Part shown: one piece after another, positions 1 to 64,000 of the stretch
How the letters are laid out: each line of letters opens with the position of its first letter
Position numbering within the stretch: the stretch's first letter is position 1
Assembly: GCF_902459465.1 (NCBI RefSeq)
Contig: NC_047064.1
Location: 704,762-768,761, forward strand
DNA: 64,000 nt
Source of the DNA: Asterias rubens
Taxonomy: Eukaryota
Reading direction: 5' to 3'
Translations under genes and position numbers: made by a program
The notes under the pieces: generated by a model
What the model saw: only the letters and a program-made list of their open reading frames with translations
The model's database searches: none
Told to the model about the DNA's origin: nothing

Positions 1-3000
1 ATTTGTGCATTCTTTCATGAAGGATAGTCTTTTGTGATGAATTTAGCTTTTTTAAATTTTGGCTGAGTCACTCAATGACATGAAGCTCCGACATTGCATC
101 CATTTTTCCAATTAATTTTGATGAGTAGATTTTATCAATCACATTAGAGCAGGAGTGTTGGTTTGTAAAGATTTTCTAAATCAAAACCTAATAAGAGAAA
201 CAGATTTATTTAATTTATATTACATGTAATTTGTTTCCAGCAGGACACTTGATTCTTATACCAAGGCAGTTTTCAAAGGGCACCTCGATTGGCAACCTAA
301 AACTCTGCTGGTACATTTTGACAAGGGGCACCAAGGCAATTATGGTGTCAAGTGCCTCCATTGCTTACTGTGAACAATCATGCCCCCTATAATCTTTAGA
401 CTCCAAGAATATTCACAAAAAGTGAAAAGTCTGACAGCAGGAAAAGGGCATGAATTAAATTTCATCATTCATAATCTTCAACTTAAGAGAAAAATTTGAC
501 ACATTTTGTTTTAAGTGTCTAATTACTTAACTCAAGAATACCTTGACGATTCAATGTATTAGAGCCTGAAGCCTAAATTAATATAAAACCAGAAAGTATC
601 CTCATAGAAGAAGTTTCAGCCAGGATTTGGTAAAAAGGTGTCCAAATTTGATGGAAATTTACAAAATGTCCAAACTATTGACTTACAATACACTACATGG
701 AAAGAGATGATAAACGAGGCATCCAAGTAAAACAGGGTGTCAAAAAGACACCCAGACATCGCTCTGGTTAATACTATGTTTGTAGTAGAAGACTAGTTCA
801 CAAGTAAATGGTTGGGTTTTCTAATCCCCAATCTCCAGTTGGATTATGTAAAGACACGATTTTGTTTTTGAACTAAACTCAAAGAATGGGGTGATGATTC
901 AAATCTAAGTCAATCTATGACTAGCGGGATGCCGCGCAAAGCACAGCATCCTGCTAGTCCATATAAAACCAGGTATCCAAACAGAAGACTACAACAAGAA
1001 AATGGCAATGTCTTCTAACATAAACTCAGATCATTCGGAATGTCTTAAGACTTGGTTTAGTCTCCATCTCATCCCAAACCTTACCTGTACAACGACAACA
1101 ACACTTCTGGGTCCTACCCCAGATATATTTCTTGAAATATAACGGCCCTTCATCTGAATCACCATGGCAACCAAACTCTCCAGGCATAATGAAGAGAGTC
1201 AACTCTCGTAATCAACAGAAGAGAGTATGACTTGTCTCAACAAAGACACAGCAGCGCTTTTAATCGATATCTCACTGACAAAGAGTCAATGAGGGGGAAA
1301 CTGTTAAACAATGACAAGTCAGCGCCCCAATGATCATCGGATACTTAGCAACACATGCCACTTTCAAGAACTAATTACATAAATTAATTGCCACTGAGGG
1401 GTTCTTTATAGTAGCATCGAGGGTTAACAAATACTCTCAGCAATATCCAATCTAATCCCGCTGTATGAACATGTGACTAAACCTAACCAACCTGACTGGT
1501 TGGAGAACAGCAAAGATATCATGAAAGCGTTACAAGAATCCTAGTGCAACACGGAGTACACTGCAATATCCATGGGGGGCTCTTGAAATTCAAAGCAGAG
1601 GGGCATGAGGGGCCTTTGTGATTAGAATGCTAAGCCTCAATATTTGTACCTAGCTTGATTTTTTGTGTGAAGAATGACCACGTTTAGCAAGTTGACCTAA
1701 TTTGCTTCATTCTCTAAATACATCGAACATTCTTTCAGCGTTGGTTTCTGTTGTCGAAGGTAACTTGATTGAGAACCTCTTAACCTTGTGCCGCTTAAAT
1801 TCATAAACCGACATTTCTTTGCAGCAGAGATATTGAATTGAAAAGTATGTATATAGTTTCCTTTGTGTCATTCTGAACTACTGACAGGTGGACAGAGCAG
1901 GTGAGATCTAGGAGTCTTTGGTGGCATGTTTTCACAGGACAGAAAAAGCACCCCAAACAAATAAGAACAAAACCTTGCGCTTACCAGAATAAGGTTAACA
2001 GCCCAAATACATTTGTGTATGGTTTCGTACTAATGTTTGGCTGAGCAGAAGTTTTAGAAGCAGTGTTTTACTTTCAAACAACTTTAGGAAAGCATGCCCA
2101 GATAGGCCTACATGTATGTTGGTGGATGGGCAGCTACATGTAAAAGAGAGTTAAAATGTAAAATTAAAAGTAGGGCAATAGATTGGTCCAAAGATTATTA
2201 AAAACATGGTGAGAGGTACTGCCTCTGTTGATAGTTTTTAAAAACTACTTGATAAAGGATTCCGGTGGAAGTATTATAGGGTTTGGATAATTTGTCTCCC
2301 AAAACTTTAAATTTTAGAAATTACTTAGTTAAATGCAAGAATCATTTCTCAAATTTCTGAGGTTTGGTGTCCATTCGCATTCACCACCAGAGACGCAGAT
2401 TGTACTCGCTGTAATGTGCCCAAACGTGGATAGACTCAATGTTCATGTGAAAATACCATGCAAGATTTTTACTGTTTTCTTAGCAAGATAGACTGTATTC
2501 TTTGTTCAACCATGGAGGTCCTCCATGGTTCAACCCCAAAACACTGTATTCATCTGGAACTTTCACAGGTGACTTTCTGTACAATTTTGCCAATAAATAT
2601 AACCATTATGTTAACAAAAACAACAATGACCCAACTTTAAGTCTATTCCAATCAGTTCACATCAATAAAATACATTTAATTGATTTGTAACTGTTGCAAC
2701 TTTGCTGCGCAGTAAGCACAGGAAAGTTATGCTCTCCAGAAAAAAAGGTGTGTTGACAGGTTTAAATTGTCAACTGTGTACATAGAAATTAAAGTCATAC
2801 TGCCTAGTGCATCATGGACAATAAACCATTGAAACAACCATGGAGGTAGAAATAGATTTCTATTTCTACCTCCATGACACAACTAACCTGAACCCAAAAC
2901 TTAACCACCCATACTGAGTAAGGTGTAAAAATCACACAGGTCTTTATAAATCATCGAGACATGAGGAATGTAATAAGAAGATCTCATTAATCTGATCAAT

Positions 3001-4179
3001 AACCAGGATTGTTGGATAATAAATCACAGCCCTTTTAGCAGTAGTCCGTAAAATAGTATTGCAGTGAAAGAATAAAAGGTTGACAAATAACCCAATGCCT
3101 AGCTACTGCTGTATGGAGCATTTGTGTAGATACTGAGGGTTGTTTTGTTTGAACTGTTGCCCTTAAGTAATCAAAAGTTCAATAAGAATGGGTGCTAACC
3201 TTTGGCATAATCAGCTTGGTGTTGCCAACACAAACTCCCTAAATATACAATCTGTAAAGCAACCTACAGGTCAATCATACATGGCACCCAGTGTGTCCAA
3301 ATGCTTCAGTTGATGTTCTCAAGCAAGGTGATTTATTTCAATTATACAATGCTACACATGGACTCGGGAGTATTGTTTAAAATGTATCAAGTAAAAGCCA
3401 CAAGGGGAATGGACTGGGTAATTTTTTGGTTGAACAAAGAAAACTGGACTAGAGCAGGACATGAACTTGCAACCTCCCGATCAACATGCAAGCACTCTAA
3501 TAATTGTGCTAGTTGGGGTGGTTTCCTTAATTTGTCAATATCCTGTACTGCAAATAGCCAGGAATCCCACCCAAGTTTATGATACAACCTGTGAAACTGC
3601 AGCAGGGGGATCACCTTTAAATGCATGTAGTATGAACAAATTTATCTTTAATTTGTCCCTATGATAACAGTTCTTAGATAGGACATGCAACATGAGAAGT
3701 TATTGATAAAATCAATAAGTAACAGGATTAGCTAAAACAAACATGGTTGATATGTTTCTGGACACTAGGGTATCAAAATAGATCTGCTGGCATTGAGGAC
3801 AGTTTTGAGAGGGAATCTTAATGAAAAAAATATCTGTATGTGAAGCATTCTGTTCACCAGAATGTTTACATTCAGAAATGGTTTAAGTAAACACTTGTAT
3901 ACATTTTTTATGTATGAATATGGTATTGTCACATACAAACAATTGTCTGTAGCAAGTGTTTCGTAAATGTATCTGATTTCATTTTAACAGCTCGGTCTTT
4001 TTTCTTGTAACAAATTAATAATTAACACTTTTTAGAACATAATGAATAGGCCAAGATAAAAACAAATTGTTTTTGTTTTGTTGACATCTTCATTATGTGG
4101 GATGATGGAGGACTAAGGTGTGTACTAAATGACACAATTTTTGTTTCTATATAGCTGACCAATTGAAAACTAAAGTCAG

Positions 4180-4263
4180 TTAATCTGTTAGTTTCTTTAG
4201 TTAATCTGTTAGTTTCTTTAGTTAATTTGTTAGTTTCTTTAGTTAATCTGTTAGTTTCTTTGG
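4180..4263 (+). repeat. 4× tandem repeat of the 21-bp unit GTTAATCTGTTAGTTTCTTTA
   Basis: Visible directly. Confidence 0.85.
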
Positions 4264-5129
4264 CTATTATTTAGGCATGTAAATAGAAGTGATACATTTT
4301 TCTTTGGTCAACTTTGTCTTATATTTACTTCAAAGCCATAAGAAAAGCAATATTGGTGTGAACCAAAAAAAAATTGGTGTGAAACTATCAATTTAACATG
4401 GGAATTGTTGACATTACAAGAAAAAGACTGTCGATCTCACAATGCGCAGTGCCTCTACCCTTTTTTTGACATTTGTTTTGCTTGCACTTTGACTCCCAAA
4501 ATTGTAAACAGGATAGTTAGTGATAACTGCACTTAGCATCATAAAATGGGTCAATTGTTTTTAGTCCACAATCTAAGTGACCAGTGAGTCTGTTTTCTAC
4601 AGACAGAAAGTTTCTCAAAATTTGATATTTGGAACTATTATTTGCCCAGGGCTCAAGATGTTGGCTGTCGTTTGCTATAGTTGTTTTGGATTCGATTTTT
4701 CTGTTTTGTTTTGTTTTTTTGCCTATTATAGTTACTTGTTAAAACTTACAGTGTACTGCAGTTTTGCAATAGACCACCATTGATATTTTTAACCAAAGTT
4801 CTTGTCTGTGTTTTTTTTAACTTGCCCTATAAACAATTGTATCTTGGACTTGGACAACCACTAAAAGAGCTTTTCAACCCTACTAATAATTTTTTTTTAA
4901 ATCCCACATTCTCTTTTCAAAGATTAACAAAGCATTAATCATAACCCAAGTTTTGCAATTTTGTCAACAACAAAAATGCTAAAATGGCAAACTTATCTTA
5001 CCTCTGGTTCTTTTCCAAAATTGCAACTTCTTTCAAGAAGAAATCATTTTATTATCTCCTATTTTTTCTCACTTCACACGGTTCCATGAACCAAAGCTTC
5101 AAATCTACTTTTTATCACAAAATACTTAC

Positions 5130-5658
5130 TTGCATGACCAGTTGCCCAACCAGGAGTTGACTTATTAGCACCGTAGTTCATCTTCTTAAATTTCTCAAAG
5201 GATGCACAAACGTACGATTCTCCGTCTTTCAAGTTCTCGATATCCGTGATAGATACACCAGTGTCTGGTTGATAAATCTTTCTCACTCCATAAGGGAGGG
5301 ACATGTGTTTTGTTAACTCACTCAAGAGGGTTTCAAACGTCTGGAATCGATTTGGAGTTATCCGTAACCGTTTCCCCCGGAAGTAACGGTCGCCATTCCT
5401 GTAGAAGAGAAGCTGCCTTGGTCTGCGCAAGTCTTGATATTGCTCCTCTGTGATGTCTTTATGCTGTTGCGAGACACTGACATCCGAGTTGCGACTAGCC
5501 ACCAGCATGGTGTTGTCCTCTTGAGCTTGAACAAGTTTCTTGCGAGCTCTTGCTGCTGGGGCTGGGGGGACATCTGAGTTGTTGAAGGGGTAGGCAAGAA
5601 GGGTGTCGTTGGCGTTGGTGTTCATACGTCTTGCTGAGTTTTTACGAACGCGTCCCAT
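5130..5658 (-). CDS. Doublecortin (DCX) domain protein, first coding exon (ATG at 5658; later exons not located)
   Basis: The 194-aa minus ORF contains a canonical DCX domain (…RPRQLLFYRNGDRYFRGKRLRITPNRFQTFETLLSELTKHMSLPYGVRKIYQPDTGVSITDIENLKDGESYVCASFEKFKKMNYG), DCDC2/RP1-like. A GTAAGT donor on the minus strand lies right after codon 176 (+5129..5124), so the exon ends in phase 1. The ORF tail SKYFVIK… is intron read-through. Confidence 0.7.
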
Positions 5659-6065
5659 AATTTAATAACATCCTCTCCCAGTGTTGGGGTGTCATTTTGG
5701 TTGCAATTCAGTGTTATCTACAATTAAAAAAAATTAAAAAAATTCATTAAGCATTTTTTCAAACAAAATTTTAAAAGTTACCATTGTTGATGTGAAGACA
5801 CTCCACTAACACGCTAACACTTATCCACTACTCTTAATAATTACTTCCATAAAAAAAAATCACATCAATTAGATTTTGTTTTAATAAACGAAAAGATCAA
5901 ACAATTTAAAGCAATCGCACAAACAAGCAACATCGGTAAACAGTTTTGTCCAAAGGCCCGCACTTTGTTTATCAAAACTTATACATAAATAAACAAACCA
6001 GAGAAAATTTAGGTTCAATCGCAATCGTTCATCGGAGTCAGGAGAAAATAACGGGAAAACTCACT

Positions 6066-6300
6066 CTTGTTCTGCACATTTCGCCATGTCATGACATGTG
6101 TTTAAAATAAATCTGGTATTCTCGATATCGAGAATTTATAATTGTTGTAATGTTTTCTCAAAAAGTAAAGCATTTCATGGAATAATATTTTAAGGGAAGT
6201 CTGTCACCATAACTTCCGTAAACCCTTTAAAGTTATTTGTAAATCTGTGAACTTTTAATTTTTGTTCTGTTCAGAGAGTGTCCAATGGCTTTAAATCTTT
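6066..6300 (+). repeat. ~235 bp dispersed repeat; second copy at 58668-58900 (same orientation)
   Basis: The sequence gcacatttcgcc(a/g)tgtcatgacatgtgtttaaaataaatc…gtaaagcatttcatggaataatattt…gttatttgtaaatctgtgaactt…caatggctttaa is shared at about 90% identity. Confidence 0.8.
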
Positions 6301-7014
6301 CTTTTTTTAAGTAATTACTGATTTTTTTAAAATAGCAAATTAAAAAGTAATTTAAAAAAAAATTTGTTATTTTATTTATTTATTATTGTTTGTAGACCTA
6401 ATAGTAATATATATATATTACTAGCCTAATTTATTTTATACATATTTTATTTTCAGCGTTGAAATTTCATCGTAAAAGTATTTATAAACAAAATACAGAA
6501 ATTTGATATTGTTAAGTTATGGCCACAGGAAGTAATCTCCATGGAAAACGAACTTACGAACTACAGCCTTTGTCAGCAGAAAGTGAGCAAGCAACTTGAT
6601 GCCAGTTCGTGGGCATTGTGGGCCCGTGGAGACGGCGAAAGAACAACGTCCACGGGTTGGCTTGTTCGTTCGGACCTCGGACATGTCGGAGGTAGAAATA
6701 CCTCCATGCTCGGACTCTTTTCATCAACACTCCTCCCATTTATAATCACTTACAATTCTACAAATAAAATCATACATACCTCGATGTTTTATTGCGGCAA
6801 ATGTCACATTTTTATCGAACTTCTCGTCACATTATTTCTAAATTTGACTGTCATTAATAATTTAAGAACACTTCGCGCAAGGAAAGGCTCAGCACTAAGT
6901 TGTGTATCCATGAAAATGTCCATCGCGATTACAAGCAGTCTGGTATCCACTAAGTATGCTATTACTCGCGCATGGGATGACCACGGAGCCTGACTAGATA
7001 AATCTGTCAATCAA

Positions 7015-7030
7015 TTAATGACGTCATGGG
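7015..7030. promoter_or_regulatory. Palindromic CRE-like motif TGACGTCA in the GC-richer region upstream of the DCX-domain gene
   Basis: aatgacgtcatgg at 7017-7029. It lies about 1.4 kb upstream (minus-strand sense) of ATG 5658. This is motif-level evidence only. Confidence 0.2.
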
Positions 7031-9339
7031 TTTGCGGCTGTGGTAGTTGTTACCAAGTTACTGTGCTGGATGGTGTAAACAATAATAGTTGGGGATTTCT
7101 TTGGGCTTACGTGATCATCTATCTTCTGTTTATTCAAGCGTGACTTATCCATCACAGTTCGGTCGTGAAAAACTTTGAAAATATGGGGGTTTTCTTGATT
7201 TTTTTGTTGTAAAAACGAGTTCTACATAACTTGTCAAGTGTTTTAATCCCTAACATGTTATAAAAAGAGATCGGTTATTTTTGCGTTCATGCTCCAATTT
7301 GCAATCGGCTTTGTTCACAAGCCGCCGATGAATGCAACTGTATTATTATTAAAGGGTTTAGTGAAGCTACACGATATCCAGTGAGTTTATACACCTACAT
7401 TACAGGAATATGAAAATGAAAATTCCATGCTAAGGTGTAATTAACAATCTTATCGATAAAAAAAAACTTATAGCTTTACAAAACAAATTGTGTTGTAGGC
7501 CTAAACGGCACAATTATATTTATAATTCGTCACAATTTTAAAACTACACAATTTTAGCTGACAAGCACAACAGATCAATATTATTTTTGGCCGGTTGCGT
7601 GAATAAAGGTTGTGCATTTACATAACAACTATTTCAACATTTAAAAATATAAAACAAAACAGCCCTTTCCACGTAAAAAAAAAGAAAACATTTTTTTTTC
7701 AAGTCTTCAATGATAGTTTTTTTCAACAAACTCTTCATATGAAACATTTTGTTGTTTTTTAATATGTATTCTTTGAACGCTGCAAAATAGCGGATCGGTC
7801 TCGTGTTCCACTTTTTTGGACGAAAACATAATAATTATGTAGATTACCTTTTTCGACTGCTTTAAAACATTTCTGTTATAGCAAAGAAAGTAGGACTTCA
7901 AATTTCCCCGGGCCCCGTAATACGCGCTTTGCCATATTTGATTTTAAATGTAAATTGATAATGAATGAATGAATGCGCCAGGGGAATGAAGATTTCCAAA
8001 GACTCGTAAAAGCACCCCCTCCCCCTATATTCCTTAATAAGCAAAACACAACCACTGTCCCACCCGTCACCCTGCTCATTGGAGGAGAGACAGCGACCAA
8101 TGTCTGAAAAAGACGGATGGATGCTTCTCTTTTGGACTCGAGCGCTGGAATTTGTATACAAATATTGGGGTACAGAGTCTCCGGCGTGCATCTCCCTGCC
8201 ACACCAGGTCTGAAAAAACGTCAACAGAGGGCGCAGTAGCTTATTAGCAGTATCAAGTGACACGGCCTAACTATCCATTGCTAAATGCTAATAATTAATA
8301 TTCAATAATACTATTTTTTTTAAACTAAACTAAACAAAAAAATGTTAGTTGAGACCATAGAGCAACTTCCTTGCTCTTTGTTGAAACAAAAAAAAGCAAA
8401 TGTTCGGATAACTAAACAATTTCTATTTTGTTCCTTTTTTGGAGTGTTTACAAAGTATCCCAGAAAAACACCCAATGTGTTTTTTGCTCTACCTGACTTG
8501 CTGCCAGTTTTCATGAAACACTCCTCCACTTATTTTTGTTGAGAATAACTTTTACCTTAAATTATTACCGTGAATTGGTCAGCACTTAGGGATGTTGGGT
8601 TGTCTATTGGTGTGATGGTTACAATCGTCACAACTAGGTTAATATTTTTTGTTATAAATATATGCAAATAAATTGCTATTTTTCTTATACTTTGTATGGC
8701 CAAACTGTAAATAATTATATAAAACGGCAGTTTATTATACTATTTCTAATAACGATCAACTAAGTTGTGTTTGAAGCGTTGCTGCTGTTGCATGTTGTTG
8801 AAAATCAGAAGTACCTATAACTAGTTAATTTGCAGCGACAACCATGAGTCAATCAATGAGCAGAATATACTGTTTGGAAATGTTGGAACCACACTGCACT
8901 TTTCAAAGCCATTATTCATCCCAAAGGAGATTTAGTTGTAACAGCAAGTTATTTCTGAATAAGCTTATTAAAAATGAAAATCTAAACAATGTTGTTTTGC
9001 TTTCTTACAGACAGAATTTTATTATCCAAATATGTTTCATGAAATCAATATTAACATAATTTTAAAATCTTTTCACATCCATTTTGTTTCATTATTTTGT
9101 TATATCAAAACTGGCAAAGAATAAAACACAAACAGAATAAAGATATTGACAAACTAGGGAGACCACAAACTTGTCTTAGTTCAACCCTTAATCATTCTAA
9201 ATTAACCCGTTTAGTTTCCCAATCAAAGTTTAGATGGTGATCCCCTTACCACTTGGGTGTGATCCTTGATACAATGCAGTTAACAATCATTATGGCTTCT
9301 GACTGGCACTACAGAACAAAGATATTGTCAAAATAGGGA

Positions 9340-9425
9340 GGCCACCAACATAGGGCTAGATAGCTTAGTCGATAGTGTGCCAGTACAGTCGCCCAGAGGA
9401 CGACGGTTCAAATCCCTCTAGTAAA
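9340..9425 (+). mobile_element. tRNA-derived fragment (gggctagatagcttagtcgatag…ggttcaaatccc)
   Basis: D-arm and T-arm-like motifs are present, but there is no pairing acceptor stem, so it is a SINE or pseudo-tRNA. Confidence 0.45.
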
Positions 9426-10374
9426 TTTCTCTTTGTTCAACCCCAAAAAATTAATAATTTTACTAAATCAGTTTCCCTTGTGGTTGATTTTGTTGGTGTT
9501 TAAAGTTAAGATCACTCACATAGAAAAAGTATACTTTCTTCAACAAAAAATCCTTTGTAACCCCACCCTCTCAAAAAAAAAAAAAAAATAAAGAAAACGT
9601 TCTTTGTGATTGCTTTCAGACTACCTGTATGACACCGATACACAGTCTGATAATACTTAATGTTATAAGCCATTTGCAAGTTATATTTGAATAACGCCTG
9701 GTGCAATTACTTGCGTGTTCACTGGTATATGCTACAGTTGAATTTGTCAGACTAAACATTGCTACATCATTATCCTTTAAAGCACCCAAACAAATGCAAT
9801 GACAAAATGCTTTGGGGATTTGTAAACAAAGGCCCCAGGAATTTGTAAACAAGGGCTCGGGTGTGAAGCATTTTAACAACTGATAGTCAGACAACTGAAG
9901 TTTTTTTCCTGTTTGTTTAAGCTGATACTAAAATAGACGATACAAAAATGAAAATATTTGAATACAAATAGTTATTAACTACTTAGTGTGAATTTGTGGG
10001 GGTGTTCCACCGGTTACGAAAGCTTACAGCTAACAATGCGACATAGCAATAGTCTGACAAATTCAAATTGAGCATCACATGAGACAAAGTAAGGCATCAT
10101 TCAAATCTAACTTTAGGCCGTGTCCAAATTAACAGCTTTGGGTGTGGCATCAGCGGCATTGCTGAAAACAATGTCGCTTTAGCAACAGCCACAGCCATAG
10201 CCATTGAGCTGGACAAAGCCTTCCCTGAAACCAAATGGTTTATTCTTAGGTCCAATTTCATAGAGCTACTTAAATATTTGAACTTGATTTTGAGAACTCA
10301 GAATTAGAATTAAAAGGTCCCAAAATCAAGCATCTGAAAGCACACAACTTCGTGTGACAAGGGTGTTATTCTTC

Positions 10375-10515
10375 CATTATTATCTCACAACTTCAACAAC
10401 CAATTGAGTTCAAATTTTCACAGGTTTGTTAGTTTGTGCATATATAATGTTGAGATACACCAAGTGAGAATACAGATCTTCGAAAATTACCAAAGGTGTC
10501 CTTTGTCTTTAAGCA
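10375..10515 (+). mobile_element. MITE family 1, 3' partial copy
   Basis: The sequence is …gttgagatacaccaagtgagaatac…aattaccaaaggtgtcctttgtctttaagc. Confidence 0.55.
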
Positions 10516-10755
10516 GGAAATATTGCTTAATAATGTTCTGCTAAGCAGACTGATCTTTGACACGAACCAAAGGTGGCCAGTGTCTTTAAGCAGGAAATAT
10601 TGTTAACAATGTTCTGCTAAGCAGAAATGATAGTATACCAGTCATAAATGGAACATGCGAAATGGTATTTTGGCTGGTAACCTTATCCTAGTAAGGATAA
10701 TTACTTTGTGCTTAGTAACTTTTTGTGCTTGAGCAGCTGGACTATAAATCTGAAA

Positions 10756-11110
10756 TCAAGTCCATTCATCATGTGTTTTGTGACTGGAGTTACGGCCTTG
10801 TGACCGATGCTGAGTGTCCTGCTGTCTTTCATTCGGTCTCTCATTAGACCATCTATCATGGCGACCATCAGAGTATCGTTCTCGTTGACCTCTTTGGGGT
10901 TGTGACCCTTGACCTTGTCTATCTCGCTGTCTCCAGTCTTGATTATGAGAAGAATTACCCCATTGTTGATTACGACCCTGTTGACCCCATCCACCGTCCC
11001 TCTCACGATGGTGACCTCCATGATGACCTCCATGTTGACCTCTATGATCGTATTGTGGCCTCTTTGAAGGACCGTAACCTCTGTCTTGGTTATTTCTATG
11101 ATCCTGGTAA
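10756..11110 (-). CDS. Unrecognised protein, terminal exon; Arg/Gly/Gln/His-rich low-complexity tail (…GQHGGHHGGHHRERDGGWGQQGRNQQWG…RQRDRQGQGSQPQRGQRERYSDGRHDRWSNERPNERQQ…), stop at 10756
   Basis: The acceptor is ccatAG| on the minus strand (+11112/11111). The frame is continuous with the upstream exon (AG+T gives Ser, then YQDHRNNQDRGYG…). This is a 130-aa ORF in the six-frame track. Confidence 0.5.
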
Positions 11111-11454
11111 CTATGGTAACAAAAGAGAATAATTATAAATACACTCAAGGATAATTCAAAAGGTCAAGTTAATCCTTAAAATCCTTAATGCTTTAAATTG
11201 TTAACAAATTTGTTAAAAAACTCAATTCTTATAAAAACTGCACAAAATTGCATTTAGACTTTGATCATCAGTGGTCTGAATACACAACATTGGGAAAGTT
11301 ACTTCATCCAAAGAAAATAATAATGCAACCTGCGCTTGATTCATTGTAAGACAAGTTGCCAAAATCACCACCAGAAATTTATTTTGTGACATATTTGCTT
11401 AGCAATTAAGAAGGATACATGGTTAAGATCATGTGAATTGCTGTAACACCACTA

Positions 11455-11555
11455 ATATCTCTTTTGAGCAGTTGTTAACCACTGGTTCTTTTCAGAGCCA
11501 ACACTACTCAAAAGAGATATTCACATGGTGGTGTTACCCACAAACCTCTCTTAGT
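11455..11555. repeat. ~100 bp hairpin element ('ggttcttttcag…catggtggtgttacc(c/g)caaacctctc'); further copies at 18775-18860, 39090-39180 and 21730-21790
   Basis: It has an internal inverted repeat atatctcttttgag…ctcaaaagagatat. The other copies share the motif 'acggttcttttcaga.cc.acac…agagat.ttcacat.gtgttacc.caaacct'. Confidence 0.6.
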
Positions 11556-11566
11556 TAACAACAAAC

Positions 11567-11790
11567 CTGTCATTCCAGCTTCTCTTTTGTTGTCTGATGA
11601 AGTAATTTTCCATGATGGGTGGGGGGTCCATTCCTTTGGTTTTATAGGGTTTGAAGAATGGATCGTCGTCACTGTACCTAGATGAAAACATCTCCTGATA
11701 TTTTTGGACTATATCTGAACTTGTTGGGTTTTCAGCAGATACTTTTTCTGTGCTAACATCTGTAGGTGTTTTGTCCCCTGCAGAATCCAT
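11567..11790 (-). CDS. Unrecognised protein, exon 1 (MDSAGDKTPTDVSTEKVSAENPTSSDIVQKYQEMFSSRYSDDDPFFKPYKTKGMDPPPIMENYFIRQQKRSWND…)
   Basis: A minus-strand ORF opens with ATG at 11790. An AG|GTTTGT donor (minus strand) follows at +11566/11565. The phase-2 end joins in frame to the exon at 10756-11110. Confidence 0.5.
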
Positions 11791-12961
11791 GGTGGGAAGC
11801 GTTACTTTGATCTGATATCTAAAACATAAGACTCCAGCGTTATGACCTGAAAAAAGGACAAGGAAATGTTATTTCCATTTTAATTTAGGTAATACCAGCT
11901 TTGAATAAATATATCACCAATTTCGTCAAAAAACAAGACAGAGTCACTCAAACAAACCACTATTTGTTGTTGTTTTCCGAATATAAAAGGTGACAACAAA
12001 AATGTATGGTTCACATTCACACACCAGAGCATGTGTGCCGACACCTTCAATCTGAAACCTCAAATCCTATTGTAGCTCTTTTGTTTGTACTTTTTGGCAA
12101 CATAACAGCTCCCATTGGTTTTGAGAACCTTCACTCAACCAGGAAGTTCACCTATTGTCCTCTTTTGTAAAATATAATAATTTTTATGTCCCTGGTGGTC
12201 AGAATTAACCCACTCACAGCTTGTTTAACTATTTTAATGATAGTTTTAAATAAAAATATAAAAATAATTACAGTATGCCATGTTTGGTTTGATTCCTCTC
12301 GTCTAATCTTACTAGTACTGCTCTTTTCCCCATTTAAACTTTGACTAGAGAATGTAAAATAGTTTTACAAGTATTATTATGTTGACCCCCCCCAAAAAAA
12401 AAAACAAAAAAAAACATTGGTTTTATTTAACGTCTGTGATTATGAATTGCACAAATCAAGAAATTGTGATTCATCTAGTTGATAATTTCTATTCATTATT
12501 GGGAAATCAGTGACTAGCTTTGATAGGATTCGAACCCACAGAATATCAATCACCCTTTAATTTAATTCCTTGTTTTGTTGTTAGTGATAAATTATTTCAT
12601 GAGTTGGTTAAATAAATTAAACTGCTACAGTACAAACTATAACTGTAGTCAGACCCAGTATGTGCCAATAACTCGGTCTTACAACCTAATTAACCATTCA
12701 AGTAAAAATTCAGAAAGAGGAGTACAGTGCAGACTTTTCAGCCATGGCAGAAAATTGTATTTTTTTGATGATGTTTTTTAATTTCACTCAACAAAAAGGA
12801 AATGCAAGCATTATGAATGTATATTGAGTAGGTTCGGGAAAGCTTTAGGTGTACAGTACACAGTAAACTTCAGTTCTGGCTGGCTAACGGTCGTGAAACT
12901 TTCACCCATCAACATTGATTTGAAAAACGTATAGCATTAAACATAAGGAGGCCCTATTGTG

Positions 12962-13128
12962 AGACCCCTATAATATAAATTGGAAAAGTTTCCGTATGGC
13001 GCCACCACTTTTTCATTCGATATGAAATAATATAGTATCTAATTTACCTCAATGAGATATCCCTTTTTGTAAAAATGAGTGAAACGGTGGTGGCGCCATA
13101 CGGAAAGTTATCCTATAAATGATCAGGC
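12962..13128. mobile_element. Small hairpin MITE (family 3; TIR GGATAACTTTCCGTATGGCGCCACCAC)
   Basis: Perfect long inverted repeats are visible: ggaaaagtttccgtatggcgccaccac … gtggtggcgccatacggaaagttatcc. Confidence 0.75.
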
Positions 13129-14429
13129 TCACAGTCACAGGGGAGCCTTGTAGTTTCTTGAAGTATCGTGCGGTACAAACTTACGCACAGTGTATACGGG
13201 TGGGTTTTTATACAGCGGCGGTCCTTTTTCGGAGTGAATAATTCGACTGCCTTTAGCAAGGCTATCACACAGAGTATACACATTGGCTGGTCATCAGAGA
13301 TGATCAGAGGTTGGTTGAGAGAGTTGGCAATGGCGAATGGCAGTGTGAGTGTGTAATCACTGACGACGACGTCCATTAAACTTACCTTTTCTGTTTCGTT
13401 TTGACTTCGGCATTTCTGAATCCTATTCTATAATGCGTAATTCAGGAGAATTCTTTCACAAGATTACACAATAGAAATATGCCTGAATTTTCTTTCATTA
13501 AAAGTTGAAAATAGCTTACCTTTGCAGTTTGCTTTGTTGTTTTGCCTGTAGTTTTTAATTTTACACCAAGTTTTGTGTAAAGACATGAGTAGTTTGGTAC
13601 CCATACCAAGGTGAACCAAAACTACCACACTTTACGTTTGGAGTTTAGACCTTAAATTTTAGTAACGGCTGTTGCATGAAAATAGTAGGGTTTGATTTGC
13701 AAAAGAGGGTTTGGTAACAATTAATAAATTCAAAAACACATTGAAATATGCTATTAAGACAAAATAAGTCACATTGGTCTTTTATTTTGTATTGAATGAT
13801 ACGAACACAAAGAACAAAATATAAATAGTTTATAGTTTTGCAACAGTCGTCGTATCTTAACAAGCCTAACTAGGAAGCTCTGTCGCCGTGATTTATTGCA
13901 CATTAAAATAGCTGTTTGTGCGATAGAATTTCCTAGTGTAGTAACTGTGTGTTTTGGTTCCAGGGAGGGTATGTGGGCAACCAAGGAAGTGATGGTGCAA
14001 TAGTTTGCAATAAATAGTAAGACAAAATTAGAAGTTAGCAGTTTACATCGTCCAAGTATGGTGCTGAGATCGGGATGATAAACTAGAATGTTCTGAACTA
14101 CGTTGAATAACATCCATGGTCAATCGTCAGCCTACTAATAAAAACTGTCTCCACTACCAATACCATACACAAATAAGATAAGTCGGGGTCGGAAGTACCA
14201 GCTCCAGAGAGAGAGAGAGGAGGGGCGTAGCGTAGCAGGTTGTGAGAAGTTGTTTACTTCCTTCTACTTCACAGTCCTAATTGAGTTGAGGGTAAGAGTA
14301 AAGATGATAAGTAAGATGATGTAAAGATGATGTAAGAGTAAAGATCTTTGGTAAGACGGTTGTGTATAGTCTGTTTTAAAAATGATGAGATGGTCGTAAA
14401 TTATTATTATGAATGGCTTCAATCATTTT

Positions 14430-14830
14430 GGATAACTTTCCTTATTTATGGCGCCACCACATTTTCACTCATTTTTACAAAAAGGGATAGGATAACTTTC
14501 CGTATGGCGCCACCACTTTTTCACTCATTTTTACAAAAAGGGATATCTCATTGAGGTAAATTAGAATTTGATATTTTTTCATATCGAATGAAAAAGTGGT
14601 GGCGCCATACGGAAACTTTTCCAAGGGATATCTCATTGAGGTAAATTAGATACTATATTATTTAATATCAAATGAAAAGTGGTGGGTGCCATAGGGAAAC
14701 TTTTCCGTAAAGATATCTGTATCCTGCCACCACTTATCACTCATTTTTACCAATTTAATTGAGTAAATTAGATACTTATTTATTTCATAACGAATAAAAA
14801 AGTGATGCTATAGGAATTGGGATATTTTAT
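14430..14830. mobile_element. Cluster of 4-5 tandem or nested copies of the family-3 hairpin MITE, immediately upstream of the TEP1 ATG
   Basis: Units of 'ggataactttccgtatggcgccaccactttttcactcatttttacaaaaagggatatctcattgaggtaaattag…' recur with inverted partners. The cluster ends about 80 bp before ATG 14907. Confidence 0.7.
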
Positions 14831-14906
14831 ATACATATAAATTTTCCCCCAAGACAGCAGCATTTATATGTTATTAATTGTGCTTTCATTCAGGAATTGA
14901 GACATC

Positions 14907-15608
14907 ATGAAGACTGAACTCAAGTCACGTTTAGACAACCCTCTTCTGACGTCATCAAGACAGAGCGGTATAGGTAGCCTCACCTCGGGCCCTAGGCTCT
15001 CTTCTTCATTAGTTAATCCTCTCCTACAGTCAATGAGCAGTAAATCTACTGAGATTGGATCAAGGTATGCCCCTTCCAAGGATAAGAATGCGACGGGGTC
15101 TTACTCCAGCTTCAAGCCAGTCTCGCTCAATCTGAAGCAAGAATCTCTCAGCCTTCAGAGTAATCGCCTCCTTCTTGGATCCAAGTTGACACCTCTCACA
15201 TCCTCTTTGCTCAGCACGTCTAAAACCAGCAGTCTCCAAGGAGGCTCTTACAAAACGACCCTCTCCACAAAGTCTCCTCTCATCAACCAGTCGACAAGTC
15301 TAGGCTCTAGCTCCTTAAAGAAACCTACAGTTACTAATACATTGATAAAGCCTTCCCAGCAAAGACAAGTGAAACCAGCTGGGTTTCAGCAACCCTCTCA
15401 CCTCCCTAAGAAGGCTGTTGCAGAGAACAGACAGGTTCTTATTGATGAGACGGTGGGGAACTTTGAAATTCCTGATTATGATTTTCACTTTGATGTCAAA
15501 GAGAGAGATGATCAGTTTTGGGGACAGGATGACGAGACTTCATTTGAAACTGTAAATCCTGAATTGTTGTCGTTGATGATTTCATCAGAAGATATCAACT
15601 CAAAGAAG
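14907..15608 (+). CDS. TEP1: TEP1-like exon 1 (ATG 14907; Ser/Thr/Leu-rich N-terminal region, 234 codons)
   Basis: The long ORF MKTELKSRLDNPLL…EDINSKK ends at an AAG|GTAAAT donor (15609). The phase-0 end is compatible with the downstream exons. The N-terminus is not conserved with vertebrate TEP1, so assigning the start is an inference. Confidence 0.55.
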
Positions 15609-16349
15609 GTAAATCTTCGGAGAAAACTTCAAGTATCAATTTTTTTCTTCACTTGTTTAAATTTGATAAGTAGGACTGATCATGCTGAAAACTCTATAAT
15701 GTTTTCTTTTCTTTTTATGTTGATCAGCCAAACTTTTGTTTATTTTTATTTAATAACCAATGTTGCCAATACAAATCTAAACATTCACAATTTGATTTTT
15801 ACCCCCACCAAAGTTATAAATATAATTTGTCAAGAAGCTCTGCTCCATGATGTATTTCTTGTACACTAGTTTGATGCTGTATGTCAACCTCTTACATCAG
15901 CCATTGATTCATATTATGGTATGACAGCCAGGCTATGATCCTTGTAGCCAGGCTATAATTCATGTAGTGTGATAGCCAGGCTATGAAGTCCAGGGTGACA
16001 GACTAGCCAGGCCCTGTGCTTGATGATTCACCATGGATGCATGCATTACAACACACTTGATTACAATGTATGGTGTAATAATCATCTTATCTTGTTCAAA
16101 CCAACATGGCCCTATTTCGTTCAAACCAGCATGGCCCTATTTCGTTTAAGCAGAAAATACTTCTTGACAACTTTCTTTGTTAATCATTAAATGAGTGGGG
16201 CACCAGTTGCATTTATGTAAACTTAGAGCAAAATTTTTCTGTGCTGAGCAAATTTAAATGCGCACAGACTTTATGAAATTGGACCCTGCTCAGCTGAAAG
16301 ACTTAGGCTCCTTCAAATACTTTAAAACATTTGGTACAGAGCTATAAAC

Positions 16350-16420
16350 AGCCAGACACAACCTAAGCCATAGCCAGACACAACCTAAGCCATAGCCAGA
16401 CACAACCTAAGCCACAGCCA
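16350..16420 (+). repeat. 3× tandem 22-bp unit (AGCCAGACACAACCTAAGCCAT) in TEP1 intron 1
   Basis: Visible directly; a second 21-bp 2× duplication lies at 16107-16150. Confidence 0.8.
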
Positions 16421-16887
16421 AAGCGGAATCTAGATTTGCTAAGCAGACGAAAGACAAACTACCAGCCAAAATACCAAGGGATATATATTGTAACTCTGGC
16501 TCCCAAAAAGTGTCTCCTGAAAGTGTATAATACAAAATTTGCTAAGCAACATTTTCTTCAAGTTAGTGAACTGTGTCTCTGATGTCATAAAAAGTTCATA
16601 CAAACCACCCCTTCCAAATCTAATATTAATACAAGGCTAGATCTTTCTACATAATTTCGCCATCGTTTTTTTCATTTCACATTTTCAAACTATTTTAAAA
16701 AATGTATTGGAATGTTATTTCATTCAAATGTATAGGCCTAGGCCTAAAGCATTTTGTTCTGCATGTAGGCCCAACTCTTTTTTAGATTGAAATGGACAAA
16801 CGTTAGGCTATTTGAACATTTTCCACTTTTATTCTAATGATTCAATGAAGTAAATAAGTTGTTTCTTCCTTTCCTTCTCACGATTAG

Positions 16888-17022
16888 AGATCTTTTATAA
16901 ACATGATCAGCTCAGCATTGATTCACAGTCCCCATCTTGAGTCAAGAAAGGATGCAACAAGAACAGCTCTGATTAAAGAAGCCAACCCAGTCATCCTGTC
17001 AGATCCTGAATTCATCCTCAAG
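16888..17022 (+). CDS. TEP1: TEP1-like exon 2 (RSFINMISSALIHSPHLESRKDATRTALIKEANPVILSDPEFILK)
   Basis: The acceptor is gattAG|AGA (16886-87), just after an in-frame stop. The donor is AAG|GTTGGT (17023). The exon is in phase 0 to 0. Alternative acceptors at 16907 or 16926 are possible. Confidence 0.45.
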
Positions 17023-17459
17023 GTTGGTTCAAAGGGTTTACTCAGACTTCAAGAGAATATCTTCATTAGAAGAACTATTTATCTTTACTGTAGAAGAACT
17101 AAAAACTATGAGGGATAACATTAGTTATTTACTCTTATTGCCAAGGACTTTTAGAAAAGAGAACTTAAAGGGCCACGTTGCCTCGGATCTGTCGAGTTGG
17201 TCTATGAAAAGTGTTTGAAACCGTTTGTTATAAAATGCATATGGTTGGAAATATGGTTTAAAAGTAGAATATAATGATCTGCAAAAATATGCCTCGAAAA
17301 TGCATGGTTTTCCTTTTATTTTGCAAACTAACACGGTCGGCCATTTTGTGGAGTAAAACATTTTACTTATTCATTTTATAACAAACGGTTTCAAATACTT
17401 TTCATAGACCAATTCACCCGATCCAAGGCAACGCACACTTTTAATCACTGTACTAGGCA

Positions 17460-17700
17460 AGGACACTGGAGAAAACATAAAAGGAAGTGTCAGTTTTAGA
17501 TGTGGTGGAAAACATGCAGTCAGGTGGTAGGGACTGAAAACCCAATCCACATAATTCCCCCTGCAGGATTTGCACAGGGGTCCTAGAGGTGGAAGCCAAC
17601 CTGCATTTATGTGAGCATAGCCACAAACTATGGAGCACCTCCTGAAATGCCCCCTACTGGAACAAGAATGCAAAACTGAGGACCCTGCAGAGTACAATGA
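17460..17700 (-). mobile_element. tRNA-derived SINE (reverse; family with 'gggattcgaacc/ggtcctagaggtggaag')
   Basis: It is similar to 36290-36500 and 42390-42535 (tgtcagttttagatgtgg…actgaaaaccca…cctagaggtggaag…). Confidence 0.6.
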
Positions 17701-17894
17701 TATTGCTAGGAGCTGTGTTCAGTTCTGGCTGAAACACAATATCTAGTGTGTATGGACACGATAAGAAAAAGCCAACCCGACCATCCTAAAATTGCATCTC
17801 TTTCCATTAGGAAAGAGAGAGAGAAACCAAATCATATTTGTTCATTTCTTCATCCTAAAGTTAACCCTTATTCCCTCCATACTTCTCCTTGCAG

Positions 17895-18056
17895 GTTGCT
17901 TTGTATACTCGACGTGAATTAAACATCCGAACTGCTGCCAACTTTCTGCTGGCCCTGGCTGCCAATCATCGTGAATGTCGACCTTACATGAAGAAATACT
18001 TCCAGAAGTCCATCGTTCTCCCGTCTGACTGGGCATCTGTAGCTGACTTATATCTT
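17895..18056 (+). CDS. TEP1: TEP1-like exon 3, TROVE region (VALYTRRELNIRTAANFLLALAANHRECRPYMKKYFQKSIVLPSDWASVADLYL)
   Basis: The acceptor is ttgcAG|GTT and the donor CTT|GTAAGC. The exon is 54 codons in phase 0 to 0, with a TROVE-like 'FLLALAA' motif. Confidence 0.7.
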
Positions 18057-18245
18057 GTAAGCTTGAATTTACCAAATTTTTTACCACATGGGATGCTTTC
18101 AGTGGCAAAATTCTTGCATCAGTCAGTCAGTTGAGCGAGAGGTTGTTTTTATCCAATGCCTTCTCGGGAAACTCTGGATGTGCATAACAATTACTACAGT
18201 TTGTGATATTGCTAACAAATTATTTTTAATTTGTTTTCTCCGCAG

Positions 18246-18342
18246 ACATTCCACGACAAAAACCTGAGCTATAAGTCGCTGCCTTCTGCTCTTCGTAAAG
18301 TGATGGTTGCAAAGTTTCCTGACTTTGACACTTATCAGTTGG
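18246..18342 (+). CDS. TEP1: TEP1-like exon 4 (TFHDKNLSYKSLPSALRKVMVAKFPDFDTYQLG)
   Basis: The acceptor is ccgcAG|ACA and the donor TTGG|GTAAGA. The exon ends in phase 1. Confidence 0.7.
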
Positions 18343-18899
18343 GTAAGAGAAAAGAATCCAAGAAAGCTTGGTCCCAGTTTGATTCATCTGTGTCAAACCA
18401 AATTCAAATTATGATCTATGTTTGTAAAGAGGGAGGCCGGTTACCAGGAGAAAATGGGGATGCCGTTTATCAGGGAGGAACGGGGAAGGAATGTTTTTTT
18501 ATTTTTTTTTTTCACTTTAAAAAGCCTATTTTGAGTGCTTTAGGGTTTAAAGAACCTTTTAAAAAAAAACCATTTTGATTAAGAATATAGGGAAACAACT
18601 CTAAACAACTTTAAATATCTCTTGTATATAATCTTGATTACCTCCCATCCACTCACACCATACAAACCTTGCTGATCAGTTGTGGTTATGAAACAAAGTA
18701 AAAACAGTGCACCTCTAAAGGTTACTCAGCATTCTCCTGAAGTTGATCAGAGCGTGCTGATTGAAACGTTGAGTTATTAAGCACCGGTTCTTTTCAGATC
18801 CAACACTACTCCAAAGAGATTTTCACATAGTGTTACCGCAAACCTCTCTAGTTATATTTCCAACATGCAAAGTTTAAAATCCTAAATCTCATCTCACAG

Positions 18900-19182
18900 G
18901 CAAATACAACAAGACAAAAAAGAAGGCATCTAAGAAGAAATACATCAAAAAGAAGAAACCACCACAGGAGAATGATGAGGAGGCAGACGGAGACGGGGAT
19001 GGTGAGGAAGGAGGGAGTGAGGATGAGGCGGGTGGAGCTAAGAAGGAAGAAGCTGAAGATGACATCCATGCTGATAGCGATGATGATGTTGATCTATGTG
19101 ATCATTACACTCTTAAGCAGCTCATTAGGAAGCTACACATCATGGAACCAGTAGAGAGTGTTATGGGCCTCGTTGGCAAAAA
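18900..19182 (+). CDS. TEP1: TEP1-like exon 5: poly-Lys then acidic stretch, then LKQLIRKLHIMEPVESVMGLVGKK
   Basis: The acceptor is cacAG|GC, which completes the Gly codon from exon 4. The donor is AA|GTTAGA. The 'LKQLIRKLHI.EP' segment matches the vertebrate TEP1 TROVE region (as I recall it). Confidence 0.7.
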
Positions 19183-19484
19183 GTTAGAATCACTTCATAT
19201 TTTCTTCATTTTCTTCTTCAATAAGTCAGATTTAGGTTTACCTTAAGGAAACTATCTTAGATAATTATAATGATTTGTAAATAATTTGAGATTTACATTC
19301 CAACACCCTGTACACAAAAGTAATCAAAAGCGCATGACAAATCTGAAAATTTACTGTCTTTCTCCGCTGAAAAACACTGGGGCTTGATAGTTTGAAACAT
19401 ACACCATGCAATGCCTCAATGTCTGTTTTTTGTTTGTGTTTTTTGGGGGAAGTGTTTTGACCCTCTTTCTTTGGTAATAATCAG

Positions 19485-19642
19485 GTACCCAGAAGATCTG
19501 GAGTCTTTCTACAAGACACGCCTCCCAGGTACTTGGGACCCAGACCGTGCTGGCAAGAGAATGAGACTTCCAACACCAGAGACCTGGGAAACACAGATAT
19601 CGCAAACAGGAAACAAAGCCGCTACTTGGGAGCAACTTATAG
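19485..19642 (+). CDS. TEP1: TEP1-like exon 6 (YPEDLESFYKTRLPGTWDPDRAGKRMRLPTPETWETQISQTGNKAATWEQLI)
   Basis: The acceptor is atcAG|GTA and the donor ATAG|GTCAGA. 'GNKAATWEQLI' matches vertebrate TEP1 'GNKASVWEELI'. Confidence 0.8.
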
Positions 19643-19918
19643 GTCAGACAAGTTTATTTAAACTCTTAAGAATTCCTTTTGTTCGTTTTGTTTCATTCAA
19701 CATCCATTTTTTTCTGTGATTTGATTTTGTTGTGTTTGGTTTATTGAAATTATTATTATTATTTATTCGGCCAAGATTTCAACTAACAGTACAAGATACA
19801 ATATTACCGTACTAAAGAAATATAACAGTATAAGAAACAATGAGTGTAAACTTATGACGCCTAGAACAAAATCAAAATAAACTCAAAATAATAAAAATAA
19901 AACAAAATAAAATCATAG

Positions 19919-20288
19919 AGGCATTGGACACCTTTGGTAATTGTCAAAGACCAGTCTTCTCACTTGGTGTATCCCAACATGCATAAAATAACAAACCTGT
20001 GAAAGTTTGGGCTCAACTGGACATCGCAGTTGCAAGAGAATAATGAAAGAAGAACACCCTTGTTGCATTACTTTGTGTGCTTTGGATGCATAATAAAAGG
20101 CTTCAGCCAAGGTCTGTTATTATTTGAGTGAGAAATTACTTCGTTCTCAAAAACTATGTTACCTCAGAGGAGCAGTTTCTCACAATGTTTTGTACTATCA
20201 ACAGCTCTCCATTGCTCGTTACCAAGTAATTTTTTAATGCTAACAATTATTTGAGTAATTACCAATAGTGTCCAGTTCCTTAAAGTAC
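19919..20288 (-). mobile_element. MITE family 1 copy (reverse orientation) in TEP1 intron 6
   Basis: It has the same TIRs (…ggcattggacacctttggtaattg … caattaccaatagtgtccagttcc) and the same internal sequence as 36790-37175. Confidence 0.75.
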
Positions 20289-20405
20289 CATTATTAGCAA
20301 AGTTCTTTTTCAGGAGTGTATTTCTATATAACTGATATGGCGCTTTACAAATGTCCATTATTATTCTTCTTATTGTTGGGATCTTTCTGAACTTATACAA
20401 TACAG

Positions 20406-20612
20406 ATCATAAGAAGCTTCCGTTTATGGCCATGCTGAGAAACTTGCGTAACATGACGGTGGCCGGTGTCGGGCCCAAGTACCAGGCATGGATTATCCGT
20501 AAACTTACCGATGAGCAAACGGTGATTAACAGCAAGCAGTTTCCATTACGCTTCTTCTCAGCGTACGACGTACTGGACACTATGGAACTAAATCTGAAAC
20601 AATCTGAAGGAA
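20406..20612 (+). CDS. TEP1: TEP1-like exon 7, TROVE core (DHKKLPFMAMLRNLRNMTVAGVGPKYQAWIIRKLTDEQTVINSKQFPLRFFSAYDVLDTMELNLKQSEG)
   Basis: The acceptor is tacAG|AT and the donor GGAA|GTAAGT. 'KLPFMAMLRNL…SKQFPLRF' is the TROVE signature shared by TEP1, Ro60 and vault. Confidence 0.85.
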
Positions 20613-21113
20613 GTAAGTGTTGATTACTTGAGTGTCTGGGATCACTGTTTGAAACTGTTTTCGAAGTATCTTTCTAATAATGTGCATTGGTTGAGATAGT
20701 TGGCTGAATTCATGGGTATCAATTCATTGCTCGTCGTGGTGGAGTGGTCTGGAAAATCAAGTTCTAATGGCTGAGTTATCAGAGTGTGGGTTAAAATCCT
20801 TGTCAAGTAAACACGCATGTGTTCTTGGGCAAAACACTTGACTCTTGCTTCTCATCACCCAGGACATCATAGTGCATGTGAGGGTACAGATTTGTTGTGA
20901 ATAATTATCAACCTCAATTGAGCTGCTAGTGCTGCATGAACAGGCTGTGTTAATAGTGTGAGGCGCTTTTTACACAATGTTGAAAAGTGCCTTATAAATG
21001 CCTACTTTTGTTTTCATCATTTGTCTAATAAACTGCTGAATTTATATCCATTGACATGAAACAGCTGACAAAACCAAATTATCATGAATGATGTTTTCTT
21101 TGTTTGTGCAAAG

Positions 21114-21255
21114 TTGAAACTCCGGCAGAGCCAAGTGTGGATGTTGGTAGAGGGCGTGGCCGTGGTGGCCAGCAAGGGCGTGGTCGAGGTCGTGCTCGAG
21201 GAAGGGGTGGACGCCAAAGTGCAGGACAAGGAAAGCGAAAAGTAGGAAAGCCAAA
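21114..21255 (+). CDS. TEP1: TEP1-like exon 8: RGG/Arg-Gly-rich insert (IETPAEPSVDVGRGRGRGGQQGRGRGRARGRGGRQSAGQGKRKVGKPK)
   Basis: The acceptor is caaAG|TT and the donor AA|GTAAGT. The phases link exons 7 and 9 exactly. Confidence 0.7.
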
Positions 21256-21816
21256 GTAAGTACGGCAAATGTTTTTTGCCTCTTTAAGGTATGTTGCTTT
21301 GGTATGCATCATTGATATAAGGTTAATCGATTACTAACATGAAACTCAGTTGAGAATTTACGAACTATGTCCGATAACTCATATACCACAGTTTGATTAA
21401 GCAGTCCTATTGGTTAAAAGGAGGTCACATGACTGTTTAAGTCAGGTTTAAAACGGCTGATCAAGACATCTGTAGCTGTGAATAGGTGTTCATAGCCAAA
21501 GGCGTAATGCGTCCTGAAAAACAAAGGCTGCCTAATATGAAACTTAGTGTCCCTTCTCACTTAATTTGAGCCACACAAGCTCCAAACTAATGAGACACTG
21601 TCATTATTTTAATAAAATAACCTCAGCCGATTTTCTACTTCCACCCAGGTAGTAGTTAAATAGCAGTACAGTTCTTTTTTAGAACAATCTACTCTGTGGT
21701 AGTAGAATATATAGCAAGACAGTTTGCTAAAGAACAAACTCTACCTGGCAAGTAGATGAACACATGGTGTTACCGCCAACCAAATACTAACAGATTGAAA
21801 TGGATTCCTTTTTTAG

Positions 21817-21991
21817 GGAAATCAAATATACACAAGAGTTGCTGTCTCGGTATCGTAAGGCCTTGGATACAGCAGTAAAGATCTCCACACGTCACAATGT
21901 CAAGCCAATCCGTGGGAAGACTTATATCTACTGTGATGTTGGACCCAAGATGGACACCTTTGGCTGGACTGGCTCCTCTTACTGGGAAAAG
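21817..21991 (+). CDS. TEP1: TEP1-like exon 9 (KEIKYTQELLSRYRKALDTAVKISTRHNVKPIRGKTYIYCDVGPKMDTFGWTGSSYWEK)
   Basis: The acceptor is tttAG|G and the donor AAG|GTTTGT. 'LLSRYRKALDTAVKIS' matches vertebrate TEP1 'MLNRYRQALETAVNLS'. Confidence 0.8.
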
Positions 21992-22536
21992 GTTTGTAAA
22001 TTCTGCCTTCTTTTCAAAGTGTGTCCAATATTGACCACCTACAAATCTTGATTGAGCCAAATTGCCAGTATGTTTGGCGGATGTGGCTATGGCTGCAACT
22101 GTTGCTATGGGGACTATAAGTTTCACTGCCTGTTTACGTGACGATCAAGCCACAGTCACTGATTCTGACATGGCCTTTACTCTGCATTGAGCGGTTTAGG
22201 AAACACTTGCTCATTATGTCTTTACAGAAATTTTGACAATGCATTTTATGGCAATAAAAATGCACTGGCAATGCGTTATAGCAACGCGTAAACATAACAG
22301 TACATGTACATACCAAGCAATACACAATTCCATGTATCCATTGTGCTTACTTCATTATCCGTAAAAATTGTGTACATTGCTTGCCGATTTTCTTCATTTT
22401 ATAGGATTTTGGATTATGCATTATGCACAGCGCATTACAGACACTTTGATTTCCGGCCTTTTGTCACAAATAAAGTGAGATTTTCTTCAGTTCCTGTGTG
22501 TAACGAGAATATTTGATTTTGTTTTGTTTTTTACAG

Positions 22537-22689
22537 TTGAGAGAAATGGCCATTCTTCTAGGATTGATGTGTAAGCATTCCTGCGAAGATTGTCTGCTGA
22601 CTGCTTATGGGGTCAATAACCAGAGGGTCATTGAACTGGAGAAGGGTACCATCTTAGATAATATCAAGAGTGTTGTGGCATATGCTCAG
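22537..22689 (+). CDS. TEP1: TEP1-like exon 10, vWA-like part of TROVE (LREMAILLGLMCKHSCEDCLLTAYGVNNQRVIELEKGTILDNIKSVVAYAQ)
   Basis: The acceptor is ttacAG|TTG and the donor CAG|GTAAAT. The exon is in phase 0 to 0. Confidence 0.8.
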
Positions 22690-23034
22690 GTAAATCAAAC
22701 AAGAGTTGGTGTTTCTATGCTACTTTCAGAATTTTGTAATTATAAATAATAAAAACAATAAAGGAACTTATCAAGGGCAGTATTGTCGCAAAACAGCCTC
22801 TAAGCTCTGTGTACAAAAATAAAGCTAGATTAAAAAGAAAAATACTGAATCTTGATAATGGACAACAGTAAGTATCGCTCTACCCAGCTTGCAAAGGTAT
22901 TGTTTCTATTGCTTAAAACCTGCATAATTTGTGAACACTTTGAACAGTTTAAAGTATTGTTTTAGATTGAAAATTGGAGAAATAACTTCCACGTGAGTAA
23001 ATTTTGAGATTCATGCATTTTATAAAAATTTCAG

Positions 23035-23276
23035 GCTGTAGATGGGGATGACGTCAACTACTATACTGCTCCACCGAGCAAACTGAGCATGACATCTCTC
23101 TATGATGCTCTTCGTGATCGCATCCACATCGATAACTTAATCATCCTAGGACAAGATTACACCGAGGAAGGGACAGGATGGGAAGAACTGGAAAATTTTG
23201 TTGTCAAGTACAGACAGGTTGTCAATCCAAACCTTCTGTTTGTTCGCTTGGATTTTGATAAATACCATTATAGAAG
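23035..23276 (+). CDS. TEP1: TEP1-like exon 11 (AVDGDDVNYYTAPPSKLSMTSLYDALRDRIHIDNLIILGQDYTEEGTGWEELENFVVKYRQVVNPNLLFVRLDFDKYHYRR)
   Basis: The acceptor is ttcAG|GCT and the donor AG|GTAAGA. 'ILLGQ' and 'CLFVG'-type segments match vertebrate TEP1. Confidence 0.8.
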
Positions 23277-23991
23277 GTAAGAATGTTAGTCGTCACGTAG
23301 GACTTATACACTGATGTTATTATGCCAGAACCGTAACGAATCCCATCCCAATATTATGCCTTTAAGTTATTCCAGCTGGACTCGGAAAACACCGAGCATA
23401 ACTTATGAATATTAGAATCTGTTTATTTCTCTTTGTAAAATCGCAAGGAATTTTATAAAGATGATTTATCCAAACCGACTATGATCGCCAGAACAACTGG
23501 AGACTGAATGGTCTAATGCACATTGCACAGTGTTCAAGTTCTGTTATTCACAGAGTGTGGGTTGGAATACCGACCTGGCTGGTCACAATGCTTGTGTTCT
23601 TTAAAGATACCTTACCATAATTGCTTTGTCCATCAGATGGGACGTTAAGCCATAAATCCTGTGTACAGGGATTCTTGTACTCAGAACACGTAGCGGGATT
23701 AACCCTGGTGTTTCTGGTTCACATAGAAAGCACCCTTGTTCACAGGTTTCCTCAGCATTGTAAGCTACATACAGTGACTAGGTTAAATTTTGAGGCATCT
23801 CTTAATTCATTACCAGAAATGTATAAGTAAGTAAAGTCTGTGGGTGACACTATGTACAAATCTCTTTTGTGAGTAGTGGTTGTAGCTCTGAGAAGAGCTG
23901 TTTCTGCTTCATGTTTGGATCAGTCTGACCATCTTCTGGAGAATGCTGGACTTAGAAATTAATAATAATATACTCCATTTCCTTCTTACAG

Positions 23992-24136
23992 CGAGAAGAA
24001 AAGCACTCATCCTAACGACATCTTAATGATGGGTTACAGTGATAACATCTTAAGATTCATTGCCGAAAGAGGTGACAGTGGGCAGTTGAATCATGTTGAG
24101 AATATTGATAAGGCGTATGGTCTCAGAGAGCTTCAG
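23992..24136 (+). CDS. TEP1: TEP1-like exon 12 (SEKKSTHPNDILMMGYSDNILRFIAERGDSGQLNHVENIDKAYGLRELQ)
   Basis: The acceptor is tacAG|C and the donor CAG|GTAGGA. 'ILRFIAERG' matches vertebrate 'ILKFIAEHG'. Confidence 0.8.
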
Positions 24137-24539
24137 GTAGGACCTTAGTAATATTTATAATAATAAAACAGCACTTAAAACCGCACAGCGACTTGAAAGT
24201 CTGTCAATCCAAACCATTTAACATAGCAACTGTCTAAATGTAAGCGGTACATTAATACTTGGCAAGTCATTGTACCAGAAATTATTCAAATCTAACTTGC
24301 AAATGGTTTATTCATTTCAAAGCAAATGTTTAATTTGCTTCAGGATAATAATAATAATAATGACATGTGACTTTATAAACTGTCTCAGAATTCCTAACTT
24401 CTTTGTGAAGTCTTCATACTTGAAGTTTAAGGTAGAGTACTTAAATGATAGGTTAATGGTAATATGATCAAATCCTGTCCTGATTAATCTTAATTTCATA
24501 TTTAAAAAAATGTTATTTGGATTGGATTATCTTTTTTAG

Positions 24540-24616
24540 GTTGCAGCGGTGGGATGCACAAAACAATCTTCAGGAGCTCCTGAGAAGCCCTTACCCCTTG
24601 CTGCACCACTACATAG
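24540..24616 (+). CDS. TEP1: TEP1-like exon 13 (VAAVGCTKQSSGAPEKPLPLAAPLH)
   Basis: The acceptor is tttAG|GTT and the donor CATAG|GTCAGA. The phase-2 end supplies the Arg that begins the next exon. A competing acceptor at 24546 breaks the downstream frame. Confidence 0.65.
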
Positions 24617-24718
24617 GTCAGACTCATTTAAAAAAATGTTGTTCATTTGTATTTTATTCATTAACTTTGTCGCTATTATCAATCTATAATCTTATTTACT
24701 TAATCCATAATTAACTTA

Positions 24719-25088
24719 ATTAAAGGCACTGGACAACTGAGTTTGGTAATTACTCAAAATTTGTATTTGCATAAAAGCTTACTTGGAAACAAGAAACAGA
24801 GCTGTTGATAATACAAAACATTGTGAGAAAAGACTTCCTCTGAAGTAGCATAGTTTTTGAGAAAGATATAATTTCTCACTAAAGTATTTTAATCTGCCAC
24901 AGACTTCAGGCATGAAGCCTATCTCAGCCATCTAAAAGCAAACATAATTTGTGTAACAACGGTGTTTTTTTCTTTCATTATTGTCTTGCAACTTCGATGA
25001 CCAGTTGAGTCCAGATTTGTTATTGCTCATTTTGGGATACACCAAGTGAGAATACTTGGCAATTACCTAATGTGTAAAGTGCCTTGAA
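24719..25088 (+). mobile_element. MITE family 1 copy in TEP1 intron 13
   Basis: It starts taaaggcactggacaactgagtttggtaattactcaaaa and ends …cttggcaattacctaatgtgtaaagtgcctt, sharing the internal motif 'ttgtgagaaa…ctctgaag'. Confidence 0.7.
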
Positions 25089-35793: not shown

Positions 35794-35913
35794 ATTCTAC
35801 GAGGTCACAAGGCGTCTGTACGTGCCGTTGCTTACTCACCCAGTGGAGCTCATATCGTTTCTGCCTCCCTGGACGGAACCGTTAAGATATGGTCCTCAAC
35901 TACTGGAACTCAG
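35794..35913 (+). CDS. TEP1: TEP1-like exon 31, WD repeat (ILRGHKASVRAVAYSPSGAHIVSASLDGTVKIWSSTTGTQ)
   Basis: The acceptor is gtcAG|ATT and the donor CAG|GTATAT. Confidence 0.8.
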
Positions 35914-35991
35914 GTATATATGTTTAACAATTAAACCAGCTATGGGCAACTTGGTTAATATATCTTTATAGTAATGAAACAAAGAAACCCC

Positions 35992-36262
35992 AAATTGACT
36001 ACAAGCCAGTCCAAATTTCATGGCTCTGCTTACCGCCGAATTCTGCGCTTACGATCACCATTCTCGGCTAATTGTGCACGCGCCTAATTTCTGCACTAGC
36101 TGTAAAAGGGAAGAATGCCTAGTAATGAGATGTTATCACATGCGCAAGCAAAAACCCTGCTAACCTGTGAAATATGCTTGAGGTAAGCGTGGTATTCAAT
36201 GCTTCCTTAAGCGCCTATAGTTTGCTTACGGTAAGCAGAGCCATGACATGGGATCTGTATTC
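35992..36262. mobile_element. MITE family 2 copy (TIR AATTTCATGGCTCTGCTTACC … GGTAAGCAGAGCCATGACAT) in TEP1 intron 31
   Basis: Inverted termini are visible, and the interior is similar to 48200-48335. Confidence 0.65.
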
Positions 36263-36289
36263 ATGAAGACACATGTGAAGAGAATATGA

Positions 36290-36500
36290 TGAAGAAATGT
36301 CACTTTTAGATGTGGGAGTGAAACGTTTGATACAGAAAAACCCACACAGTCAGGTAGGTACTGAAAACCCACATGCAAGGCTTTGGTCCGTGTGGGATTC
36401 GAACCGGGGTCACAGAGGGGAAAAGCACAGAAAGAAACCACTTGACCAACCTGACCCCCCCCCCACCCCGATTGAAAGACATCTTCTAAGCTGTCCTCTC
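36290..36500 (-). mobile_element. tRNA-derived SINE (reverse) in TEP1 intron 31
   Basis: The sequence is tgtcacttttagatgtggg…gtactgaaaacccaca…gtgggattcgaaccggggtcacagagg…, ending in a C-run. Confidence 0.6.
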
Positions 36501-36634
36501 AGAGCTAGATGAATGAAGACAGTTATTTCCAAAGAGCTGGAAGAATGTTCAATGTCCAATTATTTCTTGCTGATTTGTTGGAGACATCATAAAGACTTCT
36601 GTAGCTCTAATTGTGTGGGGTTTTTTCTGCGCAG

Positions 36635-36733
36635 GTTGGAGGATTAGATGGTCATGTGATGCCGATTAATCGCATTTCATTCTCACCCAATGGACGTCAG
36701 CTTGTGACGGTCAGCGATGACCAAAGGGTCAAG
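36635..36733 (+). CDS. TEP1: TEP1-like exon 32, WD repeat (VGGLDGHVMPINRISFSPNGRQLVTVSDDQRVK)
   Basis: The acceptor is cgcAG|GTT and the donor AAG|GTATGG. Confidence 0.8.
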
Positions 36734-36789
36734 GTATGGTTCTGTTTTTCAGCTGAATTTAGATGAATAAGTTTTTTATGTTTTCCTGT

Positions 36790-37175
36790 CTTAAAGGCAG
36801 TGGACACTATTGGTAATTACTCAAAATAATTATTAGCATAAAACATTTCTTGGTGACGAGTAATGGGGAGAGGTTGATGGTATAAAACATTGTGAGAAAC
36901 AGCTCCCTCTGAAGTGCCATAGTTTTCGAGAAAGAAGTAATTTTCCACGAATTTGATTTCGAGACCTCAGATTTAGAACTTGAGGTTTCGCAATCAACCA
37001 TCTAAACGCACACAACTTCGTGTGACAAGGGTGTTTTTTTCTTTCATTATCTCGCAAGTTTGATGACCGATTGAGCTCAAATTTTCCCAGGTTAGTTATT
37101 TTATGCATATGTTGAGATACACAAACTGTAAAGGCTAGACTTTGACAATTACCAATAGTGTCCACTGCCTTTAAG
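36790..37175 (+). mobile_element. Full-length ~385 bp MITE (family 1) with 30-bp terminal inverted repeats CCTTTAAAGGCAGTGGACACTATTGGTAATTAC
   Basis: Its two ends are exact reverse complements (cttaaaggcagtggacactattggtaattac … caattaccaatagtgtccactgcctttaagg). It lies in the TEP1 intron 32-33. Confidence 0.8.
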
Positions 37176-37755
37176 GCTGTTCCTCAACAAGCCCTGCTAT
37201 TGCGGAACATGCTTCTGCTCTTTGCTTCAAGTCAATGTATTCTCTAATTACAAATGTTAATGTGGAAATAATTGTTACTTTGAATAATGATTACTTAAAA
37301 CATGCATTCTGTTATATTCTCTTGGTTTTATGAATTAAAGCTCCCAAAGTGTACCTTGAGAAATTTTAACTTCAAATTACCGACAAATCTTTGCAGATTC
37401 ATGAAAAGAAAACCAAATCAGTTCATGCTTTGAAGTCTGTTATAAAATTAATTTTAAAGTTAGTGGCAAACATGAAATTTAACATAACATCATTCTGAGA
37501 TGTGGAAAAACTAACTATTATACTTGATACAGTATTGGTGTTTACCCATACACGGATGTGTGTAAAGCACTGTTTACTCAGTACTTTTGGAAGTCCAGTA
37601 AAAACAAATTCCACAGGCAAATATATTACTTTGCTTAGATTTGAGCACACAACCTTTGCAATTCTAGAGCAGATGTTTTACCACGAGAGCACTGAGCTTA
37701 CCCGGTAGCTAGAGGCAGTTTGAATCCTTAACTTGTTTTATTTTCGTTGAATTAG

Positions 37756-38019
37756 GTGTGGTCTGGAAATCTAGGCAAGAGGGTGTCCACTTTTGGGCTG
37801 GATCGCTATGGTAGCGCCACGGCAACGGCTATCAGTCCAGATGGTATGCAGGTCTTAACTGGTTACCACAGCGGTGCCATTAGAATGTATGAGACCAACA
37901 GTGGAGCTGAGATATGGGCGGTGACTCATCACGATGCAGGGGTCAAGGGGTTAAAGTGGGTCATGACCCCATCAGGTCAACTGGAGGTCGTAGCTGGTTG
38001 GCTTACTGGACATGTAGAG
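37756..38019 (+). CDS. TEP1: TEP1-like exon 33, WD repeats (VWSGNLGKRVSTFGLDRYGSATATAISPDGMQVLTGYHSGAIRMYETNSG…)
   Basis: The acceptor is ttAG|GTG and the donor GAG|GTTAGT. 'VWSG.LG…SPDG…VGY..G.IR.Y' matches vertebrate TEP1. Confidence 0.85.
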
Positions 38020-38354
38020 GTTAGTTCGTTGACAGAAAGATTTAGTACAGATTTTGTTCACTGATATACACCTATATGTTTTAAGCACTGTACTTTCCCA
38101 AGTTCTGTGAAAAAAACAACTGGCAAATCTCTCTGGTGGTTATTTATTTTAATGTGACCAGTGGCATCGGAGATAAAGACTTTCATGTCACAGTTATTGA
38201 GTTAACTTGTTTTATTCCAGGCATGTGCCGATGGCTTATTGTCATAACTGTTTGTTTTGTTCATCTTTTTTCTTGTTCTGTTCTTTTTGTATGCTGAATT
38301 AAAAATAATAATAATAATAACTTAATGGCATCTGTTGGTTTTCTTTTATTCCAG

Positions 38355-38521
38355 TTGCTATCGGCAATGACCGGCTCTATTAATACATCTCTAGCTGCTC
38401 ATATGAAACCAGTCACAAGTCTTGCATACAGCAGTCCTAATCGTCTCGTTGCCGTGACGTTTGAGGATAATACAATCTTTATATGGAGGGTTCCTTATGA
38501 GCGCAAAGCCAAGCAGAAAAG
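38355..38521 (+). CDS. TEP1: TEP1-like exon 34 (LLSAMTGSINTSLAAHMKPVTSLAYSSPNRLVAVTFEDNTIFIWRVPYERKAKQK)
   Basis: The acceptor is tccAG|TTG and the donor AG|GTAAGT. Confidence 0.8.
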
Positions 38522-38742
38522 GTAAGTCACATAATATAATAATAATAATAGCAAGTTTTGCTATTCAAGTTCTAAATAACTGTCTGAATGCCCTGCTGGT
38601 CATTGGGCCATTAACATGCCTTTAATCTTGCTCACAGCCTGGGCAATGGTAGAGCTTTTTCATACACAATATCAACATCTGATAACTGATATTGTATTGT
38701 CTAAACTATCTAAAATATTGTCTATTGTCTTATTTCTTCCAG

Positions 38743-38845
38743 TCTGGAACCCTATGCTGTAATTTATGCCATTGGTAATAAAGCTGTGACATGCTGCGGA
38801 TTTGATATGGATGGTACCAGACTAGCCACAGGAACCAAAGATATG
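38743..38845 (+). CDS. TEP1: TEP1-like exon 35, WD repeat (SLEPYAVIYAIGNKAVTCCGFDMDGTRLATGTKDM)
   Basis: The acceptor is tccAG|T and the donor ATG|GTAAAC. The sequence matches vertebrate 'VSCCSFSTDGGSLATGGRD'. Confidence 0.8.
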
Positions 38846-39264
38846 GTAAACAAAAATTTACGAAAAAATCACACGTTTTGAAAACATAAAAAAAAAATTG
38901 AATAATTCATAACAACTATAGTAATTTGATAAAGTGCTTTACACGAACTGTCTTTTTATATATTTTTTACCCACCATTTACAGATATCATTAAAAAACAT
39001 TGAAAGATAAAGTTACTTATATAATATAATATAAGTTGAAGATTACAACTATGCAATAACTAAATAGTCAGGTATGCTCTGATTGAGTTGAAACTTACGG
39101 TTCTTTTCAGAACCACCAGGATTCATTTACAGATTATCATTACATGGTGTTCCCACAAACCTTTACATTATCGTATTTCCACCGTGCAAAATTTCAAATC
39201 CTACTTTGACAATAATTGATAAAAGATTATTAATAAATCTGCATATGATGATAATCTACCATAG

Positions 39265-39393
39265 AGTGTCCAGATCTGGAGTATGGAGAGAGATGTTCTC
39301 TTAGGCACAACGCTACGACCAATGGCAGAGATGCATGCATGTCATAAAGACTGGGTCACTGCACTTTGCTGGTCAGACGCTTCAGATCACTTG
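39265..39393 (+). CDS. TEP1: TEP1-like exon 36 (SVQIWSMERDVLLGTTLRPMAEMHACHKDWVTALCWSDASDHL)
   Basis: The acceptor is catAG|AGT; alternatives at 39267 (out of frame) or 39277 (in frame) exist. The donor is TTG|GTAAGA. 'CHKDWVT' matches vertebrate 'CHRDWVTGCAW'. Confidence 0.7.
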
Positions 39394-40163
39394 GTAAGAA
39401 CACCCAGGAATTTACACTATTCAATCAAATTTCATTATTTCACATAGAAATGTGTTTTCTAGCTCAGTGAAATGTTGTAATTTTTATTGACAAGACAGGA
39501 TTGGTGGAAGATAACTGTTCAGTTTATTGAAATGTTAGTACTCACTTTATTGTTGTTCTCATGAAAAATAAAATTATTCATTGGAAAGACCCCTAGCATA
39601 CGATGTCACTACCCCAAACAGAGCCCTCACTGAGATCAATGACGACGCGTCATTGGCTGAGAGGTTTGCGCAGCGCGTACAGGCTTGCACAGATCCATTG
39701 TTTGATCTTGATGATGGCAGCCAATGCGAGGGGTCTATGAAGAGGTTTTTTTTTAAAATTCAAATGGAAATGAAACGTCAGGAAGTGTGTGTTACCAATT
39801 TGAAAATAACTGAAACCATTCATACAAAAGCAGCAGGTTCAACCAATGTGTTTGTTGAAATGATCTTTCCGTCAAAGAAACTCGGGTGGGGGGGGGGATA
39901 TAAACACAAAGCTGGCAACAGCCAATCTCTCTCACACAAACATTGATTTATGTCTATAAATTGGCTATTATAAATCGCACAAATAAAAAAAAAGTGATTT
40001 AGTAACAAGACGACCATACTTATTCTAGTCATTGTGAAATCAGTGGTTAGCTTGGTGGGATTCGAACCTACATCTTTGTAATTGCAAGTCCTGTATTCTA
40101 ACCACTTTTTGTTTCCTATTCAACCTTCTGTAAACTGTAAATCTCTGTTTTTCTTTACTGTAG

Positions 40164-40271
40164 GTGACTGCATCCAATGATTTCATTATTAAGCTTTGGG
40201 ACATGAAGACTATGAAAGTCAAACATGAATTTATGGGACACACCAGCGCCATTAACTCTGTTGCCTTCAGT
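40164..40271 (+). CDS. TEP1: TEP1-like exon 37, WD repeat (VTASNDFIIKLWDMKTMKVKHEFMGHTSAINSVAFS)
   Basis: The acceptor is gtAG|GTG and the donor AGT|GTGAGT. Confidence 0.8.
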
Positions 40272-40804
40272 GTGAGTATTCAGCATCAAAACTTTCACCT
40301 TTAACAATTTGATTTATTTTTCAGACTAAAAATGACCCTGAGAAAGGGAAGCTAAATGTTAATTTAAAGGCACTAGAAACCTTTGGTAAATTGTCAAAGA
40401 CCAACATTTTCACTTGGTTTATCCAAACATATGCAGACAATAACAAATCTATATTTGTGCTAACAATTATTTGTTAGAAATTACCAATATTGTATTTAAA
40501 GATGCCTGAAAATGTTGCTCCTACTGGAGTAGTCTATTCATCAAATATGTGTTTCATTTACGGTCAGTTCATGATTTTGCCCAGAACCAGATCCAAACCC
40601 TACCCAGCCCCAGTCCCTGCCCTAGTTCCAGACCAAGCCAGCCAGCCTGCATTATTCTTTTTATTTTGTTAGCCCGAACAAAGTAACTGCCCATTGATAC
40701 TACACATGTGCTACATGTATCTACTCGGGAGGGCAGTCAGCTTTTGCTTTTCTTATAAATCCCAGCAATATCTCACAATTTTTTCCTCTCTGTTTTCCTA
40801 ACAG

Positions 40805-40943
40805 CAAGGTTGTGTCGTCTCAGCATGTTTTGATGGATCAGTCAGAGTCTGGTCTCATAAAGGAGTTGAGATTACGACACTCTACGGACACAATAGCCGT
40901 GTCAACAGCTGTGATGTCTTTGTAGTTTCTAAACAAGCACAAG
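40805..40943 (+). CDS. TEP1: TEP1-like exon 38, WD repeat (QGCVVSACFDGSVRVWSHKGVEITTLYGHNSRVNSCDVFVVSKQAQ)
   Basis: The acceptor is acAG|CAA and the donor CAAG|GTAGAA. The sequence matches vertebrate 'DHQGVELTSIPAHSGPISHCAA'. Confidence 0.8.
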
Positions 40944-41289
40944 GTAGAAAACAACTTACTCTTAACTTTATTTTAAAATATTGTTCCTTAAACAATTTTC
41001 TTTTGAACATCTTATAGCAGAGGACGTTTATTTAGTGCTGGTATCTGCCCAGAACATGACCATAAACATACCCTCCCTGTTCCCTCTCTTAATGCTGTTA
41101 ACCCCAGCTGGGGCAGTGACCTCCCAATGAGAATTGACACTAAACAGGGTCCGAGGGCCCAAGGAGATATAGACAGGATTTTAGCTTCCATATTTGTTTT
41201 ATGAACTGTTTCTTGAGAACTAGAATAGCACAACTTTTCCAAAACTATATCAGGAGCTTGTCTCTGGATCATTTCTCGTGATTGTACAG

Positions 41290-41477
41290 ATATCTTTGGA
41301 GATGTTGAGAACAAGGAGGCGGGGCAGACCAGCTGGGCGAGTATGACGGCCACTGAAGAGTGGAAGGATGCTCACTCAAAGAAGAAACTAGACAAAGTGG
41401 AGATGGTTCGCTTGGAGAATGTTGTCGTAGCAACAGCCAGTGATGATGCAATGACTCACCTATGGAAGCCGTTGCAG
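41290..41477 (+). CDS. TEP1: TEP1-like exon 39 (DIFGDVENKEAGQTSWASMTATEEWKDAHSKKKLDKVEMVRLENVVVATASDDAMTHLWKPLQ)
   Basis: The acceptor is acAG|AT and the donor CAG|GTAAAT. Confidence 0.75.
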
Positions 41478-41782
41478 GTAAATTTTGTTTTAGATCAAAT
41501 TAGATTTAATATTGTAAAGGAGAAGTTTACCTTTGGTTTTTGGAGTTATATAATTGTTTTGGTCCTATATAAATGTAGATATATACACAAAACTAATATT
41601 TAAATTTCATTTCAAAAGGTGGTCGTGTTTTTTTGACATATCGCCAAAATTCCTCATAGGAATACACACAATTTTGCAAAACATTTTTCAAGGAATTTTG
41701 TTTTTTAGATTTGTTACAGAACAAAAGCTTGTCTTCTTAAAATGGCAGTTATCGCATATTTTTTTCCATTTTTCTTTTTTAG

Positions 41783-41902
41783 GGCAATGAGATGTCATCT
41801 ATGAGTGGACACTCTGATAGCGTTGTGGCCGTAGCTGTATCAAGCAAAGGTCATATGATCACAGGGTCACATGATAAAACAATGAAGTTCTGGATTCCGA
41901 AG
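41783..41902 (+). CDS. TEP1: TEP1-like exon 40, WD repeat (GNEMSSMSGHSDSVVAVAVSSKGHMITGSHDKTMKFWIPK)
   Basis: The acceptor is tttAG|GGC and the donor AAG|GTGAGA. The sequence matches vertebrate 'LGHSGPVRAAAVSETSGLMLTASEDGSVRLWQVPK'. Confidence 0.85.
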
Positions 41903-42389
41903 GTGAGACTTGATTCTTCCATTCTATTTAGGGGCTAATTTTCAAAGAGCTGCTTAAACAGAAATTATTGCATAATAATTTCCTGCTTAGCGGGACACCA
42001 GTCACAGATGGTTCATGTGCCAAGGTATTTTGGCTAATAACATATTCTGGCAAGCATTATTTTGTTGTGCTTACAGTGTTCACTCTTAACAGTGGACTGC
42101 TGGCCAAATTCCAGTTAGATTTCAGTCTCCAAGTTGTCTGGCTGACTAGCTCAGTGTTAAAAAGTATCCCATTTAATTTAAAGCTAATTGATCCTGCTGG
42201 CTAGTCATTGAACAAGTTATAAGCAAACCCAGACTTATTTATAATAATATATTATTACATTATAATGTAATGAATTGGACCCAGTACTTTTATTTATTTA
42301 TTTATTAATTCTGAACTTAATCTCTATACTAGCCAAGAACCTCGTGGAGAGAAGACAAGGAAGGAAGTTTTGGTTTTAGAAGTGGGGAG

Positions 42390-42535
42390 AAAAACCCAGA
42401 GATTTATTCCATTGAAAACCCACGCAGTTAGGCAGGCACTGAAACCTAATGCATGGAGTGCCTCTGGTGGGATTTGAACCCGGGTCCTAGAGGTGGAAGG
42501 CTAGGAAAGATACCACTACACCAACCCAACTGTCT
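42390..42535 (-). mobile_element. tRNA-derived SINE (reverse) in TEP1 intron 40
   Basis: The sequence is …ggcactgaaacctaatgcatggagtgcctctggtgggatttgaacccgggtcctagaggtggaagg…. Confidence 0.6.
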
Positions 42536-42622
42536 AGATCTTGTTCGATGACTGGTTAGATCACAACAGCCAAATTTGTTGACAAGAAAAACTTACTGAT
42601 TGTATTTGATTTGTGTTAATAG

Positions 42623-42714
42623 TTGGAGGCTCAGGTCCTTTCTGCTCGTCATAATGGTGAGGTTACATGTACTGCGTATTCCATCAAAGCAACGTATGCC
42701 ATCTCTGCAAACAG
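42623..42714 (+). CDS. TEP1: TEP1-like exon 41 (LEAQVLSARHNGEVTCTAYSIKATYAISAN)
   Basis: The acceptor is aatAG|TTG and the donor ACAG|GTAAGC. Confidence 0.7.
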
Positions 42715-42734
42715 GTAAGCAAACAAGTCAATAT

Positions 42735-42935
42735 CAGGGCTCAATTTCATAAAGATGTTAAGCAGAAGGTTCTGCTGAAGCAAATTTCTTGGCTAAGCAA
42801 GTAAAGACAAGGGTACCTGTAGCAGCAATGGTAATTGTATAGTGTTCTGGCTGGTAAGCTGTTTTTGCTAAGCAAGCGTTTTGTGCTTAGCAAGTATTTG
42901 TGCTACCAGGCTTTATGAAATTGGGACCAGGTCTA
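42735..42935. mobile_element. MITE family 2 copy (TIR GGGCTCAATTTCATAAAG … CTTTATGAAATTGGGACC) in TEP1 intron 41
   Basis: The ends are inverted repeats, and the internal sequence is rich in the 'gctaagcaag' motif. Confidence 0.7.
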
Positions 42936-44183
42936 CAAGATCATGCCTCGAATTACACAAAGGCCAAGGAGGCATAGCCTCTGTTGCCCATGGTCTTGGC
43001 CTTGGTGCCCCTATCAAAAGTTCCCATAGACTTTAAAGGAACACGTTGCCTTGGATCGGTCGAGTTGGTCTTTGAAAAGTATTTGTAACCGTTTTTTATA
43101 AAATGCATATAGGTAGATAGACGTTGTAAAAGTAGAATACAATAATCCACACAAACATGCCTCGCAATTGCACGGTTTTCCTTTTACCTCGTCGACTAAC
43201 ACGGTCGGCCATGTAAGTTCGCACAGTAAAAGGAAAACCACGCAATTTCGAGGCAAACTTGTGTGGATCATTGTATTCTACTTTTAAAACATCTTTCCAA
43301 CCATATGCATTTTATAAAAAAGGGTTAAAAAACGCTTTTTATAGACCAACTCGTCCGATCCAAGGCAACGTGTTCCTTTAAGATTGTCCAACGGAAGTGC
43401 CCTTTGCAACATAAAAATGGCCTTGCCCTTTGAAAGATGAAATTCCAAGCCTGCAAAACGGAGCGTGTTTAGTTCAGGGATGAGATATTTCAGACTTTTA
43501 TGTGAAACTCAGACTTTTTAAAGTCTTCCTAGTGTAAAATGTTATATTTTTCTCAAAACAAAAAAGTATAGCTCTTTGATCTACCTCTCTAGCTCTGAGG
43601 ATATTGCTTAATCTTATTAGTTTTCCCAAAAGCTCCTTGAAATCTATATCAAAGGGGTTGTCAAAAGGTTGGAGTGCTATCATTTCAACGTACCTCGTAA
43701 GATCTACTTATCAATCAAATTTTCTACAAAACACAGCCATTACCTACGTAAATTTTGTTTACGTTTCGACTAGTATAATCATTAGTCATCCTTAGAACGA
43801 GGCACAACCAGTCGGTTGGTGGTGCCGTTTACTACTGCCACAATTGGCCTCACCACCATCAAGTAGCTGTAGCAGGAAACTGGTGGGACCGGTGCCTCGT
43901 TCTGATGATGACTAGTGATACCAGTCGAAAAGTAAAAACAATTTACGTGAGTATTGGCTGTGTTTTGTAGAAAATTCATTTGATAAGTTGTTATTTTACC
44001 AGCCTGATGAACTTCTTCCATGATACTCGTAAGATCTGGATCCCATTTTCAGTCTTTTAAAGTAGTCATCCATAGTTTCCTCTAACCTTTAGACGTAAAA
44101 GACGTTAATGACGTTAGCTTATATAAGTTTTATGTTAAAACTTTCAGCACTTTTGTATAACTTCTTGTATTTTATTTTTGAAG

Positions 44184-44265
44184 GAATGGTGAAGTAATGG
44201 TCTGGAAGATGCCTGAGAAGAAGTCTACCTCACTGACTCTACCAAAGGTTGTCTTCTCAAACAAG
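44184..44265 (+). CDS. TEP1: TEP1-like exon 42 (RNGEVMVWKMPEKKSTSLTLPKVVFSNK)
   Basis: The acceptor is gaAG|G and the donor AAG|GTAACC. 'GEVMVWK' matches vertebrate 'GELILWQ'. Confidence 0.7.
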
Positions 44266-44664
44266 GTAACCTAAAAAGAAAAACACACCCGCAAAGTCGT
44301 GCACCCTATTTTCAATTGATTTTAAAATTCTGCAAAATAATGGCATATTAAACGTGACTAAGTTTGTTTAATCATCACTTGTCGATAAGAAGAACATTGT
44401 ATTTCTTGTACATTTTGGAAAAGAATCCTGTGTTTTAAACACTGTGCACAGTGCCTGTTTGTGCTCATGCAACTTCTGAGAAAATAGCTTTTGCAATCTG
44501 CTTACCAACCAAAAGGTATAAATGCAAAAAGTAGTGGCCTGACATATCGAACCAAGCAGAGTGTTTCTCAAAGGATAGAATACTGCTAGGGTTGAAACAT
44601 CAGGCTATCAACTATTTAATTGAGATTGAAGTTTCTTATCTATATTTCTGGTTTTTGTCATCAG

Positions 44665-44795
44665 TTGATGGATAAGGCCATCAATGCTGTATGCTTCTTG
44701 AGTGACACCCGGTTTGCTTTGGGGTCTGACAATGGTATTGTCACCGTGTGGGACATTGACGCCCCAACCCCACCCATGACTGCGTGGAGAGTACA
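44665..44795 (+). CDS. TEP1: TEP1-like exon 43, WD repeat (LMDKAINAVCFLSDTRFALGSDNGIVTVWDIDAPTPPMTAWRV)
   Basis: The acceptor is atcAG|TTG and the donor ACA|GTGAGT. The phase-2 end is completed by the first base of exon 44; an alternative GTACAG donor at 44791 would break the frame. Confidence 0.7.
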
Positions 44796-44856
44796 GTGAG
44801 TTTTATTTCTGAAGATCAATAACTCTTTCAGTTTTCTTCTCTTTTCTCCTCTCTTT

Positions 44857-45957
44857 CCTGAGCCCAATTTCATGGCTCTGCTTACTGTAAGCAAAGAATC
44901 AATGCTTACCGTAAGCAAAGAATCAATGCTTACCATAAGCAAAGAATCAATGCTTACCGTAAGCAAAGATTCAATGCTTACCATAAGCAAAGAATCAATG
45001 CTTACCGTAAGCAAAGAATCAATGCTTACTGTAAGCAAAGAATCAATGCTAAGCAAAGAATCAATGCTTACCGTAAGCAAAGAATCAATGCTTACCGTAA
45101 GCAAAGAATCAATGCTTACCGTAAGCAAAGAATCAATGCTTACCGTAAGCAAAGAATCAATGCTTACCGTAAGCAAAGAATCAATGCTTACCGTAAGCAA
45201 AGAATCAATGCTTACCGTAAGCAAAGAATCAATGCTTACCGTAAGCAAAGAATCAATGCTTACCGTAAGCAAAGAATCAATGCTTACCGTAAGCAAAGAA
45301 TCAATGCTTACCGTAAGCAAAGAATCAGTGCTTACTGAAAGCAAAGAATCAATTCTCATGTAAGCAGGGAATCAATGCTTACCGCAAGCGAAGAATCAAC
45401 GCTTACCATAAGCTCAGAAATCCCTGCTTACTGTAAACAAAGAATCAATGCTTACCGTAAGCAAAGAATCAATGCTTACCGTAAGCAAAGAATCAATGCT
45501 TACCGTAAGCAAAGAATCAATGCTTACCGTAAGCAAAGAATCAATGCTTACCGTAAGCAAAGAATCAATGCTTACCGTAAGCAAAGAATCAGTGCTTACT
45601 GAAAGCAAAGAATCAATTCTCATGTAAGCAGGGAATCAATGCTTACCGCAAGCGAAGAATCAACGCTTACCATAAGCTCAGAAATCCCTGCTTACTGTAA
45701 ACAAAGAATCAATGCTTACCGTAAGCAAAGAATCAATGCTTACCGTAAGCAAAGAATCAATGATTATGTAAGCAGAGAATTCTGAGTTTACATCAAGCAA
45801 AGTTCACAGGTTAGCAGGGAATTATTGCTTGTGTGTGTGCATGTTCTACGAAACTTCGCTTGCACATCTAGCGAAGAAACTTGGCGCTTGCCCTGTAAGC
45901 GAAGAATAGTGATTGCAAATGCAGAATTTGACAGTAAGCAGACCCATGAAACTGGGC
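44857..45957. mobile_element. MITE family 2 copy (TIR GCCCAATTTCATGGCTCTGCTTAC…GTAAGCAGACCCATGAAACTGGGCCC) whose interior is expanded into a 24-bp satellite
   Basis: The terminal inverted repeats are recognisable at 44857-44885 and 45928-45957. The interior is a tandem array (see repeat 44872-45780). Confidence 0.6.
44872..45780. repeat. Satellite array of ~35 copies of the 24-bp unit AAGCAAAGAATCAATGCTTACCGT, with a 2× higher-order ~250 bp block, in TEP1 intron 43
   Basis: The periodicity is directly visible. It creates spurious long ORFs on both strands (44661..45359 minus and 44872..45363 plus). Confidence 0.9.
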
Positions 45958-46098
45958 CCAGTTCTGAGAACACTGAACTTGAGTAATTATAAGTTTGTCT
46001 CTGCTGGTATCCCCCTTTAACCCCCCCCCCCCCCCCCCCCCCCCGATGCAAATTTAACATCATTTCTAATCTTCGGGAAAAAATACTACTTTTTACAG

Positions 46099-46254
46099 AC
46101 AGAGGAAAAGTATGCAGACTGAAGGTTATGAGAAGAGCCCAATCACATGTATGACCTATGACCCTTTGAGGGATAACCTTTATACAGGTCACTGGGCAGC
46201 CATGGTATGCTCATTCAAGTGTGACTCCGGCAAACTACGAGCAATCTACAAAAG
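46099..46254 (+). CDS. TEP1: TEP1-like exon 44 (QRKSMQTEGYEKSPITCMTYDPLRDNLYTGHWAAMVCSFKCDSGKLRAIYK)
   Basis: The acceptor is tacAG|A and the donor AAAG|GTATTA. Confidence 0.7.
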
Positions 46255-46276
46255 GTATTACAAAACCTCTTCATTC

Positions 46277-46672
46277 TTAAAGACATCGGACATGTTTGGC
46301 CATTGTCATAGACCAGTCTCCTCACTTGGTGTATCCCAACATAATGCATCAAATAACAAACCTGTGAACATTTCGACTCATCAATTGGTTACAAAAGTTG
46401 CAAGAGAATAATGAAAGAAAGAAAAAAACCTTGTTGCACAAATTTGTCTGCTTTCAGATGCCTAAAAAAGGCTTCAGGTCTAAAGTCTTTTAACATTTGA
46501 GTCAGAAATTACCTCTTTCTTAAAAACTACGTTACTTCAGAGGGAGCTGTGTCAATGTTTTCAATGTTTTATACTATCAAAAGTTCTCCATTGCTCGTTG
46601 CCAAGTAAGTTTGAATGCAAACAATTATTTTGAGTAATTACCAATAGTGTCCAGTGCCTTTAAACTGTTAAC
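46277..46672 (-). mobile_element. MITE family 1 copy (reverse) in TEP1 intron 44
   Basis: Its TIRs are …gccattgtcatagaccag… and …caattattttgagtaattaccaatagtgtccagtgcctttaaac. Confidence 0.75.
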
Positions 46673-47028
46673 ATTGTTAATGCTTTTGTGTACTGGCCAT
46701 TTTGTTCACTGGAAAGACTGCACAGTTGTGTCAAGTACTTGTTTGTATTCTGCAACCCAAAAATATTTTTATAAGTATTGTCGTCTAGTTATTGAATCAT
46801 AACTTCATGATTTATTGTCATCTAGTTACTGAATCATAACTTCTTGATTTATTGTCGTCTAGTTACTGAATAATAATTTCTAGATTGGTGCAAGTCATAA
46901 TGTTTGTATGAGAGAGATTTGCTGTTGCCAGCTTAGTGTTTAAATCCCCTTGTGTGAGTTTTCTAAATTCCATCGATGGGAAGATTGTGAAAACAAACTC
47001 TTTTGTGATTTTTCTTATTTTTGTCTAG

Positions 47029-47134
47029 AGATGAGAAGGACTCCCCTGATTGGATCTTAGATGTGAAGATTCTAAGAGATAACACCATGGTAGCAACTAC
47101 TGCAGCAGGAGAGATACAACACTTCAGAAACTTG
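47029..47134 (+). CDS. TEP1: TEP1-like exon 45 (RDEKDSPDWILDVKILRDNTMVATTAAGEIQHFRNL)
   Basis: The acceptor is ctAG|A and the donor TTG|GTAAGA. Confidence 0.7.
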
Positions 47135-47377
47135 GTAAGAACATCCTCTGGGATATCTAAAACACTGGGTGCAAGGGTCAAAGTTCAAGGTTATCAGTAA
47201 GCCAATATGATTACCTCATTTATGTATAAAGACAAACTAATTTGTGAATTTTTAAAACATGCTGAAAGACAAACAAAAAATTCTTTTTGGAGATTGCTTG
47301 GAACTTGTTGCCTCATGTGACAAGGCCCTAAGTTTCACAAGTTGCAATTTATAATGTTATTAATCATTTCGTTTTAG

Positions 47378-47608
47378 GAGTTGTTCCCTGCCTCACGATT
47401 CACCATCATGAACCCAGAGGAGAAGGTTGTTGGTTACCAGCCTCCTTGCTGGGTAGCAGCCTGCGCTGGAGTAGAGTTACGCAGTGGTAAGCGGCTTGGT
47501 TTAGGCGATGCCGGTAAGGGAATGAAGACAGCAGTTTTAACAGTAGACTCCATGGGATACTTGGCAGTGTGTGACGTCACGACGCAAGAAGTTATATCAA
47601 AGAAAAAG
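47378..47608 (+). CDS. TEP1: TEP1-like exon 46 (ELFPASRFTIMNPEEKVVGYQPPCWVAACAGVELRSGKRLGLGDAGKGMKTAVLTVDSMGYLAVCDVTTQEVISKKK)
   Basis: The acceptor is ttAG|GAG and the donor AAG|GTAGGT. Confidence 0.7.
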
Positions 47609-47797
47609 GTAGGTCACCTTTCGCCTAATAAGTAGTAGTTCAAAAGCAGGATAGTTTGTTTCAGAAATGAGAAGTCTCTTGATTTCCGAAAAACTTTCTA
47701 GAAAAACTCTGCTCGGGCCGAAACGTCAAAACAAGATTTTTACATTTAAACCATCAGTGCTTTGGTTGGTAAGCTCTATTTTCTTATTTATTTCTAG

Positions 47798-47902
47798 GTT
47801 CACACAGATGGAGTGAATGACATAGCTGTCTGTGACGATGTCATCTGCACTGCATCAGAAGATAGCGCCCTCAAGTTGTGGTCTCGTAAGAACTTGAAAC
47901 AG
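47798..47902 (+). CDS. TEP1: TEP1-like exon 47, last WD repeat (VHTDGVNDIAVCDDVICTASEDSALKLWSRKNLKQ)
   Basis: The acceptor is ctAG|GTT and the donor CAG|GTAATG. The sequence matches vertebrate 'IHSGSVTALHVLPELLVTATKDRDVKLWERPSMQ'. Confidence 0.85.
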
Positions 47903-48035
47903 GTAATGTTTAATTTTCAATAATCAATTATCTTAAAATTTTCAAATCTTTAAATGCACTTTACAAGTATTGTAATTGTAGTAATTATTATTTATTATTT
48001 TACAATTTAAGTTCTTTATCTTCATTTATCTTTAG

Positions 48036-48179
48036 GTGGGTCAGTTCTATTGCCAAGCGCCTGTTACTACGGTAACGACCTCACCAATCCCAGAATGCAG
48101 AGAATTTATCTGTGGAGACAAACTTGGTAATGTTTACTTCTTGGAATGGTGCAGCAAAAGTTCAAGCGGAAATTACTAA
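48036..48179 (+). CDS. TEP1: TEP1-like terminal coding exon (VGQFYCQAPVTTVTTSPIPECREFICGDKLGNVYFLEWCSKSSSGNY*), stop TAA 48177-48179
   Basis: The acceptor is ttAG|GTG. 'GDKLGNVYFLEW' matches the vertebrate TEP1 C-terminus '…GDVQGNVYFLNWE'. Confidence 0.85.
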   Translation: MGQFYCQAPVTTVTTSPIPECREFICGDKLGNVYFLEWCSKSSSGNY

Positions 48180-48199
48180 GTAAGAGTGTGAAGACACCA

Positions 48200-48335
48200 G
48201 GGCTAAATTCATGGCTCTGCTTACATTGGACTTCCGCATACAGTCACTTTTATCCGCCTATAGTGTAAGCACCAAATTTCTGCACTAGCTGTGTAAGCAA
48301 ACAATGTTTAGCATGGTGGAGCCATGAAATTAAGC
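48200..48335. mobile_element. MITE family 2 copy in the TEP1 3' UTR / downstream region
   Basis: The termini are gggctaaattcatggctctgcttac … ggagccatgaaattaagccc, and the interior ('tttctgcactagctgt') is shared with 35992-36262. Confidence 0.65.
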
Positions 48336-50379
48336 CCAGTTTGTACAGCTTCCGAGATTGTGTTTTTTATTTCATTGTAAGCTACTGGAAAATAACTATC
48401 CTTGTCAGTTTTACTTCAGTCGAGCACGTTACTAAAATAGCAATTTCTGAAGAGAAAGTATATGCAAATTCATTCTCACCATTTTATTTCTTGCAAACAT
48501 TTCTTAAACTACTCTTGTAACTTCAAACTGACATAACTTTTCATGTAGAAAAGAAATCTATTTCGTTTTGAAATAATATTAAGTAATAGTTTTTGGTTGA
48601 TTTGAATATTAAGTGATTATTTCTCAAAATACAAAGGCTTGTATCCATAACAACGCGACATTGAGTTTTCATTCATCAATTTTAAATGAAATGTTCAACA
48701 TCCCTTCAACAATGGTGTTTTATACAGAAAGTTAAGATTTTATATTGAGGCTTTCAGAAGGAGTTGGTTTGTAAATATAATTATTTTTGGCTTGAAAGGT
48801 TTTTTTGAACAAAATTTATAAGTGGATTGTGATAAGCAGTCGGGTTATTAGATAAGACGTCTGTATGTAGAAGCCAATAATAAGAGTGGAAGTTTGTGAA
48901 TATATTTCTGTTTGTTTTATTATTTAAAAAAAAACATCAGATGTGAATTTAACAATGTTGGAAATGTATAAATATATTGATATATATTGTAAGAAGGATA
49001 GTTTGAGATATATATTTGCAATATTTTGTTTTAATAATTATCATGTAACTATATGCAGGAAATGTTTGTGGGATGGTCTGGTGTTTTGAGGTGGTTAAAA
49101 TAATTATGAAAACTTTTGCATTTTCACTGCTTTGAAAAATCCAGGTTGTGCCTATATGCAGCTTTAAGATTTTGAATGGTTGTGTCTTATTTTGTATAAC
49201 TCTTGATAAAAAATACTCAATTCAAACCCAGATCAAAGTTCTAATGGATTGAGAGAAGTCTGTTAAACATTTTTGTAGTCCCGCCCTGGAAGACCAAGAT
49301 CTGAAGGTCCGAGGGATGACTGATCTTCGTCTTGAGACATGCAACCTTCAAAACTTCAACTTTGATTTTCTTTAAAATCGGTACTGGATCAATTGATTTT
49401 TTTTGATGTTTTTTTCCATAAAAATTATAGCGATGGTCAGACTTTTGTTTCATATTGTTAAAACTTTGGAGTATTGAGATATATTTTAAATGAAATTATA
49501 TAAGAAAGTTAGAGCCATTTCTTACAGTGTGATTTTGAGTTTTGAAGATTGTTTTATTTTAATTTTAAATCTTATATCTCTCTGATTATCGGTAGAAAGT
49601 GCATTAAAGAGAATATACAAATTGGAAACAAAAGTGAAATGTCATTAGTTATATGTAGCTCATAAAAAGGGACTGTCGAAGACGAGAAAGACCAATAACT
49701 ATTTTCAAAATTGATGTCATTATTGAAAGTTTGTATAATGTGCGCAAAAAAGCTCAGAGTAAAAAAAACTTCTTTTAAAAAAAGTTTTAAATAAAAAAGT
49801 AGATCTTTTGATAAAATGTTCACAGGTTGGGTCTGTGGTGTGTTTATTTCAAAAAATGTTTGGTGTTGGAATTAAAAAAGACCTGTTGTGCACTTCAATT
49901 TTTTAAACCCTGACCACAATAAAGTGATTGAGCCTATTATTATAATTAGGTAAGCTAAAGTTAAACTGGATAATCAAGTTGTTTAAACAGTCCCTTCCCC
50001 ACCCCTATGTTTTAACGATGGCCACCTTTAACAATGAAACAATGCAACCCAAGGGTTTCTTTGTTCTTGTGGTACCCCGCCAAAAAATTCTTCAGAGAAA
50101 AGGGGAACAATAAACTACCAAACGTGTTTGCGCCCTCTCTAGGTCGAGAAAAAATAGTCAGGTACCCTTTACTCATGAATGCAGAAAAGTAATGATAAAG
50201 GAAATGTAACCATACTTTATATGGTTTTTGCTGTACTAAATCAAAATCAAAACATGGTTCTGTTGAATGTGAGATAGTTCAGTTGCTTTACTTTTTAACT
50301 TGAAAAGTTACTAAGACGATCTCACAATAAATGATATGTTTTTTCATGAGAATCATTCTCTGTTAGCCTCAGCTTTGTG

Positions 50380-50499
50380 ATGTTTCAGAGCAGTACTCAG
50401 AAGAGATGCTGGACATTCAGCAGCGAAAAGGATGTAGAAATTCTCAGACAAGAATGCAATACTCGATTCCAAGAACAACATCATCTTATCTCAGCAAAG
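50380..50499 (+). CDS. CCNH: Cyclin H exon 1 (MFQSSTQKRCWTFSSEKDVEILRQECNTRFQEQHHLISAK)
   Basis: The ATG is at 50380 and the donor is AAG|GTTTGT. The sequence aligns to human CCNH '[30 protein letters not shown]…'. Confidence 0.85.
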
Positions 50500-51650
50500 G
50501 TTTGTTTAAAAAATACTAGGCCTCAGCATGGAGGTAGAAATGGCCTATGTATGGTAGGGCCTACTTTCCAAAGTAGTTTGTAGTTGAGATGATCGTTCCT
50601 AACCCTGTACCTATTAAACTGGTCAGTGGCCAGAGGTTCGCGATCATTGCAACTAAAGTAATGTAAAGATTATATTATATATAGGCCTATAAAAGTATAA
50701 TAATAATTTTTTTTTTTTTTTTACTTGTTTTATTTTATTTTAATGTTGGCCTACTCCTATGGAACTGGAGGGATGTACTCGTTGGAAGATAGATAGATAA
50801 TTCTTTTTAGTTACGTCATGCTATGGTATGGAGTGTGAAGGAAATGGTTAAGAACAAAATGTTTAATAATCTTTAAATAATGACATTGATAATCAGGCTT
50901 AGTTGTTGCAATCAAATCCCAATGACACCGAGGCCTATATTAATGTATTTACAATGTAAGAAGCAATAATTAGGGAATAACAGTCTTGAGTCTTGAGAAG
51001 TTTAATCCCTAAACAGCTCACGTAGGAAGCTAAACTGGGACAGTGCGAGGAGGTCCGTTAACAGCGCCAGCCACCAACCAAGGTCATTAATTAGCTCGCA
51101 GTGAAGACCGGGTCCGAACACTGTTATTCCCATTAATAAATACCTTTTTAACGAAATAAATGGTACTTAAACAATACTTCCAGACATGTTCAGTGGCAAT
51201 ATTTTAGCTTTTGATGGTTCCCGTCTCTTTCGCGAGATAATGAATGGTCTGTTAAGCGCCCGTACTGGGGTCTAAGTAAGGCAAATGATTGGACGATAGC
51301 TGTTCTTTGTGCAATAAAACGCGCCCAGCTCAGTGTCCATGTAGCATGTCGCTTTTAACAAGACCATATATGGACAATTGAGGTTATATGCGCGCACCTG
51401 TTACATTAAAATTGATACATTTTCAGCTCATGTGTGCGAAGTTGCAATGGAACTTATAAGATGAATAAGCATGCGATACAGTGCAAAGTGAAACTAGTTG
51501 TACACAATGTAGGTTTAGGGGCCATTTGGTCTTTATAACGCCCGTTAATACATCCCCATGTGATCGGTTGTTGACCAATCAGAGACTTGAAACCGTTCGA
51601 GGTATTTATTAATATTGAATAATGAATCATTCAATGATTTTCTTTGACAG

Positions 51651-51773
51651 AGGAAAGATCCAGGATCTTTTTTCCTTTCTGCAAATGAGGAATACATTTT
51701 GTGTCGTCATTACGAACATCTACTGCGAGATTTCTGCCGAAGATTTGAGCCCCCAATGCCACCAAGTGTTAAG
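51651..51773 (+). CDS. CCNH: Cyclin H exon 2 (RKDPGSFFLSANEEYILCRHYEHLLRDFCRRFEPPMPPSVK)
   Basis: The acceptor is gacAG|AGG and the donor AAG|GTAAGT. The sequence matches human '…[30 protein letters not shown]'. Confidence 0.8.
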
Positions 51774-52192
51774 GTAAGTAATAAGAACATACCATGCCGA
51801 GGCCAGTAAGTACACAGAGGTTATGACCCTTGATGCCCTTGAAATGTTTTCCATTGTCTTTAATTAAGATGTTCTAATAGAGTTTCCTTTTGCAAAAGTA
51901 GCTAAGCACACTTATCGCTACTAGAATAAGGTTACCAGCCAAACTACCAAGTCTTCTGTGCGATTTGTGACTGGTCTCCTGTTCACTTTTTTTAGCATAA
52001 ATTGTTTAGCAATATTTTCTGCATAAGAAACTTCATAAAAATTGGACCTTGGATTTAAAAAAAAAAATCCAGTGACTTAGTTGCTTTTACTTAATTTTCA
52101 AGGGTGAACAGCTCGGCCTCGACTGGCTAAAGATTTGCCAAACTAGGATTCAGATCCCTAATTTTCTCAAGTTTTCTTTGGTGTCTTTACAG

Positions 52193-52266
52193 GGTTCATC
52201 ATGTGCATATTTCAAGAGATTCTACCTGCGCAACACAGTGATGGATTATCATCCTAAGTTTATTAT
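52193..52266 (+). CDS. CCNH: Cyclin H exon 3 ([24 protein letters not shown])
   Basis: The acceptor is tacAG|GGT and the donor AT|GTAAGG. The sequence matches human '[23 protein letters not shown]'. Confidence 0.85.
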
Positions 52267-52690
52267 GTAAGGATGTTCCCCCCCCCCTTCCACCCCTGAC
52301 CTACTCCTAGAACTATAAGATTGTTACTGGAGAAGACACCGCTCTAACCTCATAGGTCTTAGAATAATAACAATACTCATTACCAACCTTTTAAGCAATA
52401 ACAAATTTTCTTACGATATTAATGTTTCAACCCCTACTTCAAAAACATTATTCGCAACTAAATACTTGCTCAGGGTTAACTGCCTAAACCATTCCCATTT
52501 TTGTTATTTTTTCATTGAGGTAATTTTACCAGATTTATTTTCTTTTCTGACCTTATTTTCTGTTCTAACCTGGTGTATGCACTGTGTATTCTCAGTACTT
52601 CAAGAGTTCTGTGGAAATAAAAGTTAAATACTTAATCAAATGCATTTTCTTGATCAAGAAGTTTTAAAACTGGTGACTTTTTTTTTACAG

Positions 52691-52892
52691 GTTGACGTGT
52701 GTGTATCTTGCTTGTAAGATAGAAGAATTCAATGTCTCCATTACACAATTCTGTGGAAATCTCAGCGCTGACCAAGAGAGGGCAGCAGAGCTTATATTAG
52801 GTCACGAGTTACTCGTTATGCAACAACTTGACTTTCATCTGACTATACATAATTTATTCAGACCACTAGAGGGATTTCTTATTGATATTAAG
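52691..52892 (+). CDS. CCNH: Cyclin H exon 4, cyclin box ([25 protein letters not shown]…[22 protein letters not shown])
   Basis: The acceptor is tacAG|G and the donor AAG|GTAAAT. The sequence is near-identical to human '[25 protein letters not shown]…[22 protein letters not shown]'. Confidence 0.9.
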
Positions 52893-53610
52893 GTAAATAT
52901 ATCGTTGCATCTGTTCAAAAATATCAGGTGTAGAACCTCATCTTTGAAAGAGCTCGGCTATTTTAACAATTTGTGAAAGGCACTATGGCCAATTCCAGGG
53001 CAACAGGACAGAGGCCATGGCGCCTGTGGTCTGTGTAGTTCCAAGCCTGAAATATTGCATCTCTATTAAGGCATTATATGCCAGATACTGTGCTCTTTAT
53101 AAGTACTGTTTATTATCATTATCTCAATTATCTCATCGTATCTGCAACAAAAGACATCTAAGCTTCTATAGGTTTGGTTCATCCAGAATATTTAAACTGA
53201 GATATGACATTTTGGCACTTTCAAACTTGCATGTAACAGAGATGCTATTTTAGAAGATATGATATTGTTGCACTGACCAATAATATTGAGACTACTCTCA
53301 TGGGGTAAGGTTTGGCTTCCCATTAGATTCACCACAGTAGTTCATGGTGTGAATCCCACCCTCGACCGGAGCCTTGCATGTAGATTGGGATTAGAATCTC
53401 TACCTGATTGACTGCACAGTGTTAAAGAAACTTTCCTTTTCTGAATTTATTAATCTGTGAGACGGGCATAAAGTAAAACAGTTGGGACTGTTAATTATGT
53501 GAACATTAAGTTGCAAAAATGTGTAATTTACAGTTCATATTCTGCAGTGCGTAATACTTGTCCTTTGTTTTAAACTTTGTATACAAGAAATTGATTCTGT
53601 TTGTTTTCAG

Positions 53611-53718
53611 ACACGTTTTCCATCATTAGAGAGCCCAGAACAGCTGAGGAAATCAGCGGAGGAGTTTCTTCATAGGTCGCTTGCAAGTAACGTCAGCCTC
53701 CTGTATTCACCATCACAG
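53611..53718 (+). CDS. CCNH: Cyclin H exon 5 (TRFPSLESPEQLRKSAEEFLHRSLASNVSLLYSPSQ)
   Basis: The acceptor is ttcAG|ACA and the donor CAG|GTAAAT. The sequence matches human '[36 protein letters not shown]'. Confidence 0.9.
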
Positions 53719-53759
53719 GTAAATTGGTCTCCTGTACTCACCATCTTAGTAAAAAAATC

Positions 53760-54640
53760 AGCCTATTGTACTCCCTAAGTCAGTTAAAATCAGCCTCCTG
53801 TACCGGTACTCCCTAAGTCAGTCAACATCAACCTCATGTACCGGTACTCCCTAAGTCAGTCAACATCAACCTCATGTACCGGTACTCCCTAAGTCAGTCA
53901 ACATCAACCTCATGTACCGGTACTCCCTAAGTCAGTCAAAATCAACCTCATGTACCGGTACTCCCTAAGTCAGTCAACATCAACCTCATGTACCGGTACT
54001 CCCTAAGTCAGTCAACATCAACCTCATGTACCGGTACTCCCTAAGTCAGTCAACATCAACCTCATGTACCGGTACTCCCTAAGTCAGTCAAAATCAACCT
54101 CATGTACCGGTACTCCCTAAGTCAGTCAACATCAACCTCATGTACCGGTACTCCCTAAGTCAGTCAACATCAACCTCATGTACCGGTACTCCCTAAGTCA
54201 GTCAACATCAACCTCATGTACCGGTACTCCCTAAGTCAGTCAACATCAACCTCATGTACCGGTACTCCCTAAGTCAGTCAAAATCAGCCTCCTGTACCGG
54301 TACTCCCTAAGTCAGTCAACATCAACCTCATGTACCGGTACTCCCTAAGTCAGTCAACATCAACCTCATGTACCGGTACTCCCTAAGTCAGTCAACATCA
54401 ACCTCATGTACCGGTACTCCCTAAGTCAGTCAACATCAACCTCATGTACCGGTACTCCCTAAGTCAGTCAACATCAACCTCATGTACCGGTACTCCCTAA
54501 GTCAGTCAACATCAACCTCATGTACCGGTACTCCCTAAGTCAGTCAACATCAACCTCATGTACCGGTACTCCCTAAGTCAGTCAAAATCAACCTCATGTA
54601 CCGGTACTCCCTAAGTCAGTTAAAATCAGCCTCCTGTACT
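53760..54640 (+). repeat. Minisatellite of ~22 copies of the 38-bp unit GTCAGTCAACATCAACCTCATGTACCGGTACTCCCTAA in CCNH intron 5, seeded from the exon-5 3' end
   Basis: The periodic array is directly visible. Its first degenerate copies (53690-53830) grade into the exon 5 end 'gtcagcctcctgtattcaccatcacag|gtaaattggtctcctgtactcaccatc'. Confidence 0.85.
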
Positions 54641-54938
54641 CTTTCATGTCACCTGAAATTGTTTACTGCAAACACAAAGTACCTTGCTATTAAGTGAAGA
54701 GAATCTTTAAGACCATGCAGTGTCTTATCTTGTGTCTGGACTGGAAGAGCTTCTTATAATTACTAAGATTACCAAAGTCAAACAACTCTGGTACCAAAGT
54801 TGAATGATAGTGCCATTTCTCTAAATATAATGCTCATAAAGTTACATAACTTCAGGTGGTGTAAATGAGTACCTTCAGCGTAGATGAATTAATTCATCAC
54901 AACTTTCTTAATGAGCATCTTATTTTGCTTCTTTACAG

Positions 54939-54994
54939 ATTTCCTTAGCGGCTCTTGTTACAAGTGCTGGAAGACAGAAAGTCAACATTGATAA
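54939..54994 (+). CDS. CCNH: Cyclin H exon 6 (ISLAALVTSAGRQKVNID)
   Basis: The acceptor is tacAG|ATT and the donor AA|GTGAGT. The sequence matches human '[20 protein letters not shown]'. Confidence 0.8.
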
Positions 54995-55102
54995 GTGAGT
55001 TTAAGAAAAAGCAGTCTTTTATCTACTTTTTAGAAAAGAGCTTTACACTAAAGAGATGTACCTACAAGTTTACTAGCTTGAGTCACTTCTTATTTTCACA
55101 CC

Positions 55103-55438
55103 ATGCAAAGCTTCAAACATAAGATGATGTCCACATTCTGTGGTGACTTCAAAGTGACAGTGAATCTAAAAAATAATCATCGATCACTACCCCTTGCCGA
55201 GAGTATAGATGTCTTTGCAACACTTACGGGAGGACAGAGATACAGCAAACTTGATCTACGTCAAGCTTACCTACATATGGTGATGGACCCCGACTCCAAT
55301 AAGTTGCTCACAATCAACACTCACAAGGGACTCTTTGCTTTCAACTGCCTAGCCTTTGGTGTAGCGTCTGCACCTGCCACGTGGCAAGAACCATGGAACA
55401 AATTCTACAAAGCATACCTGGCGTTTAATGTGTACTGA
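55103..55438 (+). mobile_element. Reverse-transcriptase fragment of an LTR (gypsy/BEL-like) retrotransposon, degenerate remnant inside CCNH intron 6
   Basis: The ORF peptide …GGQRYSKLDLRQAYLHMVMDPDSNKLLTINTHKGLFAFNCLAFGVASAPATWQ… carries RT motifs (SKLDL..AY.Q, F…L.FG…AP). It is only 111 aa and lacks flanking pol/LTR structure. Confidence 0.6.
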
Positions 55439-55572
55439 ATGACATGTTTCAACCCTAGAGGGCGCTATTTATAGAATGAAAGTGGCAATGTGCATACAAG
55501 GATCTTACATAAAGTTGATTACATTGGGGCACATTTCCCCAGATGATGAGTTTTTCCTTTTTTTCTGATCAG

Positions 55573-55643
55573 GTATGTGACGGATTTCTTGCTCAGTAGT
55601 GGAAAGAAAGAAGATCTTAAAGAACTAGTCATGTCCATAAAAA
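55573..55643 (+). CDS. CCNH: Cyclin H exon 7 (KYVTDFLLSSGKKEDLKELVMSIK)
   Basis: The acceptor is atcAG|G and the donor A|GTAAGT. The phases link exons 6 and 8. Confidence 0.7.
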
Positions 55644-56427
55644 GTAAGTTTCTCACATCATGAGGCATGTTGTGGTCGAGGGTTTTTAGTGCATCAGACT
55701 CGAGACCCGGGGTTAGGGTTCGAATCCCGGTCATGGCACTTGTGTCTTTGAGCAATAACTATAATTACTTCTCTACAAATGGCTGCCTGTGAGGTCAGAG
55801 ATGGTTCTTGTGAATGATTCAGCTTGGTATGTTACACACTGAGCAGCATGGGATGTATACTCCCCAGGAAGATGTGATGGTTTAAGGGAAAAATAACTGG
55901 CCCAGTGACCAGGGGATTAATGTTTGGGTGCAAAGAGTGTCGCTGAGTGACGGATTTGAGCGCTGTTTAAGAGTCCACTCATATTATTGTTAATATAATG
56001 TACAAAAGGTTCTAGGTCAGGATTTGATAAACCTTTCATTTTTATAGTTTGTTGAAAATGGCTCAGTTTTTTCATAATTTCATTGAATGAAGATCTTGGG
56101 GTAGTTTGAAGCAAATTTTTCTGAAGAATGTTCACTTTTAACTTATAATTATCTTTCACACAAAAAAAAATCTAAACATTTAGCTTAACTGTTTCGCTTT
56201 GAGAAAATCAAATAGTATTAAGATTTTGTTAAAAACATGGTACTAATCTTACTATAATTATGTTAAATGATCCTAGTTAGTTAACGATGTCGTATTTTTC
56301 AGACTATTTGTATGTGAAGTATTAACAGCGGATATTCTTGTGTGTATATTTTGCTTTTGAGAAAGACTCTGCTAGGGTTGACACGTCAGGCCATTAACTA
56401 TTTCTTTGTCTGTGTTTGTTTTCTCAG

Positions 56428-56539
56428 AAATCCGTTACTTAGTGAGTAACATTCCTCCTCTAGACATCGAAGTAGTGAAGAGTCTCGAGAAGAAGTTGGA
56501 CCAATGTCTCAACCAAGAACTCAATCCAGACAGTGCGAT
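56428..56539 (+). CDS. CCNH: Cyclin H exon 8 (KIRYLVSNIPPLDIEVVKSLEKKLDQCLNQELNPDSA)
   Basis: The acceptor is ctcAG|AA and the donor AT|GTAAGT. The sequence matches human '[34 protein letters not shown]'. Confidence 0.8.
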
Positions 56540-56597
56540 GTAAGTCAAGATTAGTAGCAGAACTCAGAAAACACTCAGCCAACATTTTCCTTGTGAC

Positions 56598-56730
56598 TAA
56601 GGCCCAATTTCATAAAGCCTGTGAGCACCAAAATTTGCTAAGCACAGACACGTACCTACCAAAATACCTTAAGTTTACTATGCTGTGAAGGGGACCAACT
56701 CATTTTTTGCTTAGCAAAAACAATTGTAGT
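56598..56730. mobile_element. MITE family 2-like copy in CCNH intron 8
   Basis: The sequence is aggcccaatttcataaagcctgtgagcaccaaaatttgctaagcac…ttgcttagcaaaaac. Confidence 0.5.
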
Positions 56731-57726
56731 TGAAAAAAAACAATCCTTTAAGAAGCTGTTCAAGGACATGCATGACCATTTTATTATGCCATGTTTTTTG
56801 GAGCACGGTTATTGAAATAGTATCCCTGGCCTACATTTCCAACCAAAATGGTTGGAACAAAATACCCCATCCCCATCCCCCCAAAACGGCCTGATATACT
56901 TCTGTCATTTGGAAGTAGTCCACCACTTCTTCAAGGAGGTAGGGGTGGTGATCTGTTGACACCAAGGGCATGACCAGGGCATCGTTGAGGCCTTGGCGTC
57001 GCTTACCACTGTGAAATACCAGACCTAAAGGTGTAGATTGACAAACGGCAGTAAATCACGGCAGAAATATGCCAATGAATAAGAAGATTACGGCTGCGGC
57101 TAGATCGCCCTGTTTCGCATTGAAATATAGGATGTCCTTAGCAACACCCTTAGCAACAGCCATAGCCATAGCCGTAGCCATAGGCTATAGTATACAAATA
57201 TTGACTGCTTCGAGTGCTATGGTTAAAACTATGACTCCCGAGGTGATCCCCGGAGCGTTCTATTCTCCCGAGGCGAAGCCGAGGGGAAATAGAATGCTAC
57301 GGGGATCACCGAGGGAGTCATAGTTTTTAACCATTGCACGAGTAAAAGCAGTCAATATTTGTTTTATAACACCCCAAACATTTCTAAATACTGTACTATT
57401 ATTATTTAGTTACAGACCTGAATGCTACAATCCACGGACGACGCGAATACAGATTGCAAACACTTTTACTGTGCTGCATGTAGTGTCGTGCAATCCGAAA
57501 TGGTTACAGACTATTAATTTGTCATCCTCGTACATGCAACGGACGTCTGGGTACTGCACGCCGTGTGCTAGTCTTCGGACTAGCGCATGGCAAACCGACG
57601 CATTATCACACGGCCGTCGTCTAACAAAACTAAGACATGTCATGTAACGCGCTCTAAACCAATGAGCAGGCAGAATACTTGCAAGGGGTGTTATAATGTG
57701 CCCTATTACAACATAGCAGGGCTTAC

Positions 57727-58116
57727 CCTTAAAGACACTGGACCCTATTGGTAATTGTCAAAAACCAGTCTTCTCACTTAGTGTATCTCAACATACGCAT
57801 AAAATGACAAACCTGTGAAAATTAGAGCTCGATTGGTCGTCGGAGTTGCCAGATAACTATGAAAGAAAAAACACCCATGTCACACGAAGTTGTGTGCTTT
57901 CAGATGCTTGATTTCGAGACCTCAAATTCTAGATCTGAGGTCTCAAAATCAAATTCATGGAAAATTACTTCTTTCTCGAAAACTACGTCACTTCAGAGGA
58001 AGCCGTTTCTCACAATGTTTTATACTATCAACAGCTCCCCATTACTTGTTTACAATTGAGGTTTTATGCTAATAATTATTTTTAGTAATTACCAATAGTG
58101 TCCACTGCCTTTAACT
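57727..58116 (-). mobile_element. MITE family 1 full copy (reverse) in CCNH intron 8
   Basis: The ends are cttaaagacactggaccctattggtaattg … taattaccaatagtgtccactgcctttaac, and the internal sequence matches 36790-37175. Confidence 0.75.
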
Positions 58117-58667
58117 CTAGCCCAACGTTCATTGTCTAGTCAAAACTGCTATGGGCCAGTAAACACCATTTACCCTGTGGGCTTTTAAAATCTGCCCAAC
58201 CTACATTTCTTCCTTTTCAGATGTGAATAATAGATTTTGAAAAAAAAGGAGTAAATTTATTTTTGACTGTGTGAATGCAATTTCATTTGGCCATTAAACT
58301 GTTTGTGATTGACCATTTATACATAAAAAAATATACATGTTTAGAATGTGGACTACTAAAACTTCTTGGGAGCAATTAAAATGCACCCATGTGAGCTGCT
58401 TTACAAAAAGCTTCCAAGTGCAAGAGGCATGATATCTTTGCTGTGGTTAGGGCAAGGTTTTTTTCCTTTTCTGAGTTATGTATAGCTCTATGAAGATTGA
58501 CCAGGGGCATGAAGGTGATTGTCTCAGTTAAAGCCATTGGACCCTTTCGGTAAACAGTAGTGTCCAAGGCCCACACTTCGTGTATCACAACTTATATATA
58601 AAATAACGAACCTGTGAAAATTTAGGCTCAATTAGTCATTGGAGTCGGGAGGAAACCCACCTTTGTT

Positions 58668-58900
58668 TCCGCACATTTCGCCGTGTCATGACATGTGTTT
58701 AAAATAAATCCGTAATTCTGGATATCGAGAATTGATATTGTTTTAATGTTTTCTCGAAAAGTAAAGCATTTCATGGAATAATATTTCAAGAGAAGTCTTT
58801 TACCATTACCTTCTGTAAACCCTGTAAGTTATTTGTAAATCTGTGAACTTAAAAAAAAAAAATGATGTTCCGAAAGTTTCCAATGGCTTTAATGTATCAG
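58668..58900 (+). repeat. Second copy of the 6066-6300 dispersed repeat, in CCNH intron 8
   Basis: See 6066-6300. Confidence 0.8.
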
Positions 58901-59084
58901 GCTTGTATAGACAGTTTTTTTTATAACTGCGTAAAGTTTTATGAAATCGGCTGCTGGACTTGTTTGGTCTTGAGTTTAGTGGCTCCATGCTAATGTCACT
59001 GGCCCCAGGCTCTATGTCATATGTTAATCACTAGATACAGTTTAAAAGATCTCTAATTCTTCTATATTGTTATTTCGAATTCAG

Positions 59085-59184
59085 TTACAAGAAGAAGGTC
59101 CAAGAATTACTGGATGCAGAAGATGAAGACTTCACACTAGAAAACTACACACAAAATGAGGTTGGTACGATGAGACTCCTTTAA
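59085..59184 (+). CDS. CCNH: Cyclin H terminal exon (IYKKKVQELLDAEDEDFTLENYTQNEVGTMRLL*), stop TAA 59182-59184
   Basis: The acceptor is ttcAG|T. The acidic tail corresponds to human 'ITKKRKGYEDDDYVSKK…'. The exact 3' end is uncertain because a GAG|GTTGGT donor at 59161 could splice to a further exon. Confidence 0.55.
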
Positions 59185-59329
59185 CTTCTTCTTTGTTGAT
59201 GTCTTCAAGTTCACAATCATTCCAATCTCCCAACCCCCCCCCCCCCCCCCACCAGTCTTCTGATCATTGAGAATAAATATAAACTAGAAGGGAAACTGAG
59301 TGGGTAAATTTATCAAAGAGTTGAGGTTG

Positions 59330-59440
59330 AACAAAGATAAATTGACTAGAGTGACACTCGAACCATCGACCTCCAAATTAAAGTGCAGGCGCTCTACCAT
59401 AGACTACCAACTGAGCTATCGAGCCCTATGTTGGCGGGCT
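59330..59440 (-). mobile_element. tRNA-like sequence (degenerate tRNA pseudogene or SINE head), reverse orientation, just after the CCNH stop
   Basis: The reverse complement reads GGGCTCGATAGCTCAGTTGGTAG…AGAGCGCCTGCACTTTAATTTGGAGGTCGATGGTTCGAGT…. The D and T arms are recognisable, but it has a 7-nt internal duplication and a mismatched acceptor stem, so it is not a functional tRNA. Confidence 0.5.
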
Positions 59441-59819
59441 CCCTATGTTGCCAATATCTTTGTTCGGGGGTGCCTTGACTGGCCGATTTCTACCGGTTGT
59501 CAACCACCAATAAATATAATACATCTTTTGTTGTCTTGTTTGCAACCTTTGTTTCCCTGTGAGTTGGTGTTTGGTATTTGCACCAACCACAAAAGATGTC
59601 CCAGTTGTTATTGCACTGTTTACTTTCCTCCAAGTACATGCTCTAATATTTTTATTGACAACACTTCCCTTCCATTGTTGATTAACAACTTGGTGAACAA
59701 ATGTGTTACCATGGTTACATTGTAGTTCAATAGATGCATGACCTACTACAGGCAAAGAGCTCACTATGGCAATAAACTAACACGACAAAGCATTCTAAAA
59801 CTTGAGTGTTGATCTTTGA

Positions 59820-60345
59820 AAGCAAACACAGGTTTTTGGTATAGACCTGCTTGAACGAAAATTTCAAGTCGTAAACTTTGCTGAAAATACTTAAAATATT
59901 TTCAAAGAATAGGGAAATCGAGTCATATGACTATAAACAGATTTCAATTGTATAAAAAAACAATCATTTTGAACGCCCTTATTCAGGGCTTTTCTGAGAG
60001 ATTTGCGAAAAGCCCTGTTACGTAATCACTCTCAAAACGTCATCTCTGGGAGCTCCAATTTGTAAAGCCGCTTTGTTGCAGCGTGGAGGCATAACAAAGC
60101 AAGCTCCCAGAGATGACGTCAGCAGCATTGTCCTTTGACGCGCACTCTCAACGGCACAAGTGTTTTTAGTTCTTCAAAACCTTTAGGTTGGGGCCTGATT
60201 TTTTAGTTGATAATTACGAAAAATTCAGAAGTGTACAAATATCAAAATTACATTAAAATGGTGAACAGGTGCATTATAAACAAGTTAAAATACCATTTCC
60301 GTTGAAAACATTCCGCTCAGGTAGCTGTTTAAAGTAATATTATTA
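59820..60345 (+). repeat. Segmental duplicate block A (copy 1); copy 2 at 62380-62885
   Basis: About 520 bp are near-identical (>95%) in the same orientation. The block contains a long hairpin-forming inverted repeat (ACGTCATCTCTGGGAGCTCC…GCAAGCTCCCAGAGATGACGTCAGC) with a TGACGTCA core. Confidence 0.85.
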
Positions 60346-60569
60346 TACGTCAGATTTCATCATTTGTATTCCACAGAGCTTGCTGTTTTCATAAGTTTAA
60401 AGACCATGAGTTTTTGTGTGGTAGGAACCGTACTTCCAGACTTGATTTTGTTTTTGTTGTAATGTATCGAGGGTGAATATTTAAACCAGAAATTGTTGTT
60501 GTTGGTGTGGTTGTTGTGTATTGGGTTTATTATTCTATGTTACAAATTGTATATATGTTTTTAGTTATG

Positions 60570-61095
60570 AAAAATAATCACTAGCACTCCGAACTAAATG
60601 ACATCATATTTGATATTTATGGCTGCTATAGTCACCTTCGTGTCGCTTTTTTCCTCTGCTTTTGAAAAAAAAGTAAAGCAATCCTTTATATATTTCCTTC
60701 ATACTTTCAAATTAGGTAAATAAATTGACCAAATTAATGCATGAAATAGTTCTGAACTCACGTTTTTACCCTAGTTATATCTTTCTCATCGGTTAAATGA
60801 CAAAGACTCTGCTACATGTAGGTCTGAAATGCGACGCCATTTTATGCGACGCCATTTCCACTTTTTACTTTTCTTTTCATCATGGATCAAACATTTTGTG
60901 CTTTCTTCCGACGCCACCCAGGGCGTATGACAATTTATTTTCAATCACTGAATGTAAGCAATAAAACATCGTTTTTAAAGCACACTTTAGAAATTAATAA
61001 CAATTTCAACGATGAACATCAATCATTCATGGGAATGTCAACTGAACCCTCAGTCCTGCCTTAGGCACAACAAAACAATCCAAAATAAAAATGAC
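60570..61095 (+). repeat. Segmental duplicate block B (copy 1); copy 2 at 61740-62235
   Basis: About 500 bp are near-identical (tttatggctgctatagtcaccttcgtgtcgc…caaaataaaaatga). The block order is A-B…B'-A', so this is not a simple tandem duplication. Confidence 0.85.
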
Positions 61096-61739
61096 ATCAT
61101 ATTTGATAAAAATGCTCAGCCGTTAGAGAAGCATTCCACCATGATTGCGACCACCGCATAATCAGTGCGCCAAACAGTTCTTACTCACAAACCATTGTGG
61201 GGTCGTTACACAGCGGAAAAATATACCCCACAAACAATGTCCTTTGTTCATTTTGGACCTAACGGAGGAATTCTTTAGAAAAGGGAATAAAAAAACAATA
61301 ATGGCTGGACCCCACAAACTCGATCTGTAAGGTTGCCTGTACTAGTAGTTGAGTCAGTTTCGCGAGCAAACTTAAAACTTGGTAATGTTCCAGACACGAT
61401 ATTCTTCCTACTTTAGTCCGATTTTCAATTTTTGTTGTCCTTGGGAAAGGTCTGAACAATTAAATTGCTTTTTAAATATATGAAAATTAAAGCCTACACC
61501 TTGTATACACGTAGGTCAGCCGTTGTGCTCGATAAAATATTCCTCTTTTTCCCAATGACCAAATACCATTCTTGATGTTCCTGCGCGCGAATGTTAGTGG
61601 AATTTAAAACGTTAGTCTGTGATTCGGTACTTAGAATCTATTTTTAGCATTAGTGCTGAGTCCTATTTATGATACGAATCATTTCTTGACAGTTTTAGAG
61701 AATTAGAGTAAGGTTGTATCGTGAATGGTTATATTTAGT

Positions 61740-62235
61740 ATTTATTTATGGCTGCTATAGTCACCTTCGTGTCGCTTTTTTTCCTCTGCTTTTGAAAAAA
61801 AAGTAAAGCAATCCTTTATATATTTCCTTCATACTTTCAAATTAGGTAAATAAATTGACCAAATTAATGCATGAAATAGTTCTGAACTCACGTTTTTACC
61901 CTAGTTATATCTTTCTCATCGGTTAAATGACAAAGACTCTGCTACATGTAGGTCTGAAATGCGACGCCATTTTATGCGACGCCATTTCCACTTTTTACTT
62001 TTCTTTTCATCATGGATCAAACATTTTGTGCTTTCCTCCGACGCCACCCAGGGCGTATGACAATTTATTTTCAATCACTGATCGTAGTTAACAACAAAGC
62101 AATAAAACATCGTTTTTAAAGCACACTTTAGAAATTAATAACAATTTCAACGATGAACATCAATCATTCATGGGAATGTCAACTGAACCCTCAGTCCTGC
62201 CTTAGGCACAACAAAACAATCCAAAATAAAAATGA
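61740..62235 (+). repeat. Segmental duplicate block B (copy 2)
   Basis: See 60570-61095. Confidence 0.85.
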
Positions 62236-62379
62236 GAACTTTCTATTGATCAGGTTTCATCATGTGTGTCCATTAGGTTGAGAATACTTCAAAATCAGCT
62301 TTGTCACTCCACTGAATAAGCTGTTTGACTTCAAAATAACAAGTGCAATGATTTACCCCCTACCTGACTCCTTAAAGAC

Positions 62380-62885
62380 CTGCTTGAACGAAAATGTCAA
62401 GTCGTAAACTTTGCTGAAATTCACTTAAAATGTTTTCAAAGAATAGGGAAATCGAGTCATATGACTATAAAAAGATTTCAATTGTGTAAAAAAACAATCA
62501 TTTTGAATGCCCTTATCCAGTGCTTTTCTGAGAGATTTGCGAAAAGCCCTGTTACGTAATCACTCTCAAAACGTCATCTCTGGGAGCTCCAATTTGTAAA
62601 GCCGCGCTGTTGCAGCGTGGAGGCATAACAAAGCAAGCTCCCAGAGATGACGTCAGCGGCATTGTCCTTTGACGCGCGCTCTCAACGGCAGAAGTGTTTT
62701 TAGTTTTTTCCAAAACCCTTAGGTTGGGGCCTGATTTTTTAATCGATTATTACGAAAAATTCAGAAGTGTGCACAAATCAAAATTACATTGAAATGGTGA
62801 ACAGGTGCATTATAAACAAGTTACAATACCATTTCCGTTGAAAACATTCCGCTCAAGTAGCTGTTTAACAACTTATTTGGGATGT
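62380..62885 (+). repeat. Segmental duplicate block A (copy 2)
   Basis: See 59820-60345. Confidence 0.85.
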
Positions 62886-63416
62886 TTTTCAAAAAGAGAT
62901 TAGCGGGAAACTTTTGAAGTTTGATCCTTGGAGGTAGACGTTGAATGGATTGACAGGTGGACAGAAATAAATGGTGATCTTTAGGTTCCCCCCAGGGTGT
63001 TTGTGTGAAGTGGGAGATATGCTATTGTTTCTTTTTTATTGGAGTGGATTGTTAAGGCCCTCAGGTACCCAAGGTGGGTGGGGTGGGGTGGGGGGGAGCG
63101 GTATGTGGGGCAAAGCAAGGTGCTGTTAAAAACACGCTTAACCAAGTCAAATCATACAACACTTGCGGCGCTATGAATTAATTACAGTTTGTCAATTAAT
63201 CACAAGATAATATGTGAGAACACTTGGTGAGAAAAAAGTTTACCCTGTTCTGAGAACAGTGTTTTGATTCGTCTTAAATCAAAGATGATCTGATGATTTG
63301 AGTGAAGACCATGTAGATGCTCAGAATTGAAATGATGTGAAACTTCCATTCAAAGGCAGAGTATACCTTTTTTAATTACGCCAAAAATTAATTACCAAAA
63401 GACTTGGTAAGAAGCA

Positions 63417-63800
63417 CTTGCATCTGTTGATTGTGTAGATCATTTCAAGAAACATTGCAAGAAACATTTCAAGAAACATTTCAAGAAACTTCTTAAGAAA
63501 CTTTTTAAGAAACATTTCAAGAAACATTTCAAGAAATGTTTCAAGAAATGTTTCTTGAAATGTTTCAAGAAACATTTCAAGAAACTTTTTAAGAAACATT
63601 TCAAGAAACGTTTCAAGAAACATTTCAAGAATAATTTCAAGGACTATTTCAAGAAACTTGTTAAGAAACATTTCAAGAAACATTTCAAGAAACATTTTTA
63701 ACATTTCAAGAAACATTTCAAGAAACATTTCAAGAAACATTTCAAGAAACATTTCAAGAAACAATTCAAGAAACATTTCAAGAAACATTTCCTTCAAAGA
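63417..63800. repeat. ~30 copies of the 12-bp unit GAAACATTTCAA (variants AAGAAACTTCTT, ATGTTTC), partly palindromic
   Basis: The array is directly visible. It creates the spurious minus ORFs MFLEMFLE… and FLKCFLK…. Confidence 0.9.
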
Positions 63801-64000
63801 AATGTAGTTTTAGAGAGAGAGAGGGATTTAAAATCATTTCAGTTTCTCAGATTGTGTATTTCCAGTTATGGATTATTCTCCTTCCGGAGACATAGCTGTA
63901 CACTACTACCTTTTGAAATGACATTTACACAGGTTAGTGTAAGATATATAACTACATTTACAAACAGTTCTAAAAATTACTTTCTAAAAAAATTACTTTC

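Follow-up and report, generated by a model that had tools for sequence, protein, structure and literature searches.

Gene structure and identity of the locus

The window analyzed here, a stretch of 64,000 nucleotides of Asterias rubens DNA, carries a coding region at 14907-48179 of the forward strand, with 48 exons and an 8001-nt CDS for 2666 amino acids. We estimate at about 95% the probability that this locus is the single-copy, intact Asterias rubens gene for telomerase protein component 1 (TEP1, also called vault-associated protein), with 48 coding exons across 33.3 kb for a 2666-aa STAND-type protein. The flanking genes, cyclin-H-like and LOC117287798, give matches of 100% identity to Asterias rubens on the same contig. 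The reading frame opens at 14907 with the first ATG past the in-frame stop codon 14898-14900 and closes with a TAA at 48177-48179.

We rebuilt the TEP1 model independently from a de novo exon chain and from spliced protein-to-genome alignments of 12 TEP1 homologs. The unguided exon-chaining finder arrived at the ATG at 14907 and the same stop codon at 48177-48179, and the consensus of the 12 spliced homolog alignments has exactly 48 exons. All of these are on the forward strand. Exons 1 to 13 occupy 14907-15608, 16888-17022, 17895-18056, 18246-18342, 18900-19182, 19485-19642, 20406-20612, 21114-21255, 21817-21991, 22537-22689, 23035-23276, 23992-24136, and 24540-24616. Exons 14 to 26 follow at 25209-25385, 25845-26087, 26258-26371, 26951-27071, 27725-27907, 28273-28448, 28674-28824, 29209-29385, 29630-29722, 30265-30397, 30919-31096, 32124-32236, and 32486-32766. 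Exons 27 to 41 lie at 33189-33410, 34010-34105, 34521-34645, 35387-35642, 35794-35913, 36635-36733, 37756-38019, 38355-38521, 38743-38845, 39265-39393, 40164-40271, 40805-40943, 41290-41477, 41783-41902, and 42623-42714, and exons 42 to 48 at 44184-44265, 44665-44795, 46099-46254, 47029-47134, 47378-47608, 47798-47902, and 48036-48179. The introns are GT-AG in 47 of 47 cases, their phases (27 phase 0, 6 phase 1, and 14 phase 2) are compatible throughout, and the 8001-nt CDS holds zero internal stops and zero frameshifts.

A few exons are less strongly marked. The acceptor of exon 36 scores -6.1 bits, and exon 13 was picked by 8 of the 12 homolog alignments. The length of exon 13, 2 modulo 3, is needed for an in-frame join of exon 12 to exon 14; its acceptor is preceded by a good pyrimidine tract, and the exon is 100% identical in A. 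amurensis. Several alternative in-frame junctions occur at exons 36, 42, 44, 45, and 46, so minor TEP1 isoforms are possible. Support for the predicted junctions comes from homology, from splice-site scores, and from the match to the RefSeq protein, itself a computed model.

The rebuilt protein is identical, residue for residue (2666/2666), to RefSeq XP_033624207.1, "telomerase protein component 1-like [Asterias rubens]," and we infer from the identical translation that the model also agrees with the RefSeq annotation exon by exon. An initial annotation of this DNA had proposed a 48-exon TEP1 gene, and its exon count, end points, and motif order, the three properties compared, coincide with the independent rebuild. 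Its claim of 47 GT-AG introns with compatible phases is borne out by the exon chain and the open 8001-nt CDS. The exons it had marked as doubtful (1-2, 13, 36, and 43) are the weaker ones in the rebuild too, and the full protein still equals XP_033624207.1. This check shows that the letters of the genome alone can yield a fully correct reading of a 48-exon gene, and that the RefSeq model is consistent within itself. The suggestion that the locus is useful as a complete invertebrate TEP1 model fails for Asterias rubens: the identical 2666-aa protein is in RefSeq already. Both the gene and the exact protein are thus known for this species; the gene is an ordinary one and carries little weight as a discovery.

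Domain order and membership in the TEP1 family

The encoded protein reads, in order, TROVE, vWA (DUF5920), TIR-like NADase (DUF4062), NACHT, winged helix/helical, and WD40 propellers. The matches to both TEP1-specific propeller families exceed the curated Pfam cut-offs. Ahead of the TROVE domain, exon 1 (14907-15608, forward strand) encodes residues 1-234, a Ser/Thr/Leu-rich segment followed by an acidic stretch, within an open frame of 322 codons (14901-15866) in DNA of ~38% GC. No Pfam family matches residues 1-234 at E <= 1, which confirms the proposal that the vertebrate N-terminal TEP1 repeats are missing. Outside Asterias, the only relative detected for exon 1 is one weak collinear match of residues 165-239 to a sea urchin TEP1-like protein (E 0.004 against 240 sequences); with the A. 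amurensis ortholog the exon shares 97.9% identity in an ungapped alignment. Among the listed relatives, the four 30-residue TEP1 repeats (PF05386) occur in mammalian entries only (primate and deer).

The TROVE RNA-binding domain (15585-21916, residues 227-662, exons 1-9) matches PF05731 in one stretch (E 1.7e-99, 334 bits) and end to end, over profile positions 13-442 of 442. Within the domain lie two low-complexity loops, one acidic/Lys-rich (residues 366-430, 18342-19093) and one RG-rich (exon 8, 21114-21255), and the motifs KLPFMAMLRNL (20414-20446) and SKQFPLRF (20531-20554). Directly after it lies the vWA-like DUF5920 domain (22552-24118, residues 693-861, exons 10-12; PF19334, E 2e-13, 50.9 bits against a cut-off of 27), and the 77-nt exon 13 (24540-24616, residues 868-893) links this domain to the TIR-like NADase domain, DUF4062 or TeTIR (25210-27056, residues 894-1106, exons 14-17; PF13271, E 5e-19, 68.7 bits).

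A rival reading is that the gene model falsely joins two neighbors, a TROVE-only "p80/Ro-like" gene and a TIR-NACHT-WD40 gene. Exon 13 lacks homology and was chosen in only two-thirds of the alignments (8/12), the databases contain many TROVE-only proteins of 600-900 aa, and in Lytechinus pictus the annotated protein is without the vWA/TIR part. The introns beside exon 13, however, measure just 403 and 592 nt, too short to house a terminator and a promoter, and the splice phases are compatible. Transcript-derived and single-contig homologs (e.g., P0009, P0004, P0001, and P0002) join TROVE, DUF5920, DUF4062, and NACHT in one protein, and RefSeq models a single product of 2666 aa in each of the two Asterias species. 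We consider such a fusion extremely unlikely and read the TROVE, TIR-like, and NACHT domains as parts of a single polypeptide, with one open frame running through exons 1-48 and DUF4062 immediately upstream of NACHT.

The NACHT NTPase domain (27860-29340, residues 1157-1325, exons 18-21) scores 35.8 bits against PF05729 (cut-off 26.7) and 44.6 bits against AAA_16. Its Walker A motif GKSGCGKT (27875-27898) and its Walker B motif VIFLDGLD, which starts at 28741, are both intact. ESAFNNQ and VSERL are found at 29365-29385 and 30265-30279. A winged-helix HTH_NWD1 domain (residues 1372-1497; PF25469, 31.1 bits, cut-off 27) and an APAF1-like helical domain (residues 1535-1645; PF17908, 28.6 bits, cut-off 22.8) share the interval 30265-33305, exons 23-27. 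The WD40 beta-propeller region (33324-48149, residues 1652-2657, exons 27-48; WD40, 288 bits in 11 stretches) includes LNCVAFHPEG at 35541-35570 and the C-terminal GNVYFLEW at 48126-48149. Within it lie the TEP1 second propeller (Beta-prop_TEP1_2nd, PF25047; 38364-40939, 251.6 bits, cut-off 89) and the TEP1 C-terminal propeller (Beta-prop_TEP1_C, PF25048; 47801-48149, 193.3 bits, cut-off 32).

The best named database relatives of both protein halves are telomerase protein component 1 from Elysia, Branchiostoma, Lytechinus, sharks, and primates. We weighed whether the gene might instead encode a different NACHT-WD40 STAND protein, such as NWD1, NWD2, or a relative, since the middle part also matches the HTH_NWD1, NPHP3_N, and nSTAND families and the DUF4062-NACHT core is common to NWD1, NWD2, NPHP3, and TEP1. 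The chance of this is practically negligible: a single phase-consistent frame places TROVE (334 bits) and DUF5920 ahead of the TIR-like domain, the TEP1-specific propellers score above their cut-offs, and every top match, the exact RefSeq one included, is a TEP1. Placement in the NWD1/NWD2 family, with the TIR-like domain as the N-terminus, was rejected, as TROVE and vWA lie ahead of that domain in the same ORF. The call of a TEP1 ortholog is upheld by TROVE, DUF5920, DUF4062, NACHT, the TEP1-specific propellers, and the best TEP1 relatives; a best match to NWD1 lacking TROVE, named beforehand as the outcome that would speak against it, did not appear.

The TIR-like NADase domain and the integrity of the gene

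All nine TEP1 motifs quoted in the initial annotation are present on the forward strand in the order given. Two of them, placed between TROVE and NACHT (25228-25275 and 25342-25377), had been left unlabeled; their presence stands, and the block needs correcting to the TIR-like NADase domain, inside which both fall. The biological value added here is this identification, the domain being known from 2026 preprints (10.64898/2026.05.01.722283; 10.64898/2026.09.21.753143), together with the conservation of its functional residues. The starfish domain aligns with PDB entry 11gz_A ("Telomerase protein component 1," human) at E 2.3e-59, and the first 113 aligned residues are ungapped and 59% identical. 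In this alignment the GAG codon at 26005-26007 (forward strand) encodes E1006, the counterpart of E1008, the catalytic Glu of human TEP1 according to the same two preprints. Over the gapless alignment, F900, S903, R906, R912, R940-W941-G942, R952, C957, R974, and E1006 correspond to human F902, S905, R908, R914, R942-W943-G944, R954, C959, R976, and E1008, whose roles in NADase activity are described in those preprints. Judged by its predicted sequence, starfish TEP1 keeps every residue that they found necessary for the activity of the human protein. NADase activity has been demonstrated for TEP1 domains of human, mouse, zebrafish, sponge, and Dictyostelium (2026 preprints), species that phylogenetically bracket an echinoderm. 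Together, the residue conservation and the sponge, amoeba, and vertebrate data support NAD+ cleavage as an ancestral TEP1 function across animals.

The 3' end of exon 16 is repeated in four tandem 41-bp copies (26341-26502), all four retaining an intact G|GTAAGTTC donor. Reading on toward a downstream donor copy runs into a TAA directly after the first copy, so use of such a donor would be expected to target the transcript for nonsense-mediated decay. That the copies form a regulated splicing switch, tuning the level of a potentially toxic NADase by this route, seems to us very unlikely; the duplication may be a neutral intronic minisatellite. The four-fold donor, a minisatellite in intron 43, and a SINE-like repeat family in several introns could also be taken as signs of a decaying or unexpressed pseudogene copy, yet the repeats are wholly intronic. 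The 8001-nt CDS runs through 48 exons with no stop or frameshift, all splice sites are canonical, and the catalytic and Walker residues are all intact. The A. amurensis ortholog, present as a near-identical database entry, differs by 1.5% with one single-residue gap, although the 98.5% identity of two species this close says little about constraint. A pseudogene is an extremely improbable reading, and we retain that of an intact TEP1 gene.

Starfish TEP1 and related systems

By analogy with the mammalian protein, the N-terminal TROVE ring and vWA domain would bind small non-coding RNA, namely vault RNA and, in mammals, also telomerase RNA, and TEP1 would be located within the vault particle. 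On the same analogy, the NACHT NTPase, the winged-helix/helical domains, and the WD40 propellers would act as an Apaf-1-like switch and oligomerization module. In the starfish, the gene is presumably expressed and its product presumably associates with vaults, binds RNA, and acts as an NADase. Vaults have been described in sea urchins, according to references listed in PMC7916137. No Rfam family, vault RNA included, was found in the window.

Ro60 also carries a TROVE and vWA module, which binds small structured RNAs (PMC7916137), but it stops after vWA, where starfish TEP1 continues. A phmmer PDB search gave no match to Ro60 at E <= 0.001, so the kinship is at profile level only. NWD1, NWD2, and NPHP3 have in common with starfish TEP1 the core of TIR-like, NACHT, winged-helix, and repeat domains, but unlike it they are without the TROVE-vWA extension; in the 2026 preprints, NADase activity was not seen for NWD1 and NPHP3 and was absent or only weak for NWD2.

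Invertebrate TEP1-like proteins (Lytechinus pictus P0121, Branchiostoma P0003, Elysia P0002, and Solemya P0008) are 44-52% identical to the starfish protein, and those of amphioxus (Branchiostoma), Solemya, and Elysia have RG-rich and acidic loops at the same TROVE positions. Most of these database models are partial or without internal domains (that of L. pictus passes from TROVE straight to NACHT), whereas the Asterias model is complete. Primate TEP1 fragments are 32-34% identical to starfish TEP1 across the N-terminal 1046 aa. Human TEP1 has four N-terminal TEP1 repeats, where the starfish protein instead has its Ser/Thr/Leu-rich N-terminus; the PF05386 repeats are a vertebrate or mammalian feature and do not define the family. 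The TROVE loops, acidic/Lys-rich and RG-rich in the starfish, are Arg/Pro-rich in human. The human protein otherwise has a similar length and the same order of TROVE, vWA, TIR-like NADase, NACHT, helical, and WD40 domains, and its NADase core, 59% identical to that of the starfish, keeps all functional residues.

A homolog-guided model of the TEP1 gene

The initial annotation had proposed a complete 48-exon ortholog of TEP1 whose hallmark peptides follow one another in a fixed order. Six-frame translation of the window recovered all nine quoted peptides, once each, on the plus strand and in that order (20414-48149), bearing out the motif set. The window has a GC content of approximately 38%, and its plus strand carries many short open segments, as in a multi-exon eukaryotic gene. 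The ATG at 14907 is preceded by an in-frame stop (14898-14900), and the frame carrying GNVYFLEW ends with a stop at 48177-48179.

We rebuilt the gene independently, without the exon list of the initial annotation. A crude concatenation of the obvious exon pieces matched TROVE, DUF5920, DUF4062, and NACHT in Pfam, and a homolog search with it recovered proteins named telomerase protein component 1 in molluscs, amphioxus, sharks, and primates. The best match to the C-terminal half was a sea urchin TEP1-like protein (44% identity, 87% of the query covered). Two de novo exon-chaining models were set aside. The first (63 exons) was over-greedy, ran into the minisatellite in intron 43, and passed beyond the stop. 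The second (52 exons), which combined trimmed homology hints with self-trained splice matrices, reproduced the previously proposed ATG and stop exactly; it also included micro-exons, as well as exons that ran on too far and had negative donor scores, and was superseded by the homolog-guided consensus. For that final model, a GeneWise-style spliced aligner was run with 12 homologs, and the boundaries backed by most of them were retained, which yielded exactly 48 exons on the plus strand (14907-48179). The joined exons form a coding sequence of 8,001 nt with no internal stop, encoding 2,666 amino acids, and all 47 introns are GT-AG (133 to 1,469 nt; median, 501 nt).

An exact-sequence look-up at the protein level matched this model, residue for residue, to XP_033624207.1, the RefSeq entry “telomerase protein component 1-like [Asterias rubens].” The consensus and the exact match together uphold the proposed 48 exons, start, stop, and 47 GT-AG introns; judged from sequence, both the observation and its interpretation are correct. 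The TEP1 locus is an ordinary gene that is known and already annotated. By reading frame, exon 46 could also be split, and in-frame junctions could lie instead at 39274, 44247, 46105, 46293, or 47176. Splice scores favor the model adopted here, whose junctions are also backed by its exact match to the RefSeq protein; the one alternative looked up, with the acceptor at 46105, is absent from the protein collection by exact sequence. The acceptor of exon 36 is poor (-6.1 bits); the join still gives a canonical WD repeat that is present in the RefSeq protein.

The ortholog in Asterias amurensis (2,665 amino acids) shares a cluster with XP_033624207.1 and is 98.5% identical overall and 97.9% identical in exon 1, a species pair too closely related for conservation to be informative. 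The 90% cluster of the Asterias protein is represented by a 115-amino-acid fragment, which explains why the Asterias entry was not among the results of two large homolog searches.

Repeats and neighboring genes

Tandem and interspersed repeats occur within and around TEP1. At the end of exon 16 and into the intron, a 41-bp unit is repeated in four copies that are 93% alike (26341-26502). The unit corresponds to the final 31 nt of exon 16 together with the splice donor, and an intact G|GTAAGTTC donor is present in all four copies, after 26371, 26412, 26453, and 26494. The annotated TEP1 protein uses the first copy, and a TAA lies immediately beyond it, so that splicing from any of the three decoy donors would yield a truncated TEP1. 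Within intron 43, a 24-bp minisatellite of approximately 38 copies (44879-45780; 88% matches) is open in several frames and was the source of the false exons in the first de novo model. An interspersed family of approximately 390 bp, which looks like a SINE or MITE, has at least eight copies in the window that are 74 to 90% alike and occur in both orientations; six lie in TEP1 introns (19913-20285, 24720-25056, 26737-26873, 27113-27244, 36790-37176, and 46275-46664) and others lie outside the gene (10279-10513 and 57728-58114). A 12-bp array of approximately 29.5 copies (63441-63791) lies close to the window end.

Upstream of TEP1 are a doublecortin-domain open segment and a RAM-domain (RNMT-activating mini protein) gene. 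The former (5077-5661, minus strand; 195 amino acids; PF03607, E = 4e-20) is identical to a 194-amino-acid ENA protein (P0241) and is probably a single exon of a DCX-family gene. The RAM gene (10759-11868, minus strand; PF15320, 36.6 bits) has an Arg/Gly/Gln-rich second exon. It is divergent from TEP1, and the two start codons are approximately 3 kb apart, suggesting that the genes may share a bidirectional promoter region. This intergenic region contains two copies of an 84-bp unit shortly before the TEP1 ATG (14538-14706) and an inverted copy that is 95% identical (12980-13116).

Downstream, cyclin-H-like exons on the same strand as TEP1 (52677-52973 and 53527-53775) match Cyclin_N and Cyclin_C_2. 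The cyclin-H region also contains 23 copies of a 38-bp minisatellite unit (53768-54639) as well as part of a reverse transcriptase (55082-55435; RVT_1, below the Pfam cut-off); both probably lie in introns of the cyclin-H gene. The A. rubens cyclin-H-like protein (P0242) and LOC117287798 are 100% identical to the cyclin exons and the RAM gene, respectively, on a 22.9-Mb contig. Rfam and tRNA scans gave no match in the 64-kb window, and the Rfam scan found no vault RNA gene adjoining TEP1.

Domain architecture and comparison with other TEP1 proteins

Against the full model, TROVE matched as one stretch spanning the whole Pfam profile (E = 1.7e-99), and two TEP1-specific propeller families scored far above their curated cut-offs. 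Between them, the middle region carries DUF5920 (vWA), DUF4062, NACHT, HTH_NWD1, and an APAF1-like helical domain, with intact Walker A (GKSGCGKT) and Walker B (VIFLDGLD) motifs. The alternative reading as an NWD-type protein is excluded, because proteins of that type lack the TROVE-vWA extension. Fusion of two neighboring genes into one TEP1 model is unlikely, as several homologs combine all of the domains within one protein and linker exon 13 is flanked by short introns of 403 and 592 nt. Residues 1 to 234 have no Pfam match even at E ≤ 1, so that the N-terminus lacks the TEP1 repeats of vertebrates, as had been claimed. Among 240 fetched homologs searched with blastp and phmmer, exon 1 has a single marginal, collinear match, to a sea urchin protein.

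Two low-complexity loops on the plus strand interrupt TROVE (18342-19093 and 21114-21255; residues 366 to 430 and 582 to 629), the first acidic/Lys-rich and the second an RG repeat (GRGRGRGGQQGRGRGRARGRGG). At the equivalent alignment position, the TEP1s of amphioxus, Solemya, and Elysia also carry the RG loop, whereas those of sharks and primates have Arg-rich sequence without RG repeats there. The Lytechinus pictus TEP1-like protein (P0121; 2,143 amino acids) aligned by tblastn to the TROVE exons and then directly to the NACHT exons. The vWA and TIR-like parts are missing from it, which is probably an annotation gap in L. pictus rather than biology.

TEP1 is a vault component that binds vault RNA via TROVE and carries vWA, NACHT, and WD40 modules (review PMC7916137, which also cites sea urchin vault work). 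Two 2026 preprints show that its DUF4062 domain is a TIR-like NADase that works within vaults and requires E1008; the human enzyme also needs F902, R914, R942, C959, and R976, with a contribution from R908 (10.64898/2026.05.01.722283 and 10.64898/2026.09.21.753143). The TEP1 domains of zebrafish, a sponge, and Dictyostelium share this activity. The starfish domain aligns to the human structure (PDB chain 11gz_A) at E = 2e-59, with the first 113 aligned residues ungapped and 59% identical. The NADase residues are all kept: F900, S903, R906, R912, R940-W941-G942, R952, C957, R974, and E1006, the counterpart of catalytic E1008. From these residues, the intact Walker motifs, and the published TEP1 data, we infer that the starfish protein would likewise be a STAND protein that binds RNA, associates with vaults, and has NADase activity.

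What the first reader, a model, noticed from the sequence alone, without database searches (positions are those of the whole stretch)
53611..54640. CCNH intron 5 minisatellite (~22 × 38 bp) seeded from the exon 5 3' end and donor region
The array unit GTCAGTCAACATCAACCTCATGTACCGGTACTCCCTAA grades, through progressively diverged copies, back into the real exon 5 end and donor (…AACGTCAGCCTCCTGTATTCACCATCACAG|GTAAATTGGTCTCCTGTACTCACCATC…). This is the same class of event as the TEP1 exon 16 array. In two unrelated genes in one window, tandem expansions nucleate exactly at exon-donor junctions, which suggests a recurrent mechanism such as replication slippage or unequal crossing-over at donor-proximal sequence.
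Basis: seen in the sequence. Interest (0 to 1): 0.5.

Follow-up and report, generated by a model that had tools for sequence, protein, structure and literature searches.

The report
Exon-end-derived minisatellite in starfish cyclin H
Intron 5 of the starfish (Asterias rubens) cyclin H gene holds a real 38-bp × 23 tandem repeat that grew in place from an old copy of the end of exon 5; this kind of repeat is already known from human F7 and from amphioxus "mirages", so it is a tidy but ordinary example.

Summary
TRF finds one array at 53768-54639 (period 38, 22.9 copies, 97% matches). 17 units are identical, and the unit occurs nowhere else in the window.

The window is Asterias rubens.

The last 32 nt of the exon are followed by a 31-nt copy (24/32 identical), then a 30-nt copy, then the 38-mers. 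The two edge units and one inner unit still carry the exon's 13-mer TCAGCCTCCTGTA (0 of 6270 control windows score as well).

In A. amurensis the same intron starts with a single exon-like copy and has no array. Patiria and Amphiura have the same intron position and no copy. So the exon is the source, the first duplication is old, and the expansion is specific to the A. rubens lineage.

The amplified unit carries a 6-nt insertion that creates the palindrome GTACCGGTAC. It has lost the donor GT.

A second boundary-spanning array (41 bp × 4, perfect donors) sits in the neighbouring TEP1-like gene at 26341-26502.

The class is known (human F7, CBS, IFI6, LMNB2, PDGFA; amphioxus "mirages"). Two cases in one window do not show a donor-specific mutational mechanism. 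Tolerance of junction-spanning duplications explains them.

The parts
53611..53718 (+). Cyclin H (CCNH) coding exon 5, TRFPSLESPEQLRKSAEEFLHRSLASNVSLLYSPSQ
   Evidence: Translation and tblastn. 100% match to A. rubens XP_033624941.1. Orthologous exon present in A. amurensis, Patiria and Amphiura.
53687..53718 (+). Copy E: the exonic source segment GTAACGTCAGCCTCCTGTATTCACCATCACAG (codons for ..S-N-V-S-L-L-Y-S-P-S-Q)
   Evidence: 24/32 identical to the next 31 nt. Contains the 13-mer TCAGCCTCCTGTA shared with the edge units. Conserved as coding sequence in other echinoderms, so it is the ancestral copy.
53719..53749 (+). Copy C1: GTAAATTGGTCTCCTGTACTCACCATCTTAG. Its first 6 nt are the authentic donor (CAG|GTAAAT, 8/9 match to the consensus).
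   Evidence: 24/32 identical to the A. rubens exon end and 26/32 to the A. amurensis exon end.
53750..53779 (+). Copy C2: TAAAAAAATCAGCCTATTGTACTCCCTAAG, a 30-nt decayed copy without the CGGTAC insertion
   Evidence: 26/38 identical to the first 38-mer and 24/34 to the single intronic copy of A. amurensis.
53780..54615 (+). 22 full 38-bp units TCAGTCAACATCAACCTCATGTACCGGTACTCCCTAAG. Order of variants: C AAAB AAAB AAAA D AAAAAAA B. 17 units are identical.
   Evidence: TRF, pattern search, unit typing.
54616..54639 (+). Last, partial unit TCAGTTAAAATCAGCCTCCTGTAC. It is of the ancestral-like edge type and keeps the exon 13-mer.
53800..53809 (.). First instance of the perfect palindrome GTACCGGTAC, created by a 6-nt insertion (CGGTAC) relative to C1, C2 and the exon. 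It is present once in every full 38-mer.
   Evidence: Alignment of C2 against C3. Palindromes of neighbouring units pair as 10-bp stems in the predicted single-strand fold, z -2.2 to -2.7.
54640..54938 (+). Non-repetitive remainder of intron 5. The 3' ~230 nt align with A. amurensis intron 5 at 84% identity.
   Evidence: Alignment A2.
54939..54994 (+). CCNH coding exon 6 (ISLAALVTSAGRQKVNIDK)
26341..26502 (+). Companion case in the TEP1-like gene: a 41-bp x 4 array. Its first unit is the last ~30 nt of an exon (ends 26371, ...LIKGSGLEVFDG) plus GTAAGTTCCC. Perfect donors GG|GTAAGT recur at 26372, 26413, 26454 and 26495.
   Evidence: TRF and sequence. The gene has TROVE, DUF4062, STAND NTPase and WD40/TEP1 propeller matches in order.

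Best explanation
This is a neutral intronic minisatellite that arose in place from the 3' end of CCNH exon 5. It belongs to the class of 'boundary-spanning' or 'mirage' repeats.

Step 1 (inferred, old). A ~31-32-bp tandem duplication covering the last ~30 nt of the exon and the donor placed an exon-like copy at the start of intron 5. Splicing continued from the upstream donor, so the mRNA did not change and the copy was free to decay. This state, one intronic copy, is what A. amurensis shows today.

Step 2 (inferred). In A. rubens there are two decayed 30-31-nt copies, C1 and C2. C1 has a 5' end like the intron start and a 3' part like the ancestral exon. That pattern is expected from unequal exchange between the exon copy and the first intronic copy, or from a second duplication.

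Step 3 (partly shown). One copy gained 6 nt (CGGTAC), making the palindrome GTACCGGTAC, plus 2 more nt, which gave a 38-bp unit. This unit was then amplified to about 22 copies by replication slippage and/or unequal sister-chromatid exchange. The most derived variant expanded in the interior. Exon-like variants were left at both edges.

Present effect. The array triples the length of intron 5. It adds about 22 weak pseudo-donors (TAA|GTCAGT, 6/9 consensus). Every one of them would give a premature stop if used. No function is needed to explain it. It should be a length-polymorphic VNTR.
For: Array and its uniqueness.

Exon identity and junction.

Similarity of units to the exon end above empirical nulls: 0/6270 and 18/6270; 26/8818.

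Polarity. The exon segment encodes conserved NVSLLYSPSQ and is present in Patiria, Amphiura and A. amurensis with the same intron position. Patiria and Amphiura have no repeat at the donor.

A. amurensis.
- The exon is followed by one exon-like copy, GTAAAAACATTCACCTGTACTCCTCCCAAG + TCAGTA. It is 22/33 identical to its own exon, with 46/8712 controls as high.
- That copy is 26/34 identical to the A. rubens unit once CGGTAC is removed.
- There is no 38-mer and no array.

All intronic copies have GTAC where the A. rubens exon has GTAT and the A. amurensis exon has GTAC, so the copies derive from an ancestral exon version.

Edge units are ancestral-like and the interior is homogenised: order C AAAB AAAB AAAA D AAAAAAA B E.

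There are no terminal inverted repeats, no Rfam family and no copy in JGI metagenome contigs.

Donor scores and in-frame stops.

Precedents. The first monomer spans the boundary and only the upstream donor is used in human F7 IVS7 (PMC1557585). Amphioxus mirages show homogenised centres and diverged boundary units (PMC3087553).
Against: - The exact breakpoints of the first duplication cannot be recovered. The apparent GTAA microhomology at the starts of E and C1 is part of the homology itself and is not independent evidence.
- With only two Asterias species, gain of the array in A. rubens cannot be separated from loss in A. amurensis. That intron also took a ~130-nt SINE-like insertion.
- Identity of the consensus unit to the exon is only about 60%. 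The case rests on the edge units, the intermediate copies and the sister-species copy.
- No RNA data were available, so use of the first donor rests on the RefSeq model.
- No population data were available, so polymorphism is a prediction.
- The role of the palindrome in expansion is a correlation (only palindrome-bearing units amplified) with a modest fold z-score.
Confidence: 0.8

Rival explanations
1. Donor-proximal mutational hotspot. Something about exon-donor junctions themselves, such as slippage-prone sequence or splice-site-associated processes, makes tandem duplications start there more often than elsewhere. This would make such arrays recurrent in this genome.
For: Two boundary-spanning arrays in two unrelated genes lie within 64 kb. 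The CCNH junction may have duplicated twice, giving C1 and C2/I1. Amphioxus authors remarked that mirages may be a general phenomenon there (PMC3087553).
Against: The introns concerned were short before expansion, about 290-435 nt. A random intragenic duplication of 30-40 nt therefore touches the donor about 10% of the time. With about six intragenic arrays in the window, P(>=2) is about 0.12 (my estimate). The largest other array, 44879-45780, starts 83 nt past its donor and shows no similarity to the exon end. A selection filter predicts the same pattern without a hotspot: junction-spanning duplications are silent, and purely exonic ones are not.
Confidence: 0.15
2. Coincidence. The array grew from ordinary intronic sequence, and its resemblance to the exon end is chance similarity of C/T-rich sequence.
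For: The consensus unit is only about 60% identical to the exon end. Its Smith-Waterman score of 20 is reached by 18 of 6270 control windows.
Against: - The edge units share an exact 13-mer with the adjacent exon, and 0/6270 controls score as high.
- C1 is 75-81% identical to the exon end and lies directly next to it.
- The A. amurensis intron start is independently exon-like, p about 0.005.
- Only one location was tested, so no multiple-testing penalty applies.
Confidence: 0.04
3. Imported repeat. The 38-bp array is the internal satellite of a transposable element or a dispersed satellite family that inserted near the donor.
For: Many invertebrate minisatellites are transposon-borne. The window and the orthologous A. 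amurensis intron do contain mobile-element fragments.
Against: There is no other copy in 64 kb on either strand. No inverted repeats of >=14 nt occur within 53400-55000, the region holding the array and its flanks. There is no hit in metagenome contigs. A single-copy homologue of the unit sits at the orthologous site in A. amurensis. The units grade into resident sequence on the left.
Confidence: 0.03
4. Functional array. The repeats act in cis on CCNH expression or splicing, for example as decoy 5' splice sites, as a U1-binding platform, or as a multimerised binding site built on the ACCGGT/GTAC palindrome.
For: Every unit has a GTCAGT pseudo-donor (6/9) and a perfect 10-nt palindrome. Intronic VNTRs at boundaries affect splicing or expression in some human genes (F7 and CBS, cited in PMC1557585).
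Against: The array is absent from A. amurensis, Patiria and Amphiura. The near-identity of units indicates recent turnover rather than conservation. The homologous donor GT has been lost rather than kept.
Confidence: 0.05

Closest known systems
Human F7 intron 7 37-bp VNTR, and the similar CBS IVS13 31-bp, IFI6 (6-16) intron 2, LMNB2 100-bp and PDGFA 81-bp minisatellites (Borensztajn et al. 2006, PMC1557585)
   Same: An intragenic minisatellite of almost the same unit size (37-38 bp). The array begins at an exon-donor junction, the repeats are homologous to the boundary, and the mRNA is made from the most upstream donor.
   Different: In F7 the first monomer holds only 4 exonic nt, and all monomers carry identical functional pseudo-donors. 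Here about 30 exonic nt were copied. The junction copies have decayed to 57-75% identity. The amplified 38-mer has lost the homologous GT and gained a 6-nt palindrome-forming insertion. Copy number is higher (about 22 against 5-9).
Amphioxus 'mirage' minisatellites (Adh3; globin genes BflGb6 and BflGb9; Ebner et al. 2010, PMC3087553, citing Canestro et al. 2002)
   Same: Tandem duplications of exon-intron boundaries in an invertebrate deuterostome. Regular splicing is not disturbed. The interior is homogenised by concerted evolution, while boundary units escape homogenisation. This is exactly the pattern seen here.
   Different: Mirage units reported there are 10-160 bp, and many keep their AG/GT signals. 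No echinoderm example turned up in my literature searches, which is not proof that none exists. The CCNH array is an older, degenerate version. The TEP1-like 41-bp x 4 array in the same window is the 'fresh' version.
Rogers-type intron gain by tandem duplication of an AGGT-containing exon segment
   Same: The same initial mutation, tandem duplication across a (proto-)splice site, with splicing hiding the duplicate.
   Different: No intron was gained here. Intron 5 is at the same position in Patiria, Amphiura and A. amurensis. The duplicate simply extended an existing intron.

Membership tests
Boundary-spanning ('mirage' / F7-type) minisatellite | Head-to-tail tandem array with a unit of roughly 10-160 bp inside a gene | tested here: met
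   TRF: period 38, 22.9 copies, 97% matches. The array lies inside CCNH intron 5.
Boundary-spanning ('mirage' / F7-type) minisatellite | The first monomer spans the exon-intron boundary, so the repeats are homologous to the exon end | tested here: met
   Exon end against adjacent copy: 24/32 (26/8818 controls as high). Edge unit shares a 13-mer with the exon (0/6270). The chain runs E-C1-C2-38-mers. The sister species has one exon-like copy at the same place.
Boundary-spanning ('mirage' / F7-type) minisatellite | The donor splice signal is reiterated in the monomers (pseudo-sites) | tested here: not met
   Only C1 carries a good donor, and it is the authentic one (CAG|GTAAAT, 8/9). At the homologous position C2 has TAG|TAAAAA and the 38-mers have AAG|TCAGT. 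A shifted TAA|GTCAGT scores 6/9. The TEP1-like array at 26341-26502 does meet this feature.
Boundary-spanning ('mirage' / F7-type) minisatellite | mRNA is spliced from the authentic, most upstream donor | tested here: inconclusive
   The RefSeq protein XP_033624941.1 joins ...SPSQ|ISLAAL... as expected. No transcript reads could be examined.
Boundary-spanning ('mirage' / F7-type) minisatellite | Copy-number polymorphism or instability between alleles | not testable with these tools
   Only one A. rubens assembly was available. The protein look-up found no other A. rubens contig for this gene.
Transposon-borne or dispersed satellite | Copies at other loci, and terminal repeats or other element hallmarks around the array | tested here: not met
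   No other copy in the window. No inverted repeats >=14 nt in 53400-55000. No metagenome hit. The whole genome was not searchable.
Intron gain by tandem duplication (Rogers model) | The intron sits at a lineage-specific position and is created by the duplication | tested here: not met
   The same intron position after ...PSQ is present in Patiria, Amphiura and A. amurensis.

The most novel reading that the evidence does not exclude
Boundary-spanning ('mirage') minisatellites are unusually frequent in asteroid genomes, as was suggested for amphioxus. On this reading, exon-donor junctions are real birth sites for tandem arrays in highly polymorphic invertebrate deuterostomes. The TEP1-like array (young, donors intact) and the CCNH array (old base, donors lost, recent re-expansion of a palindrome-bearing variant) would be two stages of one life cycle. 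That life cycle could feed intron lengthening and occasional new splice sites.
Probability: 0.15. Interest if true: 0.5.

Novelty: new member of a known kind. Interest (0 to 1): 0.25.

Why it matters
The biology is not new, but the example is unusually legible as a record of how a minisatellite is born and matures. The exon supplies a dated, selectively frozen reference copy. The sister species preserves the one-copy stage. The edges of the array preserve intermediate variants. Together with the younger TEP1-like array 27 kb upstream, it suggests that the 'mirage' repeats described in amphioxus also occur in echinoderms. For annotation, such arrays can mislead gene predictors and short-read assemblers: a metagenome contig of this very locus breaks inside the TEP1-like array. 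They are also good candidate VNTR markers for Asterias population work.

Tried and rejected
1. It starts 83 nt after its donor, and its unit scores at background against the exon end and spacer (10-13 against a null mean of 11). It is not a boundary array.

2. A protein search with two TEP1-like exon peptides returned only a 74-aa ORF call from a metagenome contig, not a TEP1 protein. I established gene identity by Pfam instead. I could not verify the label 'exon 16'.

3. Look-ups of the A. rubens and Acanthaster cyclin H loci found nothing on record. The Lytechinus locus (L003) was fetched but not analysed.

4. A metagenome scan for the unit found 0 hits. An Rfam scan of the window found 0 hits. 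An inverted-repeat search around the array found 0 pairs. ARAGORN on the SINE-like insert of A. amurensis found 0 genes.

5. I considered GTAA microhomology at the two ends of the duplicated 32-mer as evidence for slippage. I rejected it as circular, because the second GTAA is itself part of the copy.

6. I considered an in-frame cryptic donor at 53749 (TTA|GTAAAA, +30 nt, VNWSPVLTIL). Its consensus match is only 4/9, so I did not pursue it.

7. An Amphiura 37-bp x 2.3 repeat lies 33 nt after the exon 6 donor (L002 7710-7797). It showed no convincing similarity to the exon end by eye, and I did not count it.

Full report
**What is there.**
Tandem Repeats Finder reports one strong array at 53768-54639: period 38, 22.9 copies, 97% matches, no indels, score 1646. 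All lie between 53817 and 54614, none lies elsewhere on either strand, and none is expected in shuffles.

Read in register, the array is 22 full units (53780-54615) plus a 24-nt partial unit. There are five sequence types, in the order C AAAB AAAB AAAA D AAAAAAA B E.

**The gene.**
- tblastn with a cyclin H sequence, followed by a database search, identify the + strand gene at 50380-59175 as Asterias rubens cyclin-H-like, XP_033624941.1. It is 100% identical over the 228 residues I assembled.
- The fifth coding exon is 53611-53718 (…ASNVSLLYSPSQ). It is followed by GTAAAT. The next exon starts at 54939 (ISLAALVTS…). The annotated protein crosses exactly this junction.

**Is the unit related to the exon end?**
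The sequence reads as a chain:
- E, 53687-53718: GTAACGTCAGCCTCCTGTATTCACCATCACAG (exon).
- C1, 53719-53749: GTAAATTGGTCTCCTGTACTCACCATCTTAG.
- C2, 53750-53779: TAAAAAAATCAGCCTATTGTACTCCCTAAG.
- The first 38-mer, 53780-53817: TCAGTTAAAATCAGCCTCCTGTACCGGTACTCCCTAAG.

The similarities, with controls taken from the same window:
- E and C1 are 24/32 identical. Only 26 of 8818 pairs of adjacent segments taken across the window score as well, and those controls include other true repeats.
- The first 38-mer shares an exact 13-mer (TCAGCCTCCTGTA) with the exon. Its local alignment score against the purely exonic 59 nt is 26, which none of 6270 control windows reaches.
- The consensus unit scores 20, with 18 of 6270 as high.

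Only one place was tested, so these are not diluted by multiple testing. Identity to the exon does not fall monotonically (C1 75%, C2 57%, first 38-mer 63%, consensus 60%). 'Grades back' is therefore a fair but slightly idealised description.

**Polarity and age, from other species.**
- In Patiria miniata (locus L001) the orthologous exon ends …AGTAACGTCTGCCTCCTATATACTCCATCCCAG|GTGAGTGG. The 667-nt intron has no such repeat.
- In the brittle star Amphiura the exon ends …CCATCACAG|GTATGA. There is also no repeat at the donor.
- The intron position is therefore old, and the exon segment is constrained coding sequence. The exon is the source, not a target.
- The congener A. amurensis (XP_071789128.1, locus L004) is the informative case. 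Its exon 5 ends …GTAACGTCAGCCTCCTGTACTCACCATCTCAG. Its intron begins GTAAAAACATTCACCTGTACTCCTCCCAAG TCAGTACGAAG….
- That first 30 nt is itself exon-like: 22/33 identical, with 46 of 8712 controls as high.
- With the following TCAGTA it matches the A. rubens unit, once the 6-nt CGGTAC is removed, at 26/34.
- A. amurensis has no 38-mer and no array anywhere in the 16.8-kb locus. It has a ~130-nt SINE-like insert instead.
- The rest of the intron aligns at 84% identity.

Three conclusions follow:
- At least one intronic copy of the exon end predates the split of the two Asterias species.
- The unit that expanded in A. rubens descends from resident sequence at this site.
- The 22-copy array of nearly identical units is a feature of the A. 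rubens lineage.

With only two species I cannot formally exclude that an array was lost in A. amurensis.

Two further details fit copying from an ancestral exon:
- Every intronic copy in both species has GTAC where the A. rubens exon now has GTAT and the A. amurensis exon has GTAC.
- C1 is closer to the A. amurensis exon (26/32) than to its own (24/32).

**How the unit changed.**
Relative to C1, C2 and the exon, the 38-mer has a 6-nt insertion (CGGTAC) that creates a perfect 10-nt palindrome, GTACCGGTAC, plus 2 extra nt near its 5' end.
- Only palindrome-bearing units were amplified.
- In predicted single-strand folds, the palindromes of neighbouring units pair as 10-bp stems enclosing one unit (z -2.2 to -2.7).
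- This is compatible with slipped-strand intermediates, but it is only a correlation.

The variant series is: edge type (TTAAAATCAGCCTCCT), then D (TCAAAATCAGCCTCCT), then B (TCAAAATCAACCTCAT), then A (TCAACATCAACCTCAT). The most derived type, A, makes up 17 of the 22 full units. The exon-like 13-mer survives only in the two edge units and in D. Homogenised centres with older variants at the boundaries are the textbook signature of expansion by slippage or unequal exchange. The same pattern is described for amphioxus mirage clusters (PMC3087553).

**Splice signals.**
- The authentic donor CAG|GTAAAT matches the consensus at 8 of 9 positions.
- The homologous GT has been lost from C2 (TAG|TAAAAA) and from all 38-mers (AAG|TCAGT).
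- A shifted TAA|GTCAGT in each unit scores 6/9, with the unfavourable C at +3.
- Reading on from the exon meets TAA within C2, so any use of array donors would give a premature stop.
- One in-frame possibility is TTA|GTAAAA at 53749, which would add 30 nt. It scores only 4/9.

**Alternatives checked.**
- A transposon-borne or dispersed satellite is unlikely. There is no other copy in the window. No inverted repeats of >=14 nt occur within 53400-55000, the region holding the array and its flanks. There is no Rfam family and no hit in metagenome contigs. A single-copy homologue sits at the orthologous site.
- Pure coincidence is disfavoured by the statistics above.
- A cis-acting function cannot be excluded. 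It is not suggested by anything: the array is absent from three other echinoderms, and it looks recently turned over.

**The 'two genes in one window' argument.**
- The gene upstream has TROVE, DUF4062, STAND NTPase and WD40/TEP1-propeller matches in order on the + strand. That is a TEP1-like architecture.
- Its array at 26341-26502 is 41 bp x 4.0 at 93%. It is a clean boundary-spanning repeat.
- An open exon ends …GAAGTCTTTGACGG at 26371. The unit is the last ~30 nt of that exon plus GTAAGTTCCC. Perfect GG|GTAAGT donors recur at 26372, 26413, 26454 and 26495.
I could not verify the exon number.
- The much larger 24-bp array at 44879-45780 is not of this kind. It begins 83 nt past its donor, and its unit is at background similarity to the exon end.

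Does two-in-64-kb imply a donor-specific mechanism? The two introns were about 290-435 nt long before expansion. A 30-40-nt duplication placed at random in them touches the donor about 10% of the time. With about six intragenic arrays in the window, the chance of two or more is about 0.12. This is my rough estimate, not a tool result.

A filter also suffices. A tandem duplication with both ends in an exon alters the protein. One that spans the exon-donor junction leaves the first donor intact and hides the copy in the intron. The human F7 work shows experimentally that the most upstream of reiterated donors is the one selected (PMC1557585).

**Comparison with what is known.**
The class is described.
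- Borensztajn et al. [quoted passage not shown]
- Ebner et al. [quoted passage not shown]

The CCNH array meets two defining features: it is a tandem array, and it is homologous to the exon end at the boundary. It fails a third, since donors are not reiterated in the bulk units. It is best described as an old, degenerate member whose derived unit re-expanded. The TEP1-like array is a young, typical member. My searches did not turn up an echinoderm example, but that is weak evidence of novelty.

**Verdict.**
The origin from the exon 5 end is supported and refined. The inferred special mechanism is not supported by the present evidence. The feature is a new member of a known kind, most likely neutral. 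Interest is low to moderate.

Noticed in passing
window 44879-45780: A 24-bp x 37.9 array (TGCTTACCGTAAGCAAAGAATCAA) in an intron of the TEP1-like gene. It starts 83 nt after the donor at 44796. The unit holds the inverted repeat TGCTTAC-C-GTAAGCA and folds very strongly as single-stranded DNA (-20.2 kcal/mol for 96 nt, z -8.2). A diverged block of ~130 nt appears twice (about 45310-45440 and 45570-45700), which suggests a higher-order duplication.
   Followed up: partly
window 26341-26502: A 41-bp x 4 array that reiterates the end of a TEP1-like exon together with four perfect GG|GTAAGT donors.
   Followed up: partly
L005 (ENA ERZ23498484, SOLA22-1 metagenome scaffold_234053) = window 24969-26422: An environmental metagenome contig is 99.66% identical to this starfish locus. 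It ends inside the 41-bp array, and its second unit differs from the window at one base (GGTCTAGAAG against GGTCTAAAAG). So starfish DNA is present in a metagenome, the assembly breaks at the repeat, and there is a hint of allelic variation.
   Followed up: partly
L004 about 4125-4250 (A. amurensis CCNH intron 5): A ~130-nt insert absent from A. rubens. It has tRNA-like motifs on the minus strand (…GGGGATTCGAAC…, …GCTCGGCCAC…) and looks like a tRNA-derived SINE. ARAGORN calls no tRNA.
   Followed up: partly
window about 55000-56400 (CCNH intron 6): Frame-shifted fragments resembling a retroelement reverse transcriptase (e.g. …YPLPRV…, …LDLRQAYLHM…) appear in the three-frame translation. This is probably a decayed LTR or other retrotransposon insertion.
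   Followed up: no
window 60829-60857 and 61959-61987; L004 11390-11431: The same short tandem motif (ATGCGACGCCATTTT x ~2) occurs twice, 1130 bp apart, downstream of CCNH in A. rubens. It occurs again in the A. amurensis locus. It may mark the ends of a repeated element.
   Followed up: no
L004 14209-15663: A 1.45-kb pure (TAT)485 microsatellite lies near the 3' end of the A. amurensis CCNH gene model. No counterpart of that size is in the A. rubens window.
   Followed up: no
window 63441-63791 and 46021-46044: A 12-bp x 29.5 array (CATTTCAAGAAA, 85% matches) near the end of the window, and a 24-nt poly-C run in a TEP1-like intron. Neither was examined.
   Followed up: no
window 53749 (TTA|GTAAAA): A GT at the C1/C2 boundary would extend exon 5 by exactly 30 nt in frame (VNWSPVLTIL) if used as a donor. 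Its consensus match is only 4/9.
   Followed up: partly
window 14900-48200 (TEP1-like gene): Two exon peptides of this gene found no annotated TEP1 protein in the 5.8-billion-protein collection, only a metagenome ORF call. The cyclin H protein of the same assembly is present in that collection.
   Followed up: no
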